In this document: piece by piece, positions 1 to 53,014 of the stretch
Position numbering within the stretch: position 1 is the first letter of the stretch
Layout of the letters: each line of letters begins with the position of its first letter
DNA from: an uncultured bacterium
GTDB lineage: Bacteria > Poribacteria > WGA-4E > DTYX01 > CAZRLY01
NCBI GenBank assembly: GCA_964601015.1
Contig: CAZRLY010000004.1
Span: forward strand, 1 to 53,014
Reading direction: 5' to 3'
Length of the DNA stretch: 53,014 nucleotides
Program-made: the position numbers and the translations under genes
Notes under the pieces: model-generated
Databases searched by the model: none
What the model was told of the DNA's origin: nothing
Seen by the model: only the letters and a program-made list of their open reading frames with translations

Positions 1-108
1 CTGACGACTTTAAACGCCTTAAAAGCGGAACAGATTTATGGAACAAACCACTTAGAGGCTGTGTGAAAAGTTGGGTTGAGTAGGCTCGGAACGAAGTGAA
101 TAGTCGTA

Positions 109-651
109 TTGAGACCAAGCCGTATCGAAACCAAAAGGAAACCTGTCTCCCCCAAAATAGAGATGAAAGACAAAGCAATTATCATAATATTATCTCTTTG
201 TCTTGTAACATGCGGAGTTTTTTGGTATCAACTTCGTAACATAAAGGTAAGCAAGATGAGCGTCGATAAAAAAACAAACACTCCCAACAAGAGTAAAGTC
301 GAACAAATTCTCATCTCAGCGGATAACGTTATTTCCACGGTGCGTGTGGAAAACACTTCTTTTCAATTACCTTCCGGAACTAACCCTTTTAGGATACCTG
401 CGCGTAGAGTAAAAAAGACTCAGACAATACAAGCAAAGAGTGAGAGGGTAATATCTGCTGAACAGGTTATTGCCGGCATCAAATTGTCAGGAATAAGCTG
501 GAATAGCACATCCCCCCTTGCTGTAATTGACAGTAAGATTCTCAAGAACGGCGACATTATACCCGGCTCAAAAGTCAAAATTAAAGATATACAACCCACT
601 TCAGTAATCGTGACTTATCAGAACAAAGAATATACACTACAATTCAGATAG
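109..651 (+). CDS. PilP/GspC-HR-like secretin-associated membrane protein. ORF opens at TTG 109; ATG 163 is the more likely start.
   Basis: One N-terminal TM segment (AIIIILSLCLVTCGVFWY), an NPF motif, and a C-terminal beta-rich segment (IKLSGISWNSTSPLAVIDSKILKNGDIIPGSKVKIKDIQPTSVIV) of the kind seen in PilP/GspC. Sits directly upstream of the secretin. Confidence 0.5.
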   Translation: MRPSRIETKRKPVSPKIEMKDKAIIIILSLCLVTCGVFWYQLRNIKVSKMSVDKKTNTPNKSKVEQILISADNVISTVRVENTSFQLPSGTNPFRIPARRVKKTQTIQAKSERVISAEQVIAGIKLSGISWNSTSPLAVIDSKILKNGDIIPGSKVKIKDIQPTSVIVTYQNKEYTLQFR

Positions 652-695
652 CTAAAAGATTGGGAAATTAACTCTACCCAACTTTACCCAAGAAC

Positions 696-3600
696 ATGGA
701 AGGAAGAACTTATCCCCGCAGACTATATTTAGTCATCCTATGTCTCTGCCTATGGTTAGGAACATGGAGGTTGGATAACCAGAACTTTGTGTTTTGTCCG
801 CCCCTTTGCTGGGCTGAGACAACAGCATCCACTAACCTTACCAGCGACTCTTCGTCGGAGCAAAGCGGTAAATCTCAGGCGAATACACCTGCGAAGGAAA
901 ACAAATTGACCGCTATCACCGTCGATAAGATTTCCGACGAACAGGTTACTGTAAAATTGTCTACCCTCTTGTCGCCCAGATATGGTAGTATACTCATCCC
1001 ACCAGCAAAAGACAAGAATATATGGTATTTTGCAATAAACATCATCGAAGCCAAACTGGAAGTCCTCCCTTTAAGTAGTTCCGATTCCCCTCAAATATTC
1101 GAGAAACCACTTGCTCATTCACAGGACGAAGACAGAGGCTCGTCCCTACTAAAGAGGATAAGAGCCACTCAGTTCAAATACAATCCACCGATAGCCCGTG
1201 TCGTCTTTCATTTGACCGCGCCCCTCACACCGAATATTACCGTTATAGAAGATGGACTCCTCGTCGTTTTTCAAAAAGCGAAAGAAGGACAGTCGAAGCC
1301 TGCTATTCAAAAGGATTTACCACCGCCCGAAAATACTAAAAACATTAGCAAACTGACCGCTGTAAATGTCGATATTTCCGATGAGTACATTTCCATCGCA
1401 TTTGTCGTCGGACACAATCCGACGTACAAATCCGGATTGCTGCCCGACAAGGAAAAAAGCAGATTCTACTTTTACCTGAACCTTCAGAATACCCAGAGTT
1501 TCGTCGCCGGCGGGAAATTATTTAAGCAAGAGATAAAAGACAACAACCTGACGCGGGTTATGGTATCTCAGTACAAAAGGGAGCCGCCGATGACGCGGAT
1601 TGTCTTTTATCTTAACAAATTTGTCAAACCGCAGATATCGTTTCGTGCTCGTGAACAAACGAAATTTGTTTCCACCGCTAAAGCGGAATTGCGGCAAAAA
1701 CCTGGGAACGCGGATACGGACATAAGTTTGAAAACAACCCCAGCATTGATGGGCACAAAGCGAAAGATAGTATCCGAATTAGTCGTAAAATTCCCGCGCG
1801 CAGAAGGAAAAATGGCAGGAGGGCAAAAAGACGAAAGTGCAAAAGAGCAAGAGAGCAAAGGGACAACTACCCCTTCGCCCCCCGATTCATATCCTAAGCG
1901 AGCGGCCAGTAAACTGACAGAGATTAAAATAGATGACAAAACACTGAACCACATTACAATTCAACTGATACTAAATGGGATACCAGATTACAGGACGGTT
2001 TTGATGCCGGTTGACCGAACAAAAACCGTCGGTGCTGTCACTTCTTACTTTTACATCAATTTTCTTAATACTACCGTAGAAAGAGATAAAATATTTAAAA
2101 AGGACATCTCCGTAAAACCGCTGAAAAGCGTAAGAGCAGTACAATACAGGAAAAACCCTCCCGTAGCGCGGGTGATATTTGACATAAGTGATGCTATAAA
2201 ACCTGACATCGAAGAGAAGGGCTATCAATTAATTGTAAAATTCCCTAAAACAGAACGCGAAAGAGTACCCGTGAAGACGGTAGCGCAGACGAAAACGCAA
2301 GATACTCAACAAGATGCGAATACAGAAACGCTGCCTTTTTCACCATCGGATGGCGGCGGACAAAAACACCCACTTCCCGAACCCCCCGTAACAGTCGACG
2401 AAACGCCACCGCGCCCAGATGATATGAACGCCACAAGAAGTGGTGTTGGGGGCCAACGCCCCAACACAAATGCTCAGAAACCTGACTCAACTTCCGTTCA
2501 GAGCGAATCAGAAGAACAAAGCGATAGTGCCCGTAGCGAAGCAGAAACGCCAAGCAGCTTTTCACCGACGAAAAAACAATTAGCGACAATCACAAATATA
2601 ACTGCGGAAGTATTGCCAGAGGAAACCGCATTGAATATTGACATCGAAGGGGAAATCAAATTGCTCCAGGCGACGTATGTTGTACGCAACGAAGCAGAAG
2701 AACAAAGCGGTGGTTCTGAAAAGCTCGCTTCGCCCCTTAGAGAGACGGTATTCAGTCTCAAGCTCGAAAACACTATCACCAAAACGCTCCAGCAAATCAA
2801 TCTCAACGAAGGTGTCATTCGTAATGTTATCCTAAGTCCCTCAGAAGGCGACGAAAAAAATATGGAAGTTTTAGTCCGCCTATCAGAAAAAGTACCGCAT
2901 AGCGTAAACAGTACCGATGTTAGTTCCCAGTCCATAGTGCAGCAAAGGGACGAAGCGACTATTCGCCGACGGTTAGTGGTCAAATTTGAAAATCCACCTC
3001 TCGAACGACTGGTATCCTTGAAGTTCGACAAGGAAAATCTTAGCACGGTGATGCTGATATTATCGCAACAATACGGCGCAAACATCATCGCAGGAAGCGA
3101 CGTGACGGGGCAAGTTTCTATCCACGCTACCAAGGTGCCGTTAAAAGAAGCGTTGCTGCAGATTTTGCAAGCGGAAGGTTATACATACATTCAGGAACCT
3201 GGCGGTTTTCTAAGGGTTCTAAAAGATGAAGGGAATGAGAAAGCGGTAACAACCCAGGAGCCAAAATTGCGTAGAAGGGTGATAGAGCTAAAATATGCCC
3301 TCGCTACTGAGTTGGAAGAGAGCCTACAAAAAATTTTTTTAGGCGAAAAAAGCAACATCGTAGCGGAGAAACGTACTAATTCGCTCATTGTGACAGATAC
3401 AGAAGATTCTCTTGCCGAACTTGAGGAAATAATCGCTCAATTAGACAAAGAAGCCTCATCCGTTTCCACAGAGAGAACCCTTTCAGCTAAGGAGGGTAAT
3501 TCTGAAACACAAGATAAAGAAGCCAAACCTCCGCTGATAAAACGGATTTTGCGCCTGAGTTACATCTCCCCTGATGAAGCATCTGCGTATGTACAACCAC

Positions 3601-4520
3601 TGTTATCGGAAAATGGCTCACTGTTGATTATTGATGGCGGGCACACAGGTGCCGCCTCTACGGGCATCTCCGCCCGGGGTGGAGCGTCAACTACCGGTTC
3701 TTCGTTCCAGAACAGTGGGCAAAATGGAACTGATTCGCAATCCGGCAGCCTTGCCTTAGGCGGCACGATGATGGTAACGGACACTGAAGAACGCCTTGAA
3801 GCAGTACAAGAAATTATTGAGCAGATTGATGTCTCCATACCACAAGTTGAGATTCAAGCATACATAGTCGAAGGAACCATAACTGACCAAGATAACTTAG
3901 GCATTGACTGGCGTGTAATAGCTGACCAAGGCGGGAGTGAACTAAACGCAAGTTTGCCGTTTGGCGGAGATTTTCCCGCGTTAAATTTGCAAATTGGCAA
4001 TCTGTCAGTGGACGATTTCATCGGTGTTCTAAAGATTCTCTCCGCTCACACCGATACAAAAGTATTATCCAGTCCCAAGATAATGACGATTGGAAATAGG
4101 CCGGCTACCTTCACAAGCGGTGACCAAATTCCCTATACGGAACTCTCTATAACTCAGGACACTGATACAATCGCCACAACAAGTTTTAAAGATACAGGCA
4201 TCATCTTACACGTTACCGCAATGGTGAAGAGGGATAATCGGGTAAGTTTAACGGTAAACACCGAAGTTAGCGATGTCGCCGGCTTCACTCCCGCAGGACA
4301 ACCGCGCATCTCACAGCGCAAAGCCACAACGCAGGTTCTGGTCAAAGATGGCGATACGGCTGTCATAGGCGGACTTATAATGGAACGTGCAGATGAAACA
4401 GTATCCAAAGTGCCGATTTTGGGTGACATTCCACTGTTAGGCAGGTTGTTCCGAACGACAAATAAGAAAAACGTGAAGAGTGAAGTAACGATATTTATTA
4501 CGCCAAGGATTGTTAAATGA
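696..4520 (+). CDS. pilQ: PilQ/GspD-family outer-membrane secretin with multiple N-terminal AMIN-like modules
   Basis: Signal-like N-terminus. Three clear and one degenerate ~100-aa modules end in motifs RATQFKYNPPIARVVFHL, SQYKREPPMTRIVFYL and RAVQYRKNPPVARVIFDI. Two secretin-N (NolW-like) domains follow, then a C-terminal secretin core (VLSSPKIMTIGNRPATFTSGDQIPY, VPILGDIPLLGRLFR, EVTIFITPRIV). Confidence 0.85.
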   Translation: MEGRTYPRRLYLVILCLCLWLGTWRLDNQNFVFCPPLCWAETTASTNLTSDSSSEQSGKSQANTPAKENKLTAITVDKISDEQVTVKLSTLLSPRYGSILIPPAKDKNIWYFAINIIEAKLEVLPLSSSDSPQIFEKPLAHSQDEDRGSSLLKRIRATQFKYNPPIARVVFHLTAPLTPNITVIEDGLLVVFQKAKEGQSKPAIQKDLPPPENTKNISKLTAVNVDISDEYISIAFVVGHNPTYKSGLLPDKEKSRFYFYLNLQNTQSFVAGGKLFKQEIKDNNLTRVMVSQYKREPPMTRIVFYLNKFVKPQISFRAREQTKFVSTAKAELRQKPGNADTDISLKTTPALMGTKRKIVSELVVKFPRAEGKMAGGQKDESAKEQESKGTTTPSPPDSYPKRAASKLTEIKIDDKTLNHITIQLILNGIPDYRTVLMPVDRTKTVGAVTSYFYINFLNTTVERDKIFKKDISVKPLKSVRAVQYRKNPPVARVIFDISDAIKPDIEEKGYQLIVKFPKTERERVPVKTVAQTKTQDTQQDANTETLPFSPSDGGGQKHPLPEPPVTVDETPPRPDDMNATRSGVGGQRPNTNAQKPDSTSVQSESEEQSDSARSEAETPSSFSPTKKQLATITNITAEVLPEETALNIDIEGEIKLLQATYVVRNEAEEQSGGSEKLASPLRETVFSLKLENTITKTLQQINLNEGVIRNVILSPSEGDEKNMEVLVRLSEKVPHSVNSTDVSSQSIVQQRDEATIRRRLVVKFENPPLERLVSLKFDKENLSTVMLILSQQYGANIIAGSDVTGQVSIHATKVPLKEALLQILQAEGYTYIQEPGGFLRVLKDEGNEKAVTTQEPKLRRRVIELKYALATELEESLQKIFLGEKSNIVAEKRTNSLIVTDTEDSLAELEEIIAQLDKEASSVSTERTLSAKEGNSETQDKEAKPPLIKRILRLSYISPDEASAYVQPLLSENGSLLIIDGGHTGAASTGISARGGASTTGSSFQNSGQNGTDSQSGSLALGGTMMVTDTEERLEAVQEIIEQIDVSIPQVEIQAYIVEGTITDQDNLGIDWRVIADQGGSELNASLPFGGDFPALNLQIGNLSVDDFIGVLKILSAHTDTKVLSSPKIMTIGNRPATFTSGDQIPYTELSITQDTDTIATTSFKDTGIILHVTAMVKRDNRVSLTVNTEVSDVAGFTPAGQPRISQRKATTQVLVKDGDTAVIGGLIMERADETVSKVPILGDIPLLGRLFRTTNKKNVKSEVTIFITPRIVK

Positions 4521-7378
4521 ATTACGAATTACGAATTACGAACTACAAATTAAAAGAAATCGCAAAGAACCCCACGCACTCTGCTCCACGCTTTCCGCTC
4601 CACGCTTTTCGCTCTACGCTTTACGTCCTTTTGGCTTTCTGGCTTTCTATCTCGCCAGTATACGCCGCGCAAATTTTACACGTTGATGTCACCCACAACC
4701 CCGATGCTGTTCCATTGAACATCGGCGATGTGCTTCACTTCAAAGTGGAAACAGACGGAACAGGCGAAGTGACAGTGGATATTGGGACGGTACGTCAAGG
4801 GATAAAACTGCGAGATGACGGCACAAACGGGGATGCCGTTCGCAGCGATAACAGCTATGAACTAAACTATAACATTCTTGCCGGCGATACAATTGAAGAT
4901 GGCCCCATCATCGCGTATTTCACATCGGCAGACGGCAGTAAAACAACAAGCGACAGAGATTTAACTCCCCTTCTTACCATTGACGCGACGCGGCCAATAA
5001 TCACAAACGATGGAGTACGTCCCAATCCGTTCAACCCTAACAAGCAGATGGCTTATATATACTATACATTGACTGAAAAGTGCAATGTGGCAATAGACAT
5101 CTCATTTAAGGATGGTAAACTGATACGAACGCTGGCAAATCCACCATCAGACTATGGCGAGAATCAAGCAGCGTGGAATGGGACAGATGAGACGGGAAGG
5201 ATATTGCAAGATGCTCAGTATACATATTTGATAAGCGCCGCTGACCAAGCGGGAAATGAGGCTGAACCAACCAGCGGGGGCGTTATTCTGAGTACGGCAG
5301 AGATGAATATCAACAACTCTGTAGTAGCACCCAACTCATTTTCACCCAACGGTGATAACGTCAACGACGTAACGCGTATAAGTTTTGACCTTTTTCTGTT
5401 TGCTAACAGGGAACAATTATTGGCTCTGGGACTGGGAAACGAAAATACATTGACTGTGACGGATTTAGACGATGATATTCCAACTCCTTATGCACTGGTA
5501 GGTATAACAGTTTTGGATGCGACTGGAAACGTAGTTCACATAATCAACTGCGATTTAAATAAGGATAGCGATACGGACTTTGCCCCAAACGGTTGGCCGG
5601 ATGGACGAAGTCCTGTTGATATCCCCTTAGGTTCCGGCAACGTTCTCGGCGAGCCTGGCGGGTTGCCGGATTACGGCGACGAGGACAAAACCAACGATTG
5701 GGATACGCTGATACCGCTAAATGAGGATTTAGGCACGGATACATACAGAGCCGGCTTTAGTTTCGTATGGGATGCCAAAGACGTGCCAGACGGCACCTAT
5801 CTCATAAACATTATCTGCGAATTGGTCAGCCGAGCGTGGCTTTTTACGGGTGACAAACTCGAAGGCGAAAGAATCATCGGTCAAAGGTGGCACGCTATAC
5901 CCACCTATCATTATGGGATAACTGCTCCTCCTATCACAAAAACCGTCACAATCGACAGAGGCGATGTGATTGGTGTAGACGACGACGCACCCATTGCAGC
6001 ATCAACTGAACCAAGCAACGGTACAATAATTGACCCATCTGAAAAGCAGATTACAGAAATTTCCGCAGTGTTAGATGATGGCGCAGGTGGGAGTGGAGCG
6101 GACTTGAGCGCCTCGACGATAACCCTGATAAATCCGGTGGGCAACAGACAGAAAGGAATTCAAAAACCTTTCGACATGAACACCATAAAATTGGTACTGG
6201 ACGAACCCCTACACGCAAGCGGCGAATATACAATCAGCATCATAACAGTGGACAAACTTGGGAATAAAAGCCAGCCTATTGAATTCAAATTTACCATCAA
6301 AGATACCAGCCCTCCCACGGTAGTGCCGAATACGATTGCACCAGCACCGAACACACCTGATAACCCTCATACGAAGTCTATTTCTGAGATTAGCGTTGTG
6401 CTAACTGACGGGTTGACCGGTTCCGGCGTGGATTTGAGCTCATCCGCGTTGCTGCTAAAAGACTCAGCAAACACAACGATAGGGGGGAAAGTATCCTCCG
6501 ACGACAAAAGCACACAAATAACGTATACCTTAACAAAACCGCTGAAAACCAACGGCACTTATACCATAGTCGTTATTGCCGCCGATAAGGCAGGCGCGCA
6601 AGCTATTTACAACTACGAATTTACGTTAAATTTAGAAGAAAACATAGCAATCAGTTTCAATGGACAGGACTATGCGATTATCTACGCAGACACTTCTATA
6701 CTTTCACCGCCAGGGCTTGCCCAAACGCATATCACAGTCGAAGTTGTAGAGGTGAATCCGCCGGCCGGTTCACCTCCGCAACCGGCGATTCCTGCGGAAT
6801 TAAATCAATTGGGCAAAGCGATTCGATTTCAGCCGAGAAACGTATCCTTTTCCAAACCGATAGAAATTATAATGCCCTACGACGCAAAGGCATTACCATC
6901 TTCCGTTGATGTTGAATCGCTAAAGTTGTACGGTTACAACAATCAGGCGAAAAATGACGGCGCTTTAACAGAAGCCACCGGTTGGCAGCAGATTGCAAAT
7001 GTTAATGTCCAAACAGAGGAGAACCACCTGAATGCAAAAGTCACACAACTCGACGAATACTATGTTGTCGCCTATCTGCGTACGGCCGAAGACGTCCTTG
7101 CTCAAGAGGTCAAATTATCAAGCAACCATTTTTACCCACTACGCGATGAATCTCTCACAATAACATTTCCCAATACCGCCAGTGAATATCGCGCAGAAAT
7201 CTACAACATTGCCGCGGAACTAATTCGCACGCTTACTTCGCCAAATAATTCAGTCACCTGGGACGGCAGAAACGAAGACAACATGGTAGTTAATCACGGT
7301 ATCTACATCTTACGAATCCGATATACGGAAAATGGACGGGTATATCTGCAACACAAATTAGCAGCAGTAATAAAATGA
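4517..7378 (+). CDS. Secreted Ig-repeat surface protein with FlgD-Ig / T9SS type-A-sorting-like C-terminal domain
   Basis: ATGA overlap with the secretin stop. Signal peptide (LLAFWLSISPVYA/AQ). NPFNPN and FSPNGDNVNDV FlgD-Ig-like motifs. Two ~100-aa modules of the same type as the giant ORF (ITEISAVLDDGAGGSGADLSASTITL...GEYTISIITVDKLGN...DTSPPTV). The C-terminal ~85 aa (LTITFPN...AEIYNIAAELIRTL...VTWDGRNEDN..VNHGIYILRI...KLAAVIK) resemble a Por_Secre_tail. Confidence 0.8.
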   Translation: MNYELRITNYKLKEIAKNPTHSAPRFPLHAFRSTLYVLLAFWLSISPVYAAQILHVDVTHNPDAVPLNIGDVLHFKVETDGTGEVTVDIGTVRQGIKLRDDGTNGDAVRSDNSYELNYNILAGDTIEDGPIIAYFTSADGSKTTSDRDLTPLLTIDATRPIITNDGVRPNPFNPNKQMAYIYYTLTEKCNVAIDISFKDGKLIRTLANPPSDYGENQAAWNGTDETGRILQDAQYTYLISAADQAGNEAEPTSGGVILSTAEMNINNSVVAPNSFSPNGDNVNDVTRISFDLFLFANREQLLALGLGNENTLTVTDLDDDIPTPYALVGITVLDATGNVVHIINCDLNKDSDTDFAPNGWPDGRSPVDIPLGSGNVLGEPGGLPDYGDEDKTNDWDTLIPLNEDLGTDTYRAGFSFVWDAKDVPDGTYLINIICELVSRAWLFTGDKLEGERIIGQRWHAIPTYHYGITAPPITKTVTIDRGDVIGVDDDAPIAASTEPSNGTIIDPSEKQITEISAVLDDGAGGSGADLSASTITLINPVGNRQKGIQKPFDMNTIKLVLDEPLHASGEYTISIITVDKLGNKSQPIEFKFTIKDTSPPTVVPNTIAPAPNTPDNPHTKSISEISVVLTDGLTGSGVDLSSSALLLKDSANTTIGGKVSSDDKSTQITYTLTKPLKTNGTYTIVVIAADKAGAQAIYNYEFTLNLEENIAISFNGQDYAIIYADTSILSPPGLAQTHITVEVVEVNPPAGSPPQPAIPAELNQLGKAIRFQPRNVSFSKPIEIIMPYDAKALPSSVDVESLKLYGYNNQAKNDGALTEATGWQQIANVNVQTEENHLNAKVTQLDEYYVVAYLRTAEDVLAQEVKLSSNHFYPLRDESLTITFPNTASEYRAEIYNIAAELIRTLTSPNNSVTWDGRNEDNMVVNHGIYILRIRYTENGRVYLQHKLAAVIK

Positions 7379-8334
7379 ATATTATCTTTATGAAAAGCTT
7401 GCTCCTTATTCTACTTATCACTTTCATATCAACATCGCTTTGTTATTCCGCAGATTTTGACAGCCATTCCTCAACATTCAGAGGCTCGTTTACTTTCTCC
7501 GGCTTCGCCGCAGGGGTAGGTACGCGCGCTATGGGCATGAACGGGGCGTTTGTGGCCGTATCCGATGATTCCACCGCTCCGTTTTGGAATACATCAGGAC
7601 TTGCCGTCATCGGCTACAAAGAGTTATCTACGATGTATACGGATTTGTACGGATTAGGGCTGATAAGGACAAACGCAGTGGGTATCTCATTTCCCGATAT
7701 AGGTAGTGGTGCCACCGCTGTAAATTGGATACAATTGCGATACGATTTGGAATCATGGCGCGAACAAGCGTTTATCGGTAGTTACGCCAAGAGGATGACC
7801 AGTTTTTCCGCTTTCGGACTAAATGTAAAACACTTCAGGCAATCATCGAACATTGTCACCACAGAGGGTAACACTACCAACGCCAGAGGTTGGGGGCTTG
7901 ATGCAGGGCTTATCGTCAGATTGGGAAAACGCGGGCGATTTGGAATAACCGTACAGGATGCGTACAGCATCATCAATCTTTCATCAGGAGAAAAAGACAG
8001 GATGCCCATAAATTATCGCTCCGGGTTTGCCTACTATCCCCTTTCACGATTGGTAGGTGCAGTTGACGTAATAGGCGAAGAACACATCCCAATAAAATCC
8101 GTTCACGTCGGAGGGGAATACTGGATAGCAAAAAACGATTTAGTTCCGCCGATAAACGAGAAGAACCTCGCCATTCGCGGCGGCGTAGCCAAAGAATTTA
8201 TCGGCAAACAACGAATGACTTATGCCGGTGGCATAAGCATACGCGTCAGTTCATGGCAATTCGACTACGCTTACCTTGCCGATAACGATGGATTAGGAGA
8301 TACACATAGATTTTCGACCTCAGTGAGATTTTAA
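7375..8334 (+). CDS. PorV/PorQ-family-like outer-membrane beta-barrel protein
   Basis: ATGA overlap with the upstream stop. Signal peptide (LLILLITFISTSLCYSA). Signature GTRAMGMNGAFVAVSDDSTAPFWNTSGLA resembles the PorV/PorQ (UPF0164-like) N-terminal motif. Alternating beta-strand pattern and a C-terminal aromatic residue (SVRF). Confidence 0.6.
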   Translation: MNIIFMKSLLLILLITFISTSLCYSADFDSHSSTFRGSFTFSGFAAGVGTRAMGMNGAFVAVSDDSTAPFWNTSGLAVIGYKELSTMYTDLYGLGLIRTNAVGISFPDIGSGATAVNWIQLRYDLESWREQAFIGSYAKRMTSFSAFGLNVKHFRQSSNIVTTEGNTTNARGWGLDAGLIVRLGKRGRFGITVQDAYSIINLSSGEKDRMPINYRSGFAYYPLSRLVGAVDVIGEEHIPIKSVHVGGEYWIAKNDLVPPINEKNLAIRGGVAKEFIGKQRMTYAGGISIRVSSWQFDYAYLADNDGLGDTHRFSTSVRF

Positions 8335-8341
8335 GTTAATT

Positions 8342-8430
8342 GGCGGGTAGGGGGAAAACTAACATGACAAACGACAGTGAATAGTGAAGAAAAATGCTCT
8401 GCACCATTGGTTTTCTCCCCCATACCCGCC
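8342..8430. repeat. Long imperfect hairpin (G-arm GGCGGGTAGGGGGAAAAC / C-arm GTTTTCTCCCCCATACCCGCC), followed by a T6 run at 8441-8446
   Basis: The arms at 8342-8359 and 8410-8430 are reverse complements apart from two 1-nt bulges. The loop is about 50 nt. Lies between the PorV-like gene and gspF. Confidence 0.75.
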
Positions 8431-8475
8431 CTACGATGATTTTTTCAGCAGATACTAATTTAAGGAAGTTTCATC

Positions 8476-9552
8476 ATGAAGAATTCGACTCGCCCCTTTA
8501 GGCGTAAAAAAAAGATAACCACAAACGACATCATATTCTTCAACCGTCAATTAGCGTCAATGATTAAGATGGAGATGCCGGTGGTAGACAGTTTAGCGGC
8601 AATAGCTAAGGAAACACAGAATAAAGAGTTTAAAACTACTATAGAGATGGTAAAAAGCGATATAGAAATGGGCAGCACCATTTCTGAAGCGTTTGCCAAA
8701 TTTCCCAACGTTTTCCCTGAGTTATATGTAAGCATGATAAGGGCGGGAGAAGAGAGCGGTGATTTGCCTACGATATTAGACGAATTATCCAAATACTCAG
8801 AATCAATGGCGATGTTGGAAAGGAATGTCAAGACAGCCTTGATTTATCCAGCTATGATAATGGGGATTACCTGCATAATGTTAATTTTGTTGATAATTAT
8901 TGTAATTCCCATGTTTGCTAAACTCTATGCGGAAGCGGGTGCCAGTCTCCCCGCTTTGACGCTGATAGTATTGGATATAAGTGCATCATCAAAGCGTTAT
9001 TTCCCGATTATCGTCGCGCTTATTGTTTGTATGATATTACTCTGGCGGCTTCTTTGTCGCAACGAAAAAATACGCGCCGCAGTGGACAACTTCAAACTTT
9101 CCATACCCATCTATGGAAAATTGTTAAGGTATGCGGCATTATGGCGTTTTTCGCGTACGCTGGGAGCGCTGCTCAACGCCGGAGTGCCAATGCTTAACTC
9201 GCTATCTTTGGTAAGCGCAACCAGCGGCAACAAACGCATATCTCAGGCGGTTGATAGGATAAAACAACAGGTAAACAAGGGTGAAGATTTTGGCAAGGAG
9301 TGCGAAGCAACGGGCGTTTTTCCTACTACGATGACGTATATGATTGCGATGGGTACTGCTACGGGCAAGCTAAATGAAGCGCTCATAGGGCTGGCGGATT
9401 TTTTTGACCTACAGGTAAATACAACCTGTAGACGTATCTCGGTGGCGATTGAACCGGTGCTGTCGGTAATTGTAGGCATTTTCATCGGGTTTATTATTCT
9501 CAGCCTGTATCTCCCCATATTCAGTTTAGCAGTAAAAATAGGGGGAGGATAA
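8476..9552 (+). CDS. gspF: Type II secretion / type IV pilus platform protein (GspF/PilC family)
   Basis: AAGGAAG Shine-Dalgarno 8 nt upstream. Two T2SSF-type halves (FNRQLASMIKMEMPVVDSL...ELYVSMIRAGEESGDL and FSRTLGALLNAGVPMLNSL). Three predicted TM segments. Confidence 0.85.
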   Translation: MKNSTRPFRRKKKITTNDIIFFNRQLASMIKMEMPVVDSLAAIAKETQNKEFKTTIEMVKSDIEMGSTISEAFAKFPNVFPELYVSMIRAGEESGDLPTILDELSKYSESMAMLERNVKTALIYPAMIMGITCIMLILLIIIVIPMFAKLYAEAGASLPALTLIVLDISASSKRYFPIIVALIVCMILLWRLLCRNEKIRAAVDNFKLSIPIYGKLLRYAALWRFSRTLGALLNAGVPMLNSLSLVSATSGNKRISQAVDRIKQQVNKGEDFGKECEATGVFPTTMTYMIAMGTATGKLNEALIGLADFFDLQVNTTCRRISVAIEPVLSVIVGIFIGFIILSLYLPIFSLAVKIGGG

Positions 9553-9585
9553 GACAAATTGCCCCTTTCAGAAGGGGAGGAAAGT

Positions 9586-11154
9586 ATGTCTGAAGCGAAG
9601 AAACTAAACGAAACTAACTATCAAAATATCGAACTGACTGACGAGGGGATTATATTCAAGCGGCGCGGTTTTCTTCGCAGCATTCGTTCGGCTGTCGCAT
9701 ATAGCGATGTTGAAACCGTCATGCTAAATGAGAAAGATAAACGGCTTGCTATTCTCAAAAAGGATGGGGAGTTATTATCTATCAAAAAAGGGCTTATTGC
9801 CCGTTGCAGGCGGATGACGGATGAATTACATAAAATAATTTCCGAGAAAGTAGAAAATGCAAAGGCAAAGTTAATGTGGCAGAGCATTCCGCTTCAATTT
9901 GATGTATTAAATCAGCAGATTAACGAACTTGTGGTTGAGGGAGACAAGATGAACGTATGTGATTTAGCCGAACTGCTCCTGATTCAATCCGTATGCCATG
10001 GTGCCAGCGACATTCACATTGAACCGCATCAATCCCCTTCTCATCGTGATGGGGATAACAATGCCAGTCTGTGTCAACCCACCTCCCTTGTGAGAGGGGG
10101 ATTAAGAGTACGCTACCGGATAGACGGTTTCTTTCGTGACATCGCTTATATTCCAGGACACATCAAAAACAGATTAATCTCGCGAATAAAGGTTATCTCA
10201 AACCTTATCATCTACAAACACAACATTCCACAGGAGGGGAGCATTCGTTTAACGGTGGATGGATTGAGCGTGGATTTCAGGGTATCCATCATCCCCACTA
10301 TTATGGGCGAAAAGATAGTCATCAGAGCTTTTGATATTTTGGGTGCCTCTCGGAAGGCGGGAAACGAGATTGGCTCATCCGGGCAAAAGGCGGAAGAATT
10401 GCGTCCTCTATTTACTTCTGAAGGGAAGAACGAAGCGGTAGTTGATGTCTTATTTTTAGAATCCCTTGGCTTTACCGATGATGTGCTAAAGGGCTTTGAA
10501 TCGTTGATACTTCAAAATCAAGGGACGATTATTCTGACCGGCCCTTCTGGTAGCGGCAAGACAACAACTCTCTACTCAGCTTTGCGTCGGATACATCAGG
10601 TTAGAGGCGATAGCGTAAGCATCGTTTCCATAGAAGACCCGGTCGAATACAACCTCGAAGTGGCCAACCAGATTCAGGTGGATACACATAACGGATTGAC
10701 CTTCGCAAAAACCTTAGCTTCTGTGTTACGTCAGGACCCGGAGGTTATAATGGTGGGGGAGATACGCGACCCGGAGACTGCTGAAATAGCGATTCAAGCG
10801 GGGTTGACAGGGCATTTAGTGCTAACAACTGTCCACAGCGGAACAGCAGCGGGTGTATTTACGAGATTGCTTGACATGGGTTTGGAACCGTTTTTGGTAG
10901 CATCGTCGGTCAGAGGTATAGTAGCGCAACGTCTTGTGCGCCGTAAGACGATGACAAACTACAAGGGACGTACAGCAATCGCTGAACTATTGAGCGTCAC
11001 AGATGACATCAGGGAACTTATCATGAAGAGAAGCACTACCGGTGTTATTGAAGAAAAAGCACGCGAGTTGGGAATGCAAACCCTGAAAGAAAACGGACAC
11101 CAAAAAGTAGAAAATGGCATTACGACAGAGGAAGAACTTATTAGAGTTCTGTAA
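9586..11154 (+). CDS. gspE: GspE/PilB-family secretion ATPase with atypical features: non-canonical N-terminus, two internal insertions, and no tetracysteine motif
   Basis: GGGGAGG SD 5 nt before ATG 9586 (the ORF itself opens at TTG 9559). Motifs present: ASDIHIEP, RYRIDG, Walker A GPSGSGKTTT, Asp box SIEDPVEY, Walker B DPEVIMVGEIRD, His box GHLVLTTVHS. Confidence 0.85.
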   Translation: MSEAKKLNETNYQNIELTDEGIIFKRRGFLRSIRSAVAYSDVETVMLNEKDKRLAILKKDGELLSIKKGLIARCRRMTDELHKIISEKVENAKAKLMWQSIPLQFDVLNQQINELVVEGDKMNVCDLAELLLIQSVCHGASDIHIEPHQSPSHRDGDNNASLCQPTSLVRGGLRVRYRIDGFFRDIAYIPGHIKNRLISRIKVISNLIIYKHNIPQEGSIRLTVDGLSVDFRVSIIPTIMGEKIVIRAFDILGASRKAGNEIGSSGQKAEELRPLFTSEGKNEAVVDVLFLESLGFTDDVLKGFESLILQNQGTIILTGPSGSGKTTTLYSALRRIHQVRGDSVSIVSIEDPVEYNLEVANQIQVDTHNGLTFAKTLASVLRQDPEVIMVGEIRDPETAEIAIQAGLTGHLVLTTVHSGTAAGVFTRLLDMGLEPFLVASSVRGIVAQRLVRRKTMTNYKGRTAIAELLSVTDDIRELIMKRSTTGVIEEKARELGMQTLKENGHQKVENGITTEEELIRVL

Positions 11155-11213
11155 TTATGTGCGTAAAATATACTGAGCGCGATTGGGTTTTGTGTCTTTG
11201 GGAATATGACAAG

Positions 11214-11237
11214 TAAAGAGTAATGAGTAACAAGTAA
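11214..11237 (+). repeat. Heptamer TAA ladder (AGTAAAG AGTAATG AGTAACA AGTAAAA)
   Basis: TAA occurs at 11214, 11221, 11228 and 11235, an exact 7-nt period. The 19-nt core AGTAAAGAGTAATGAGTAA is identical to 49892-49910. Confidence 0.85.
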
Positions 11238-11291
11238 AATTATTACTTTTTACAGAAAACAGGCGAAAAAGCTCCCGCATTCACGCGTGGA

Positions 11292-11314
11292 GTCAATCTT
11301 CAATCCATTCACTC
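11292..11314 (-). repeat. Copy of the TGA-ladder element (core TCAATCTTCAATCCAYTCAC as read on the plus strand)
   Basis: The 20-nt core at 11293-11312 differs by 1 nt from 45811-45830. It is the reverse complement of the element at 37864-37898. Confidence 0.8.
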
Positions 11315-11354
11315 TTTACTTTCCACAAATCTAATCTGCGCTCTTTTAATTATC

Positions 11355-14300
11355 ATGAAAAAAACAATACTTATTCTAATTATTATTTTCATCTCTTCAT
11401 CGTTCTGTTATTCAGCGACGATATCTCAGTTACAAATCAGCCCCAATCCACTTTCACCGGACGGAGATAAAAATGAGGACACATGCAAAATATCCTTTAT
11501 GTTAGATGTACCGGTAGACGTAATCATTCGCATTAGCGATAGGGCTGACAATGTCGTCTTAGAGGACAAGCGGAAGCGTAAAAGTGGTTTAAACGAATAC
11601 GTTTGGGAACCAGGCGCGGGAACACTAAGCGATGGAGACTATACGGTAAACATCATAATAGACGGGGAAACGAAAGCGTCAAGCAGTGTAACTATTGATA
11701 CGCAACCCATTATCAATTTTTTCGTAGCGAACGGGCTCAGTCCCGTTCTGCCCAACCCTTTCTCTCCCGATGGAAATGGCATCAATGATAGTTTGACCAT
11801 ACGGTATCGCTTGGCGATTCGGTCGAAGGTATTCATAAACATAGACAATGGCTCTATAATTCTGGATTTGGGCACTGTTGATGCAGGGACTAATGAATAC
11901 ATTTATACGCCTGCAGTTGACACATTCCAAAATGATGGAATACATCAGCTTGAAATAGTCGCAGACACAGATAACGATGGTATTGATGAATTTGACCCGA
12001 AGACGGAATCATACTCTGTTCGCGTCGACATAGCCGGTCCGAGGATTACCAACCTCCGCACAGAACCTGATTCACTTTCGCCATCTTCAGGGGAAGTAGA
12101 AGATAACGTCTCTATAACCATCAGTTTTAATCTCTCCGAAAATGCACTGGTTAGCATCCTGATTAAAGACGCATCGCATAACGAGCTTTTATCGGATACT
12201 CGTATGCGCGATGCCGGCTTAAACTCTTACGTTTGGGAGTTTGGGCAGCCAATTGGCGATGGGTTATATACAATCCTCGCCGTAGCAGATGAAGGCAAAA
12301 ACGGCATTGATGATGACGAACAAATAACGACGCATTTACTCGTAACGGATGTTCCTGCGGCGAATATAATCACCAATATTTCAGTAAACCCCAATCCGTA
12401 TTCTCCAAACAAACACGATAAGGTTGATATTACCTTTGTATTGTCAAACGACGCAAACGTTCAGATAAAACTGTCAGGTGCGATTATTGACGAATACCAA
12501 CAACGCCGAGCAGGCATCAATAAGTTTCTCTTCACCCCAACTGGTATCCCCGACGGCATACATGAAATAGCCATCAATGTTGATTTTAATGGCGATGGAA
12601 CAGCAGATAAACAAATAACCACCGCTTATGTAATTGACTCTACACCCCCAATAATTAGCAACATATCCGTTTTCCCTTCTCGCCTCTCGCCGAATGGTGA
12701 TGGGCTAAATGATTTCGCTGAAATAAGTTTCATGGTATCAGGAACCAGCCCACAGCCCATACCACCGTCTGTTGACCCAAATGGCAGCGTTGGAATATTT
12801 GAATTCGATGACGAAGGTTCAGGTAAATGGCTTTCGGCACCGCCATTGCCGATTCCAGCAGGAGCCAGGTTGTCTGTCACACCATTAGCAGCCCCCGAGG
12901 AGACGATATCACTCACAATCAGCGGGACATACAGGGGCAGTGTGGTAACCGATGAGATAGGGCTGCTCGAAGGAGAAATGCTCTCCAAAATCACCCTCAG
13001 TGCATACGACTCAGTTACTGACATAACAGATGTAAAAGGTGCCAACGTTGGGGAGAAAATTTGGATAGCTTGGTTCACGGGAAATGTCGCCGTAAACATC
13101 TATACTCAGGAAGGTGAGCTTAAAACAATTGTCTTAGTTAAACCGAGTTTTCACGGAGACGGGCTATACCGCGCAGAGTGGCTGCCCTCTGAATTCATAG
13201 AAGACGGAAATTATATATTCAGAATCATAGCCCAAGACGATGTCGGCAACTCTTCACAGCAATCAGGCGGTATCTCTACCAGCAGAACCTCAATAGAGAT
13301 AAAAAATCCGAACGTCTCCTCCAAACGCATTTCGCCCTTGGAACAAGATACCATAACCGATGAATTGATTATCTCGTTTGAACTATCCAAACCAGGTACT
13401 GTCACAGCAAAGATATTAGATTTGCATCAGACTCCGCCTGAAGAAGTGCGAATACTATCACCGCAAGAGGGTACTCCCCTGAACTATACTGTTGTCTGGG
13501 ATGGAAAAGATGAGGATGGCTTCTATGTCTGTCTCTTGGGGGATACAGGCATTGAGAAAACCTACAGTTTTACCATTGCCGCCATAGATACTGAGACATC
13601 AGACGTAGTGGAATATAATGGCACTGTAATAGTCGATAACGAAAGGCCATCTGCCCCTACTGTAAAGATATCTCCGCCGAACAACAGAGACGAAGGCATG
13701 GAAAATCAGCCTACTAATCAGACGGAGATAACAGTAAAGGGAGTTGCTGAACCAGCGAGCACGGTGGAGATAAAGATAGATGGAGTCATAATTGGCAGCG
13801 TAGCAGCAGACAGCGCGACCGGTGAATATAGCATGCCGGATATCTCCATCACGGAAGGCATGCACAGGATAACAGCGCGGGCTATTGATAGTGCAGGCAA
13901 CCGTGGAACGGAAGCGTATGTGGAGGATGATTCTCTGGCTGAACGAGGGTATTACAACGAAAAGGGAGTTTACATAAAGGGGTATTACGTGGTGGATATA
14001 ACAAAACCTACCACGAATATCAAGAACGTTTTGTTCAAGAACGTCTTGGGGGAGGAGGAAATGTCGGAATATATTTCGTTAGGTTGGTATTCCTCTTCGG
14101 TGACGATAAACTTAACCGCAGAAGACAATTACTCTAAAGAAGGTAAAATTGATACCTTCGCAAAAGCGATAAGACTGGAGGATGCTCAAGAACAAACGCC
14201 GCCTACCGAAGAAGACCTAACGGATAGCATTATAATCGAAGAGGATGGCATTTATGAGTTGAAATATTTTTCCAGAGATGCCGCGGGGAACATAGAAGAG

Positions 14301-17300
14301 GTCAAAACAGCCATAAATCAGGTTAAAATAGACAAGATACCTCCGGAGAGCATAATTACGAAGCTTGTGGCCGGCGGGCAAACGGTCAAAGAGGATGAGT
14401 TTGACGCGCCAATTATCTTTACCAAATCGCCTATATTTATCAGAGGTACAGCGTCTGATAAAATGCAGGACTCCGGGATAACAGGTTCGGGCATCAACAA
14501 AGTGGAAGTTGGAATCAGCAAGGACGGGGAGCCGATGACAGATGATGATTGGTATACTGCCGACGGTGCGTCTATGGGAAGTTGGACGCTTAACTTCGCG
14601 CCTGAAGCGACCGGGCTTTACGAGATAGCCTCCTGCGCCACAGATAACGCCGGCAACAAAGAAACGTATACGGACAAGATAAGAATCTATTTTACCGCCG
14701 TTTATGATACGGCTTTCGCCATCTCCTTATCCCAAGGGCGTATAAGATTATCCTGGCCGCTTGTGGATGGGGTAGAAAAATACGACATATATCGAAATAC
14801 GGTAGAAGAATTTGACCAGGGAAATCGGGTTGCAGAAAACCTTGAGTTCGCAAACTGGGTTGACGACAAACCGAAAGAGGATGGCAACCGTTACTACTAC
14901 TGGATTAAAAAAGCGGGAGCGGAAGCAAGCGAACCAGCACTGTTTCCTGTAATAAATGCCGTCTGCGATAAAAATTCGCCGGTAGGTGAAATTACCAGCA
15001 TAGAAGTGGAAATAAGCAATACATTGGTTAAATACACAGAATTTGAGAATATACCGCCTCTAAAGAACACCCCAATAATCGTAAATGGGACAGCCACTGA
15101 TGAAGTCTCTGGAGTCAGCAGGATTGAAATAGGCATAAAGAAAGACGGTGGCCAGATAGATTGGTCTCCTATTGATGTGGTGAATCCTGGTGAACCCGGC
15201 GGTTCACCTTCCGTAACCTTCTCCTACAAATTTGTACCCACACATACAGGCAGCTATTTAATCCAGTTGCGAGTAACGGATGAAGTGGGCAATAGCAATA
15301 TTGTAGGCATTCCTCCGAGTGGTAGTCCTCTTACCATAGATTTTCTCATTGAAGGAACAGCAACGCCAATCTCAGATGGACGGATCTGGCTATCTTGGGT
15401 ACCTCAAGCCTCGGCCACAGGATACGACATATACCGCCAGACTACGCCGGCGTTCGACCCAAATACGAACCCAATAGCGACTGTGATAAGCCCTACATGG
15501 CTCGACACAAACACAATAGACGGCACCAAATACTACTACTGGGTAACCCCAAAAGGCAGTCTGAAACCGGAGAGCCGGAACCCGTTAGCTTACGCTATAT
15601 CAGACAGCCGCCCGCCGCAAATAGAAAACATCGCCGCATCGCCAACTCCCTTCACGCCTGATGGCGACCGATTGGATGACCAAACTACCATCTACTTTAC
15701 GCTCACAGAAGAATGCTATGCAACTTTGCACATCTACAATAGCGATGGAGAAATACTAAAAAAACTACTGGTCAACCAACACTTGACAGCGGGTGACCAA
15801 TTGGTTGTGTGGGATGGCATAAAAGATGACGGCAAAGGGGCACCGCCTGGAATATATACGTTCAAATTTGAACGAACTGAAACGTTTGACCTGGCGGGCA
15901 ACACATTGCTGCAAGATATAACCGGCACCGTTGAAATCCACGAAAGCGCGCTCACCCTGAGCCACCTGTACGTCAAGCCAAATCCGTTTTCGCCTGATGG
16001 AGATAAAATCAACGACAGCACATACATCAATTACGTGCTTTCAGCAAAAGCTGATTATGTAGCAGTCAATATATTTGACACGGTGAGCGGCGTACAAAGT
16101 CGCATTAACTCCATCTATGTCGAAGCTTTGAGATACGTCTATGACGCAGGAAGCGGAAGGTGGGTAGCCGTACACGTTAGAGACGGCATTCCAACTGGTA
16201 AATCCAATGAACACTACTATTTGGCACCAGTTGACCCAAAAGATCCGACAGAACCCCCGTTTGAATTTGAAGAGATACCCGATATGGCACCTACAATTGA
16301 TGATTACCTTGCAAACTACCAGACAGAAAATCCAAATTGGGTGCCCGTTTCCTTCGCTGTAAAGTGGACCGGTGGTGGTGCTGCAAATCAAGGCGCATAC
16401 ATCTTTCAAATCTTGGCAGCGGACACCGCAGGACGGCGTTCTCTCGAAAAAACAGGTGAGATAATACTTGAGAGCATAAACGTTGTGCCGAACGACAAAA
16501 CCCCCCCCGTAGTCGTGCAGACTTATCCAATAGAAGAGTCTGAGGTACACGAACAACTCACGAAGGTGTGGGCCGAGTTAAGTGACGGACAGGGAGTTGG
16601 AATTGACCTATCTCAATGTACTATCCGACTGCAAGGCAGCAGCGGCACTATCAGCGGAGAGCAATCCAACAACGGGAGTAACAGAATCACCTGGGAACTG
16701 GATGAACCACTCAACCAATATGGAAAGGACGACGGCGCCTACTATATCATCATCTCAACCATTGACTTGGCCTCAAACCGCTCGCCCGGATTGCTCGTAC
16801 ACAAATTTACCTACAACATGAAAGCGAAGGACGTATTCCTGCCCAGCGTAACCCGAGCAGACATCATCGTAATTGACCAAGAAACAAAGGAAAACAGATA
16901 CCCTTTAGCTTACGATGAAAACCCGGCACTCATTGAAAACGGTTTGATACCCGACGATAGAAATACAGGGGATATTCTGCAATTCAAGGAAGAATTCGAT
17001 ATCGTAAGAGCGCATATAACTGACCAAAGTCAGGCGAGCCCTTACAATACTGGAATAGACTTTAATAACTCAATCATAAGCATAATCAACCCTTACGGGC
17101 AGGTTTTAGAGGGCTATCGGCAGGATACGTTAGATTCCGAAGAAGATTTGTGGAACGGTGCGCTAATCTATCAACTGGATTCAACGCAAATTTTAGACTA
17201 CGGCGAATACAAAATCGAAGTAGTCCCCTACGACAATGCCGGAAATTCTGGAAGAAAATTGACCTATACTTTCAGATACCAAACGGATGAAGATACAACA

Positions 17301-20300
17301 GAACCCGACAATAAGCCGCCAAAACAACCTGAAATAAAATTTCTCCTGCCAGACGAACCCAAGATTATAATTAAAGTAAAGGACGCATCTACGGAAGAAC
17401 AACCATCCAGCGGAATAAATTACCAGGAAACGCAAGATAGCATCAAAGTTTTGCTTGACGGTAGTACAGTTGCGGGTAATATAACCTACACAAGCGGTAA
17501 AGATGTGGAGACGGGCGATGTTATGTGTTCTTTTGAGTTTACCATAACCAGTCCCTCAAGTGCGGGGTTGGTGGAAGGTAGGTATACTGTCGAAGTGGTG
17601 TCAGTTGATAACAACGGTTTAACTTATCCCGAGGATGGTAAACCTTATACGCTCTTCTTTTTGCTCGACAATACCTCCCCAGAAGTTACACCCGGTTATC
17701 CTAAAGAGGGGGATATTTTTCAATTCTTCCCAGAATTGGTATATGTAAAACTTAAGGACGACGTATCGGCAATCGACCAGAGCAATTCTGCGATTAAACT
17801 GCTCAATCCCGACAACGGGGAAATTCCCTGGATAACAGAATTCAAACTTGATGAAGGTGAAAAAGAAGCCGAACTGATACTAAAAGCCCCAGAGGGAGAC
17901 AACCCGGAAATACAAAAACTCATCATTGACGGATGGTATAGGCTTTGCGTCATCGCCGCGGATGTATCAGGTAACCGAAACGCAGAAGAACAGCACATCA
18001 CATTTCGATTTGACCCAAATGCTACCGATGTGCTTATGGAACCTGCGGCAGATAGCAGGAAAAACGGCGACATCAATGAAATCCGATTTACCTTCTCGAA
18101 TAGGAGTGTAGATTTTGACCTGAACGCAGCCACTGTACTCATTGATTTGAAAGGACTGGATGGAATTTCCATAATTGGCCCACCAGCCAGCACCATAAAC
18201 AAAAGTACCGCCGTATTCACGCCCACTGTCCCGCTGACAATTGATGGTTGGTATTCTATCACACTTACCCTGAAAGATGATGAAGAAAACACAATAGACT
18301 TTGTCAAAGGATTCCGCTACGACAATACCCCTCCGGAAATACTTGGTGACGTAGATATTAACTTGGACGAGTTGTATGTATCTGCTACTGTAGAGGATAT
18401 GGGAGACGCAAGCGGCATTGACGCAAACAGAACCGGTGTTGTACTGTTTGGCGGGACAGAGTCCGCCGCTACGGAACGCGTACCAGGATACCTTGATAAC
18501 AGCGTAACCGTAACTGAAAATATCAACGATGGTGGTAAACAGGTGGAGATTGTCAGACAGTTGACCAGCAAATGGGTATACAAGCAGTCCCTACCGTCAG
18601 GGGGATATACCATCCGAGTGACAGCGGTAGATGAGGCAGGCAACGCCAAATCCTCTGATGTTACATTCAACATTGATGCACAACCACCTGTCCTCTCAAA
18701 CGCTGAAATGACAATCTTGGAATCCGGCGAAGAGACAACGACGCAGATAGATGTGAATCTCGCTCCCGAAGCTCGACCGATAAATTACCTGGTCAAAGAG
18801 ATAACCACTACTTTAAGCGATGACCAAACTGGATTGAACCTCAAAGAGTCCTCTATTCAGCTTTGGTTCTCTCTGACGAAAGCATCAGTAAGGGAGGAGA
18901 TTATATCCTCCGTCCAGAGCAAACCGCCCGCGTCTTTAACCGTTTCGCCCACTGTGCCGTTGAGTTTAAGCGGCTATTATACGCTCTCCATCACCGTTGC
19001 TGATTTATCAGGTAATGAAGCTAACTTGGAATGGCAGTTCCTCTTCGATAATATTCCACCGAATATTGGCGCAATTAAAGCCGTAGGTGGTATAAGCGAT
19101 TACGAAATTAGCGAAAACGACATCATCTTCGCACAGTTTAGTGAGATAAAAGTGGAACTGGACGATGAGGGAACATCAATGGATACCATAGATACCTCCC
19201 TGCTCGTCCGCAATAACACCACGGGGAACATCGTCGCCGGAAAGCTGAATAATACTGAAACCGATAGTAGTTGGATTGCCTCAAAAACGCTGGAGTCTGG
19301 TACTTATATCCTTGAGATTACTGCCGTTGATGAAGCCAACAACAGTACACAAAAGACAATTAACTTCAGCGTAGACGCCCGCAACACTCCACAACTGGTC
19401 AAACTGGTAGCGGGACAGAGCGCGACCGAGAGCAACGTCCCATATTCAGGTGGCATCGTCTCAAAAATGTTCCACAAACTTACCGCCACATTAGAAGCAC
19501 TCGAAGATACGACTCTCGCCCTGGCACAATCTCAGATAACCTTAATTGGTCCAAATGGCAAGGTGGAAGGAACCCAATCGCTAATATCCGAGAGCGATAA
19601 AAAAGGTTCTATTATTTTCACCCTCGATAACCCACCAACCATTGATGGTACTTCAGACGGGCGATATACTATAGAAATTGACGCGGCAGATGATACTAAA
19701 TTTCTCCCACGTCACTTCACCGTCGAATTTATCTACGATACTATGTCCCCTGTGATAAGCAGGCTGATTCTCGAAGGGAAAGAATACCAATTTGCAGATG
19801 AAACTGTTTACGCCAACGATGTAAATAGTCTTACCATCGTCTTATCCGATTCATCCGGAATAGACATGGAGGCTACCAACTTTGTCGTTAAATATCCTGA
19901 TTCTCCCGATGACATCACCTACAAGGGAAGTGATTTGAGCGTTTCGCCCTTTATTTTCAGCCTTCCGTTAGAAAACCTATCCGCCAACGGGACGTATATA
20001 CTTGAGGTTTTACCCGTGGATGTAGCAGGAAACCGCCCATCATCTCCATATCAAGCGCGATTCGTCTTCGATACAACAGCGCCCCAGATTGCATCATCCA
20101 CGCCAGTTGCAGACACTACCGCAACGGGAGTCTTATCTACAATAACCGTAACTTTGACGGACGGTAGTGGCAGTGGCGTCGCACCCGAACTCAGTTCGCT
20201 TATGCTTACCAAAAACGACGTACCTATCGACGGCGTCCTCAGTTATGATGTAGATACGCTTACCTGGGAATTTTTAACGCCCTTGAGCGCTAACACTCCA

Positions 20301-23300
20301 TCCGCAGACGGACTCTACTGCATAACTGTATCCGCAGAAGACCGACTGGGCAATCAGCAAACACACTCATTCAACTTCAATTATGCGGCTTCTTCACCGT
20401 TGCTCATCTCAACGACACCAGAACAAAATGAGTGGACAAAAGGGCCCGTTACGGAAATACAAGCCGTATTCAGGACGCAAACGCAGGGTGATATTGGCGT
20501 TTCAAACATCACACTCATTCGTCAACCGTTTGACAAAGATACTGCCATAGTCGTAGTGGATTCAGAGGACGCTGCCATCGAAAAACTAAACGCAAATGAG
20601 TACCGGTTGGGGTACGTCCTCCTGGGGCTTTTAGAGGATGGATATTATCAGATAAAAATTGACCTTAGTTACGATGAAAGCGCAAAAGCAAACTACGAGA
20701 GCGTTTTTTACTACGACGCATCCCCCCCGTACATCAACAATCTCTGTCTTGGGCGGGTGTACACCGTCGCCCAAGACAAAAACACATTCCCCGCAGATGG
20801 AAGCGCCACAAACACACCCCTGAAGGAAGTGTCGGTGACTTTTGCTGACAACGTTGGCGTTGACGCACAAAAGGTCAATCTCAGTCTGATTGGGCCGAGA
20901 GGCGAGATAGATGCGAGCCAGGTTACGGAAGGGCAAACACCCGCCCCTACGAGAAATACAATTTCGTTACAATTTCCTATCCTCTCCGCAAACGGCAGCG
21001 CAGATGGTGAATACAGACTGGTAGTATCGTCTATCGCCGACACGCTTGGCAACACAGCAGCAACACCAGAGGAGATAACCTTCATATATGATACAACCCC
21101 TCCCAGCATCGTATCACTTACTCCATCGCCGGATATATCCGTAACATCGCCGATTGACAGTGTGATAGTTACGCTCACAGATAATTTGAACCCGATGGGC
21201 GAAACCGTCAAAGGTAGTGGGGTAGATACAACAACATCCTGGGTAAGACTCATTGGTATTAGCGGCGAGCCAATACTGGCATCGTCAAACATAAATCAAG
21301 AAGCAGACGAATACGTTTTAACTCTTTCTTTCGCAGCATTAGCCGGCGATGGAAGCGCAGACGGGACTTATGCAATTGAAGTATATTCGCAGGATAGAGT
21401 GGGAAACACATCCCAAATCACAAAGTTTAACTTTAACTATACGACAGAAGGACCAATTTTAGCATCGGTGAACCCTCCGGATAAATCAGGCTTGAACGTG
21501 CCGCTCAATCAGGTCAAAGTGCAGTTTGCGCCCAATAAGGGCAGAGAACTTGATTTAGACGCGTCGCATATTACCATAAATGGCCCCAATGGCATTGTGT
21601 CAGGGAACACAGTTAGAAGCGAGGTATCCCCGGAAGATACGCTGTTATACATATTTGATGAACCTGTTGGCTACGATGGGCAGTATACTGTGGATATAAC
21701 AGCAGTGGATAAAGAGGGAGCGCAAGCACACTATAGCACGTCTTTTTACTGTGATACCCAGCCCCCGCAAATCGCTCGCGATGCCAAAGGGAAACTTATG
21801 ATAATACCCTCTCCCGGTTCTATGGTAAATGGTGCCCTGACGGAAATCCGCGCAAAATTGACTGATGCCGGAATGGGAATTGACTTGAATAATTCCATCA
21901 TCCAGTTAACCGGTCAAGCTGGCTCAATATTAGCCCCAGACTTAAGTCTGGGGGGCGAATTGACCAATAACGGAGTGGATGAGGTAATATTCACACTTTC
22001 CAATCCATTGTCGCCTGAGAAAGGAACCAACGGCTTATATACAGTCAATGTTATCCCCGTTGATAAACTCGGCAACGCCGCTCCAACAATAACGCAATTC
22101 ACCTACGATACAATAGCCCCCACACTTGTATCCACGTCTCCAGAAGTAGGCGCAGTCATCACAGAACCGATAGATAGTATCGAAGTTGTGCTGACAGACA
22201 GCGCAGGAAGCGGACTAAACGTTGCCAATACGCAGATAACCGTTACAATTGACGGTGATACCATCCTTGATGGTAAGCAAATATACGATGGCAATAATAC
22301 CTTTTTATGGTACTTCAATGAGGCTTTGTCAGTTGACCAAACAGACGCGCTTTCCCTGACGGTTACAATATCCACCGAAGATAACCTTGGCAATGCGAGA
22401 ATAATCACTTGCGATTTTAACTATACCACAGTAGCGCCAGTGCTCCTATCAGTATCTCCAGAAGAAAATTCTAAACTCAACACTCCAATTAAGGAAATCA
22501 GGGCGGTTCTGAAGGACAGAAGCCATACGGGCATTAAATTCGGTGGTGCCTCCTACATCATGCTCTCAAAAACGCCGTTTTCGGGCACTGAGGTTCTAAT
22601 CGCAGGAACTCTTGACGATAACGGAAATGATACATTAATATTCACCCCGGACGACAATCTATCCACAGATGGGCAATCAGATGGTATGTACAACCTTATC
22701 ATTGTTGCGGCAGACAACGCTGAACATGTAGCACTATACAAAAAAAGTTTCTTTTACGATACCCAACCGCCCACAGCTCAAGTTATTTCCCCTGAGGTTG
22801 ACGTTACTTCCGATTCTATATCCCGAATCAGCGCCCGTTTAACCGATGAAGGAGTCGGAATTGACCTGAATTCTTCTGAAATAACCTTAGCGTCGCCGAG
22901 CGGTTCGATAACCGGGCAGAAAGTCCACGATGGGGTAGATACTATCAGCCTGCTTTTCCCACAACTTCCAATGGATGGTACGGCAGACGGCATCTACACA
23001 ATTACCGTCATACCCGTTGACCTTTCCTCAAATTCCCCTGCCGTACCTTTGAGGAAATCCTTTACCTACGATACCACTCCGCCAAGCATTGTGTCGGTAA
23101 AGAGTGGAGGGCAAGCCCTTCACTCTTTACCTGAGATTCAGATAATGGCACCGATAAGCTCTCTCTCCGTAACTCTTGAGGACGTTAATGGAATTGCCCT
23201 ATCTTCTTCTTCGCTCTCATTGCGCTCCCCTAACGGCAACATAGAAGGGGGCGAAAGTCAAAAGTTGGAGGTATCTCAGCAAAGGGCAACGCTGCAGCTT

Positions 23301-26300
23301 AACTTTGAGACACCGCTGATTTTGCAGGGAATGTATTTGCTTACAGTTGACGCTTATGATAAGTTATACAATTTTGTCAAGATAGAATACGAATTGGAAT
23401 ATAGCATCAACGCGCCGACTTTGGCGTCAATGAACCCCCCTCACAAAAGTGTTACGAATACGCCTATCAGCAGTATCACAGTCCTCTTAGACGACAAGGG
23501 CGGAGAGGGCATTGATACTTCAGTATCTACAATCTCCGTACTTGGCCCAAACGCAGAGGGAACACAGCACATCCCTGCGGAACTACCACTTACCCCAGGA
23601 CTATTGGAGTGGGATTTCACCTTCCCGTTGGCGACGGACGGGACGCAGGACGGAAAATATACCGTCTCAATAGTTGCCGTCGATAAAAAGACGCGCGGCG
23701 TCCTTACATTAACGGACGACAACAGCCGTTACTTCATCTATGATACGCAACCTCCAGAGGTACTTTCTATCTTCGGTGAAACTGTAGAAATTAAAGGTGA
23801 ATTGAGGGATGGTTTGGTTATAAGTGACCGATTGTCGTACATCTCAGCCCACCTTAACGAAGGCGATGAATTTATCTTGAGCGAAGGTACGTCCCCGCTC
23901 AAGACAGAGACAACAGCGGGAATTGACCTGATGGCTTCTGACATCAAACTCACCGGCCCCTCAGGCGAGATAACAGCGCAAAAGAGTAACGATGGAAAAG
24001 AGACACTACGTCTCCAATTTCCCGCCCTCACGGACGACGGATTGTATACCGTTGAGGTTACGCCCGTGGATAAAGTTGGGAATACCACAGCATATCCAAC
24101 AAAAGTTACATACTTGTTGGATACCACGCCTCCTCAGTTAGTATCCACAGTGCCAGCGGATGGCGTAATAGCACCATCCGGACTAACAAGCGTAAAAGCA
24201 CTTGTGAGTGACGAAGGAAGCGGAGTTGATGGTAATAATTCGTCCATAAAACTGTTTGACGCTAATGGCGAATTGGTCGAAGGTGAAACTGTTTTATCAG
24301 GGGAATCTGAGTTGACCTATTATGTTTCCAGTTCGCCTTTATCCCAGGGCGAACATACCATCGAAGTTTATGTTGCTGATAAGAGTAAAAATCTATTAAA
24401 CGTCCCCCAAGCCAACTGCTCCACATATATCTCTAAGTTCTCCGTATCCACGCAAATATCACAATCGGTTATAGTAACGCCAACTGATAATGCAGCATTG
24501 CGAGAACCAATAGACGAAGTTACAGCAGTTTTCGCTGATGACGATGGTACTACAGTCTCTATTGATGTCGAAAATAGCTCTATCAACGTTGTAAAGGTGA
24601 CTGGTGAGCAATTACCAATCACCCTCTCTGGAGAACTGACTTATGATGTTAAATACAACAAGCTCGTATTTACATTTGATAGGCAGTTTGCAACCGATGG
24701 CAGCGATGACGGATACTACGAAATATTCATTTCCGTCGCTTCAACCGGTTTTGTCTTGGGCGACGGTATATACCCGCCCAAGACAGGGATTAAGGAGATA
24801 CAATATCAACCTACATCTTTCCGTTACGATACAACCGCTCCGTCCATCAATTTGGTTTATCCCGCAGAAGGGAGCATTGTCGTCAGTCAGATTGCACAAA
24901 TATCCGCCCTGTTAGAGGATGTTGCTATTGACTTGGGCAACTCCAGTATAAAACTAAAAGGCCCTTCCGGTTTTGTCATCGGTAATCAGGTAGATAACGG
25001 GGTTGATACGTTGATATATCGCCTATTTTCGCCACTTGCCATCAACGGAAGCGATGATGGCACATATACGGTACAGGTGGAGCCAAAGGATTTATTGGGC
25101 AACGGTTATCCAGTGCCTAAAGAGTTCAATTTCCTATACGATACGCAGCCGCCCACACTGATTAAAAGCGAGCCAGCAGCAAATACTACGGTACTCGTCC
25201 CCCTTGAAAAAATCTCGCTCACATTCTCAGACTTAACAGGTGTGGATGCGACGAAATCGAATATATCGCTCACCGGCCCTGGTGGACTGGTGCCTGGTAG
25301 CTTGGTGCCTGGTGATTGGTCAGCAATCAGCAATCACCAATACCCCATTACCTTTGTTTTCTCTGAGCCGTTGGACGCTAACAGCGAAGAGGATGACGGA
25401 GATTATACGGTCAATTTGCAACTAATAGACAAGGCAGGAAATAAACAGGAGACGAGTTTTACTTTTACCTATACGACAATATCGCCTGGTATCACAACGT
25501 TAGTCCCTAAGGCAAATACCTATGTAAATTCGCTCAAGGATATTACCGTATTGTTGTATGACAATAGCGGTACTGGGATTGATGTGACTCGCTCTACCAT
25601 AGGACTTGAAGGGCCAAATGGCGACGTTCCCGGTCAATTGACTACAGAGGGCATTGATACGCTCATTTTTACGCCGGACAACAACACAGGGTTGTCCCTA
25701 CGAGATGATGGAGAATATGTTATAACCATCGTAGCTTACGACAACGCTCATCACAGTGCACACTATCAGCGTATTTTTTACTATGATACACAACCGCCTG
25801 ACGTTGAAAGCCTTTCTCCCGCTAACGGGAGTGCTCTGAACTCCCCCTTCTCCGTTTCAGCGACTCTCAGCGACAACCTTTCGGGTGTAGATATTACTCT
25901 CTCCACCATCGAACTTAAAGGGCCGGGGGGAGAGTTAATTGGCGAACAAACGAGCGATGGTAAAAATACCCTTGTGTGCTCTTTCGCCCCATTCGCAACT
26001 GATGGCAGTTTTGTCTTGAGCGACGGTATACACCCGCTCAAGACAGAGACAGATGATGGCGTTTACACTATCAGCATTTTACCCGTTGACATCGCAGGGA
26101 ATAAACCCGCAGAACCGATAAGTGCAAGTTTCCACTACGATACTCAACCGCCGGAGGTTTCATCCACTTACCCATTAGCAGATAGTACCATAAGGGAAGT
26201 AATAAGCAGCGTATCTGTTGCCCTCACGGACGACGGCTCTGGATTAGATTTGGGGAATTCCACGATAAGTTTGACCGGGCCGAACGGTGCTGTTTTGGGC

Positions 26301-29300
26301 GAGTTATCGGACGATGGCATCAGCAAAGTATTCTTCAATTTTGAAACGCTACGTCATGACGGAAGCGACGACGGCGAATATAAAATCGGAGTAGTAGCGG
26401 TAGACAAGGCAGGAAATTCCGGTAGCGTCGTCCTCCGTCCCGACAAAGAAACCATAAGTTTTTTCTACTACTCTGACGCGCCGGAGTTGGTATCCACTAC
26501 GCCCAAAGCGGGAGAAGGATTGCAAACGCCTATCTATGAGGTATCCGCCACCCTAAAGGACGTAAGTGGAACGGGGTTGGATTTATCGCAAACCACCTTG
26601 AGATTGATTGGAGAAGACGGTATTCCCGTTAGCGGGGGACAAAGTGACAACGCCGTTCCAGGACAGATACAACACACTGCCACGGTTACATTCACTTTGC
26701 ATCATCCTTTTGCCACAGATGGCTCACAGGACGGAGAATATGTACTCCACATTGACGCTAAAGATAAACGTGGGAAGCAAGGGAACTATAAAGTACACTT
26801 CTTCTACGATACAATGGCACCTTCCGTTCTTTCCGTATTCCCCGAAGATAACGCTATTATAAACTCACCGTTCAGTGTCGTTGAGGGTAAGCTAACAGAT
26901 GAACACGCCCAAGTTGACCTATTTAGCTCTACCATAAGGCTAATTGGTCCAAACGGTGAGGTTAAAGGCATTGGCAAGAACGACGGAGAGGATACGATAA
27001 AACTTTCTTTTTCGCTTCTTTTGACCGATGGCAGCGATGATGGAGAATATACGCTCAGTATAATGCCAGTTGACTTGCTGGGTAATACCCTTGCAACTCC
27101 CCTCACATATACATTCCTATACGATACTATGCCACCGGTTGTCGTAGAGACGATACCAGCAAAGGACGAAATCATCGCAGGCAGTGCCGTATCGGGATTC
27201 AACATACGTGTGACGCTGGACGACGGCGATGGCTCCGGCGTAGACGCTGACTGGCGGGACGGAGAGCCGCTGCTACGAATAACCGACGACGAAGGAAGGG
27301 AAATCAGCGGCGAACAATATTTTGTCTCTCACGACGGTATACACCCGTTCGAGACAGAGACAACCGCAGTCCCCCATCTGAAAGGGACATTAATGGATTT
27401 AGTCCTTCCGCTTTCCGATTTATCCCTTCCGCCTTCCATAACAAGCAGTCGCTATTATATCCATGTTGTATGTGCAGATATAGCGGGAAATAAAGGTGAA
27501 GAGGTACGCATTCCATTCTCCTTTGACTACCAACCGCCGGTGCTGGTAAAAATGACGCCTGAAGCCGGCAAAATGGTAAATGGCATCATTGACGAAATAA
27601 ATATAGAAATTTCTGACGAAGGAAGCGGGGTAAACGCAGAAAATACCCTGATAACAGTCCTTTCCCCCGACGGCAATGAAATAATTGGAGAATACCCCAA
27701 CACCCCAACACCCCAGAACCCCATTACCTTCTCCTTCCGTCCAACTGTACCACTTAGCGTCAACGGTTGGTATACCATAACCATTGAAGCACAAGACTTT
27801 GCAAACAACAAGATAAACATTACCCCAAGTTTTTTCTACGACAGCATCCCGCCCCAAATTGACGAAGTTGTGGCGTTGCCTTCCTCTACGCTTATCACAG
27901 AAGGCGGAGTGATTGGAGGCACTATAAATAGCATCACAGCGGGCATTTCTGACGTAGGGAATGCACCCCTCACAGGTTCATCTGGTATTGATGTTAAAAA
28001 TACTAAGGTAGTTTTGCGGGAAAAGCTGGACGAAGAATCCATTGACGAGTGGAATACTGTACCTGGTGCCCTGAACAATAGCGACACCGCTACTATTTGG
28101 AACGTAAGTTCGACAGACGGACTGACGCAATCCGGGTTGTACAAAATAGAAATTTCAGTATTTGACCAGGCAGGAAACGCATCCAACAGGACTATTAATT
28201 TCCGTTATTCTGACACCCCATCGCAGATGCCGGAGCTCGTAGTCCTTACCCCCGCGCATTCTGCTCGTTTGAATAAACCGATAAGCGTTGTGACCGCGCA
28301 ACTTAAAGACAACAGCGGTAGTGGCATTGACTTTAGCAGTTCAACTATTGAAGTGAGTGGGGCTGGCATATCCCAAGCGGATACCATCTCCAATGACCAA
28401 ATTGATATTGTGTTGTGGCATTTTGCTTCGCCGTTAGCGACTGATGGCAGCGATGACGGCATATATCTGGTCAATATCAATGCGGTGGACAATGCAGGAA
28501 ATAGCAAAGTATTCCCCACCATAAAATTCACTTATGATACGCAAGCGCCTCAAGTGCAAGGCATGTATACACCCAAGACAGCAGACGCAGAAATAAGTGG
28601 TGTTGGGGGTATTGCTAAGAGTATCTCTGAGGTTTCAGCCATCTTAGCCGATGCAGGAGGTACGGGGATAGATGTGGAAAAATCAAACATTACCCTTGAG
28701 GACTCCGATGGGAAATTGATAGACGGAGAACACAACAACGGCGTGTTTGTCTCTCACGAGGGTATACACCCGCTCAAGACAGAGACAGTAGAGGAGGGAA
28801 GTTCCACCTTACTACTCCAGTATCGTTTCTCTCCTCTTAGAGCAGACGGCACCGATGACGGAATATATACAATCAAAATACTCTCCGCTGATGTATTGGG
28901 CAACACAACAGCTTTGCAATACCAGTTTAGATACGATACAAGCGCGCCCACAATAAAGAACGCTACCCCCAAACCTGCTGCCATAGTTGTCGCTTCCATC
29001 GGTAGCGTCCGTGTAGAACTTACCGATGGCGTTGGCGTTGACGTTGAAGAATCAACCATAACCGTAACCGGCCCGGAGGGGGCGGAAGTGGTGTTAGGGG
29101 CCAATAAAGAGTTTTTCTCGTCGCCAACACAAAATGGAGAAGACGCACTCATTTATGTATTTGCCCACCCTCTGAAAATGGACGGCTCCCATGATGGCAT
29201 CTATACTGTATCCGTATATGCAGTTGACCTATTGGGGAACTTCTTCAGATATAACTACGATTTCACCTATACTGCTACGGCACCTGCTTTAGTATCCATA

Positions 29301-32300
29301 ACCCCCAGGGATGAAGAGGAAATAAATGAACCCATAGATGAAATAGTTGCCATCCTCAACGATAGGAGCGGGAAGGGCATTGATGTGAACCGCACCAGTT
29401 TGAAGTTGTTTTCATCAGTTGGAGAGATTGAAGGTGTTGGCGGCATCTCTCCGGATGGAAGTTCTGTCTTTCTGCGACTTGATAGGAGTTTAGCCACAGA
29501 TGGCACGGATGAGGGGTTATATACCATTAAATTGGAAGCCGTTGATAATTCCGGCGCATCCGTCACTTACATCTCAACCTTCCTATACGATACTCGCCCG
29601 CCAGAAGTCATCAGTACAGTCCCCGATGAATCCTCCTATCTCGCTAAATCCCCCCTGCCCCCCTTTACCAAAGGGGGGGGGATTTCAGTTGTTAGCGCCC
29701 GTTTTAGAGACGATGGCGTGGGAATCAATCTACGGGATTCTGAGATAAATCTTGTGCAAGCTCCTACGGTACTCGTAGGAGAGAAAACCGATAACGGCGC
29801 GGATAGAATCAGCTTTAACTTCAGTCCTTTCGCAACTGATGGCAGCGACGACGGAGAGTATACCATACGGATTATCCCAGTTGATAGATTGGGAAATAAA
29901 CCGATTGTGCCCATAGAGAAAAAGTTTTTCTACGATACGACTCCACCGAACGTGGTAGAAGTAACTCCTATGGGGGATTCCACGCTTCTTTCGCCCATCA
30001 GCAGAGTTACTGTTATGCTTGAGGATACAGCCCCAGACTCAAGTCTGGGGGTAGGAGTAGATTTTACTTTGTCTTCGCTTTCACTCTCCGGACCAAATGG
30101 CAAAGTGAACGGAACAGCGGGTAAAGATAATGAAAACTCGCTCTGGCTGGATTTCCCTCCCTTGAAGTCAGATGGCAGCGCAGACGGGACTTATACGCTT
30201 GAAGTATTGCCCGTTGATATGCTCGGCAACGCACCAGTAAAGCCGATGGAATACCAGTTTACATACAATACTAAGGCGCCAATGCTCCTGAACATTTCCC
30301 CCGCAAACAACGCCCTGCTTAATACGCCCACAAGTCAGATATCCGCTGTCGTGGGCAAGGGTTTGGATTTGAACCGCTGTCGAATTTCCGTTGAGGGAGA
30401 GGGAGTTTCCCCATCTGATTTTTACTCCACGTTAGGGACGGATACGTTGGTTTACTCCTTTGCTGAAAGGTTTGCCACCGACGGTAGTGACGACGGAGAA
30501 TATATTGTAACAATTGTAGCGATGGGCAAGCCCCCTGTTTCTGCTACCTATACCACGCGTTTTACTTATGATACACAACCACCACTCGTAGAAGTAGGAA
30601 GTTTCTCGCTTTCTTACCTTTCGGATGGAGCAACAAAAACATTCCCAAACGAAATTAGCGTACAGTTAGCTGATGCTCACGCTGGAGTTGATTTTGTCTT
30701 GGGCGACGGTATACACCCGCCCAAGACAGAGATTGTGGAACGCTCAAGTTTGAAGTTATTTGGTCCGACAGGCGAGATTGCCGGAAGGAATACCAATAAC
30801 GGCGTGGATACTATCAAACTTGATTTTAGTAGCGATGTCCTTACAAATTTAAACGACGGAGTTTACACAATACAGGTAAAACCGGTTGATAAATTGGGCA
30901 ATAAAACTGCAACCCCCTACTCGTTTAGATTCCGATTGGATACGACACCACCCACGGTGGTTGGTGTTTGTCTTGAGCGAAGGTATACACCCGCTCAAGA
31001 CAGAGACAGTAGAGTAGTTAGTGGTGGATTGGTGACTGGTGACCAATCGCCAATTGTTATCACATCGCCGTTTGAACGGATTGAAGTATCCTTAAACGAC
31101 GAGGGCGTTGGTGTCGATGTTGAAAGTCTTAAGCTTCGTTTGCTCGGACCGGATGGTGTAATGGACGGAGATGTTCGGGAAGTAACACCCAAAGATGCGG
31201 AGGACGTTACGCTACAGTGGAACCTGACGACTCCATTGAAGGGCGATGGGAACGATGATGGAGAATATGCGATTGAGGTTGTAGCGGCGGATGCACTGGG
31301 CAATTCCGTCTTAACTACCATTGATATTGTGTATCTTACCACCGTCCCGGAGCTAATTTCCGTCAACGGGTATGTTTATCAGAATACGGAAAAACCTCTA
31401 TTTGCTACGCGTATCCCGCTTCAAAATGTTACTGTTATGTTCAAGGATAGAAGCGGAACGGGGATAGATTTTGATAAAAGCCGCTTAGAACTCCAGGGGC
31501 CGGGGGTTTCCGAGAGTGATAGAATTGATAACAACGGCACAAACGAGCTATCCTGGGTTTTCGCACATCCGCTCGCAACCGATGGCAGCGACGACGGCTT
31601 ATATATTTTGAACGTTACGGTGGCGGATAAATCGCCAAACTCAATAAACTATGCGCCTATCTCATTCCTCTGCGATACCACAGCGCCCACTGTGGAGCAT
31701 TGGAGCATTGGAGCATTGGAGCAATGGAGCAAAGAACTCCAGCGCCCAGACACTTTCATCATCGCATCGCCGTTTGATGAAATTGAGGTCATATTAGCGG
31801 ACAATGGCGTGGGAGTTGATGTGGAAAACTCTACGATAAAGTTGGTCGGGCCGAATGGGCCGGTTAAGGGAACGATGACAAACGACGGAGTGGATACCTT
31901 GCGATTGCGATTTGAACAGCGAAAGGATAACGGCTCAGATGACGGCGAATATGTCATACTGGTAAATCCAAAGGACAAACTGGGCAACGGGGCAACCATA
32001 GCGCTATCCGAAACCTTCCTCTACGATACCCAGCCGCCTAAATTATCGGATACCCACCCTGTGGAAGGGGAGACTATCACTACCCCGCTAAAGGAAATAT
32101 CTGTTGTCCTGATAGACAACCTATCCGGCGTTGATGTGGCGAATACCAGCATAAGCGTTACTGGGCCAAATGGGCCAGTGCTGGGCGACATTAGCTTTTT
32201 TGTCTTGAGCGAAGGTATACACCCGCTCAAGACAGAGACAGGCGAAGATGGGGACAGAGAACCACCCCTACAGTTCATTTTCAAAGAGGAATTAGCCTCC

Positions 32301-35300
32301 GACGGAACAGACGACGGCACATATACCATCATCGTCGTCCCTGTGGATAATGCAGGTAATGTGGCAGAGGGGATGAGGGGGATTGAGTTTACCTATACCA
32401 CAACATCGCCCCTGCTAATTTCGACTATACCAAAAGCTAATTCTAACTTGAATTCTGCTTTAACATACATCTCCGCTACTATAAAAGACCAAAGTGGTTC
32501 GGGGCTGGATTTAGATAATTCACGTATTTTGTTATCCGGTCAGAAGGGCATGGTAAGTGGTTCTTCCCAAAACGATGGAGATAACACGCTCCTATTCTAT
32601 CTGGACGCGCCGCTTTCAAACGATGGCAGCGATGACGGAGAATACGAAATGAGTATACTGGCGACGGACAAGACAGGGGCAAACGCTAACTTCGTTCGCA
32701 GGTTTTTATACGATACCACCGCGCCGGAGGTAAAATTGTTAATCCCGCCGGATACCAGCGCGTTCTCCACCCCGATATCCAAAATATCCGCTACGCTTGA
32801 AGATACAGGTTCGGGCGTGGACGTTGCAAATTCTACCATAGGACTTAAAGGGCCAAAGGGGGAAATAGTTGGGCAGAAAACCAACGATGGTGTCAGTGTT
32901 ATCTCTCTGGAATTTGGTAGTGGGACGGATGCGATGGATGATGGAATATACCAAATTCTCATTCTGCCGGTGGATAACGCTGGAAACTCCCCGCCGCAAA
33001 AGATTACCTCAAGTTTTATCTGCGATACCCGTCCGCCTGAAGTAGTCAAAGCTCACGCTGGTGCCGGCTCCATTGTCATATCCTTCCCGTTCAGTGGTGA
33101 AGGGACTCCGTCCCGTTCTGTGGAGGTGGCGATAGATAAAATAGAAGTTACATTGAGAGATGAACTTAGTGGCGTTGATGTGGATAACTCTACCTTGAGT
33201 TTAATTGGACCGCGTGGGAAGGTAGACGGAATTACAAAAATAAAAGTGGAAAGTGGAAATGGAAAAGGAGGAAGTACTATGATGGCGCCTTACTTTCCCC
33301 TTTCCACTTTCACCTTTGTCTTTGCCCCTCTCCCTCTTGACGGCACAGCAAACGGAGAATATAGAATAGAAGTAACCGCCGTGGATATGGCATCAAATGT
33401 GCTCGCTGACAGTTTCGTTGGTTCTTTCATCTACCAGCCTACTGCGCCGGAACTTCTGAGTACAACCCCATCAGATGGCTCCAAACTTTCGATGCCCATA
33501 AACACTATATCCGCCGTTCTGATTGACCGTAAGGGCAGTGCGCCTACCCAAAGCGGCATCAGCCTGCAAGGGACGCAAATGAGAGTGTTTTCACCGGGTG
33601 GGGACGAGTTGTCAGGCAAGTTGACAAAGGAAACAGTCGACGAAGGGAAAGCCGAACTAACCTTGCACTTGGAAAAACTTTTCGCTACCGATGGCTCAGA
33701 GGATGGGAGATATGGCATTTATATCACCACTGTGGATAACAGAGGCAATAGCGGTGAATACTCCCTCCAATTTACCTATGATACTACCGCGCCAAAAGTG
33801 GTGGGGACTGTCCCTGCCGACGACGCTATCTTAAATACGCCGCTATCAAATGTATCTGCGTCACTATCGGACGCATACGCTGGAATTGACTTAGTGGCCA
33901 GTAGTATCAGCCTTTACAAAGGAAAGTTGGGACAGAACCCAAATGAACCCGCCAGCGGGCCCATTTTATCAGTAGATGGAATTCAGAAAAATGACGGGGA
34001 TTCCATGATAAAATTGGATTTTCCCACGTTGTCAACCAACGGCAGTGATGACGGTATTTACATCATCGACATCATGCCCGTTGACATGCTAAAAAATACC
34101 CTCGTCTCTCCTGAACGGTATACGTTCATTTACGATACCACAGCGCCGCAACTCATCAAAACTGAGCCAGCGTCCGCAGTTGTCGTCACAGGCATCAGGT
34201 TATTCAAAGTCAGCGCATCCTTCCACGATGATGGCGGAATGGATGTTACAAGCTCGGAGATTATGCTCACCGGTCCAAATGGAAATACCATAACAGGGGA
34301 AATCTCCACGCCACCCGAAGTCTTGGCGAATTCGGCTACGGGCGACGTTACGATAACATTTTACTTTGATACATCCCTGAGCGTTGAGGGAGATGACGAT
34401 GGGGAATACCGAATCAATATCAAAGCCGTAGATATGGCGAACAACACTAAGGAATATACATCCACGTTCATTTACGAGAGCGGTTCAATTGACGCACCGA
34501 AGATAGAATACATCAGCGTCCAACCGTTGGCTTTCTCGCCAAACGCTGACGGCATACATGATACCACACAGATATCCTATCAACTCGACAGAGCGTCATC
34601 GGTGACAGCAGAAATTTTGGCTCCCCAGTCAGGGACTGGGGATACCCGCGAGATTGTAAGGTTGCTTGCAAATAAACAGATTCAGCCGCCTGGACGACAT
34701 ACGCTAACGTGGAATGGCGTTGGTTCCGTAGCGGCGCAGCTCCGTCCCGCCACTCAGTCCACGCCCATTTTCGCGCCTGACGGAGAATATGTTGTGCGGA
34801 TTGTAGCAACTGATATGACAAGCAACAAGACACAAACCCGTAAAACCCATGTCATCCTCGATACGCAACCGCCTGCTGTAGGCGTTCCTACCCTCTCCAG
34901 CAACCCGATTACGCCAAATGGAGACGGACTTGCGGATACCACTACCTTGAGTTTTTCCATATCCAATTCCAACCCGACGGACGGACTGAAGATAGATTTC
35001 TACGAATCCGATGGAGTTGCTAAATTGCCGTCCTCTGTGGTGATTCCGACATTTGTGGGCGATGGCATGTATTCGGTAACGTGGGACGGAACGGATGGAA
35101 TAAGTAACGTACCGCTACCGGATGGAGAGTACAGATTCGTAATCAAGGCGTTTGATGAGGCGGGAAACTCTCGCACACAATCCGGCGTCCTCTTACTTGA
35201 CAGTTCTCCTCCACAGATAAACATATTTTTTTCCGATATTAAAGTGGAATTGCGACGGGAACTTGAAGAAGAATTCAGGAGTTTATCCACCACATCAACG

Positions 35301-37868
35301 CTAAAATTCACGAACAGTTCGCCGATTGCAATCGCAGGCACAATTGCGGATGTATCGCCCATACAAAAACTGGAAATATCAATAAAAAAAGACGGGAAGC
35401 CCTTTGCCAGTTGGTCGAAAATAGAAATTCAAGAGGGGCAATTCGATTTTCGCTTTTCTCCCCCCAGCGATGGGCGATACGATTTCAGCTTGCGAGCTAA
35501 CGACAATCTGGGATATGAAACCCTATTAAACGATGTCGTTTCGGTCATCTACGATACTACCCCGCCTGAACATATCACAACGGTTATCTCAAACTCAGAA
35601 GAATTTCCCCTCGCACCTTCCGATATTGCTGCCGTCTCAAACGGTCAAAGAATAACCGTTAAAAGCTCGTGGGACGCAACGGATTATATGGTAACAGTGG
35701 ATATGTCCTCACTGGATTCTGAGTTCTTAGAAGAACCCATACAAATTACGGATAAAGGCGACGGGGAGTATACTCTTGAATACCAGATAAGCCCCGCAAA
35801 TAGAGAAACTGACGGTGAAAAACATATCACAATACAGGCAATAGATGTTGCTGGAAACACAACAATCGAAGAGAATATTCGCGTCAGGTTGGATAACATC
35901 GCACCGAATATACTCTCTCTTGAAACCCCGCAAAAGATATTCAAAAATGGAGCGAAGGTTACGCTAAATTTGAAGGCGGATTCCGAAGGTTATCAAGTTT
36001 TTGCGGATTTTCACCCGCTGGATACTGAATATGCTGACAGTTTGTACTCTGTCGAAGAGCTCGGCGGGGGAGACTACAACATCCACTATCACATCAGCCG
36101 GAATAACAAGACAACCGACGGCGAAATTTCTTTACCAGTATTCATAACAGACTCCGCCAACATCGCCCAACAAAACATCACTTTAACGCTCGACAATAAC
36201 CCACCCTCTATCTTATCGCTGGATGTAGCGGATAATCCAGATGGGGTTGTGGGCAACGGGGTCAAATTAACCTTGCTCCTCCTCGCTGACGCGCCCGGAT
36301 ACAAAGTTAATGCAGATTTCAGCGAAATAGATTCGGGATACAAAGACGGTGGAGAAATAGTAACTGATAACCAAAATGGAAACTACCTTATCTCCTACAA
36401 AATCAGCGATGAAAATACAATAGCAGATGGAAAAGGGTTAAAGATTTTCGTAAAAGTTGCCGATAGTGCAAACAACGAATCAAGCAAGTACATATCCGTA
36501 GATTTGGATAATACGCCGCCTGAGATAACATCTATAAAGAACGCGGACGAAGACAATATTTACAGGAACGGCGACACAATAACCATCACCTTGACGCTAA
36601 AGGATGAATCGGAATACCCGAATTCTGGCGAATCCGTCTCCCAAATTTACGCAGACTTCAGTGCTGTGGATACAGCATATTCCGCAAATAAGGTACATAT
36701 TGCACAGCCCGAAGCCTTAGAGACTTCGGCTACCAAAAACACGTATACAATCCAGTATACTATCTCACAAAATAACGCTAAGGGTAAAGATGGAACTCTA
36801 AAAAATCTGCCTGTAGTCATTACCGTTTCAGACGGAATGAACGAAACCTCCGACGACACTTTTACAATCAACTTGGATAACCACCCACCCGCCTTAACTG
36901 TAAACAGTCCGGCGGAAGGGGAGGTGGTTTTCTCACCCAAAGTTTCCGTCAGCGGAACGGTAGAGTTGGATGCAACGTTACTGATAAACGACGAGGAGAT
37001 AGCATACGACGGAAAAATACCTTCTGAGGTAGGTGTTTTTGCGATAACCCTGGACGTTAAACAGGACATAAACCACATAGAAATCAAAGCGGTGGACGAA
37101 GCCAAAAACACAACAGTCATTAGACGGGATGTAAGATACATACCCCAAGCGACGGTTGAAGAAGGCGGAAAGATAACCCTAAATGGAGAGGTGGACGACG
37201 GGATGCCAGATAATGACACACACATTAAAATTCCACCCAAGAGCTTGCGCAAAAACACCGCTATCATCATTGAGCACATCCCCAATTTTAACGGTACTTC
37301 AGCATTGCACCCGTTGGCAACATATAAATTCTCCTTAGTAGAGCAAAATACAACGAACAACACCGCCGAAACATATTCCGGAGACAGCGTGCGGTTCCTC
37401 ATCCCCGCTGAAATAACCCTGCGATATTCTGACCAGAATCTGGAAACGGAACGGAATATTAAAATCTTCCGATGGGATGGCGTGAGATGGCGTGAAGTTG
37501 GCGGCCGGCTGGACGCCGATAAAAATACCGTCACAGCAAAAGTTGATTCCCTATCCATCTACGCTGTATTTGCCACATATCCAGAACTCTACGGGGAAAC
37601 GGAAAACCGATTCAGAATAGCACAGCCCTTGCTAACTCCCAATGGCGATGGGGTAAACGAGCGGGTGGATTTCCCGCCCAACACCACCATTATCCGCATC
37701 TTTGATAAGCGGGGTAAAATAATCCGAAAGGTTAATACGAACGGTGAAACATGGAGTTGGCGCGGCAAAGATGAATCATACGTTATCGTCCAGCCAGGAC
37801 TGTACATCTATCAAGTTGAATTTGTCGATGGACAAATAAAAACAGGTACAATAGTCGTAGCAAGGTGA
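11355..37868 (+). CDS. Giant (8,837 aa) repetitive Ig-fold cell-surface / adhesin-like protein with T9SS type-B (CHU_C)-like C-terminal domain
   Basis: A single stop-free 26,514-nt frame. Signal peptide MKKTILILIIIFISSSFCYSA. N-terminal FlgD-Ig-like modules carry SPNPLSPDGDKNEDT-type motifs. Two FN3-like segments (RIRLSWP..YDIYRN, RIWLSWV..YDIYRQ). About 50 tandem ~100-aa modules are joined by F-x-YDT-x-PP junctions and contain SGID..S.I.L.GP.G and ATDGSDDGEYT...D.AGN motifs. The C-terminus (LLTPNGDGVNERVDF...IRIFDKRGKII...WSWRGKDES..VQPGLYIYQVEF...GTIVVAR) resembles a CHU_C domain. Confidence 0.9.
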   Translation: MKKTILILIIIFISSSFCYSATISQLQISPNPLSPDGDKNEDTCKISFMLDVPVDVIIRISDRADNVVLEDKRKRKSGLNEYVWEPGAGTLSDGDYTVNIIIDGETKASSSVTIDTQPIINFFVANGLSPVLPNPFSPDGNGINDSLTIRYRLAIRSKVFINIDNGSIILDLGTVDAGTNEYIYTPAVDTFQNDGIHQLEIVADTDNDGIDEFDPKTESYSVRVDIAGPRITNLRTEPDSLSPSSGEVEDNVSITISFNLSENALVSILIKDASHNELLSDTRMRDAGLNSYVWEFGQPIGDGLYTILAVADEGKNGIDDDEQITTHLLVTDVPAANIITNISVNPNPYSPNKHDKVDITFVLSNDANVQIKLSGAIIDEYQQRRAGINKFLFTPTGIPDGIHEIAINVDFNGDGTADKQITTAYVIDSTPPIISNISVFPSRLSPNGDGLNDFAEISFMVSGTSPQPIPPSVDPNGSVGIFEFDDEGSGKWLSAPPLPIPAGARLSVTPLAAPEETISLTISGTYRGSVVTDEIGLLEGEMLSKITLSAYDSVTDITDVKGANVGEKIWIAWFTGNVAVNIYTQEGELKTIVLVKPSFHGDGLYRAEWLPSEFIEDGNYIFRIIAQDDVGNSSQQSGGISTSRTSIEIKNPNVSSKRISPLEQDTITDELIISFELSKPGTVTAKILDLHQTPPEEVRILSPQEGTPLNYTVVWDGKDEDGFYVCLLGDTGIEKTYSFTIAAIDTETSDVVEYNGTVIVDNERPSAPTVKISPPNNRDEGMENQPTNQTEITVKGVAEPASTVEIKIDGVIIGSVAADSATGEYSMPDISITEGMHRITARAIDSAGNRGTEAYVEDDSLAERGYYNEKGVYIKGYYVVDITKPTTNIKNVLFKNVLGEEEMSEYISLGWYSSSVTINLTAEDNYSKEGKIDTFAKAIRLEDAQEQTPPTEEDLTDSIIIEEDGIYELKYFSRDAAGNIEEVKTAINQVKIDKIPPESIITKLVAGGQTVKEDEFDAPIIFTKSPIFIRGTASDKMQDSGITGSGINKVEVGISKDGEPMTDDDWYTADGASMGSWTLNFAPEATGLYEIASCATDNAGNKETYTDKIRIYFTAVYDTAFAISLSQGRIRLSWPLVDGVEKYDIYRNTVEEFDQGNRVAENLEFANWVDDKPKEDGNRYYYWIKKAGAEASEPALFPVINAVCDKNSPVGEITSIEVEISNTLVKYTEFENIPPLKNTPIIVNGTATDEVSGVSRIEIGIKKDGGQIDWSPIDVVNPGEPGGSPSVTFSYKFVPTHTGSYLIQLRVTDEVGNSNIVGIPPSGSPLTIDFLIEGTATPISDGRIWLSWVPQASATGYDIYRQTTPAFDPNTNPIATVISPTWLDTNTIDGTKYYYWVTPKGSLKPESRNPLAYAISDSRPPQIENIAASPTPFTPDGDRLDDQTTIYFTLTEECYATLHIYNSDGEILKKLLVNQHLTAGDQLVVWDGIKDDGKGAPPGIYTFKFERTETFDLAGNTLLQDITGTVEIHESALTLSHLYVKPNPFSPDGDKINDSTYINYVLSAKADYVAVNIFDTVSGVQSRINSIYVEALRYVYDAGSGRWVAVHVRDGIPTGKSNEHYYLAPVDPKDPTEPPFEFEEIPDMAPTIDDYLANYQTENPNWVPVSFAVKWTGGGAANQGAYIFQILAADTAGRRSLEKTGEIILESINVVPNDKTPPVVVQTYPIEESEVHEQLTKVWAELSDGQGVGIDLSQCTIRLQGSSGTISGEQSNNGSNRITWELDEPLNQYGKDDGAYYIIISTIDLASNRSPGLLVHKFTYNMKAKDVFLPSVTRADIIVIDQETKENRYPLAYDENPALIENGLIPDDRNTGDILQFKEEFDIVRAHITDQSQASPYNTGIDFNNSIISIINPYGQVLEGYRQDTLDSEEDLWNGALIYQLDSTQILDYGEYKIEVVPYDNAGNSGRKLTYTFRYQTDEDTTEPDNKPPKQPEIKFLLPDEPKIIIKVKDASTEEQPSSGINYQETQDSIKVLLDGSTVAGNITYTSGKDVETGDVMCSFEFTITSPSSAGLVEGRYTVEVVSVDNNGLTYPEDGKPYTLFFLLDNTSPEVTPGYPKEGDIFQFFPELVYVKLKDDVSAIDQSNSAIKLLNPDNGEIPWITEFKLDEGEKEAELILKAPEGDNPEIQKLIIDGWYRLCVIAADVSGNRNAEEQHITFRFDPNATDVLMEPAADSRKNGDINEIRFTFSNRSVDFDLNAATVLIDLKGLDGISIIGPPASTINKSTAVFTPTVPLTIDGWYSITLTLKDDEENTIDFVKGFRYDNTPPEILGDVDINLDELYVSATVEDMGDASGIDANRTGVVLFGGTESAATERVPGYLDNSVTVTENINDGGKQVEIVRQLTSKWVYKQSLPSGGYTIRVTAVDEAGNAKSSDVTFNIDAQPPVLSNAEMTILESGEETTTQIDVNLAPEARPINYLVKEITTTLSDDQTGLNLKESSIQLWFSLTKASVREEIISSVQSKPPASLTVSPTVPLSLSGYYTLSITVADLSGNEANLEWQFLFDNIPPNIGAIKAVGGISDYEISENDIIFAQFSEIKVELDDEGTSMDTIDTSLLVRNNTTGNIVAGKLNNTETDSSWIASKTLESGTYILEITAVDEANNSTQKTINFSVDARNTPQLVKLVAGQSATESNVPYSGGIVSKMFHKLTATLEALEDTTLALAQSQITLIGPNGKVEGTQSLISESDKKGSIIFTLDNPPTIDGTSDGRYTIEIDAADDTKFLPRHFTVEFIYDTMSPVISRLILEGKEYQFADETVYANDVNSLTIVLSDSSGIDMEATNFVVKYPDSPDDITYKGSDLSVSPFIFSLPLENLSANGTYILEVLPVDVAGNRPSSPYQARFVFDTTAPQIASSTPVADTTATGVLSTITVTLTDGSGSGVAPELSSLMLTKNDVPIDGVLSYDVDTLTWEFLTPLSANTPSADGLYCITVSAEDRLGNQQTHSFNFNYAASSPLLISTTPEQNEWTKGPVTEIQAVFRTQTQGDIGVSNITLIRQPFDKDTAIVVVDSEDAAIEKLNANEYRLGYVLLGLLEDGYYQIKIDLSYDESAKANYESVFYYDASPPYINNLCLGRVYTVAQDKNTFPADGSATNTPLKEVSVTFADNVGVDAQKVNLSLIGPRGEIDASQVTEGQTPAPTRNTISLQFPILSANGSADGEYRLVVSSIADTLGNTAATPEEITFIYDTTPPSIVSLTPSPDISVTSPIDSVIVTLTDNLNPMGETVKGSGVDTTTSWVRLIGISGEPILASSNINQEADEYVLTLSFAALAGDGSADGTYAIEVYSQDRVGNTSQITKFNFNYTTEGPILASVNPPDKSGLNVPLNQVKVQFAPNKGRELDLDASHITINGPNGIVSGNTVRSEVSPEDTLLYIFDEPVGYDGQYTVDITAVDKEGAQAHYSTSFYCDTQPPQIARDAKGKLMIIPSPGSMVNGALTEIRAKLTDAGMGIDLNNSIIQLTGQAGSILAPDLSLGGELTNNGVDEVIFTLSNPLSPEKGTNGLYTVNVIPVDKLGNAAPTITQFTYDTIAPTLVSTSPEVGAVITEPIDSIEVVLTDSAGSGLNVANTQITVTIDGDTILDGKQIYDGNNTFLWYFNEALSVDQTDALSLTVTISTEDNLGNARIITCDFNYTTVAPVLLSVSPEENSKLNTPIKEIRAVLKDRSHTGIKFGGASYIMLSKTPFSGTEVLIAGTLDDNGNDTLIFTPDDNLSTDGQSDGMYNLIIVAADNAEHVALYKKSFFYDTQPPTAQVISPEVDVTSDSISRISARLTDEGVGIDLNSSEITLASPSGSITGQKVHDGVDTISLLFPQLPMDGTADGIYTITVIPVDLSSNSPAVPLRKSFTYDTTPPSIVSVKSGGQALHSLPEIQIMAPISSLSVTLEDVNGIALSSSSLSLRSPNGNIEGGESQKLEVSQQRATLQLNFETPLILQGMYLLTVDAYDKLYNFVKIEYELEYSINAPTLASMNPPHKSVTNTPISSITVLLDDKGGEGIDTSVSTISVLGPNAEGTQHIPAELPLTPGLLEWDFTFPLATDGTQDGKYTVSIVAVDKKTRGVLTLTDDNSRYFIYDTQPPEVLSIFGETVEIKGELRDGLVISDRLSYISAHLNEGDEFILSEGTSPLKTETTAGIDLMASDIKLTGPSGEITAQKSNDGKETLRLQFPALTDDGLYTVEVTPVDKVGNTTAYPTKVTYLLDTTPPQLVSTVPADGVIAPSGLTSVKALVSDEGSGVDGNNSSIKLFDANGELVEGETVLSGESELTYYVSSSPLSQGEHTIEVYVADKSKNLLNVPQANCSTYISKFSVSTQISQSVIVTPTDNAALREPIDEVTAVFADDDGTTVSIDVENSSINVVKVTGEQLPITLSGELTYDVKYNKLVFTFDRQFATDGSDDGYYEIFISVASTGFVLGDGIYPPKTGIKEIQYQPTSFRYDTTAPSINLVYPAEGSIVVSQIAQISALLEDVAIDLGNSSIKLKGPSGFVIGNQVDNGVDTLIYRLFSPLAINGSDDGTYTVQVEPKDLLGNGYPVPKEFNFLYDTQPPTLIKSEPAANTTVLVPLEKISLTFSDLTGVDATKSNISLTGPGGLVPGSLVPGDWSAISNHQYPITFVFSEPLDANSEEDDGDYTVNLQLIDKAGNKQETSFTFTYTTISPGITTLVPKANTYVNSLKDITVLLYDNSGTGIDVTRSTIGLEGPNGDVPGQLTTEGIDTLIFTPDNNTGLSLRDDGEYVITIVAYDNAHHSAHYQRIFYYDTQPPDVESLSPANGSALNSPFSVSATLSDNLSGVDITLSTIELKGPGGELIGEQTSDGKNTLVCSFAPFATDGSFVLSDGIHPLKTETDDGVYTISILPVDIAGNKPAEPISASFHYDTQPPEVSSTYPLADSTIREVISSVSVALTDDGSGLDLGNSTISLTGPNGAVLGELSDDGISKVFFNFETLRHDGSDDGEYKIGVVAVDKAGNSGSVVLRPDKETISFFYYSDAPELVSTTPKAGEGLQTPIYEVSATLKDVSGTGLDLSQTTLRLIGEDGIPVSGGQSDNAVPGQIQHTATVTFTLHHPFATDGSQDGEYVLHIDAKDKRGKQGNYKVHFFYDTMAPSVLSVFPEDNAIINSPFSVVEGKLTDEHAQVDLFSSTIRLIGPNGEVKGIGKNDGEDTIKLSFSLLLTDGSDDGEYTLSIMPVDLLGNTLATPLTYTFLYDTMPPVVVETIPAKDEIIAGSAVSGFNIRVTLDDGDGSGVDADWRDGEPLLRITDDEGREISGEQYFVSHDGIHPFETETTAVPHLKGTLMDLVLPLSDLSLPPSITSSRYYIHVVCADIAGNKGEEVRIPFSFDYQPPVLVKMTPEAGKMVNGIIDEINIEISDEGSGVNAENTLITVLSPDGNEIIGEYPNTPTPQNPITFSFRPTVPLSVNGWYTITIEAQDFANNKINITPSFFYDSIPPQIDEVVALPSSTLITEGGVIGGTINSITAGISDVGNAPLTGSSGIDVKNTKVVLREKLDEESIDEWNTVPGALNNSDTATIWNVSSTDGLTQSGLYKIEISVFDQAGNASNRTINFRYSDTPSQMPELVVLTPAHSARLNKPISVVTAQLKDNSGSGIDFSSSTIEVSGAGISQADTISNDQIDIVLWHFASPLATDGSDDGIYLVNINAVDNAGNSKVFPTIKFTYDTQAPQVQGMYTPKTADAEISGVGGIAKSISEVSAILADAGGTGIDVEKSNITLEDSDGKLIDGEHNNGVFVSHEGIHPLKTETVEEGSSTLLLQYRFSPLRADGTDDGIYTIKILSADVLGNTTALQYQFRYDTSAPTIKNATPKPAAIVVASIGSVRVELTDGVGVDVEESTITVTGPEGAEVVLGANKEFFSSPTQNGEDALIYVFAHPLKMDGSHDGIYTVSVYAVDLLGNFFRYNYDFTYTATAPALVSITPRDEEEINEPIDEIVAILNDRSGKGIDVNRTSLKLFSSVGEIEGVGGISPDGSSVFLRLDRSLATDGTDEGLYTIKLEAVDNSGASVTYISTFLYDTRPPEVISTVPDESSYLAKSPLPPFTKGGGISVVSARFRDDGVGINLRDSEINLVQAPTVLVGEKTDNGADRISFNFSPFATDGSDDGEYTIRIIPVDRLGNKPIVPIEKKFFYDTTPPNVVEVTPMGDSTLLSPISRVTVMLEDTAPDSSLGVGVDFTLSSLSLSGPNGKVNGTAGKDNENSLWLDFPPLKSDGSADGTYTLEVLPVDMLGNAPVKPMEYQFTYNTKAPMLLNISPANNALLNTPTSQISAVVGKGLDLNRCRISVEGEGVSPSDFYSTLGTDTLVYSFAERFATDGSDDGEYIVTIVAMGKPPVSATYTTRFTYDTQPPLVEVGSFSLSYLSDGATKTFPNEISVQLADAHAGVDFVLGDGIHPPKTEIVERSSLKLFGPTGEIAGRNTNNGVDTIKLDFSSDVLTNLNDGVYTIQVKPVDKLGNKTATPYSFRFRLDTTPPTVVGVCLERRYTPAQDRDSRVVSGGLVTGDQSPIVITSPFERIEVSLNDEGVGVDVESLKLRLLGPDGVMDGDVREVTPKDAEDVTLQWNLTTPLKGDGNDDGEYAIEVVAADALGNSVLTTIDIVYLTTVPELISVNGYVYQNTEKPLFATRIPLQNVTVMFKDRSGTGIDFDKSRLELQGPGVSESDRIDNNGTNELSWVFAHPLATDGSDDGLYILNVTVADKSPNSINYAPISFLCDTTAPTVEHWSIGALEQWSKELQRPDTFIIASPFDEIEVILADNGVGVDVENSTIKLVGPNGPVKGTMTNDGVDTLRLRFEQRKDNGSDDGEYVILVNPKDKLGNGATIALSETFLYDTQPPKLSDTHPVEGETITTPLKEISVVLIDNLSGVDVANTSISVTGPNGPVLGDISFFVLSEGIHPLKTETGEDGDREPPLQFIFKEELASDGTDDGTYTIIVVPVDNAGNVAEGMRGIEFTYTTTSPLLISTIPKANSNLNSALTYISATIKDQSGSGLDLDNSRILLSGQKGMVSGSSQNDGDNTLLFYLDAPLSNDGSDDGEYEMSILATDKTGANANFVRRFLYDTTAPEVKLLIPPDTSAFSTPISKISATLEDTGSGVDVANSTIGLKGPKGEIVGQKTNDGVSVISLEFGSGTDAMDDGIYQILILPVDNAGNSPPQKITSSFICDTRPPEVVKAHAGAGSIVISFPFSGEGTPSRSVEVAIDKIEVTLRDELSGVDVDNSTLSLIGPRGKVDGITKIKVESGNGKGGSTMMAPYFPLSTFTFVFAPLPLDGTANGEYRIEVTAVDMASNVLADSFVGSFIYQPTAPELLSTTPSDGSKLSMPINTISAVLIDRKGSAPTQSGISLQGTQMRVFSPGGDELSGKLTKETVDEGKAELTLHLEKLFATDGSEDGRYGIYITTVDNRGNSGEYSLQFTYDTTAPKVVGTVPADDAILNTPLSNVSASLSDAYAGIDLVASSISLYKGKLGQNPNEPASGPILSVDGIQKNDGDSMIKLDFPTLSTNGSDDGIYIIDIMPVDMLKNTLVSPERYTFIYDTTAPQLIKTEPASAVVVTGIRLFKVSASFHDDGGMDVTSSEIMLTGPNGNTITGEISTPPEVLANSATGDVTITFYFDTSLSVEGDDDGEYRINIKAVDMANNTKEYTSTFIYESGSIDAPKIEYISVQPLAFSPNADGIHDTTQISYQLDRASSVTAEILAPQSGTGDTREIVRLLANKQIQPPGRHTLTWNGVGSVAAQLRPATQSTPIFAPDGEYVVRIVATDMTSNKTQTRKTHVILDTQPPAVGVPTLSSNPITPNGDGLADTTTLSFSISNSNPTDGLKIDFYESDGVAKLPSSVVIPTFVGDGMYSVTWDGTDGISNVPLPDGEYRFVIKAFDEAGNSRTQSGVLLLDSSPPQINIFFSDIKVELRRELEEEFRSLSTTSTLKFTNSSPIAIAGTIADVSPIQKLEISIKKDGKPFASWSKIEIQEGQFDFRFSPPSDGRYDFSLRANDNLGYETLLNDVVSVIYDTTPPEHITTVISNSEEFPLAPSDIAAVSNGQRITVKSSWDATDYMVTVDMSSLDSEFLEEPIQITDKGDGEYTLEYQISPANRETDGEKHITIQAIDVAGNTTIEENIRVRLDNIAPNILSLETPQKIFKNGAKVTLNLKADSEGYQVFADFHPLDTEYADSLYSVEELGGGDYNIHYHISRNNKTTDGEISLPVFITDSANIAQQNITLTLDNNPPSILSLDVADNPDGVVGNGVKLTLLLLADAPGYKVNADFSEIDSGYKDGGEIVTDNQNGNYLISYKISDENTIADGKGLKIFVKVADSANNESSKYISVDLDNTPPEITSIKNADEDNIYRNGDTITITLTLKDESEYPNSGESVSQIYADFSAVDTAYSANKVHIAQPEALETSATKNTYTIQYTISQNNAKGKDGTLKNLPVVITVSDGMNETSDDTFTINLDNHPPALTVNSPAEGEVVFSPKVSVSGTVELDATLLINDEEIAYDGKIPSEVGVFAITLDVKQDINHIEIKAVDEAKNTTVIRRDVRYIPQATVEEGGKITLNGEVDDGMPDNDTHIKIPPKSLRKNTAIIIEHIPNFNGTSALHPLATYKFSLVEQNTTNNTAETYSGDSVRFLIPAEITLRYSDQNLETERNIKIFRWDGVRWREVGGRLDADKNTVTAKVDSLSIYAVFATYPELYGETENRFRIAQPLLTPNGDGVNERVDFPPNTTIIRIFDKRGKIIRKVNTNGETWSWRGKDESYVIVQPGLYIYQVEFVDGQIKTGTIVVAR
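20741..20780 (-). repeat. 40-nt palindromic in-frame element, family A, inverted copy
   Basis: Sequence TCTCTGTCTTGGGCGGGTGTACACCGTCGCCCAAGACAAA. It is the reverse complement of the family consensus with one loop substitution. Translated as LCLGRVYTVAQDK. Confidence 0.9.
21934..21953. repeat. Perfect 20-nt palindrome CCCCAGACTTAAGTCTGGGG inside the giant CDS
   Basis: Self-complementary over all 20 nt. Encodes APDLSLG. A near-identical copy lies at 30031-30050. Confidence 0.9.
23871..23910 (+). repeat. Family A element, divergent loop
   Basis: Sequence TTTATCTTGAGCGAAGGTACGTCCCCGCTCAAGACAGAGA. The arms TCTTGAGCG and CGCTCAAGA are retained. Translated as FILSEGTSPLKTET. Confidence 0.8.
24750..24789 (+). 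repeat. Family A element
   Basis: Sequence TTTGTCTTGGGCGACGGTATATACCCGCCCAAGACAGGGA. Translated as FVLGDGIYPPKTGI. Confidence 0.9.
26010..26049 (+). repeat. Family A element
   Basis: Sequence TTTGTCTTGAGCGACGGTATACACCCGCTCAAGACAGAGA. Translated as FVLSDGIHPLKTET. Confidence 0.9.
27321..27360 (+). repeat. Family A element, variant arms
   Basis: Sequence TTTGTCTCTCACGACGGTATACACCCGTTCGAGACAGAGA. The GTCTC/GAGAC pairing is compensatory relative to the GTCTT/AAGAC pairing of other copies. Translated as FVSHDGIHPFETET. Confidence 0.85.
28565..28581 (+). repeat. Truncated family A remnant (loop plus right arm only)
   Basis: GTATACACCCAAGACAG matches the loop and right arm of the consensus, but no left arm is present. 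Translated as MYTPKTA. Confidence 0.55.
28746..28785 (+). repeat. Family A element
   Basis: Sequence TTTGTCTCTCACGAGGGTATACACCCGCTCAAGACAGAGA. Translated as FVSHEGIHPLKTET. Confidence 0.85.
29646..29685. repeat. Nested C-run/G-run palindrome containing a G9 homopolymer, in frame in the giant CDS
   Basis: Sequence AAATCCCCCCTGCCCCCCTTTACCAAAGGGGGGGGGATTT. Inner stem is CCCCCCTTT/AAAGGGGGG; the outer ends are AAATCCC../..GGGATTT. Encodes KSPLPPFTKGGGIS. Confidence 0.9.
30031..30050. repeat. Second copy of the 20-nt palindrome (CCCCAGACTCAAGTCTGGGG)
   Basis: 9-bp arms with a 2-nt centre. Encodes APDSSLG. Confidence 0.9.
30693..30732 (+). repeat. Family A element (consensus copy)
   Basis: Sequence TTTGTCTTGGGCGACGGTATACACCCGCCCAAGACAGAGA. 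Translated as FVLGDGIHPPKTEI. Confidence 0.95.
30967..31006 (+). repeat. Family A element, same DNA orientation but read in a different frame
   Basis: Sequence TTTGTCTTGAGCGAAGGTATACACCCGCTCAAGACAGAGA. Translated as VCLERRYTPAQDRD rather than FVLSEGIHPLKTET. Confidence 0.95.
32199..32238 (+). repeat. Family A element
   Basis: The 40-nt sequence is identical to the copy at 30967-31006. Translated as FVLSEGIHPLKTET. Confidence 0.95.
33242..33317. repeat. Imperfect ~30-nt-arm palindrome built from GTGGAAA heptamers, in frame in the giant CDS
   Basis: Left arm AAAAGTGGAAAGTGGAAATGGAAAAGGAGGAAGTA. Right arm TACTTTCCCCTTTCCACTTTCACCTTT. Encodes KVESGNGKGGSTMMAPYFPLSTFTF. Confidence 0.8.
34623..34641. 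repeat. Perfect 8-bp-stem hairpin CCCCAGTC-AGG-GACTGGGG in the giant CDS
   Basis: The reverse complementarity is visible directly. Encodes PQSGTGD within a FlgD-Ig-like module. Confidence 0.85.
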
Positions 37869-37898
37869 GTGGATTGAATATTGAAGATTGAAGATTGA
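37864..37898 (+). repeat. TGA-ladder element containing the giant gene's stop codon
   Basis: Sequence GGTGAGTGGATTGAATATTGAAGATTGAAGATTGA. TGA occurs at 37866 (the in-frame stop), 37875, 37882, 37889 and 37896; the last four have a 7-nt period. Confidence 0.85.
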
Positions 37899-37965
37899 TT
37901 TCACGCCTGTAGCGTAGCGCCATAAGACGAATACTGGTTTAGGCTTGCTACTTCCCGTTATAAAG

Positions 37966-38245
37966 TAAGGTATTGGAGTATTGGGGGTTTGGGGTATTGG
38001 GGTTAAAGAAGGTATTGGGGGAGTGGGGCATTGGGGTAATGGGGAAAAAGAAGGTAATGGGGTTTTGGGGCATTGGGGGGTTGGGGGAAAGACTTATGAT
38101 AACCAAAGTTTTTCCCCCATTACCCCATTACTCCATCACCCTAATGCCTGCTTTTAATGCCCCATCACCCCATTCCTCCAATACCCCATTACCTTTTTCA
38201 CTCACCCCATTACCCCATTGCTCCATCACCCCAACACCTTACCAC
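37966..38245. repeat. ~280-nt imperfect inverted repeat: a G-rich arm of degenerate GGGGYATT/GGGGTAAT octamers facing a complementary C-rich arm
   Basis: The G-arm (37966-38090) and the reverse complement of the C-arm (38108-38245) share starts (GTAAGGTRTTGG), internal blocks (GAAAAAGAAGGTAATGGGG vs GAAAAAGGTAATGGGG; one-base A indel) and ends (GGGGGAAA/TTTCCCCC). More than 15 G4+ runs sit on one arm. Confidence 0.8.
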
Positions 38246-38343
38246 TATTGTGACATTCGTGGTTTCAGGAATGGGAAATTACAAACCTAACTTGGTAGAA
38301 GTCGTCCGGCTTTCCGGTCCGTCTGGTTTAGGAAGGATTGAAA

Positions 38344-38919
38344 ATGATCAAAAAAATACTTGTAGACGCTTTATTTGCCGCATTAAAGATACGCGATGAA
38401 TATACGGCAGAACATTCCTTGCGAGTAGCTGAATATGCTTTTACCATGGCTAAGAGATTGAGATTGCCCGAAGAGGAACTTGAAAGTGCAAGGATTGCCG
38501 GTTTACTCCACGACATCGGAAAAATCGGAGTTTCCGATTCAATCTTGCTCAAAGCGGGCAAACTGAGTGAATGTGAATTTTCAATTATGGAAAGACACTG
38601 CAAATTCGGAAGAGAACTCCTCTCCCAAATTGTGTTGTTAGAGGATGTAGCGCCGGCAATCTATCATCATCACGAACGATGGGACGGAAAAGGGTATCCT
38701 GCCGGACTGTCGAAGAAAAGAATTCCACTGCTATCGCGGATTGTTGCAGTAGCAGAGACTTTTGATTTAATGACAGCAGGAAGCCTATATCGCGAAATTG
38801 TTAACGTTGACGCCGCACTCGAAGAACTGGACAGGTGTAGTGGAACTCAATTTGACCCTGAGGTGGTAAAGATTTTTAAAGAGTACATTCGCAACTCAGA
38901 TTTAAGATGTGAAACGTAA
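38344..38919 (+). CDS. HD-GYP domain c-di-GMP phosphodiesterase (stand-alone)
   Basis: GGAAGG SD 6 nt before ATG 38344. Motifs: HSLRVAEYA, AGLLHDIGKIGV, HHERWDGKGYPAGL. Confidence 0.85.
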   Translation: MIKKILVDALFAALKIRDEYTAEHSLRVAEYAFTMAKRLRLPEEELESARIAGLLHDIGKIGVSDSILLKAGKLSECEFSIMERHCKFGRELLSQIVLLEDVAPAIYHHHERWDGKGYPAGLSKKRIPLLSRIVAVAETFDLMTAGSLYREIVNVDAALEELDRCSGTQFDPEVVKIFKEYIRNSDLRCET

Positions 38920-38973
38920 AGTGCAGGCAAGGCCTACATTTTTTCGCTCATTTATAATTCAGCATTCATCTCC

Positions 38974-39052
38974 GTAAACTTAAGGGGTAGAGGTAGTCCC
39001 TGACTACCGATTGCATCAGTCACGGACTGATGCTACCCGGCGTTAAGTTTAC
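38974..39052. ncRNA. Candidate structured element: a 10-bp closing stem, a 6-bp stem, and two perfect hairpins
   Basis: Pairings: GTAAACTTAA (38974-83) with TTAAGTTTAC (39043-52); GGGTAG (38985-90) with CTACCC (39033-38); hairpin GGTAGTC-CCT-GACTACC (38992-39008); hairpin GCATCAGTC-ACG-GACTGATGC (39013-33). Flanked by 15-nt direct repeats AATTCAGCATTCATC at 38956-70 and 39060-74. Confidence 0.45.
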
Positions 39053-39161
39053 AGTAATGAATTCAGCATTCATCATTTCCAAAATTGGTAAGGAGCACAG
39101 AGAGCCTTCCAATTAAATGCAGCATTGGTCATACAGCATTCTTTTAATCGGGGTAAGTAAA

Positions 39162-40526
39162 ATGAACCGAAGAACTTTCTCTCTCACACTTTCCATATTC
39201 TGCTTCTGTTTTACATTCATTTCATATAGTCAGGCGGCTTTCACTGACCGGCCTGGTTTGCGCGCTTTAGGGCTGGGTGGTGCATTTTCCGCCATAGCTG
39301 ACGACGGAAGTGCTGCTATGTGGAACCCCGCAGGACTGGCGCAATTAAAACGTTCCGAAATTCAAGCGCAAGGGGGACAACTCTTCATTGGATTGGATAG
39401 AGACATCCTCGCTTATGGTTATATAAGCTACGTTGAGCCGTTTGGGCGATTTGGAACGCTGAGTTTAAGCGGCGCGCAATCTTATGCGGAATTATACAAA
39501 GAAACTACAGCAGCTTTTTCATACAGCCAGAATTTAGGGCGGTTGTATTTGGGGTTTAATTTGAAGGGGTTGTTTACCAGCTTTGCAGAAAATAATGAGT
39601 ACATGGCACTCGAAATCGAAAAAGGTACCTTATTTAAGGACAAAGGATTTAACCAGAGTAGATTGAGTTTGGATGTAGGCGCGTTGCTGAAATTGGGTAG
39701 ATTATCGCTCGCTTGTTCCGCTTATGATATAAATCAGCCCAACCTTGCCATAGGACAATCTGACATCTTTTTGCCGGTGACACTTAAATTTGGATTTGCT
39801 TTAAACGGCGGCACAAACGTTTTTGCGGTTGATGCAACCTATCGCGATTGTTCAATTGGTGGAAAACGAGATATTAACGTACATCTTGGCGTAGAAAAAT
39901 GGTTTGCCGATAGGAGTTTCGGATTGCGAGCCGGTGGAAACCTATACGAATTAGCCGCAGGCGTTAGCTACGCTTTTAATATAAACAGCGCGGCAATTCA
40001 GTTTGATTATGTCCTCCGCTATCCAAATGATATTCTCCAAGAAGAAGTCATTTATGGAACTTACGGCTCTCATTTACTATCGCTGTGCGTCCGGTTCGGC
40101 AGTGAAGAAACAACCGGGGATGTAAACAAACGTCCTGACGTTAAAGTTCTTCTGGAAAGTGGCGATTATAAAGGTGCTGCCGATGAATACAAACGTTTAA
40201 TTGAGATTGGTGCCCATGAACCATCGGTTTACCTGAAATTAGCGCGCATTCAACTCAACGCTAACGACTATGAAAAGGCGATAGCCACATATGAACAAGC
40301 GGTAGAACTATATCCTCAACACCCCGAATTCCCCTACGAATTGGGTAGGGCTTGTGAGAAATACACAGAGCTAACCAAAGATAAAAGCTGGTTACAAAAA
40401 GCGGTTCTGGCTTACGAAAAGACGATTAAAATTGACCCAAAATATAAAGATGTTCAATTTAGATTAACTTTAGTATACGTCCATAAAGGGCAGTTTGACA
40501 ATGCTCGCAAACAATTGCGTAAATAG
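39162..40526 (+). CDS. PorV/PorQ-like beta-barrel protein fused to C-terminal TPR repeats
   Basis: Signal peptide MNRRTFSLTLSIFCFCFTFISYSQA (the ORF opens earlier, at 39117). Signature LRALGLGGAFSAIADDGSAAMWNPAGLA. The C-terminal ~130 aa carry TPR-like repeats (AIATYEQAVELYPQHPE, AVLAYEKTIKIDPKYKD). Confidence 0.7.
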   Translation: MNRRTFSLTLSIFCFCFTFISYSQAAFTDRPGLRALGLGGAFSAIADDGSAAMWNPAGLAQLKRSEIQAQGGQLFIGLDRDILAYGYISYVEPFGRFGTLSLSGAQSYAELYKETTAAFSYSQNLGRLYLGFNLKGLFTSFAENNEYMALEIEKGTLFKDKGFNQSRLSLDVGALLKLGRLSLACSAYDINQPNLAIGQSDIFLPVTLKFGFALNGGTNVFAVDATYRDCSIGGKRDINVHLGVEKWFADRSFGLRAGGNLYELAAGVSYAFNINSAAIQFDYVLRYPNDILQEEVIYGTYGSHLLSLCVRFGSEETTGDVNKRPDVKVLLESGDYKGAADEYKRLIEIGAHEPSVYLKLARIQLNANDYEKAIATYEQAVELYPQHPEFPYELGRACEKYTELTKDKSWLQKAVLAYEKTIKIDPKYKDVQFRLTLVYVHKGQFDNARKQLRK

Positions 40527-40685
40527 GAGGGCAGGGGGGCAAGAACCCGGAAAACCGGACAACCGGAAAAAGACCAATTGTGTCACATAACAGGTTTTCT
40601 TAAATTGCCAATTTATTCTACACAACATTTCTTTTTCAGGCTTTCTGGAGTTTGCCCCTTAAAGTGAATGTAATGGAGGGTACGA

Positions 40686-41651
40686 ATGTCAGTATCATAC
40701 GCAGGGGAAGTACTAATCGTAGATGATGAGCTAATTTTGATAGAACCTTTCAAAGAAGTGCTAACAGAAGAGGGGTACAGTGTAACCACTGCCTCCAGCG
40801 GATTAGAAGCTATCAGATTGCTGGAAGAAAAAGAATTTGAAGTTGCCTTAGTTGACTTAGGGTTACCTGATATTGGCGGGTATAATGTACTTCAAGAAAT
40901 CAAGAAGGTTGACCCAACTACAGAAGTTATTATCGTAACCGGTCACAGTTCTGTACCTTCTATTGTAGAAACAGTAAAAGCAGGTGCCTTTGACTACATT
41001 GTTAAAGGCACCGGTTTAGATAGAATCATAGTTTCCGTTCAAAATGCCATTATCAAGCGTAGACTTACAGCAGAAAGAGACAAATTGATGCTGGATTTGA
41101 AGCGCGTCAACGAAAAAAAGCGTGAACTATTTGAACTCGCCATTCGAGATGGATTAACTAACTTATATAACCACCGATACTTCAGGGAGCAGTTAGAGCG
41201 TGAAATGAACAGGGGCGCACTTTCTATTGTAATGTTTGACGCAGATAATTTTAAGGGTTACAATGATACACACGGGCACCTGAAAGGCGATGATGTCCTC
41301 AGACAAATGGCAGATATTTTAGAATCTACGGCACGAGAAACGGACATTGTAGCACGATATGCTGGTGATGAATTCATCGTTGTATTACCAGATACGGATA
41401 AATCAAGGGCGGTTATATTTGCCGAAAGATGTGTTCGATTGATTGCGGAATATCATTTTGAAGGGGAAGAATTGATACCTACCGGTAAGATAACAATCAG
41501 CGCTGGAGTAGCCTCATATCCAGACGACGCTTCAACTTCAGACCAATTGATTGATAAGGCGGATAGTGCCTGCTACAAGGCAAAAGGAACGGGCAAGAAC
41601 GGGGTTTATGTATGCAAAAGGATGGATTTCGAGCAACTAAATAAGTCGTAA
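40686..41651 (+). CDS. Response regulator with receiver + GGDEF (AGDEF variant) diguanylate cyclase domain
   Basis: GGAGGG SD. Receiver motifs: VLIVDDE, ALVDLGLPD, VIIVTGH. GGDEF domain motifs: RDGLTNLYNHRYF, DADNFKGYNDTHGH, RYAGDEF. An RETD I-site lies 5 aa upstream of AGDEF. Confidence 0.85.
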   Translation: MSVSYAGEVLIVDDELILIEPFKEVLTEEGYSVTTASSGLEAIRLLEEKEFEVALVDLGLPDIGGYNVLQEIKKVDPTTEVIIVTGHSSVPSIVETVKAGAFDYIVKGTGLDRIIVSVQNAIIKRRLTAERDKLMLDLKRVNEKKRELFELAIRDGLTNLYNHRYFREQLEREMNRGALSIVMFDADNFKGYNDTHGHLKGDDVLRQMADILESTARETDIVARYAGDEFIVVLPDTDKSRAVIFAERCVRLIAEYHFEGEELIPTGKITISAGVASYPDDASTSDQLIDKADSACYKAKGTGKNGVYVCKRMDFEQLNKS

Positions 41652-41674
41652 ACTAAATAAGTCGTAAGGAGGAG

Positions 41675-42199
41675 ATGATGTCCAGGACAATCACCGTTGG
41701 TATTTTAACAGCCAGTGATAAAAGTTCGCGCGGTGAGCGCGAGGACAAGAGTCACAAGTCCATCGTAGAAACACTCAACAAAATTGACGCTGAAGTAGTT
41801 TGGTATCAGATTGTTCCTGATGAAAAACCAATCATTGAAGAGAAATTAACCGAGTTGGCGGATAAAATCGCAGTAGATGTGGTTTTGACAACCGGTGGAA
41901 CAGGGCTTTCGCCGCGCGATGTCACACCGGAGGCGACAAAAGAGGTGATAGAAAAAGAGGTGCCAGGACTCGCAGAAGCAATGCGGGCAGAAAGTTTGAA
42001 GATAACCCCAGCGGCGATGTTATCGCGTGCGGTTGCAGGAATACGCAAACGCACTCTCATCGTAAACTTGCCAGGAAGTCCCAAAGGCGCGCGGGAATGT
42101 CTTGAAGTTATTTTGCCCGCTTTGCCGCATGGTATTGAAGTAATGCGCGGAGAAGTATCTGACCACTCAAGACCGGAACGTCAACGAACACCGCGTTGA
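41675..42199 (+). CDS. mog: Molybdopterin adenylyltransferase (MoaB/Mog family)
   Basis: AGGAGG SD. Motifs: VVLTTGGTGLSPRDVTPEAT, PGLAEAMR, LIVNLPGSPKGA. Confidence 0.8.
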   Translation: MMSRTITVGILTASDKSSRGEREDKSHKSIVETLNKIDAEVVWYQIVPDEKPIIEEKLTELADKIAVDVVLTTGGTGLSPRDVTPEATKEVIEKEVPGLAEAMRAESLKITPAAMLSRAVAGIRKRTLIVNLPGSPKGARECLEVILPALPHGIEVMRGEVSDHSRPERQRTPR

Positions 42200-42345
42200 C
42201 AGCTTGAATTTTAGCCACGTTGTTCCAGTACAACCCCCCTTTGTTTCGCTTTCTCGTCAAAGGACAGAGGAAAAGGCTTCAACCATTCCCTCTGTCCTTC
42301 GCTGTACTCAGTACAGTTCTTTCGTCTTCCCGCTTTCAAGCGTTG

Positions 42346-42371
42346 GATGAAGCCCGACGACTTCGTCTTAC
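42346..42371 (+). repeat. GAAGCCCGACGACTTCGTCTTAC repeat family, copy 1
   Basis: Sequence GATGAAGCCCGACGACTTCGTCTTAC. Related copies lie at 49598-49630 (+) and 51813-51836 (-). Confidence 0.8.
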
Positions 42372-42398
42372 TTAAGGAGCAGGCGTACTTTATTCTTT

Positions 42399-42674
42399 TT
42401 GAAAAAAGCAAAAATTAGTTCTAATCTTCATGATAGGTTAGATAAGAAAACAGCATACTACGAAGTTGTTTTTGGGAATCAAGGCGAATACAGACTTATC
42501 GATAAGAAGAATATTGAGTATGTTAGAATTACTGAGGAATTTTGTCGAGTCAAAGGCATAAAAGATGAGGCAAAACAAGCCAACGAATGGGTCAAATTGC
42601 TAAATGATTCTAACCAAATTTTGAGAGAAAGTGTCAAAATTGAATTAGAAAAGATGAAGAAGGTGAAGAAATAA
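42399..42674 (+). CDS. Hypothetical K/E-rich small protein (TTG start, weak support)
   Basis: 91-codon ORF with plausible amino-acid composition. No convincing SD and no recognised motifs. Confidence 0.3.
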   Translation: MKKAKISSNLHDRLDKKTAYYEVVFGNQGEYRLIDKKNIEYVRITEEFCRVKGIKDEAKQANEWVKLLNDSNQILRESVKIELEKMKKVKK

Positions 42675-42703
42675 GGTTGAGTTCTTATTTCTGCAAACCC
42701 AGC

Positions 42704-43222
42704 ATGCGTAATAACATAGTGTTGCCAGTGTTCTTTGTTTTGTGTCTGATACAATCTTGCGCAACGGGGTGGGAATACAATCAACGAATGAACTACATCG
42801 AATCTCATCCGAATATACCTGAACCGTTCAAAAAGGCAATTGCAAAGGGACAGGTGTTGGTCGGAATGACACCCGAGATGGTTATTGCGGTATGGGGACA
42901 TCCTACCCATATTATAAAAGCGCATTACACTGGACGAGACTCTGTAAGCGAATACTGGAAGTGGGAGTTAGCGGGACAACTATATCATCCTATCTTAGAG
43001 ATTTTTCGTGGGTTTGGTCCTCATGTTGTTGTAAAAATAATAGGCAAGAAAGGAGTCACTCATGGTAAAAAAGATTTTTATCATCATAGGCGCGTTAGTT
43101 CCGTTAGTGCTGTTTGTGTTGCCGTTGTTTGTAGGAAATGTAGCTATCGGGCAGCGCGACGGAAAAATTATCGAAATAGAAATCGCAGATACCGCAAACC
43201 GTATATTGGAAAAGCGGGTTGA
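42704..43222 (+). CDS. Putative lipoprotein with SmpA/OmlA(BamE)-like segment; the 3' tail overlaps the next gene
   Basis: Lipobox FFVLCLIQSC. GMTPEMVIAVWGHPTHI resembles the BamE-like fold. The last ~50 aa are arginine-rich and low-complexity, and they overlap the gene that starts at 43062. Confidence 0.45.
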   Translation: MRNNIVLPVFFVLCLIQSCATGWEYNQRMNYIESHPNIPEPFKKAIAKGQVLVGMTPEMVIAVWGHPTHIIKAHYTGRDSVSEYWKWELAGQLYHPILEIFRGFGPHVVVKIIGKKGVTHGKKDFYHHRRVSSVSAVCVAVVCRKCSYRAARRKNYRNRNRRYRKPYIGKAG

Positions 43223-43853
43223 TATTCTTGAATTTCAGAAAATGCCACTTGCTCGTATGTTTGGCAAGTTAGCTTTTTATATTCCTATCTCTTTTGAAGA
43301 GATTGAATTTGGTGATGATAAAGTCCAACCAGTTAAGAGAAATAACATTACTGTAAACCTTATTACTGACAGGCCCGAATATAGACGAGAATTCAGAAAC
43401 AAAAGTTACCGGGACATTCTCAATGAATTAGTATCCTTAGAGAACTACTTTTGGGATATCAGCCCGAATGGAGTAATCAACGTTCTGCCACGCGGGAAAA
43501 AGGATAATAAATATAGTCAATCAATCTTAAATCATATTATTCCGCGGTTAGATATTGAAAATGTAGAGATACAAGTGCTTTTTTCGGGCGCTCATCCATT
43601 TGGACGAATGTTGCTGGAGAAATATCACATAGGTTACATAAGCCTGGTAATTGGAAAAAATACTGTTGGTCCAACTAAGGTTTCAGTTCACCTGAAGAAT
43701 GCAACTATTCGAGAGTGTCTCAATGCCATTGTCAAAGCTGCGGGAGATAATTTTTATTGGCGTTTGAATGGTTGGAGACGAGCAGGAGAACATAAAGGCA
43801 AAAAAATTAAGTTCAGATTCTTATGCATAGGTATTTCAAAATCCTTAGATTAG
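43062..43853 (+). CDS. Hypothetical secreted / membrane-anchored protein
   Basis: AAAGGAG SD 6 nt upstream of the ATG. N-terminal hydrophobic segment IFIIIGALVPLVLFVLPLFV. Confidence 0.65.
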   Translation: MVKKIFIIIGALVPLVLFVLPLFVGNVAIGQRDGKIIEIEIADTANRILEKRVDILEFQKMPLARMFGKLAFYIPISFEEIEFGDDKVQPVKRNNITVNLITDRPEYRREFRNKSYRDILNELVSLENYFWDISPNGVINVLPRGKKDNKYSQSILNHIIPRLDIENVEIQVLFSGAHPFGRMLLEKYHIGYISLVIGKNTVGPTKVSVHLKNATIRECLNAIVKAAGDNFYWRLNGWRRAGEHKGKKIKFRFLCIGISKSLD

Positions 43854-43902
43854 TAAGTTTCTTTTTCAGGATACCGTCTCCGCATTTATCGCAACCCTAT
43901 CG

Positions 43903-44421
43903 TTGAATGGCGAAAAAATTTATTCCCTACGAGTGATGGGTTTGCAGGGCGAGAGATTAATCTTATTTTGGATACAGCACAAAGAGCACATCTGGTCAAA
44001 ACAGGATGCCCCATCTTCCCGTTTGGCAGACGCTGAAATCACTCTAAACTCTGTAGACCCGACATTGAGCAACCATGCACAACGGAAAACTGATTTATCT
44101 CCCCGAATCCTTTCTACAGGGGGATCGATGAAAATGACCGAATTGGTGGCGCTATCAAGTCCGTCATTTTTATCCCCACCATTCAGCCGTCACAGATTTT
44201 CAACCCACGTTCTATCTGGATCTGGGGTTAATGAAAAATATGCTGTTGACCCCTGCTCAATGTCGGTAGACGATGGAAAATATCTTGTGGAATGGTGGGA
44301 TACCTACTCCGGCTCTATTTTAGACAAAAAGATGATAACTGCGCGCGAAGGAGAATTGAAACTGAACGTTCTCCCCGTTTCTACAGACATTGCTTGTAAA
44401 ATCTTTCCAACGCGTCTATGA
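43903..44421 (+). CDS. Hypothetical protein, possibly a gene remnant
   Basis: TTG start and no SD. Only the C-terminal part (GKYLVEWWDTYSGSILDKKMITAREGELKLNVLPVSTDIACKI) looks like a folded beta domain. Confidence 0.3.
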   Translation: MNGEKIYSLRVMGLQGERLILFWIQHKEHIWSKQDAPSSRLADAEITLNSVDPTLSNHAQRKTDLSPRILSTGGSMKMTELVALSSPSFLSPPFSRHRFSTHVLSGSGVNEKYAVDPCSMSVDDGKYLVEWWDTYSGSILDKKMITAREGELKLNVLPVSTDIACKIFPTRL

Positions 44422-44731
44422 CCGGCAGGGGAGTCTGGTGGAAAAAAGGCTAATGGAAAGCTGACCCGGAGGGTTGAGCAGCCCCGATTCTCTAATCGGG
44501 TGTAGTCAGCTTTCGCTTGACTTTACTCCCTTTTCAAAATTAATTGAGAGCTAGTACATGTGCGCGGAAGTTCTTAACCCGTCCGTAGAACGTGTAGCTT
44601 ACTCGTTCTATCCCCAACCCGAACGGGCAAGGCTGCCCGTTCTACGGGTCAAAGATTTGCGCCCACGTGTACTAGTCTTTTGTTCCAATGCTTCATTCTG
44701 AATTATCAAACCATCAGTAATAATACACCCG

Positions 44732-45589
44732 TTATTCTTCCCTCGCCAATTTAAAGATGGGTTCAAGCCCTGCCGCTCGCTCGTGCAGAGCGTTACGTTC
44801 GGCGTCGGACAGTGGGGTGAAGGTATCGCCGACATCCAGCGCCCGCCTGAACAAGTCAGCATGTCCCGGAGTCATTGCCGTTGCTATTGGCTCAGATAGC
44901 GTAAAACGAACGGCCAATGCCGTTTCCTCCGGGTCAGTTACTGGTTGATACCAGCACTTGCGGTAGGTTCGTTCTTCTCCTTTTGGCCAAACCGTGCGCG
45001 CCATCGCTTTTATCGCCATACAACCCATGCCGAGACTATGTGCCTTGGCAATTACTTGAAGCCCAAAATTAGCGTTGAAGTGATTCACCCAGTTCACAGG
45101 AAACAAGATGGTATCAAACTCGAACCGGTCAAGCAGAGCTAACGCTATTTCCACCGAATGCCCGGTGAAGCCGATAAAACGCGCCAGCCCTTGTTCATGT
45201 GCCTCGATGAGCGTCTCCATCGCCCCGCCGGATGCGAATACCTGGTCGAAATCCTCCTGAGTTGTCATCCCATGTAGTTGATATACGTCAAAATAGTCCG
45301 TGCGCAGTTTTTTAAGAGATTCGTGTAGTTCCCGTTTGGCATCGTCAGCCTTGCGCTGGGTAGTCTTGCAGGCGAGGTATACCTCGTTTCGGAACGGCTC
45401 CAACGCCGGTCCCAGCCGGTCTTCAGCGTCGCCATACGTTGGTGCCACGTCGAAATAGTTGACGCCGCGCTCAATAGCCTCGCGAACCAGAGCGTCGGCA
45501 GTTTTTTGTTCCTCGCCCGATACCAGTATTCCGCCGAAGCCAATGATAGAAACTTCAAATCCTGTCTTGCCTAAAATTCGTTTTTGCAT
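44732..45589 (-). CDS. Aldo/keto reductase family oxidoreductase
   Basis: Start placed at MQKRILGKTGFEVS, with a GGAAGGGGAAG SD. Motifs: GFGG, RGVNYFDVAPTYGDAEDRLG, DYFDVYQLHG. The 75-codon upstream extension in the ORF track carries no such motifs. Confidence 0.8.
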   Translation of the reverse strand: MQKRILGKTGFEVSIIGFGGILVSGEEQKTADALVREAIERGVNYFDVAPTYGDAEDRLGPALEPFRNEVYLACKTTQRKADDAKRELHESLKKLRTDYFDVYQLHGMTTQEDFDQVFASGGAMETLIEAHEQGLARFIGFTGHSVEIALALLDRFEFDTILFPVNWVNHFNANFGLQVIAKAHSLGMGCMAIKAMARTVWPKGEERTYRKCWYQPVTDPEETALAVRFTLSEPIATAMTPGHADLFRRALDVGDTFTPLSDAERNALHERAAGLEPIFKLAREE

Positions 45590-45810
45590 GGTTTTCTTCC
45601 CCTTCCTGTAAATTGTGAAAAGAAGCTTCGCCCCTAGCGGGCAAAAAGTGTCGTGGTCAGCAGAATGATTTACATGCTCGGCGTGGATTGGCAAATCCAC
45701 GCCACAACCGATGGATTTGCCAATCCATCGGGAGCAAAAGTGTCTACCATCTTTTTGACCATTACATAAATTGTGCAAAAAGCATAAGTTTTGGAAACGA
45801 ATTGTTCTTC

Positions 45811-45831
45811 TCAATCTTCAATCCACTCACC
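45811..45831 (-). repeat. TGA-ladder element containing the stop codon of the nucleotidyltransferase gene
   Basis: The minus strand reads GGTGAGTGGATTGAAGATTGA. TGA codons (first base, minus strand) fall at 45829 (the in-frame stop), 45820 and 45813. The 9-nt then 7-nt spacing matches 37866/37875/37882. Confidence 0.85.
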
Positions 45832-47206
45832 AGCCATATCGTTCCGGTCCCCATGGTTTTTTGATAAGTTCCTGTTTCACCAGTACCATCGTCTTGCTTG
45901 GAACATCTTCGTACAGAATTACTCCCGGTCCAACTACGCTATACGAACCTATCTTACAGCCCGGCATGATGATTGCGTTCACACCCGTTCGGCAGTAATC
46001 GCCCATGTACGTTTCGTCTGCGCCGTAGGGGGGGATTTCTATGCGTCCTTTGATTTTATGTGGTGTATCCCTATCGTCAAAACGCAAAGTACCGCAGACG
46101 GTTGCCGCGCCGATGTCCGTCGCGCAGCCGAATACACCTGACATCTCGCAATAGTGGTACAAATATACTTTATCCATCATCACGCCTGACATCTCCGCTC
46201 CATGTCCTATGATGCATTCATTTCCGACGGACGTATGTCCAGACACATAGCAGTAGTCGCTAATTCTGCATTTGTCGCCTATGATGACATTATCGCCTAA
46301 AATAGCACCGTTGGTGATATTGTTATTCTTTCCCGCTACCAGATTGCCCTTGACTACTACTCTCGGTCCAATTTGCGAATTTTCCCCCAGCACGACTTTG
46401 CCGTTGATGTCAGCCGCATCGGAGATTTTCGCTGAGTCGGCGATTACGTCTTCATCCAACTGAGCGGTCAAATAGCTGACAAGTCGAGCATTGGCTTCGA
46501 GGATATGCCAGGGTTTGTCAACGTCAACGAAGAATTCCACCGTTGGGATGGCCAGCACTTCTCTGTTATCGTCCAGCATAATTTGAATTGACTGGGCAAT
46601 CTCAGCTTCGACAGGCGGCATACCTCCAACCGGCACTTTCGTAACCAACCCTGGATTGCGCAAAAGGTATGCCATTACAGATTCTCTGAAAGCGTAAATT
46701 CCGCAAAGCCTGTATGCGCCATCGCGTGGATGTCCTTCAATCCCGCTTATCTTATCCCCGGAAACCCCTGCACAAAGCCAGTCGCAGCCCTGTTCATGTT
46801 CCAACCGCTGTACCATCGCCGCCGCCTCTGCTCCGCTTTTTGCAAACTCGTCTATCAACAGTCTAAAATTCTCTACGCCCGTAACTACATCACCGTATAC
46901 GACTATGAAATCGCCTGAATCATCGTCAAATCGCCCAACTGTGTTCAAAACCGCCGGTGCCGTACCGTCCAAATCCTTCTGAGTGAGGAATTTAACCTCG
47001 GCAAAATCGCCAACCGCGCCGCGTATTTGCTGTTTATGGTGTCCGACAACGACGATTATCTGTTTTATCCCCACTTCAACCAGATTCTCCACAAGCCTCC
47101 TCACTATCGGCGTATTCGCCACCGGAATGGTACACTTCTGCCTGAATTCCCCATAAGGCCAAATTTTCGTCCCATTACCAGCCGCCAATATTACAGCTTT
47201 ATCCAT
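45827..47206 (-). CDS. Sugar-phosphate nucleotidyltransferase with C-terminal left-handed beta-helix (GlmU-like architecture)
   Basis: N-terminal AVILAAGNGTKIWPYG...K NTP-transferase motif. The C-terminal half carries hexapeptide-repeat runs (IGDKCRISDYCYVSGHTSVGNECIIGHGAEMSG). Confidence 0.75.
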   Translation of the reverse strand: MDKAVILAAGNGTKIWPYGEFRQKCTIPVANTPIVRRLVENLVEVGIKQIIVVVGHHKQQIRGAVGDFAEVKFLTQKDLDGTAPAVLNTVGRFDDDSGDFIVVYGDVVTGVENFRLLIDEFAKSGAEAAAMVQRLEHEQGCDWLCAGVSGDKISGIEGHPRDGAYRLCGIYAFRESVMAYLLRNPGLVTKVPVGGMPPVEAEIAQSIQIMLDDNREVLAIPTVEFFVDVDKPWHILEANARLVSYLTAQLDEDVIADSAKISDAADINGKVVLGENSQIGPRVVVKGNLVAGKNNNITNGAILGDNVIIGDKCRISDYCYVSGHTSVGNECIIGHGAEMSGVMMDKVYLYHYCEMSGVFGCATDIGAATVCGTLRFDDRDTPHKIKGRIEIPPYGADETYMGDYCRTGVNAIIMPGCKIGSYSVVGPGVILYEDVPSKTMVLVKQELIKKPWGPERYGW

Positions 47207-47239
47207 AAGGTATCCTTTCTGACAGGTTTTGTTTGTGTG

Positions 47240-48361
47240 CTAAATTTCTATGATTTCAACATTAGCTCTCGGCAACATCACGCGGTTCCCATCGTCAAAT
47301 TCTACCTCAAGAACCCTTACTTTCGCCTCGGTTTCCAGGGATTGAAGTTCAACTGGCAAATCAGTGACACGTCCCAATTTGCCGAAATGTGGTTCGCGGA
47401 TAATCCTGACGGATGTGCCAACCTCCAGATATGTGCTTTCGTCGGCAACATCGTTGACCAGAGTTGTCGCTTTGAGAGGGATGACAATTTCCGGACGTAC
47501 AACGCCAGCGCGGATTTGAGTAGCGCCATTGATGGACGTTTTCATCCCTTCCCTACTTTTTAACAACTCGAAAGTTTGGGCTGCCATGTCAATCTGTCCG
47601 AAACCTTCGGTGATAACCAGAGTAGCGCCAAGTTCTTCAGAGCCCGTTATAGCAACCCCCAACTCGTATCCGAGAAAATCACGCAAATCGCTGTCGTCTA
47701 TTCCGCCGACGATGATGCCCTTCACTCCTGAACCAATAGCCTTTTTAATAGCGTCGCTTGTTATTTTTGAGCCACCGACGATAATTTTATTCGCGAACTT
47801 CGCGTCAATTAAATGTGCATCTAAAACGTCACTGGCATTATCGCAGGCTATCATTAGTTCGCCTATCACCTCGCCGCCTATGCCAAAAATGCCCTGAATG
47901 AAAGTAGCGAAAGTTTCTACCATCACGCCTTCTTTGGGAAGTATCTGTGCTATGTTGCCATCCACATAAGCGTTGATGTCAACGGGGATGGGCACTTCAC
48001 GAACTGCAACCTGCCCCGTAATTTCAGAGATGCTCTCAATAGTACCATCCGCAGGCGCGCGGGATTGCGATTTGAAAAAGCCGAAAATTCCGTTGGTTTC
48101 AGCGATGACTTCATCCTTTTGTATTTGCTCGCCTTCGCCCTTCAGTATATACCTGTGAATATCCCCAGGCGGAATGCTCAAGCTGTTTGCGACGTTTACC
48201 AACTGAACGTTGCCGGGCAAATCAGCTTTCGCAACAATCGTCTCAGCTTTGACAACATCCCCCTGTTCCACCAAAGTTTCGCCAGCGAGAGGCAACCTCC
48301 GCTCTTTCCTTAAAATCATTCCCTCTGTAACTTTTAGTCCGGGTGTATATGCGTATGTCAT
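47240..48361 (-). CDS. Conserved hypothetical protein; the N-terminal barrel-sandwich (lipoyl-like) segment is an inference
   Basis: 373-codon ORF with globular composition. The segment GETLVEQGDVVKAETIVAKADLPG is lipoyl/hybrid-barrel-like. No catalytic motif recognised. Confidence 0.6.
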   Translation of the reverse strand: MTYAYTPGLKVTEGMILRKERRLPLAGETLVEQGDVVKAETIVAKADLPGNVQLVNVANSLSIPPGDIHRYILKGEGEQIQKDEVIAETNGIFGFFKSQSRAPADGTIESISEITGQVAVREVPIPVDINAYVDGNIAQILPKEGVMVETFATFIQGIFGIGGEVIGELMIACDNASDVLDAHLIDAKFANKIIVGGSKITSDAIKKAIGSGVKGIIVGGIDDSDLRDFLGYELGVAITGSEELGATLVITEGFGQIDMAAQTFELLKSREGMKTSINGATQIRAGVVRPEIVIPLKATTLVNDVADESTYLEVGTSVRIIREPHFGKLGRVTDLPVELQSLETEAKVRVLEVEFDDGNRVMLPRANVEIIEI

Positions 48362-48503
48362 ATTTGCAAGTAACCCACCTTTTTCTAAACAACTGTCGTT
48401 TGCGATTTTAAATTATATAATGAATAGTCGCCGATGTAAAGGAAAAATTATCTGTTCGGTTCAGAAACCAAGTTTTTGGGAAAAACTTGGTTTCTATGTA
48501 CTA

Positions 48504-48532
48504 TTGACAGGGAAAACACCTTGTGATATAAT
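48504..48532 (+). promoter_or_regulatory. Consensus sigma70-type promoter: TTGACA-N17-TATAAT with extended -10 TG
   Basis: TTGACA at 48504-09, TG at 48524-25, TATAAT at 48527-32. Lies ~56 nt upstream of the kinase start codon. Confidence 0.7.
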
Positions 48533-48587
48533 ACGAAAAGCAAACGAAAGGAAAGCCTCCGTCGTTGCCCTTCCGACGGAGGAAGAG

Positions 48588-49910
48588 ATGAAATATTCAA
48601 AATTTCGCATTCGTTTAATGTTTTTTTTCATGCTAACCGTGTTAGTACCCACGTTGTCACTATGGTTCACAGTTCGGTATTTAGCAAACTCGGAAACCTT
48701 CGGCATGGATGTGTCCGGCTCTAAAGCTGAAGTTGCTATCCAAGAGGCTATCAATTTTGGAAAAATAATGCAAGCTATCGCGTCTGATGAGGGCGTTCAG
48801 AACTACTTAGAACAAGCTGGTAAAACTGCACATTCCGACGCGTTAAGTCAACAGGATTCTTTAAACGCGAACATATCCGAACTTCAAAGTTTACTGCGTT
48901 CTTATACTATCAAATCCGATGTCAGGAAAGTTATTTGGTCAATAATGGCAGTTTTTACGCTCATGTTGGTAATCTTGGGTATCGCATCGTCAGTGCTTTT
49001 GTCACGCGGCATCTCCAACCCGATTATGAGATTGGTTGAAGGTACTACTGAGGTTGCTAAGGGGAATTTCCAACACTGCGTTAGCGTCAAAGCGAAGGAT
49101 GAAATTAAATTGTTAGTGGATTCTTTTAACAGCATGGTAAGCGAAATTTGGGAAAGCCGCGAGAAACTCAAACGCACTGAGCGGATTGCAGCATGGCGCG
49201 ATGTCGCTCGTAAGTTAGCGCACGAAATTAAAAATCCGCTCACCCCGATTCAGTTGTCCATGTATCGCCTCAGACGAAATCTGAACTCCTCGAAATACGC
49301 AGAGATTTTTGACGAGTGTTACAATATGATTGCTCAAGAAGTGGAGAGCCTGCGCAACATGGTGGAGGAATTTTCGCAGTTTGCGCGAATGCCCAAACCT
49401 AAGTTGGAGTCCTGCGACGTGAACGCACTGATTGATGAGGTTCTCAACGCATATCAGGGAATCCCCGAAAACATCATCGTACAAAGGGAACTCGAAAACA
49501 TCCCACCCATTTCAATTGACCCAAAACAGTTCAGGCAGGTTTTACACAACCTTATCCAAAACGCCGTAGACGCCATGAACTGCTGCTCCGCCCCTCCGAT
49601 GAAGCCCGACGACGACTTGCGTCTTACGGCACTTCGTTCTGAGCAAGAAAAAGGTGGAACGCTAAATTTGACAACACAACTAAAAGATGATAGCGTGATA
49701 ATTACCATCCAGGATACGGGGCATGGTATGTCGGAAGAGGTAAAGAATAATATGTTCAACCCCTATTTTACCACCAAGGAAAATGGAACGGGATTGGGAA
49801 TGTCCATCGTCCAAAAAATAATTGAGGAACACGGTGGGGCGATGTCGGTAGAAAGTAAGGAAGGAATTGGAACGAGTGTTTATTTATCAGTAGTAAAGAG
49901 TAATGAGTAA
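48588..49910 (+). CDS. Membrane sensor histidine kinase (2 TM + HAMP + HisKA + HATPase_c, NtrY-like)
   Basis: GGAGG SD before ATG 48588. TM segments: LMFFFMLTVLVPTLSLWF and IMAVFTLMLVILGIASSVLL. H-box LAHEIKNPLTPIQLS, N-box LHNLIQNAVDAM, G1 IQDTGHGM, G2 GTGLGMSIV. The ORF-track start at 48210 overlaps the convergent gene and was rejected. Confidence 0.85.
   Translation: MKYSKFRIRLMFFFMLTVLVPTLSLWFTVRYLANSETFGMDVSGSKAEVAIQEAINFGKIMQAIASDEGVQNYLEQAGKTAHSDALSQQDSLNANISELQSLLRSYTIKSDVRKVIWSIMAVFTLMLVILGIASSVLLSRGISNPIMRLVEGTTEVAKGNFQHCVSVKAKDEIKLLVDSFNSMVSEIWESREKLKRTERIAAWRDVARKLAHEIKNPLTPIQLSMYRLRRNLNSSKYAEIFDECYNMIAQEVESLRNMVEEFSQFARMPKPKLESCDVNALIDEVLNAYQGIPENIIVQRELENIPPISIDPKQFRQVLHNLIQNAVDAMNCCSAPPMKPDDDLRLTALRSEQEKGGTLNLTTQLKDDSVIITIQDTGHGMSEEVKNNMFNPYFTTKENGTGLGMSIVQKIIEEHGGAMSVESKEGIGTSVYLSVVKSNE
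49598..49630 (+). repeat. GAAGCCCGACGAC...CGTCTTACGGC repeat, copy 2, in frame inside the kinase ATPase domain
   Basis: Sequence GATGAAGCCCGACGACGACTTGCGTCTTACGGC, encoding MKPDDDLRLTA. Sits between the N-box and the G1-box. Confidence 0.8.
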
Positions 49911-49917
49911 AGAGTAA
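49894..49917 (+). repeat. Heptamer TAA ladder containing the kinase stop codon
   Basis: TAA occurs at 49894, 49901, 49908 (the in-frame stop) and 49915, a 7-nt period. The core is identical to 11214-11232. Confidence 0.85.
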
Positions 49918-49928
49918 TAATGCTTTAG

Positions 49929-51077
<1,149 letters not shown>

Positions 51078-51101
51078 GGAAAGGAAAGCGGCATTCCACC
51101 C

Positions 51102-51135
51102 AAAAAAAAAGCACCGATAATGAATTTATCGGTGC
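51102..51135 (-). terminator. Rho-independent terminator for the minus-strand tRNA pair; also a weaker plus-strand terminator after tgt
   Basis: A9 run (51102-10), then GCACCGATAA-TGAAT-TTATCGGTGC. On the minus strand this reads as a 10-bp hairpin followed by U9. Confidence 0.8.
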
Positions 51136-51139
51136 TGAT

Positions 51140-51214
51140 TGACCGTAACGGGATTTGAACCCGTGCTACAGGCTCGAAAGGCCTGTGTCCTAGGCCAGGC
51201 TAGACGATACGGCC
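51140..51214 (-). tRNA. tRNA-Glu (anticodon UUC)
   Basis: Reverse complement: GGCCGTATCGTCTAGCCTGGCCTAGGACACAGGCCTTTCGAGCCTGTAGCACGGGTTCAAATCCCGTTACGGTCA. Acceptor stem GGCCGTA/TACGGTC, anticodon loop CTTTCGA, T-loop GGTTCAAATCC. No CCA is encoded. Confidence 0.9.
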
Positions 51215-51224
51215 AAAACGTGAA

Positions 51225-51297
51225 TGAGCCGTACAGGAATCGAACCTGTGACCATCGGCTTAAAAGGCCGGTGCTCTACCGGCTGAGCTAACGGCTC
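51225..51297 (-). tRNA. tRNA-Lys (anticodon UUU)
   Basis: Reverse complement: GAGCCGTTAGCTCAGCCGGTAGAGCACCGGCCTTTTAAGCCGATGGTCACAGGTTCGATTCCTGTACGGCTCA. Acceptor stem GAGCCGT/ACGGCTC, anticodon loop CTTTTAA, T-loop GGTTCGATTCC. Confidence 0.9.
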
Positions 51298-51314
51298 ATT
51301 TTTATCAGGCTATA

Positions 51315-51343
51315 ATGATACCAAATCTTTTGAAAAATGTCAA
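51315..51343 (-). promoter_or_regulatory. Probable promoter of the tRNA-Lys/tRNA-Glu unit
   Basis: The minus strand reads TTGACA-N17-TATCAT preceded by TG (TGGTATCAT). The -10 ends ~17 nt upstream of the tRNA-Lys 5' end. Confidence 0.55.
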
Positions 51344-51537
51344 CAAAAAAATGCCATAAAATAGATTTTTTTGCGAGGAATAAAGTCATCGCACCCAACG
51401 GATATTCCCTGCTATCCTTCATCAACCCTTCTAATGTTTTTGTTTTTCTATCCAACTGGCGGCTTGCGGCAAGCCCCCCTTTCCCTTAAATGGATTTGAC
51501 CCCTAGCCAAAATCAATAACTAACAATAGCACTATCA

Positions 51538-51566
51538 TTGACAAAGGGGGGGATTGATGCTATAAT
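51538..51566 (+). promoter_or_regulatory. Consensus sigma70-type promoter: TTGACA-N17-TATAAT with extended -10 TG
   Basis: TTGACA at 51538-43, TG at 51558-59, TATAAT at 51561-66. The next plus-strand start codon is ~400 nt downstream. Confidence 0.65.
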
Positions 51567-51812
51567 TCTTTTCAGAGAGCAACATGTACTATTGTTTGAT
51601 AATTCGGATTAAAGTGGCAAAAGGGCAAGAAGGCAAGATATTGATAGTACACTCAAAATTGTAAAGAATGTGTGCGGAGTGCGCCATATTTTGCTTGATT
51701 TTTGGCGTTATTTTTGCTATCTTAATTCGTATTGGAAGCTTGACCTAAGTCGGGCTTCCAATCAGAAGGGGTAAGGGTGGCTTGTCGCAAGCCGCCAGGC
51801 GGCGGGCTTTAT

Positions 51813-51836
51813 CGCCGTAAGACGAAGTCGTCGGGC
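51813..51836 (-). repeat. GAAGCCCGACGACTTCGTCTTACGGC repeat, copy 3 (inverted)
   Basis: The plus strand reads GCCGTAAGACGAAGTCGTCGGGCC, whose reverse complement is GGCCCGACGACTTCGTCTTACGGC. Confidence 0.8.
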
Positions 51837-51971
51837 CTTTTCGGGGGGAAAGGTTTGTCCCTCCAAAATAGAGATGAAAGGTATGTCGAAGGCTGCGTTA
51901 TATCGTTTTAACTTGCAGGAAATCCGTGAGCAAAACCAGGATGAAACACCAAAAAGTAAAGGAGAAAGCCA

Positions 51972-52610
51972 GTGAGCGAAGCTAAAGAAAGAGACGAAAC
52001 ATCCCTTCCGGCAGAAACACCAAAAGTTGATATAGTTGAGGGCACCACTCAAAGTGGTATTGGCGGTGAGATAGAGGCCGGAAATATAGACAAAATCAGG
52101 AATATTCTTTTTGGCGCCCATATGCGGGATATTGAAAAAAAGTTTGCCCGTCTGGAAGGACGAATACTTAAAGAAATGACCGATTTGAGGCAGGAAGTGA
52201 GGAAACGTGCTGACTCGCTCGAAGAATATATTAACAAAGAAGTAGAATCGTTGGACGAGCGACTAAAGGCAGAGCAAGATGCTCGAGCTGAATCGGTCAA
52301 AGAACTCTCAGTGGAACTTAAAGATAACGCCAAATCATTTGAGAAGCAGACTGGCAGACTGGATGAGCAACTTAACAAAAGTGCGAGGGAGTTGCGTCAG
52401 CAAATTTTAGAGCAGTCTAAAAGTCTGTCCGATGAGATTCGGCAAAAATATGACGAAACCGTAGCACTTCTTGAACAGGTGACACAAGAACTTCGGACCG
52501 ACAAAGTTGACCGTACTGCCCTCTCAGAACTCTTTATGGAAATGGCTATGCGTTTACCCAATGACACAGCCATGGAATTAAACCTTGAAATGGATGGTAA
52601 AAATGAGTGA
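51972..52610 (+). CDS. Hypothetical coiled-coil protein
   Basis: AAGGAG SD 8 nt before GTG 51972. E/K/L-rich sequence with heptad character throughout. Confidence 0.6.
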   Translation: MSEAKERDETSLPAETPKVDIVEGTTQSGIGGEIEAGNIDKIRNILFGAHMRDIEKKFARLEGRILKEMTDLRQEVRKRADSLEEYINKEVESLDERLKAEQDARAESVKELSVELKDNAKSFEKQTGRLDEQLNKSARELRQQILEQSKSLSDEIRQKYDETVALLEQVTQELRTDKVDRTALSELFMEMAMRLPNDTAMELNLEMDGKNE

Positions 52611-53014
52611 ATCACCCCCTCATGACTCCACCGAAGAGGTGACAGAAGAAAATCCTTCTCAAGACGAGGAGGTCTTAACTGAACTTCGCAGCCTGCTCCT
52701 GGGAACAGCGCAGGTGCGGCTCAACGAATTGCAGGAGCGATTGGATGACCCAAAACTTCATGCCAATGATGTAAGCCGGGTTCTGCCTGAAGCCATTGTG
52801 CTCCGGTCATCTCGTGATAAACATCTCGCTGAAGCACTGGAACCCACTATCGAAGAAACCATCAAAACCTCCATCAAAAAAGACCGCAAGGTTTTTGTGG
52901 ATGTCCTTTACCCGGTTATGGGACCCGCAATCCGAAAATCCATTTCTTCTGTTATCCTCGGGATGGTCCAATCGTTCAATCAAATCCTTGAACACAGTTT
53001 CTCCATTCAGGCGC
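52603..53014 (+). CDS. Hypothetical protein, 5' partial (runs off the window end)
   Basis: ATG 52603 overlaps the upstream stop (ATGAGTGA). The frame stays open to the end of the window (MSESPPHDSTEEVTEENPSQDEEVLTELRSLLLG...). Confidence 0.5.
   Translation, partial: MSESPPHDSTEEVTEENPSQDEEVLTELRSLLLGTAQVRLNELQERLDDPKLHANDVSRVLPEAIVLRSSRDKHLAEALEPTIEETIKTSIKKDRKVFVDVLYPVMGPAIRKSISSVILGMVQSFNQILEHSFSIQA

Follow-up and report, generated by a model that had tools for sequence, protein, structure and literature searches.

Does an operon that combines a type IV pilus/type II secretion system (T2SS)-type machine with giant surface proteins, and with outer-membrane barrels resembling the cargo shuttles of the Bacteroidota type IX secretion system (T9SS), encode one export and anchoring apparatus or two unrelated functions? 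The question arises from a 53,014-nucleotide stretch (here, the window) of contig CAZRLY010000004.1 (assembly GCA_964601015.1), from an uncultured, probably Poribacteria-related bacterium. A first-pass annotation based on the sequence alone had described a co-directional block encoding a PilP/GspC-like protein, a PilQ-type secretin, a 953-aa Ig-repeat protein with a type-A-like T9SS C-terminal domain, a PorV/PorQ-like barrel, GspF, GspE, and an 8,837-aa protein with a type-B (CHU_C)-like C-terminal domain. That observation was confirmed: all seven open reading frames (ORFs) exist on the + strand and match the proposed families, although the two C-terminal domains and the barrel score below the curated T9SS cut-offs of NCBIfam.

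The PilP/GspC-like ORF (109-651) probably starts at the ATG at position 163, and the resulting 162-aa product (163-651) is the one on record. It has an N-terminal membrane or lipid anchor, gives only weak T2SSB, T2SSC, and GspC hits (24.1, 19.8, and 18.4 bits, all below cut-off; GspC cut-off, 101.6), and directly follows PilO in the source contig as the last gene of the PilM-N-O-P alignment set; its orthologs occupy the same position in relatives. The secretin (696-4520; 1,274 aa) comprises a signal peptide, three tandem AMIN-like repeats (aa ~66-540; z-scores of 18 to 22), N0/STN, Secretin_N (76.1 bits), and the secretin core (Pfam Secretin, 162.7 bits). The Pfam AMIN match scored 23.7 bits (gathering score, 20.5), whereas the matches to TIGR02515 PilQ (257 bits; cut-off, 284) and TIGR02517 GspD (252.9 bits; cut-off, 351) were both below cut-off. 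The secretin is of the PilQ type, with AMIN repeats. GspF (8476-9552; 358 aa) is an inner-membrane platform protein of the GspF/PilC type (T2SSF, 197.5 bits; GspF, 293.6 against 424; PilC, 281.5 bits, also below the equivalog cut-off). The GspE/PilB-type ATPase (9559-11154; 531 aa, or 522 aa as called by JGI) scored 303.6 bits for T2SSE, 373.5 for GspE (cut-off, 630), and 332.6 for PilB; it has an unassigned N-terminal region of ~180 aa and lacks a tetracysteine Zn-finger, with no CxxC motifs, unlike its paralog (see below) and the PilB encoded upstream.

The window contains the 3' part of a pilus-type operon. The first-pass annotation noted no pilin or pseudopilin gene, and a motif scan confirmed that there is no prepilin motif in the window. 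However, two prepilin-type genes (GLTMIE and GFTLME motifs; weak GspH/J, PilV, and ComGE hits) and two large PilX/GspK-like genes lie 5 to 10 kb upstream on the same contig, and a PilB/MshE ATPase carrying an MshEN domain, PilM (PilM_2, 133.7 bits), PilN (29.5 bits), and PilO (45 bits) are also encoded just upstream of the window. PilM, PilN, PilO, a PilP-like protein, and an AMIN-bearing secretin are therefore encoded together, as in type IVa pilus machinery. No major pilin, prepilin peptidase PilD, or retraction ATPase PilT was identified in the 63 kb examined, although they may lie elsewhere in the genome.

The 953-aa protein (4517-7378) overlaps the secretin stop codon (ATGA, 4517-4520). 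It ends in an FlgD_ig domain (61.2 bits for the family over the whole protein, in two stretches, the best at residues 880-938), also matches CHU_C (32.7 bits), and does not reach the cut-off of the type A sorting domain model (TIGR04183, 17.6 bits against 23); its ortholog at one relative's locus, L005, scored 20.6 bits for Por_Secre_tail, below 27. The tail keeps a basic residue and a hydrophobic C-terminus, [KR]L[IV]AV[VI][KR]. Full-length orthologs (45 to 75% identity) occur only in this clade, and the protein is the best-conserved product of the block, with about 46% identity over its full length across clades (E = 0). We considered a PorU-like sortase or a PorZ-like propeller, but both were rejected because the AlphaFold2 (AF2) model is a string of Ig-like beta-sandwiches with no enzyme fold and a Foldseek search returned only generic multi-Ig matches.

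The adjacent barrel gene (7375-8334) overlaps the stop codon of the Ig protein gene (ATGA, 7375-7378). It has no Pfam hit; the NCBIfam PorV/PorQ family model NF033709 scored 73.6 bits (E = 2e-20; cut-off, 90), and the PorV equivalog NF033710 only 20.8 bits. The AF2 model (pLDDT, 85.5) is a 14-stranded barrel with an N-terminal plug-like segment. Its best match among solved structures is chain F of 8gl6 (TMq, 0.65), the 367-residue FadL-like barrel chain of the T9SS SprA-PorV-substrate (RemA-CTD) complex, read as PorV (PMC10994853), followed by the FadL family (FadL/TodX).

The giant ORF (11355-37868) is intact and encodes a protein with a Sec signal peptide, Ig-type domains throughout, and CHU_C/FlgD_ig-like domains at the N-terminus, internally, and at the C-terminus (type-B-like tail ending GTIVVAR). 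The tail scored 48.7 bits for Pfam CHU_C (gathering score, 27) but 26.6 bits for TIGR04131 over model positions 6-84 of 85 (cut-off, 35) and 16.1 bits for TIGR04183. A sequence search of the C-terminal domains of both the 953-aa and the giant proteins against PDB chains gave only a marginal FlgD hit (E = 0.012) and spurious repeat hits, with no match to solved T9SS C-terminal domains.

A second barrel gene, missed in the first-pass annotation, lies 1.2 kb downstream of the giant gene (39117-40526, +). Its product, which may be the partner of the giant protein, is a PorV/PorP-like barrel (aa ~36-330) fused to C-terminal TPR repeats (aa 345-466). It scored 46.6 bits for the PorV family and 20.3 bits for the PorP family (TIGR03519; cut-off, 90.55), both below cut-off, with no Pfam PorP_SprF (PF11751) hit at E <= 0.001, and is 27% identical to the first barrel. 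Its TPR part gives weak hits to the secretin pilotins PilW and Tgl. Two genes with predicted c-di-GMP functions are also found downstream of the giant gene: an HD-GYP-type (HD_5, 136.7 bits) phosphodiesterase-like protein (38338-38919, +; NosR-family c-di-GMP phosphodiesterase, 143.6 bits, below cut-off) and a REC-GGDEF response-regulator diguanylate cyclase (40686-41651, +; GGDEF, 149.9 bits; Response_reg, 95.8 bits).

To determine whether this arrangement is more than a chance association, we examined the neighborhoods of barrel homologs; conservation in relatives had been set beforehand as a test. The order PilM-PilN-PilO-PilP-secretin-Ig protein (~900 to 960 aa, FlgD_ig)-barrel-giant CHU_C protein is kept in every relative with enough flank, namely, in loci L005, L008/L020, L009/L010/L015/L026, L013, L014, L018, L021, L023, L024, and L031. 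These represent about 14 barrel-homolog lineages differing by more than 15% in barrel sequence, with barrel identity down to 43% and small intergenic gaps; the orthologous giant genes encode 4,443 and 4,621 aa with CHU_C. The apparent lack of ORFs downstream of the barrel in L005 is an artifact, as the giant ORF runs off the end of the locus. The named relatives are "Candidatus Poribacteria" metagenome-assembled genomes, a group filed by NCBI among the candidate phyla, Bacteria incertae sedis; a scan of genome contigs returned only four loci, none from the window's own genome. GspF and GspE lie between the barrel and the giant gene in the window (in L031 they are followed by a cut ORF), but this placement is seen only in the window's own sub-lineage. 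In the sediment clade, no ATPase, platform, or pilin gene lies within 10 kb. More distant barrel homologs (27 to 33% identity; L011, L012, and L027) are stand-alone barrels without secretin neighbors, and L036 has a barrel-TPR gene followed by a gene for a large beta-helix protein. The linkage is clade-specific.

A paralogous locus (L028/L029/L030/L032) was found in the same samples as the window's contig (GC, 0.448; tetranucleotide correlation with the window, 0.87). Its gene order is giant protein with CHU_C (69.7 bits)-PilT-like ATPase-GspF-GspE-PorP_SprF+TPR barrel-secretin, and it lacks the 953-aa protein. Its barrel-TPR protein passes Pfam PorP_SprF (37.6 bits; gathering score, 22.3) and is 39% identical over its full length to that of the window; each of the five shared parts is 33 to 46% identical to its window counterpart (46% for GspF). 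L032 first appeared to be an independent lineage with the GspF-GspE-barrel/TPR-secretin arrangement but is the same species as L028 (96 to 98% identical). Loci L033 to L035 carry GspF-GspE only.

The interpretation offered in the first-pass annotation, a dedicated export or anchoring apparatus mixing parts of both systems with the barrel as shuttle or anchor, is partly supported. The two sets of parts are co-encoded in a conserved neighborhood, and the barrel has a predicted PorV/FadL fold; on the other hand, one of its own refuting conditions, a complete canonical T9SS elsewhere in the genome together with secretin and GspE/F genes that belong to an ordinary pilus operon continuing upstream, is half fulfilled: the secretin belongs to a pilus-type operon that continues upstream. 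Our preferred, still tentative, explanation is a composite envelope apparatus. In this view, a type-IV-filament engine of type IVa architecture, including the upstream minor-pilin/pseudopilin-like proteins and a second, GspE-type ATPase, would be coupled to a display module following T9SS-style logic, in which Sec-exported Ig-repeat proteins carrying beta-sandwich C-terminal domains are each paired with a FadL/PorV-fold barrel (the 953-aa protein with the adjacent PorV-like barrel, the giant adhesin with the barrel-TPR fusion). The adhesin would cross the inner membrane by Sec and be passed through, or assembled beside, the secretin, powered by the ATPase/pseudopilus; its C-terminal domain would then be captured by a barrel that holds it on the surface, the TPR arm of the second barrel tethering that barrel to the secretin in the way TPR pilotins do. 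The 953-aa protein and its barrel would be a fixed structural part of the outer-membrane complex, comparable to PorZ-PorQ or PorU-PorV, which keep their C-terminal domains, and c-di-GMP would set activity through the MshEN domain of the upstream ATPase and the HD-GYP and REC-GGDEF proteins. The identities of the components, the barrel fold (from the model), the conserved synteny, and the paralogous locus are what our analysis shows, whereas physical coupling, the role of the secretin as conduit, tag-barrel binding, and c-di-GMP control are inferred.

The main rival is only slightly less plausible: an ordinary type IVa pilus (the upstream pilins, PilB/MshE, PilMNOP-Q, and GspF), used for adhesion, twitching, or DNA uptake, beside an independent adhesin/anchor module exported by a T9SS encoded elsewhere or by an unknown pathway, the genes staying together because both serve surface attachment and share c-di-GMP regulation. 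The engine architecture, with separate PilM, PilN, PilO, and PilP and AMIN repeats, usually builds pili rather than secreting proteins; the sediment clade resembles classical stand-alone pilMNOPQ operons; no secretin is known to export a protein approaching 8,837 aa; barrel-cargo pairs without a secretin nearby (L036) and stand-alone barrels show that the barrel module does not need one in general; and a hairpin with a T-run separates the barrel from gspF. The tags resemble T9SS tags, yet FlgD_ig/CHU_C-like domains that are also internal and N-terminal may be plain structural Ig modules. Against this rival stand the synteny kept down to 43% barrel identity, the ATGA overlaps suggesting translational coupling of secretin, Ig protein, and barrel, and the paralogous locus, in which a PorP/SprF+TPR barrel gene is wedged between GspE and the secretin, downstream of another giant CHU_C gene. 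Moreover, T9SS has been reported only for Bacteroidota and, putatively, other FCB phyla (PMC11285876), and the named relatives belong to Candidatus Poribacteria, which is not among them.

It is unlikely that the 953-aa protein and its barrel are merely accessories of the pilus secretin (a collar, stabilizer, or pilotin-like factor similar in function to TsaP, PilF/PilW, or Tgl), with the giant protein an unrelated neighboring adhesin. The strong conservation of the Ig protein, which behaves like a structural subunit rather than a fast-evolving adhesin, its overlaps with both neighboring genes, its lack of an enzyme fold, and the weak PilW/Tgl hits of the second barrel fit this reading, but the giant gene follows the barrel in every lineage with a long enough flank, the paralogous locus keeps barrel-TPR, secretin, and a giant protein without the 953-aa protein, and no secretin accessory is known to have a PorV/FadL-fold barrel. 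Still less likely, the barrels themselves would act as type V-like translocators or insertion sites, their unfolded partners being threaded with BAM help and staying attached by their C-terminal domains. Barrel genes do adjoin genes for large secreted proteins in several contexts (the Ig protein/barrel overlap and L036), and FadL-family barrels have lateral openings; however, PorV and PorP/SprF are shuttles or anchors in T9SS, not translocons (PMC10994853; PMC12618676), the modeled barrel has a plug-like segment, and the conserved link to secretin and ATPases would remain unexplained.

Literature searches on secretins with PorV, on Poribacteria with T9SS or other secretion systems, and on PorV2 found no description of such a locus. 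In the T9SS, type A domains pair with PorV and type B domains with an adjacent PorP/SprF-like shuttle, as in sprB-sprF (PMC12618676; PMC9143113), a pairing that parallels the one proposed here for Sec-dependent proteins encoded near FadL/PorV-fold barrels; here, however, the neighbors are a secretin, PilMNOP, and GspE/F, and one barrel is fused to TPR repeats. No SprA/Sov, PorK/L/M/N, PorU, or PorZ was found among the ORFs scanned in the block, its flanks, and the 10 kb upstream, although a core elsewhere in the genome is not excluded. Compared with type IVa pilus operons such as those of Myxococcus or Pseudomonas, the operon is extended by three conserved genes (Ig protein, barrel, and giant adhesin) that no described operon of this type carries, and there is a second ATPase. 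A type-IV-filament engine plus secretin could move folded periplasmic proteins out, as in pilus machines that also secrete proteins (Vibrio TCP/TcpF, Francisella, and Dichelobacter), and C-terminally tagged T2SS cargo (GlyGly-CTERM/rhombosortase) can stay on the surface. At this locus, canonical GspC/L/M are absent, PilM/N/O being present instead of GspL/M, the putative cargo is an order of magnitude larger than known T2SS substrates, and the anchoring partner would be a barrel rather than a lipid or sortase-type modification. In Omnitrophota, conserved gspD/E/F-type loci with class III signal-peptide proteins, and with c-di-GMP-related genes nearby (pilZ there; HD-GYP, GGDEF, and MshEN here), sit beside giant genes (West-Roberts et al., bioRxiv 10.1101/2023.11.21.568195; also 10.64898/2026.06.07.730766), but those giants carry many transmembrane regions and SecA-like domains, whereas the giant here is a Sec-signal Ig-repeat protein with a CHU_C tail and putative partner barrels; PorV is mentioned in neither preprint, and T9SS, type IX, and CHU_C are not mentioned in the 2026 preprint.

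T9SS-type C-terminal domains and PorV/PorP-type barrels are treated as hallmarks of a Bacteroidota/FCB-specific system that uses SprA, and secretins and GspE/F as hallmarks of T2SS and type IV pili. A coupled system in a different candidate phylum would show that the tag/barrel anchoring module can work with another translocon, which would inform how T9SS originated, and would extend the link between giant surface proteins and type-IV-filament machines first noted in Omnitrophota. In its boldest form, which we consider doubtful but of great interest if true, this would be a previously undescribed class of export and display system in which the secretin-based engine translocates giant adhesins and hands their C-terminal domains to dedicated barrels, one docked to the secretin by its TPR arm; the sorting module would then be older than, or independent of, the SprA translocon. 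This would also explain how FlgD_ig/CHU_C-tailed giant proteins, common in uncultured phyla, leave cells without a T9SS. If the main rival is right, the locus remains a clear example of a pilus operon co-inherited with adhesin/anchor modules. The locus defines a barrel-TPR family and a conserved ~950-aa partner protein.

Among non-coding features, a search of the intergenic regions revealed no c-di-GMP or other riboswitch, and Rfam detected only two tRNAs. The hairpin between the barrel and gspF (8342-8430, +) is a long stem-loop (about 20-bp stem) followed by a T-run, present as a single copy in the window, and is a possible terminator or attenuator (fold of 8330-8480, -40.6 kcal/mol; z, -3.2). 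Just after the giant gene lies an imperfect palindrome of about 290 nt (37967-38255), unique in the window and absent from the other loci retrieved, which is built of 8-nt units, (GGGGNATT)n then (AATNCCCC)n (repeat families D1/D2; inverted repeats I1 to I10). It has a predicted fold of -208 kcal/mol (z, -11.6), and the apparent ORF at 37973-38290 is probably not a gene but part of this repeat palindrome.

The plus strand between positions 109 and 37868 carries seven consecutive ORFs, and the first-pass annotation, which had described this block as T2SS/T4P-type machinery combined with T9SS-style cargo tags and a PorV-like barrel around a giant adhesin, was correct in what it observed. However, the T9SS labels rest on family resemblance below NCBI's curated thresholds. 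The first ORF encodes a PilP/GspC-like protein whose real start is probably the ATG at 163; the 162-aa product from that start is on record in public assemblies, and the 180-aa product is not. The second (696-4520) encodes a secretin (Pfam Secretin, 162.7 bits; Secretin_N, 76.1 bits) that scored almost the same against the PilQ and GspD models (257 and 253 bits), both below their cut-offs. Its 775-aa N-terminal extension contains three tandem repeats with pairwise alignment scores 18 to 22 sd above those of shuffled sequences, and the second repeat was recognized as AMIN (23.7 bits; gathering score, 20.5), identifying a PilQ-type secretin. The third (4517-7378) encodes a 953-aa protein with Ig-type domains, of which the C-terminal one was assigned to FlgD_ig (61.2 bits for the family over the whole protein), with CHU_C at 32.7 bits; the T9SS type A model reached only 17.6 bits against a cut-off of 23. 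The 319-aa product of the fourth (7375-8334) had no Pfam match but hit the NCBIfam PorV/PorQ family (73.6 bits; E value, 2e-20; cut-off, 90). GspF (8476-9552) and a GspE-type ATPase (9559-11154) were both clearly identified. The GspE-type ATPase has no CxxC...CxxC zinc-finger subdomain and starts with ~180 aa without an assigned domain, whereas the four cysteines are retained in its 45%-identical paralog (in L028, a locus described below) and in a PilB/MshE ATPase encoded upstream of the window.

The last of the seven ORFs (11355-37868) encodes an 8,837-aa protein with a Sec signal peptide, Ig-type domains throughout, and a C terminus reading GTIVVAR. Its C-terminal domain scored 48.7 bits against CHU_C, which is above the Pfam threshold, but only 26.6 bits against TIGR04131 (cut-off, 35). 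CHU_C/FlgD_ig-like domains with the SPNGDxxND motif are not restricted to C termini: one follows the signal peptide of the giant protein (aa 30 to 76; window 11355-11600), and the 953-aa protein has two more (aa ~165 to 260 and ~262 to 480), the second of which carries a long beta-hairpin insert. The junctions between the secretin and Ig-protein genes and between the Ig-protein and barrel genes are ATGA overlaps.

The PilP-like protein was also found on a 64-kb JGI contig (L001) that extends 10 kb beyond the start of the window. This stretch encodes two prepilin-type proteins (motifs GLTMIE and GFTLME, with cleavage after the G; N_methyl, GspH/J, PilV, and ComGE-type hits), two paralogous ~530-aa PilX/GspK-like proteins, a 573-aa PilB/MshE ATPase with an MshEN domain (L001 5446-7167), and PilM, PilN, and PilO. 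The statement in the first-pass annotation that no pilin gene is visible holds for the window. The machine as a whole has T4aP architecture. No major pilin, PilD, or PilT was detected in the 63 kb of sequence covered.

The barrel family is large (3,628 representative clusters at an E value of ≤0.001), but only seven clusters reached an E value of ≤1e-30. The close relatives that carry names are MAGs labeled Candidatus Poribacteria, a phylum that NCBI files among the candidate phyla (Bacteria incertae sedis). Context look-ups and a metagenome scan yielded loci from about 14 lineages that differ by more than 15% in barrel sequence. These fall into three subclades, namely, the window plus L031 (81% barrel identity), L004 (about 55%), and a sediment clade of about a dozen lineages (43 to 47% to the window). 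Every locus with enough flanking sequence keeps the order PilM-PilN-PilO-PilP-secretin-FlgD_ig protein (~900 to 960 aa)-barrel, and where the flank reaches further, a giant Ig gene follows (called at 4,443 and 4,621 aa, with CHU_C). The L031 locus has the order of the window as far as GspE, followed by a cut ORF. GspF-GspE lie between the barrel and the giant gene only in the subclade of the window, and no ATPase, platform, or pilin gene lies within 10 kb in the sediment clade. More distant barrel homologs (27 to 33% identity) are not adjacent to secretins.

A second PorV/PorP-like barrel, missed by the first-pass annotation, is encoded at 39117-40526, 1.2 kb downstream of the giant gene (PorV_fam, 46.6 bits; PorP_fam, 20.3 bits; PorQ, 16.8 bits). 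It is 27% identical to the first barrel and is fused to C-terminal TPR repeats. PorV-like barrels with long C-terminal extensions that mostly end in TPR repeats (up to ~800 to 1,000 aa) recur among the metagenomic homologs of the barrel (7 of the 10 long ones scanned have TPR). An HD-GYP-type phosphodiesterase-like protein (38338-38919) is encoded between the giant gene and the second barrel, and a REC-GGDEF cyclase (40686-41651) follows the latter. Together with the MshEN (c-di-GMP-binding type) domain of the upstream PilB-like ATPase, these form a c-di-GMP set surrounding the adhesin.

A search with the GspE-type ATPase led to a paralogous locus (L028 1-14308; also L029 and L030) from JGI samples 3300013117 and 3300009314, which also hold the contig of the window, and 3300009128. 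Its GC content is 0.448 and its tetranucleotide correlation with the window is 0.87, suggesting that it probably belongs to the same genome or a close relative. The order is a giant Ig protein ending in CHU_C (69.7 bits), small genes, a 281-aa PilT-like ATPase, GspF, GspE, a barrel-TPR protein that passes Pfam PorP_SprF (37.6 bits against 22.3), and a 960-aa secretin with N-terminal Ig/FN3-like domains. The small genes include one for a 171-aa lipoprotein, between the giant protein and the PilT-like ATPase; between this ATPase and GspF, the locus encodes a 212-aa membrane protein containing RRRGDCEDRAIVL, whose GDCED motif is reminiscent of transglutaminase-like cysteine peptidases such as LapG, although no Pfam hit was obtained. 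The five shared parts are 33 to 46% identical to their window counterparts, and the two barrel-TPR proteins are 39% identical over their full length. The location of a barrel gene between the ATPase and secretin genes, next to a second giant CHU_C protein, is the strongest single argument that barrel, secretin, and ATPases belong together. The same arrangement in L032, where an IS605 OrfB/TnpB gene sits upstream, does not count as independent because it is from the same species (96 to 98% identity).

The predicted structure of the first barrel (32-sequence alignment; pLDDT, 85.5; pTM, 0.79) has 14 strands preceded by a short helical, plug-like segment. Its best solved match was chain F (367 residues) of 8gl6, the in vitro assembled T9SS PorV complex with the RemA C-terminal domain bound (E value, 1e-9; TMq, 0.65), followed by FadL, TodX, and TbuX. 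By size and fold, this chain is PorV, which binds type A domains with its extracellular loops (PMC10994853). The model of the 953-aa protein (pLDDT, 77.3; low pTM, as expected for beads on a string) is entirely beta, with Ig-like domains plus a long beta-hairpin at 426 to 480. Foldseek returned only generic multi-Ig proteins for this model, giving no sign of a PorU-type peptidase or PorZ-type propellers. Full-length orthologs of this protein (45 to 75% identity) were found only in this clade, and it is about as conserved as, or slightly more conserved than, the other shared genes of the block. Its tail keeps Y896, W915, G917, G928, a basic residue at 947, and a C terminus of the form [KR]L[IV]AV[VI][KR]. 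This resembles the GxY and K-x-x-K end of type A domains, although the resemblance is no more than a lead.

We tentatively favor a composite apparatus in which a type-IV-filament engine with its secretin is functionally coupled to T9SS-style tag/barrel display of Ig-repeat proteins. In this view, the 953-aa protein and its barrel would form a fixed outer membrane component, comparable to PorZ-PorQ or PorU-PorV, which keep their C-terminal domains; the giant adhesin would be the cargo; and the barrel-TPR fusion would be its anchor, held at the secretin by its TPR arm. The TPR region gave weak hits to the secretin pilotins PilW and Tgl, but TPR hits are promiscuous. Activity would be set by c-di-GMP through MshEN on the upstream ATPase, the HD-GYP protein, and the REC-GGDEF protein. 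The identities of the components, the predicted fold of the barrel, the synteny, and the paralogous locus come directly from our analyses, whereas physical coupling, passage through the secretin, tag-barrel binding, and c-di-GMP regulation are inferences. The interpretation in the first-pass annotation is supported in part: the hybrid composition and its conservation are real, but the machine is a T4aP-type operon that continues upstream, and the mechanistic link remains inferred.

Several lines of evidence weigh against the composite reading. T4aP-type architecture usually builds pili, and no secretin is known to export a protein anywhere near 8,837 aa. Barrel-cargo pairs occur without secretins in other lineages: in L036 (8947-13422), an unrelated metagenomic contig, an 847-aa barrel-TPR gene is followed, with no intergenic gap, by a gene for a large right-handed beta-helix secreted protein, and no secretin lies nearby, suggesting that barrel-cargo pairing is a general module beyond this clade. 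Moreover, FlgD_ig/CHU_C-like domains also occur inside and at the N terminus of these proteins, a T9SS core elsewhere in the genome cannot be excluded, and a strong stem-loop (8342-8430; stem of about 20 bp, GGCGGGTAGGGGGAAAAC...GTTTTCTCCCCCATACCCGCC) followed by a T-run lies between the barrel and gspF and may split the block into transcription units. An ordinary T4aP operon lying beside an independently exported adhesin/anchor module is the main alternative and is only slightly less likely than the composite apparatus. It is unlikely that the Ig protein and barrel are merely secretin accessories, and very unlikely that the barrels are type V-like translocators.

The cargo/barrel logic of the locus matches that of T9SS, in which PorV serves type A domains and adjacent PorP/SprF-like shuttles serve type B domains, as in SprB-SprF (PMC12618676, PMC9143113). 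However, the defining translocon and motor were not found in the sequence covered, and the tag and barrel profiles are subthreshold; we therefore do not classify the locus as a T9SS. The engine fulfills the PilMNOPQ/AMIN criteria for T4aP but differs in lacking an identified major pilin, PilD, and PilT and in carrying three extra conserved genes. The thresholds of the canonical T2SS equivalog models were not reached. The nearest published pattern is the conserved gspD/E/F-type locus beside giant genes in Omnitrophota (bioRxiv 10.1101/2023.11.21.568195 and 10.64898/2026.06.07.730766); text searches found no mention of PorV in either preprint, nor of T9SS, type IX, or CHU_C in the 2026 preprint, the only one searched for these. 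Literature searches found no description of a secretin/PorV-type combination or of T9SS parts in Poribacteria. If the secretin is the conduit, the locus would amount to a new class of secretion/display system.

Further downstream, the window encodes a sensor histidine kinase (48210-49910) and, at its 3' end (49953-51298), housekeeping genes that could be used for taxonomic placement, namely, tRNA-guanine transglycosylase Tgt (553 bits), then tRNA-Glu(UUC) and tRNA-Lys(UUU) on the minus strand. Immediately after the 26.5-kb giant gene lies an imperfect palindrome of about 290 nt (37967-38255, covering an apparent ORF at 37973-38290) built from 8-nt units, with (GGGGNATT) repeated about 14 times and then (AATNCCCC) repeated about 14 times. 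It has a predicted folding energy of -208 kcal/mol (z, -11.6), and its G-runs at 8-nt spacing could also form G-quadruplexes. This element is unique in the window and absent from the fetched loci, and it may be a terminator or 3' stabilizer of the giant transcript.

Follow-up and report, generated by a model that had tools for sequence, protein, structure and literature searches.

A putatively secreted 953-kDa protein with a three-module Ig-like super-repeat, encoded in a conserved secretin and PorV-like barrel gene cassette of an uncultured marine bacterium

Giant adhesins built from Ig-like repeats are a familiar class of proteins, so that one further gene of this kind is not surprising in itself. 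In the SprB/SprF system of Flavobacterium johnsoniae (Bacteroidota), a giant repetitive surface protein with a Sec signal carries a TIGR04131-type domain within a longer sorting region of ~235 aa and is encoded alongside a dedicated outer-membrane barrel (PMC12618676). The Ig-like adhesin InvL of Acinetobacter baumannii is a precedent for export through a T2SS secretin (PMC9245377), and the giant genes of Omnitrophota, whose products of roughly 30,000-147,000 aa are rich in transmembrane regions and frequently contain SecA-DEAD, dockerin or enzyme domains, are preceded by T2SS/T4P-like loci (10.1101/2023.11.21.568195; 10.64898/2026.06.07.730766). Dozens of tandem bacterial Ig-like domains, with possibly Ca2+-stiffened linkers, are found in the acidic giant T1SS adhesins SiiE of Salmonella and the RTX-type LapA and MpIBP. 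Ig-type super-repeats are also known from titin, a eukaryotic, intracellular protein whose units of 7 and 11 domains follow the thick-filament periodicity, in which a domain is closest to its counterpart one unit away and not to its neighbour.

Here, we analysed a stretch of 53,014 nt (the window), in which a gene for a giant protein of 8,837 aa lies next to the genes of a secretin machine. As in SprB/SprF, the protein is repetitive, has a Sec signal and a TIGR04131-type domain within a longer sorting region, and is encoded together with an outer-membrane barrel; unlike in SprB/SprF, this barrel is of the PorV/PorQ and not the PorP/SprF type, the machine flanking the giant gene is a secretin/T4P-T2SS set and not a T9SS, and the lineage is Poribacteria-like with no sign of gliding. 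The position of a very long gene directly 3' of gspD/E/F-like and pilin genes is shared with Omnitrophota, but the gene described here is accompanied by a PorV-like partner, and a giant of the Omnitrophota type is excluded by the architecture of the product (a single hydrophobic segment and only Ig-like domains plus a C-terminal domain, CTD). InvL, in contrast, is small and has neither a CTD nor a PorV-like partner. The tandem Ig-like domains, the acidity and the potential Ca2+-stiffened linkers are shared with SiiE, LapA and MpIBP; an RTX/T1SS adhesin was rejected, with GG.G.D occurring only twice and scattered (aa 4049 and 5768), no T1SS genes nearby and a cleavable N-terminal signal peptide in their place. 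The genes surrounding the giant ORF in the window are the following:

109..651 (JGI start 163), + strand: PilP/GspC-like small protein, weak T2SSB/T2SSC and GspC matches
696..4520, + strand: PilQ/GspD-type secretin, extended at its N-terminus by ~775 aa with an AMIN domain
4517..7378, + strand: 953-aa Ig-like protein with two core-type modules and a C-terminal FlgD_ig domain
7375..8334, + strand: PorV/PorQ-family outer-membrane barrel of 319 aa (profile, AF2, Foldseek)
8476..9552, + strand: PilC/GspF platform protein (family match)
9559..11154, + strand: GspE/PilB-family ATPase (family match)
38338..41651, + strand: downstream genes for an HD_5 (HD-GYP-like) protein, a TPR protein and a response regulator-GGDEF protein

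The giant ORF begins with ATG, contains no internal stop codon over its 8,837 codons, as had been read from the sequence at the outset, and has its nearest upstream in-frame stop at 11235. Its product has a mass of 952.8 kDa and is very acidic (D+E = 14%, pI 4.29). A scan with 19-mers located a single hydrophobic segment (aa 1-27), the signal peptide, to which the N-terminus of the orthologue in locus L010 is similar; export signal and a passenger without membrane-spanning segments, as in proteins of the BIg type, thus occur together. The features of the giant are:

11355..37868, + strand: giant ORF, ATG start
11355..11417, + strand: Sec-type signal peptide MKKTILILIIIFISSSFCYSA
11421..12596, + strand: four tandem FlgD_ig/CHU_C-like beta-sandwich domains, aa 23-414 (self-HMM; Pfam FlgD_ig, CHU_C)
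12597..16505, + strand: mixed N-terminal region, aa 415-1717 (Big_13/Big_6/Ca_tandemer at aa 766-850, OmpL47-like, PKD-like)
16506..34481, + strand: core array of 52 contiguous Ig-like modules of ~112 aa, aa 1718-7709 (self-HMM; Pfam Big_13, Big_3_3, CopC, Big_5)
19743..34481, + strand: three-module super-repeat in modules 10-52, arranged (XYC)x7, XY, (XYC)x6, XY
20746..32233, no strand assigned: span in which a 42-nt palindromic element occurs nine times in frame
34482..36887, + strand: divergent Ig-like modules with D-N/T-x-P-P junctions, aa 7710-8511 (self-HMM, motif)
37152..37865, + strand: C-terminal sorting cassette of ~235 aa, aa 8600-8837 (Pfam CHU_C, TIGR04131)
37629..37844, + strand: CHU_C/TIGR04131 type-B-like domain, aa 8759-8830 (TIGR04131 38.5 bits, cutoff 35)

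An ORF of this length might be produced by expansion, collapse or chimeric joining of repeats during assembly, which we consider highly improbable. Both assemblies that support the ORF are short-read assemblies, and the Logan unitigs from four other runs, although they show no difference to the ORF, have a depth of 2-5x and do not exceed 1.4 kb each; moreover, apparent deletion joints, for example from 27362 to 28746, arise from some short unitigs of high depth. These joints are not variants: they coincide exactly with copies of the 42-nt palindrome and stem from 72-nt high-depth unitigs of this repeated element. The modules are only 24-53% identical at the protein level and the longest DNA repeats within the ORF are below 70 nt, with at most 89% identity. 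The identical 8,837-aa product was called in two JGI assemblies, each from a different sample. In relatives (L013, L014 and L015), giants of 4,443-5,436 aa are likewise intact and follow this module grammar. The orthologue fragment on the L009 contig is 73% identical and colinear along 1,203 aa, and the comparison of 1,142 codons gave a dN/dS of 0.32, which, together with 26.5 kb of open frame, also argues against an artefact. Hence, one genuine gene encodes a protein of 953 kDa with a Sec signal peptide. Three small metatranscriptomes of the same study were searched for transcripts and gave nothing beyond one 38-nt simple-repeat contig, which is uninformative given that the organism reaches a DNA depth of only ~4x.

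The cores of the palindromic element start at 20746 (in reverse orientation), 23874, 24753, 26013, 27324, 28749, 30696, 30970 and 32202, and the nine in-frame insertions map loops that tolerate 14 extra residues. Similar in-frame palindromic elements are found in Rickettsia. A 20-mer of the palindrome is present on the L009 contig. Two scans of metagenome contigs for the palindrome returned no matches, which is uninformative since the scanned collection also missed this known carrier.

The core of the giant was resolved by an iterated self-HMM into 52 contiguous modules, which range from 101 to 155 aa and mostly have ~112 aa, flanked on either side by weaker module matches (~9), which bears out the ~50 tandem Ig-like modules of the original prediction. 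Likewise, the BLAST self-offsets form a ladder with ~112-aa steps. In total, the giant holds about 75 beta-sandwich (Ig-like) domains. The F-x-Y-D-T-x-P-P junction motif is present as predicted, but its count of ~49 was too high: the literal F.YDT.PP occurs 12 times, YDT..P 22 times, and a relaxed pattern, F-x-[YFLCI]-[DTNQEA]-[TASPNY]-x-x-P, 41 times, always within the core. Repeat analysis for higher-order periodicity revealed a period of three (z = 6, a value reached by none of 2,000 permutations), with no other period among 2-8 being significant. Mean module identity was 0.30-0.31 at lags 3, 6 and 9 versus 0.28-0.29 at other lags. Average-linkage clustering of the modules returned one big cluster in which the types were not separated; iterative assignment and type-specific HMMs did separate them, into the three types X, Y and C. 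Type HMMs trained on this window alone found the modules of the giants in L013, L014 and L015 to cycle in the order X-Y-C as well. The core is therefore built from a conserved three-module unit, and the proposed super-repeat holds with regard to its triplet nature, whereas the size of the amplification unit is ~330-350 aa rather than the ~300 aa suggested. Modules 25-31 and 45-51 represent a younger block duplication. As in titin, a domain is closest to its counterpart one unit away, the unit here comprising three domains; we know of no binding partner of the giant with a matching three-domain periodicity. This strict grammar, conserved in the orthologues, represents a bacterial counterpart to titin-like super-repeats.

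With regard to the fold, the core matched Pfam Big_13 (171-176 bits), Big_3_3, CopC, Big_5 and Big_3_4, and an AlphaFold2 model of one triplet consists of three beta-sandwiches (pLDDT 88.8) that match arrays of tandem Ig, cadherin, filamin and titin domains, in line with the Big_5- or CopC-like Ig folds that had been anticipated together with a three-module model as their check. An acidic loop had been noticed as well and occurs as the exact DGSDDGEY five times and as DG..[DN]G.Y 21 times. The giant may bind Ca2+, a possibility suggested by resemblance, namely that of the triplet profile to SiiE BIg domains (2yn3, E 2.6e-8) and that of aa 766-850 to the NCBIfam family Ca_tandemer, together with the low pI and the D+E content of the protein.

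Both ends of the giant differ from the core. The FlgD-Ig-like character ascribed to the N-terminus was recovered by Pfam FlgD_ig matches, with two further FlgD_ig-like domains at aa 1423-1612 of the mixed region, whereas the FN3-like part was not, as Pfam returned no fn3 match. Towards the C-terminus, the expected ~7 D-N/T-x-P-P junctions were found (D[TNSA]x[PA]P seven times past aa 7720), four DNxPP junctions are visible in the sequence, and the presumed CHU_C-like tail scored above cutoff with both CHU_C and TIGR04131. CHU_C reached 49.1 bits in the 4,437-aa C-terminal half and 31.1 bits in a 397-aa fragment (gathering score 27). Searching the PDB with these C-terminal 397 aa gave a marginal FlgD match alone (E 0.066), whereas as a protein query they matched 325 proteins at E<=1e-10. 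Among those listed that match in the region of the C-terminal cassette, which are proteins of 158-5,436 aa, the cassette is located at the extreme C-terminus in nearly all, and it is best read as a portable sorting signal. The length of the cassette agrees with that of type-B CTDs, whose secretion requires ~235 aa (PMC12618676).

The secretin stop overlaps the start of the 953-aa protein gene by 4 bp, and an overlap of the same length joins the latter to the barrel gene. The 953-aa protein contains two core-type modules, as had been noted, both strong (aa 492-597 and 604-706). It had been proposed to be a paralogue or partner of the giant and is both, with a homologue in five of five related loci (74-75% identity in L009 and L010; 900-954 aa in L013-L015). 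The 319-aa barrel, whose sequence terminates in SVRF, is the most conserved protein of the cluster (83-90% identity to its orthologues). It aligns with positions 10-326 of the 326 of NF033709 (E 2e-20), at 73.6 bits against a curated cutoff of 90, and a profile of 37 barrel homologues matched PorV 6h3i_F with E 6.6e-26. Its AF2 model has 14 strands (pLDDT 88, pTM 0.83), and the top Foldseek matches are FadL and PorV (8gl6_F and 6h3i_F, TMq 0.67). Upstream lie prepilin and GspK-like genes, among them two prepilins with G|LTMIE and G|FTLME motifs and two GspK-like proteins of 527-533 aa. Secretin, GspE/PilB, GspF/PilC, PilM/N/O and prepilins thus share one locus, as in T2SS or type IVa pilus systems. 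The original prediction was made without this cassette context.

The order (prepilins, PilB/MshE-type ATPase) PilM-N-O-P, PilQ-type secretin, ~950-aa Ig/FlgD_ig protein, PorV-like barrel, (PilC, second ATPase) and giant, the last being the final gene, is conserved in five of five related loci with a PorV-like identity of at least 42%. The position of the PilP/GspC-like gene after PilO is kept in L010, L013 and L014. All carriers are uncultured bacteria of marine origin, and the closest relatives that bear a name are Poribacteria MAGs. The surroundings of the distant PorV-like homologue P0181 (L017, 33% identity) contain no secretin and no giant gene, which limits the linkage to the PorV-like subfamily at >=42% identity. 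For three of three distant FlgD_ig/Ig homologues, a secretin is encoded no more than 5 kb away. The C-terminal fragment of a second giant adjoins another set, consisting of ATPase, PilC, PorP_SprF-TPR and secretin; the PorP_SprF-TPR gene occurs only in the paralogous locus L011, and the barrel next to the giant matches PorV/PorQ instead. A search of GTDB species representatives with the secretin gave a single weak match (37% identity, a Planctomycetales MAG). The linkage of the giant gene to the secretin machine parallels the unexplained T2SS-giant linkage in Omnitrophota and bears on the origin of T9SS sorting parts.

We consider the chances about even that the giant is a Sec-exported, surface-anchored adhesive fibre which crosses the outer membrane by a secretin or a T9SS, and of these we favour the secretin machine. 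After export by Sec, the co-encoded secretin machine would help the protein across the outer membrane, and docking of the C-terminal cassette on the PorV-like barrel would hold it at the cell surface. The giant might then project as a Ca2+-stiffened rod of roughly 0.25-0.35 um, at ~4 nm per Ig domain, with the FlgD_ig-type domains of the N-terminus as a putative distal tip that would adhere to particles or host surfaces; the adhesive role is suggested by resemblance. With the X-Y-C order, a module would resemble its neighbours less than the modules three positions away, so that, by analogy to titin, less misfolding between neighbours is expected. The array may gain or lose whole triplets and thereby set the length of the fibre, for which the orthologue series from 4,443 to 8,837 aa is a natural test set. 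Several points count against this reading. To our knowledge, no T2SS substrate relies on a signal at its C-terminus. CTDs and PorV are, in the systems characterised so far, parts of the T9SS, hence the giant could be exported by a T9SS whose genes lie outside this locus. Furthermore, type-B CTDs of the T9SS pair with PorP/SprF barrels and not with PorV (PMC12618676). The score of the barrel below the NF033709 cutoff and the unlinked homologue P0181 count against the reading as well.

The giant could accordingly be an ordinary SprB-like T9SS substrate with an anchor of the PorV/PorP type, the T9SS residing elsewhere and the pilus genes being merely co-regulated attachment genes, a possibility that we regard as rather unlikely. 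The C-terminal domain scoring above the TIGR04131 cutoff and the neighbouring PorV homologue fit this explanation, as does the resemblance of pilMNOPQ, including the AMIN domain of the secretin, to a standard T4aP set; the presence of the sorting cassette on hundreds of unrelated passengers also implies that some general machinery recognises it. Against it, the Ig protein and the barrel are inserted between pilQ and pilC with stop/start overlaps, an arrangement conserved in relatives of 42-90% identity, and unrelated FlgD_ig/Ig proteins of other lineages adjoin secretin/ATPase sets, too. The named relatives are Poribacteria, outside the Bacteroidota, and no report of a T9SS in Poribacteria emerged from our search of the literature, in which the three papers that mention both terms do so in passing. 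Alternatively, the giant and the 953-aa protein might be accessories of the pilus machine, which surround or tether the secretin as a collar or sheath, for example, and the giant would not be an independent adhesin; the translationally coupled genes for secretin, 953-aa protein and barrel and the invariant gene order across the related loci would suit this. We find this improbable given the twofold variation in giant length among relatives, which a free fibre accommodates better than a fixed machine part, and given that the portable C-terminal cassette is common to many unrelated passengers.

Within the favoured reading of a surface-anchored fibre exported by the secretin machine, the gene cassette might constitute an undescribed hybrid outside the Bacteroidota, in which a T4P/T2SS-type secretin machine exports the giant and the 953-aa protein as CTD-tagged fibres across the outer membrane and the PorV-like barrel then receives their CTDs; this we put forward as a doubtful, tentative proposal. 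If true, a CTD and a PorV-family shuttle can function without the T9SS translocon. The combination of a secretin/pilus machine, a PorV-family barrel and a CTD cargo outside the Bacteroidota bears on the export of giant proteins. Control by c-di-GMP via the HD_5 and GGDEF genes downstream of the giant is possible, given their presumed membership of the system.

The giant gene, an ORF at 11355..37868 on the forward strand, begins with ATG and runs for 8,837 codons without an internal stop, exactly where the original prediction had placed it; the closest in-frame stop upstream lies at 11235. The product (952.8 kDa, pI 4.29, 14% Asp+Glu) consists of a Sec signal and about 75 Ig-like domains, and the signal peptide MKKTILILIIIFISSSFCYSA at its N-terminus is the sole hydrophobic segment. 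Compared with itself, the protein yields a ladder of offsets with a step of ~112 aa, and an HMM iterated from one module detected 52 contiguous modules (aa 1718-7709) plus ~9 weaker matches outside this span. The predicted ~49 F-x-Y-D-T-x-P-P junctions were an overcount: the motif taken literally was found 12 times (41 times in a relaxed form, in the core only). The ~7 D-N/T-x-P-P junctions anticipated near the C-terminus correspond to D-[TNSA]-x-[PA]-P, present seven times past aa 7720. Outside the core, the giant is composed as follows.

aa 23-414, N-terminus: four tandem FlgD_ig/CHU_C-like domains
between the two FlgD_ig-type groups: Big_6/Ca_tandemer, OmpL47-like and PKD-like domains
aa 1423-1612: two further FlgD_ig/CHU_C-like domains
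C-terminus: divergent modules (DNxPP junctions), Glucodextran_B-like domain

The core modules match the Pfam families Big_13, Big_3_3, CopC, Big_5 and Big_3_4, which bears out the Big_5/CopC-like Ig folds proposed earlier. Structure prediction of a three-module unit, originally suggested as a check, was performed with AlphaFold2 on an alignment of 13 triplets and returned three beta-sandwiches for one triplet (pLDDT 88.8, pTM 0.73), for which Foldseek retrieved tandem Ig, cadherin, filamin and titin arrays. The triplet profile also matches SiiE, an adhesin that binds Ca2+, in its BIg domains (2yn3, E 2.6e-8).

The three-module super-repeat was likewise upheld. Mean identity between modules is raised at lags 3, 6 and 9, and the period-3 statistic (z = 6) was equalled in none of 2,000 permutations, with no significance for any other period from 2 to 8. 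Iterative assignment singled out a distinct module type, C, that recurs every three modules; the remaining X and Y positions also differ from each other, the observed contrast being reached in 1 of 5,000 swaps. Modules 10-52 thus read (XYC)x7, XY, (XYC)x6, XY, with triplets of 326-368 aa. Decisive in our view was the application of X, Y and C HMMs, built from the window modules only, to the related giants at loci L013 (...CXYCXYCXyCXYCXYc), L014 (...CXYCXYYCXYCXYCXYC) and L015 (...CXYCXYcCXx), all of which cycle in the same order. This argues that the triplet is ancestral to the giant family and that array length changes triplet-wise.

We further noticed that a block of ~7 modules is present in duplicate at lag 20, as modules 25-31 (24747-27530) and 45-51 (31680-34481). 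The two blocks are 38-53% identical, versus a same-type mean of 0.33, and the lag-20 diagonal ranks first among 127 same-phase diagonals. A younger and larger duplication can be seen here, and it would fit the single phase slip (XY without C) after module 32 if XYC-XYC-XY was copied whole.

Identity between a module and its best partner is only 24-53%, the longest DNA repeats within the ORF stay below 70 nt and do not exceed 89% identity, and Tandem Repeats Finder reported short simple repeats only, so that an assembler would meet few sequences that it could collapse or expand. The contig stems from JGI marine metagenome 3300009314; in a second assembly, 3300009320, the called product of the gene is likewise 8,837 aa long. 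Logan unitigs from four further runs showed no differences to the window, yet at 2-5x depth and ≤1.4 kb each they are no proof of long-range continuity. A 73% identical orthologue fragment at L009, one of the nearest related loci, is colinear with aa 51-1231 of the giant, and dN/dS of 0.32 over 1,142 aligned codons indicates purifying selection on the gene. No long reads turned up, and three small metatranscriptomes of the same study gave no transcripts apart from one 38-nt simple-repeat contig, which says little about an organism at ~4x DNA depth.

The gene context around the giant had not been seen in the original prediction. It comprises a pilus/secretion gene set and a barrel gene.

same contig, farther upstream: two prepilins with the motifs G|LTMIE and G|FTLME
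same contig, farther upstream: two GspK-like proteins, 527-533 aa
same contig, farther upstream (L016:5446-7167): ATPase with MshEN domain
same contig, farther upstream: PilM, PilN, PilO
in the window, upstream of the giant: PilP/GspC-like protein
696..4520, forward strand: PilQ/GspD secretin, 1,274 aa, with AMIN-containing extension
4517..7378, forward strand: 953-aa Ig/FlgD_ig protein
7375..8334, forward strand: 319-aa protein, PorV/PorQ-like barrel
in the window, upstream of the giant: PilC/GspF
in the window, upstream of the giant: GspE/PilB ATPase
38338-41651, downstream of the giant: HD_5 (HD-GYP-like) protein, TPR protein, response regulator-GGDEF

The secretin, 953-aa and 319-aa genes overlap by 4 bp at both junctions. 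The ~775-aa N-terminal extension of the secretin (696-3020) contains several similar segments and one AMIN match (24 bits; gathering score 20.5), and the secretins of the L013 and L014 relatives measure only 680-692 aa. The 319-aa protein resembles barrels of the PorV/PorQ family: NF033709 aligns over its whole model (E 2e-20; 73.6 bits, under the 90-bit cutoff), a profile of 37 barrel homologues matches F. johnsoniae PorV (E 6.6e-26), and the AlphaFold2 model is a 14-strand barrel (pLDDT 88) superposing on PorV and FadL. With 83-90% identity to its orthologues it is the best-conserved gene of the cluster. Given the known roles of the flanking gene families, the MshEN ATPase upstream and the HD_5, TPR and response regulator-GGDEF proteins downstream suggest a possible regulation of attachment by c-di-GMP.

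The giant is genetically tied to this secretin/pilus machine and to the PorV-like barrel, and the tie is conserved. In L009 and L010, its two closest relatives (ATPase identity 69%), the window's order of PilP-like protein, long secretin, Ig/FlgD_ig protein (931-999 aa), barrel, PilC and ATPase recurs, followed by a large ORF cut at the contig end; in L010 PilO is also seen upstream. The barrels of L013, L014 and L015 are 42-44% identical to that of the window. In L013 and L014, PilM-N-O and a ~170-aa protein precede the secretin, which is followed by an Ig/FlgD_ig protein of 900-954 aa, the barrel and, directly thereafter, the giant; L015, which begins inside the secretin gene, continues in the same way with an Ig/FlgD_ig protein of this size class, barrel and giant. 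These giants of 4,443, 4,621 or 5,436 aa carry the Pfam set of the window giant, CHU_C included. L015 derives from a Candidatus Poribacteria MAG (GCA_014730235.1), one more barrel homologue likewise comes from a Poribacteria MAG, and the window organism is probably a relative of Poribacteria, a tentative placement because identities are 42-45%. A second, paralogous giant locus (L011/L012; L012 comes from the window's sample) includes at L011 the C-terminal 1,494 aa of a giant, which align colinearly with aa 7402-8837 at 34% identity. Downstream of this fragment come two ATPases, PilC, a fusion of PorP_SprF and TPR, and a 960-aa secretin. In other lineages, 3 of 3 distant homologues of the giant's N-terminal region have a secretin within 5 kb. 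At these loci (L005, L006, L007/L008), multi-Ig proteins of 1,047-2,617 aa with FlgD_ig/CHU_C matches adjoin small secretins of 391-472 aa. At two of the three, T2SSE ATPases of ~405 aa and a ~600-aa LVIVD-like protein are encoded as well, and the pattern may reflect an undescribed association of broader occurrence. The linkage has its limit: neither a secretin nor a giant lies near a barrel homologue of 33% identity. Our literature search found no paper on a secretin - Ig/FlgD_ig - PorV-like - giant cassette.

The terminal domain of the giant passes the NCBIfam cutoff for TIGR04131, the T9SS type-B sorting domain (38.5 bits; cutoff 35). When the last 397 aa were searched against 1.84 billion representatives, 325 proteins matched at E<=1e-10, the listed matches being 158 to 6,358 aa long. 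Among the matches listed, those to the last ~235 aa sit at the extreme C-terminus in nearly all cases, in proteins of 158-5,436 aa, and this stretch therefore behaves as a portable C-terminal sorting cassette; its size equals the ~235 aa reported as necessary for secretion by type-B C-terminal sorting domains (CTDs) (PMC12618676). Membership tests led us to reject an RTX/T1SS adhesin and an Omnitrophota-type giant, and only some of the features of T9SS type-B substrates are present.

The giant would work like the giant repeat adhesins SprB/SprF, SiiE and LapA. An Ig domain spans ~4 nm, and we infer a cell-surface fibre roughly 0.25-0.35 um long, probably stiffened by Ca2+, which could be anchored to the barrel through the C-terminal cassette and present the N-terminal FlgD_ig-type domains as its distal adhesive end. 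For the crossing of the outer membrane we favour the co-encoded secretin, because the gene order is interleaved, translationally coupled and conserved, because the linkage recurs in unrelated lineages, and because T2SS/T4P-like loci similarly precede giant genes in Omnitrophota (10.1101/2023.11.21.568195; 10.64898/2026.06.07.730766). A serious alternative is passage through a T9SS whose genes lie elsewhere, since CTDs and PorV belong to T9SS in every characterised case; type-B CTDs of that system pair with PorP/SprF, not PorV (PMC12618676).

At 31693-31731, in the linker preceding module 45, an 8-nt tandem repeat, TGGAGCAT, is present in 4.9 copies and is translated as EHWSIGALEQWS. Gain or loss of one unit would shift the frame, which makes the repeat a candidate site of phase variation by strand slippage; Logan contigs (2-5x deep) showed no variation in its length. 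The longest DNA repeat family of the ORF is a 42-nt palindrome (consensus TTTGTCTTGAGCGACGGTATACACCCGCTCAAGACAGAGACA) with a 13-bp stem and a 12-nt loop. All nine copies of the window lie in-frame within the giant ORF, and the remaining 26.5 kb contains none.

20746-20777, reverse strand: palindrome copy
23874, 24753, 26013, 27324, 28749, 30696, 30970 and 32202, forward strand: palindrome copies

Two reading frames and both orientations are in use: the translation is FVLSDGIHPLKTET in seven copies, VCLERRYTPAQDRDS in one that uses another frame and LCLGRVYTVAQDK in the inverted one, and the unused third forward frame contains a TGA. The copies fall at residues 3, 9, 9, 41, 43, 58, 66, 70 and 75 of their modules, which argues for insertion as DNA and not inheritance with module duplication. 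Folding z-scores are -3.7 to -5.7 for five copies, and three show a compensatory A:T to G:C stem change. A few apparent 'joints' in Logan data were rejected as deletion variants, as they coincide with copies of this palindrome. An intergenic region (L009:4700-4790) contains a longer relative that shares the terminal inverted repeats. The palindrome looks like a REP/MITE-like element tolerated in Ig-module loops, reminiscent of the Rickettsia palindromic elements.

Follow-up and report, generated by a model that had tools for sequence, protein, structure and literature searches.

The window analysed here is a 53,014-nucleotide stretch of DNA from an uncultured bacterium of the Poribacteria. It contains one giant ORF, downstream of a cluster resembling type IV pilus and type II secretion systems. 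About 40 Ig-like repeats of CopC, Big_3_3 and Big_5 type occupy approximately residues 2100-8500 of its product, followed by a CHU_C/FlgD_ig-like C-terminus, and we regard the product as adhesin-like. The paralogous repeats share only 30-40% protein identity. This divergent array contains a 42-nt palindromic element, present as nine full copies and a decayed remnant:

11355..37868, plus strand: giant ORF, 8,837 aa, host of all element copies
20739..20780, minus strand: element copy, subfamily A (GGGCG/CGCCC, 3´ TT), inverted; peptide NLCLGRVYTVAQDK; inter-domain linker directly after YDASPPYIN
23871..23912, plus strand: element copy, subfamily B (GAGCG/CGCTC, 3´ CA), loop diverged; frame 0, FILSEGTSPLKTET; loop preceding the GxGID motif
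24750..24791, plus strand: element copy, subfamily A; frame 0, FVLGDGIYPPKTGI; loop about 25 aa ahead of the next domain boundary
26010..26051, plus strand: element copy, subfamily B; frame 0, FVLSDGIHPLKTET; interrupts the conserved DGS/DDGxY motif between DGS and DDGxY
27321..27362, plus strand: element copy, variant C (5´ arm positions 8-11 changed from TGAG to CTCA), 3´ arm with two compensating changes; frame 0, FVSHDGIHPFETET
28565..28587, plus strand: decayed element remnant, 3´ half; linker position directly after YDTQAPQVQG
28746..28787, plus strand: element copy, variant C uncompensated, four stem mismatches, -11 kcal/mol; frame 0, FVSHEGIHPLKTET
30693..30734, plus strand: element copy, subfamily A, exactly the consensus; frame 0, FVLGDGIHPPKTEI; site between GVD and VxxS
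30967..31008, plus strand: element copy, subfamily B; different frame, VCLERRYTPAQDRD; linker directly after LDTTPPTVVG
32199..32240, plus strand: element copy, subfamily B; frame 0, FVLSEGIHPLKTET; loop class shared with 27321 and 28746

The nine positions come from a sequence-only reading of the window, and all of them were recovered. A consensus search allowing up to three mismatches finds six copies where none is expected by chance (100 shuffles), and a looser search of the whole window with up to 10 substitutions returns all nine and no additional match. The half copy reported at 28565 is real as well. It corresponds to positions 17-41 of the element, 4 nt having been deleted and 1 nt inserted, and its local score of 31 exceeds the maximum of 25 among 1902 random windows of the giant gene. 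Two features had to be revised. The unit measures 42 nt instead of 40, owing to two extra 3´ bases, TT in copies of the GGGCG/CGCCC type and CA in the remaining ones; and over these 42-mers pairwise identity spans 74-100% (mean 87%), not 85-100%. Copies 30967 and 32199 are identical at 42/42 positions, although their reading frames differ. The existence of subfamilies A, B and C beside a decayed remnant indicates that insertion took place in successive waves of differing ages.

Every full copy adds exactly 14 codons, an insertion private to its own CopC/Ig-like repeat. The flanks were claimed to be unrelated, and this holds: the adjoining 100 nt are 0.54 identical, the level of random 100-mers of the giant gene (0.541 ± 0.034), while the element cores reach 0.87. 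Segmental duplication, in which flanks would match like the core, is thereby ruled out. Identity falls at the same two boundaries in 9/9 copies, as expected for ends defined by an enzyme. For two copies the empty site can be seen at DNA level in a paralogue. Once joined, the flanks of 26010 agree at 24/30 positions with the paralogue at 28437, which is uninterrupted, and those of 30693 match the paralogue at 31806 over 9+8 nt, exact across the junction. Both comparisons show exactly 42 nt added, zero duplication and an ambiguity of at most 1 nt. The insertion sites fall into five position classes of the repeat unit and share no conserved target motif.

Comparison with other organisms agrees with this picture. 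Among the 150 best-scoring proteins (of 1.84 billion representatives), homologous repeats are at most ~40% identical and are often gapped opposite the inserts. This is clearest at 26010 and 30693; at the former, 230/334 spanning alignments carry gaps of 13-14 residues. None of the six possible insert peptides occurs in these 150 homologues. In an AlphaFold model of the unit carrying 26010 (pLDDT 87), a CopC-like beta-sandwich, the insert (model residues 73-86) forms the sole low-confidence loop. The suggestion of a nucleic-acid-level element tolerated in Ig-like loops is thus borne out by exact inserts, empty sites, gapped homologues and modelled structure alike.

All insertions are multiples of three and free of stop codons, so the ORF stays open. 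The copies were described as in frame, which is true in this sense, but they do not share one frame: seven of nine are read in frame 0 (FVLxDGIHPxKTET), 30967 in another frame, and the copy noted at 20741 is inverted. Two sense frames and the inverted orientation give three reading modes, and unrelated peptides come from the same DNA. Among frame-0 copies the nucleotide differences are non-synonymous, GAA/GAG excepted, and only residues F1, G6, P9 and T12 are invariant. Conservation at the peptide level is absent. Three reading modes and differences that nearly all alter a residue argue that the unit is a nucleic acid and not a peptide module.

It is therefore very improbable that recombination spread a 14-residue segment useful to the adhesin (a small beta-hairpin, say, or a motif for binding or cleavage) among the repeats. 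The predominance of one reading mode would suit such a segment, and so would the perfect association of reading mode with site class: FVLxDGIHPxKTET occupies intradomain loops and CLxRxYTxAQD occupies linkers, from either orientation (chance 1/120 with the remnant, 1/36 without it). Yet recombination would find no shared homology in the flanks, prediction makes the insert disordered or low-confidence, and the 150 best homologues lack it.

To another proposal we give hardly any credence, namely that the repeats are kept as recombination substrates, dispersed in the same orientation so that blocks of domains can be deleted or duplicated in frame and adhesin length varied. Seven direct repeats do share a frame, spaced by multiples of three, and exchange among 27321, 28746 and 32199, which lie in one loop class, would yield intact hybrid domains. 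However, at least five independent assemblies are essentially identical and of equal length, with neither deletion variants nor presence/absence polymorphism among them. Exchange between the identical youngest copies, 30967 and 32199, would shift the frame, since they lie 1232 nt apart in different frames, and in most pairs the two copies do not occupy corresponding places in the fold.

Six copies form a hairpin of -21.7 to -24 kcal/mol (z -5 to -7), built of 13-bp and 3-bp stems with a 2-nt bulge between them and a 4-nt loop, and rank among the strongest 42-nt windows of the giant gene. One could imagine that this structure is selected in the 26-kb mRNA as an exonuclease barrier, a site for RNase III or RNase E, or a pause site aiding co-translational folding. 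Several observations lean that way. Sense orientation prevails (8/9 copies, binomial p = 0.04), the U.G wobble at pair 2/37 pairs on the sense strand only, variation is lower in paired than in unpaired columns (10/32 vs 7/10, Fisher p = 0.06), and double-sided changes at three pairs are reached in 18/500 shuffles. The compensatory stem changes reported earlier are present too, but they reduce to two events, a G-C/A-T switch at pair 10/29, perfectly linked to subfamily, and a re-pairing in copy 27321. This is weak covariation. Two duplication lineages essentially explain it, though they do not explain the insertions, and palindromic DNA can correct itself through intrastrand template switching, with no need for RNA-level selection. 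Further, three of nine hairpins (23871, 27321, 28746) are degraded to -11 to -15 kcal/mol, and that of 28746 is lost altogether in mRNA context. One copy is inverted, spacing is irregular, and domain boundaries bear no fixed relation to the copies. The insert is missing from homologous giant proteins, and the element has no Rfam match. The exact 14-codon length and the site-dependent reading mode would be left unexplained. Nothing specifically favours the RNA pause, processing or stability role once suggested, and we consider selection on RNA structure quite improbable.

The element was first described as occurring only inside the giant gene. This stands for the ~67 kb of the genome read, as distinct from the genome as a whole: the copies are all spread over 11.5 kb of a single gene, and ~40 kb of other sequence from this genome contains none. 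A profile built from the nine copies (nhmmer --max) detects no further copy in the window and ~8 kb of same-genome sequence beyond it, and a later run found none in ~5.5 kb of upstream sequence. No second copy or close relative was found in the public collections searched. Neither the window nor ~13.5 kb of adjoining genome contains a transposase or RAYT gene. The giant gene harbors other small in-frame hairpin sequences as well:

21933..21954, plus strand: small hairpin family, copy 1, GCCCCAGACTTAAGTCTGGGGG; in frame, APDLSLG; private 7-aa insertion in its own repeat unit
23096..23131, plus strand: single-copy perfect 16-bp hairpin, -26.5 kcal/mol; encodes VKSGGQALHSLP; linker after YDTTPPSIV; candidate insertion
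29646..29685, plus strand: single-copy 40-nt hairpin, AAATCCCCCC..GGGGGGATTT; in frame, -21.9 kcal/mol; encodes KSPLPPFTKGGGIS; private insertion of about 10 aa in its own unit
30030..30051, plus strand: small hairpin family, copy 2, GCCCCAGACTCAAGTCTGGGGG; in frame, APDSSLG; private insertion, loop differs from that of 21933

At least three of these (21933, 30030, 29646) are private insertions. Another single hairpin sequence, a candidate insertion, lies at 34622.

Unrelated hairpin insertions in one gene hint that a local palindrome-making DNA process could contribute. In its full form, this explanation dispenses with a transposase: the hairpin would stall replication or repair, and template switching or microhomology-mediated templated insertion would copy the unit ectopically within the gene. 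This would confine the element to the giant gene, as one product of a general tendency of its loops to gain palindromes. Such copying fits the clustering of copies, the additional hairpins and the lack of a transposase nearby, and the 4-nt block in the 5´ arm of variant C is its own reverse complement (TGAG to CTCA), a signature of intrastrand template switching. On the other hand, templated insertion usually gives variable extents and junction microhomology, while the ends here are precise and identical in 9/9 copies and no microhomology between flanks and element ends is visible. One copy, moreover, is inverted. Absence elsewhere is weak evidence, given the ~67 kb read and the intolerance of ordinary genes to such insertions. 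We therefore judge copying from within the gene unlikely.

We lean, with some reserve, towards the view that the element is a very small non-autonomous palindromic mobile DNA, repeatedly copied into the giant gene. An enzyme that recognises the hairpin, and whose gene lies elsewhere in the genome, would act in trans, moving a precisely ended unit into unrelated targets without making target-site duplications; the most plausible candidate would be a RAYT- or IS200/IS605-like transposase of the single-strand HUH/Y1 type. Purifying selection would retain only tolerable insertions, those with a length that is a multiple of three and no stop in the reading modes used, and the structural site would determine which reading mode survives. 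Against such a mobile element speak the missing transposase and the confinement to one gene in the ~67 kb read, the lack of polymorphism and the lack of a target motif or tag. The 7/9 bias towards one reading mode also demands an extra assumption, either peptide selection or a target or strand preference.

Several known systems offer parallels. Rickettsia palindromic elements (RPEs; Ogata et al. 2000, 2002) are in-frame palindromes in protein-coding genes, translated as an extra segment at sites compatible with the protein fold, and their families are read as selfish DNA surviving where tolerated; RPE-1, of ~100-150 bp (45-50 aa), is spread across many housekeeping genes, unrelated to one another, of an alphaproteobacterium with an obligate intracellular lifestyle (summarised in PMC10969869, PMC3733652). 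Our element is likewise palindromic, lies in coding sequence and adds a translated segment at fold-compatible sites. Unlike RPEs, it measures 42 nt (14 aa), uses three reading modes and is known from one giant repeat gene of an environmental bacterium. Closer in size are the intragenic GTAG/CGTC-tagged REPs of Opitutus terrae and others, including RPE-4/RPE-6 of R. conorii, which are 20-40 bp stem-loops inside ORFs, with stem G.T pairing, that add short peptides (Di Nocera et al. 2013; PMC3733652). Y1 (RAYT) transposases are considered the likely movers of REPs, which are mostly intergenic and genome-wide (PMC3733652). The 42-nt element shares the short ORF-internal stem-loop, the added peptide and the G.T pairing, but it bears neither GTAG nor CGTC at either end (GACG occurs internally in some copies only), and its copies are single and known from ~67 kb of genome where no RAYT gene was read.

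Palindrome-associated elements derived from IS200/IS605 insert 3´ of a conserved tetra- or pentanucleotide, and REPINs are inverted REP doublets (PMC3116915). Common to these and our element are a hairpin-defined unit, precise ends, absence of target-site duplication and a strand or orientation bias; the left flanks without a common motif and the singlet copies set ours apart. MITEs forming in-frame fusions, such as intragenic ERIC, Coxiella QMITE1 and Anabaena MITEs, are 70-300 bp long, with terminal inverted repeats and target-site duplications (PMC10969869). They too are non-autonomous, occasionally ORF-internal and peptide-adding, whereas the 42-nt element is a single hairpin and makes no duplication. 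Elhai and colleagues (2008, cited in PMC3116915) reportedly described small dispersed repeats (SDR, "nano-MITEs") in cyanobacteria, palindromic, tens of nucleotides long, apparently mobile and sometimes intragenic. These differ in taxon, sequence and genome-wide spread, and a 14-codon in-frame pattern is not known among them.

If our reading is correct, then the element would resemble REPs, RPEs and nano-MITEs, much like the "selfish DNA inside genes" of Rickettsia. Presumably devoid of host function, its surviving copies would build up in exposed loops, and in linkers between domains, of a long and redundant Ig-like array.

The hairpin element is real, and all nine positions named in the sequence-only reading were recovered. 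A consensus search with <=3 mismatches found six copies, against 0 in 100 dinucleotide-preserving shuffles, and a search with <=10 substitutions returned all nine and no other match in the 53-kb window. The suspected half copy at 28565 is confirmed as a decayed 3´ half (28565-28587), its local score of 31 exceeding the maximum of 25 in 1902 random gene windows. The length of the unit, previously put at 40 nt, had to be corrected to 42 nt because of two further 3´ bases (TT or CA). All copies reside in a single ORF (11355-37868, 8,837 aa) and fall in five position classes of its repeat unit.

Copies of the 42-nt element in the giant gene (start coordinate, strand, stem/end variant, position in the repeat unit)
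20741, minus strand: subfamily A, directly after domain boundary
23871, plus strand: subfamily B, before/after GxGID motif
24750, plus strand: subfamily A, ~25 aa ahead of next boundary
26010, plus strand: subfamily B, between DGS and DDG
27321, plus strand: variant C, loop following GPxGxxxG
28565-28587: remnant (decayed half copy), directly after domain boundary
28746, plus strand: variant C, loop following GPxGxxxG
30693, plus strand: subfamily A, before/after GxGID motif
30967, plus strand: subfamily B, directly after domain boundary
32199, plus strand: subfamily B, loop following GPxGxxxG

Subfamily A has the stem GGGCG/CGCCC and TT as its last two bases; subfamily B and variant C end with CA. 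The hairpin has a stem of 13 bp and, beyond a 2-nt bulge, a further 3 bp closing a 4-nt loop (38 nt inside the 42-nt unit), and the ends of the element read TTTG... and ...AGACA/AGATT (reverse complement TGTCT.../AATCT...). Six copies fold with -21.7 to -24 kcal/mol (z -5 to -7) and three are degraded, with -11 to -15 kcal/mol. An intrinsic terminator can be dismissed, as no U-run follows the stem, and so can a CRISPR array, because the copies are irregularly spaced (274-1947 nt). A possible remnant at 28294 was put down to chance and GID-motif paralogy. Neither are the copies an assembly artefact, being identical in several independent assemblies with the frame always kept. The window is a 53,014-nt NCBI MAG contig whose sequence recurs in JGI 3300009314, 3300009320, 3300009128 and 3300013120 as well as in an ENA assembly (ERZ23498668), with 0-2 SNPs apart from the 50-nt window end. 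Nucleotides 1-50 of the window are almost wholly mismatched to the otherwise identical JGI contig Ga0117908_1000704 and probably represent junk or a chimera at the contig end in the source assembly.

That the flanks are unrelated, as noticed from the beginning, holds when they are quantified. The 100-nt flanks of the nine copies have a pairwise identity of 0.54, the level of random 100-mers of the gene (0.541 +/- 0.034), while mean core identity is 0.87; segmental duplication of gene segments is thereby ruled out. Insertion is directly visible in the protein. When each insert with 70 flanking residues on either side was compared by BLASTP with the giant protein itself, paralogous repeats (30-40% identical) displayed clean gaps facing the inserts. 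The insert at 26010 splits FATDGS from DDGxY, the most conserved motif of the repeat, and that at 30693 splits GVD from VxxS. In a MAFFT alignment of 16 repeat units every insert is a private 14-column insertion. Empty sites exist at DNA level, too: the joined flanks of 26010 match an uninterrupted paralogue at 28437 (24/30), and for those of 30693 the counterpart is 31806, where 9+8 nt agree exactly at the junction. These paralogous sites demonstrate that exactly 42 nt were added without target-site duplication (<=1 nt ambiguity). That the copies are recombination substrates is scarcely probable at all.

Homologues of the protein are distant. No close orthologue was found in protein databases, the best match being 39% identical among 1.84 billion representatives and 35% in a set of 5.8 billion, and a look-up of the exact giant protein matched no record. 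In the 150 best-scoring homologues from the 1.84 billion representatives (<= ~40% identical), none of the six possible insert peptides occurs with <=5 substitutions. Gaps often face the inserts in these homologues, most clearly at 26010, where 13-14 residues are missing in 230/334 spanning alignments.

The inserts had been supposed to be tolerated in Ig-domain loops, and a structural model agrees with this. An AlphaFold model of the unit bearing 26010, built on an alignment of its paralogues, is a CopC-like beta-sandwich (mean pLDDT 87; Foldseek TM-scores 0.62-0.77 to CopC structures), in which the insert (residues 73-86) lies in the sole low-confidence loop, between strands 59-63 and 89-96. 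The copies were also described as being in frame. The ORF is indeed open at every one of them, because 42 equals 3 x 14 and no stop codon appears in the modes used, but they do not share one common frame. Seven copies are read in the commonest mode (frame 0) as FVLxDGIHPxKTE(T/I); copy 30967, which is 42/42 identical to 32199, is nevertheless read in another frame (VCLERRYTPAQDRD), and the inverted copy 20741 is read as NLCLGRVYTVAQDK. If the inserts are translated, peptides of types FVLxDGIHPxKTE and CLERRYTPAQDR are to be expected.

In the seven frame-0 copies each variable codon alters the residue, GAA/GAG excepted, and only F1, G6, P9 and T12 are invariant. Such non-synonymous differences, together with the three reading modes, show that purifying selection does not act on the peptide and that the conserved entity is the nucleic acid, DNA (or RNA). 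We therefore give very little likelihood to the idea that the peptide itself was selected. What speaks for some influence of the protein is the perfect match of mode and site class: three linker copies, the remnant among them, are of CLxRxYTxAQD type in both orientations, and seven loop copies are of FVL type. The probability of such an association by chance is 1/120, or 1/36 without the remnant, and it is best read as a tolerance filter.

Compensatory changes in the stem were the other argument for a conserved structure, and this one withstood scrutiny only in part. When scored on the named structure, 93.8% of cells are paired, and double-sided changes occur in three pairs, a count reached by 18/500 shuffles. 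These pairs, however, reduce to two events. The first is a G-C/A-T switch at pair 10/29, perfectly tied both to the A/B subfamily and to how the unit ends (TT/CA); the second is the restored pairing of 8/31 and 11/28 in copy 27321, whose sister 28746 shares the changed 5´ arm but leaves four mismatches uncompensated. In this changed arm (TGAG->CTCA) the original block is replaced by its own reverse complement, a signature of intrastrand template switching, a process that can also yield "compensatory" changes without selection. Because the double-sided pairs come down to two events, essentially two duplication lineages, and template switching can give such changes too, the covariation argument is weak; the evidence for insertion is untouched by this. 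Variation is lower in paired columns (10/32) than in unpaired columns (7/10; Fisher p = 0.06). Overall, the evidence for hairpin selection is modest. No structured RNA family of Rfam 15 is matched by the element, since at gathering score only two tRNAs reach the threshold in the whole window. We consider an RNA function of the element decidedly improbable. The two tRNA genes (minus strand, 51140-51297) are adjoined by a 30-nt inverted repeat, 51456-51485/51769-51798, with arms 90% complementary and 283 nt apart.

The giant protein consists of Ig-like domains in series (Big_13, Big_3_3, Big_5, CopC) with a CHU_C/FlgD_ig-type C-terminus. Its repeat unit of ~105-125 aa, with ...YDTxxPxV at its end, is present ~40 times between aa 2100 and 8500. 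The gene is directly preceded by a cluster of type IV pilus/MSHA-like and type II secretion-like genes (696-11154 of the window and 10 kb of upstream contig), encoding an MshE-type ATPase, PilM, PilN, PilO, a 1,249-aa secretin, a 953-aa Ig-like protein, T2SSF and T2SSE. For the secretion ATPase T2SSE, identity to GTDB representatives reaches no more than 41%, with matches scattered over many phyla. The host, known from environmental metagenomes, also has sigma-54 regulators. Omnitrophota giant-gene loci (10.1101/2023.11.21.568195) have a T2SS-plus-giant-gene neighbourhood of similar kind, a likeness of context only, and inserts of this sort are not mentioned in that giant-gene literature. Between the stop of the giant gene (37868) and the next gene (38338), a stretch of G-tract octamers (GGGGTATT/GGGGCATT...) precedes a complementary stretch (CCCCATTA/CCCCATCA...), the two making up at 37967-38250 a long imperfect inverted repeat with G4-like units. 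Inside the gene there are comparable runs of C-tract and GGAGCATT octamers (27683-27738 and 31694-31735), one of them 86% complementary to the intergenic run.

The element had been placed only inside the giant gene, and within the genome available this stands. No copy exists in the 26.5 kb of the window outside the gene or in ~13.5 kb of adjoining genome from other assemblies: nhmmer without filters, with a profile of the nine copies, found no further copy in the window and ~8 kb of genome downstream of it, and a later run found none in ~5.5 kb upstream. The statement thus extends to ~67 kb of genome. If copies fell uniformly over the window and the 8 kb downstream, all nine would lie in the gene with a chance of ~5e-4; against this, intergenic DNA is scarce here, and ordinary genes would be intolerant of copies. 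Neither GTDB species representatives (element pattern) nor JGI metagenome contigs (broad pattern fitting all nine copies) gave a match, and IMG/VR, plasmids and phages gave nothing meaningful, but these negatives say little because the collections evidently are without this organism. Two JGI matches to a pattern of loop and inner stem, with no flanking palindrome, are due to chance. An IS200/RAYT-type transposase, envisaged earlier in this genome, is absent from the readable ~67 kb, as are transposase genes altogether.

Ranking the 42-nt windows of the gene by folding energy revealed further in-frame hairpins.

Further hairpins in the giant gene
21933-21954 and 30030-30051: family 2, GCCCCAGACT(T/C)AAGTCTGGGGG, ~ -15.5 kcal/mol, read as APDLSLG and APDSSLG, 0 expected by chance
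23096-23131: perfect 16-bp hairpin, single copy, -26.5 kcal/mol, in linker
29646-29685: C-run/G-run hairpin, single copy, 40 nt, private ~10-aa insertion (KSPLPPFTKGGGIS)
34622-34642: hairpin CCCCAGTC-AGG-GACTGGGG, single copy, resembling family 2

Both copies of family 2, the 22-nt GCCCCAGACTYAAGTCTGGGGG family, are private insertions in different loops of Ig-like repeats. If the arms CGCCCAAGAC/GTCTTGGGCG of the 42-nt element are turned inside out, the family-2 arms GCCCCAGAC/GTCTGGGGC agree with them at 8/9 positions, which may be coincidence. Hairpin-forming segments GGTGA(C/T)TGGT..CAATCACC at 24596-24623 and 25310-25339, 714 nt apart, probably belong to a duplicated double unit as its paralogous parts and are not insertions. 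That the copies are confined to one gene, and that this gene has further hairpin insertions, would suit templated copying within the gene as their source; the ends of the element, identical in all of them, argue against it, and we regard this origin as rather unlikely. It is likewise conceivable, if improbable, that the giant gene is a specific habitat or even target of several tiny palindromic in-frame families, where a dedicated or recurrent process at DNA level reshapes loops and linkers of the Ig repeats.

We somewhat favor, with little more than even confidence, the view that the unit is a very small palindromic mobile element, non-autonomous, with ends set by an enzyme and inserted without target duplication. 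Its mover would most plausibly be a HUH/Y1 transposase that is encoded elsewhere, recognises the hairpin and acts on single-stranded DNA, where we infer both mobilization in trans and the class of the enzyme. Surviving copies would be those that added 14 stop-free codons in exposed loops or linkers of a long redundant repeat array. The subfamilies and the decayed remnant point to several waves of insertion.

By behavior, the element works like its closest known cases, Rickettsia palindromic elements (RPEs) and intragenic GTAG/CGTC REPs (PMC3733652, PMC10969869). With REPs and REPINs it has in common a short (20-40 bp), stable and repeated stem-loop, here in nine copies, six of them at -22 to -24 kcal/mol. 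However, REPs bear GTAG or CGTC at one end, and neither end does so here. CGTC occurs just once, internally at the bulge of the minus strand, and copies whose positions 14-16 are GAA or GAG lack it. Lacking a terminal GTAG/CGTC, the element is not a member of the tagged-REP superfamilies. REPs have a cognate RAYT gene with the repeats on its flanks and are genome-wide and mainly extragenic, in REPINs as inverted doublets; in the readable ~67 kb all copies of the element are single and intragenic, and no transposase is encoded. Like RPEs, the palindrome sits in frame in an ORF at fold-compatible sites, here as exact 14-codon insertions in loops and linkers. The sequence families RPE-1 to RPE-10 belong to Rickettsia. 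In size the element (42 nt) differs from RPE-1 (~150 bp), and its host, with a T4P/T2SS cluster and sigma-54 regulators, is not Rickettsia-like. MITEs have terminal inverted repeats, a target-site duplication and 70-300 bp; with no duplication (<=1 nt ambiguity) and only 42 nt, the element is not a MITE. IS200/IS605-type PATEs insert 3´ of a conserved tetra- or pentanucleotide and make no duplication. The element, too, has no duplication; as for a target of this type, no common motif was seen in the nine left flanks (TGTT, TGAA, CGGT, CAGT, ATAT, CGTG, TGAT, GGTG, CTTT), few as the sites are.

Colonization of genes in frame by palindromic repeats is documented chiefly in Rickettsia and a few REP-rich genomes, and the feature, real as it is, belongs to a kind already known there. 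It is new in three respects. Firstly, its size of exactly 14 codons is near the smallest scale reported for such elements. Secondly, the gene that it colonizes in this uncultured bacterium is a giant one of Ig repeats, associated with secretion, in which ~40 paralogous repeats provide built-in empty-site controls. Thirdly, one DNA is read in three ways, with the mode set by the structural site. The copies thus represent a natural experiment on which peptides are tolerated by loops and linkers of Ig domains, and in annotation of giant genes such inserts can pass for domain features or assembly errors. If the element is restricted to this gene, it would be a pointer to a new route of surface-protein diversification. 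Should the gene truly be a habitat or target of such families, this would be a previously undescribed diversification of an adhesin surface, distinct from genome-wide selfish repeats.
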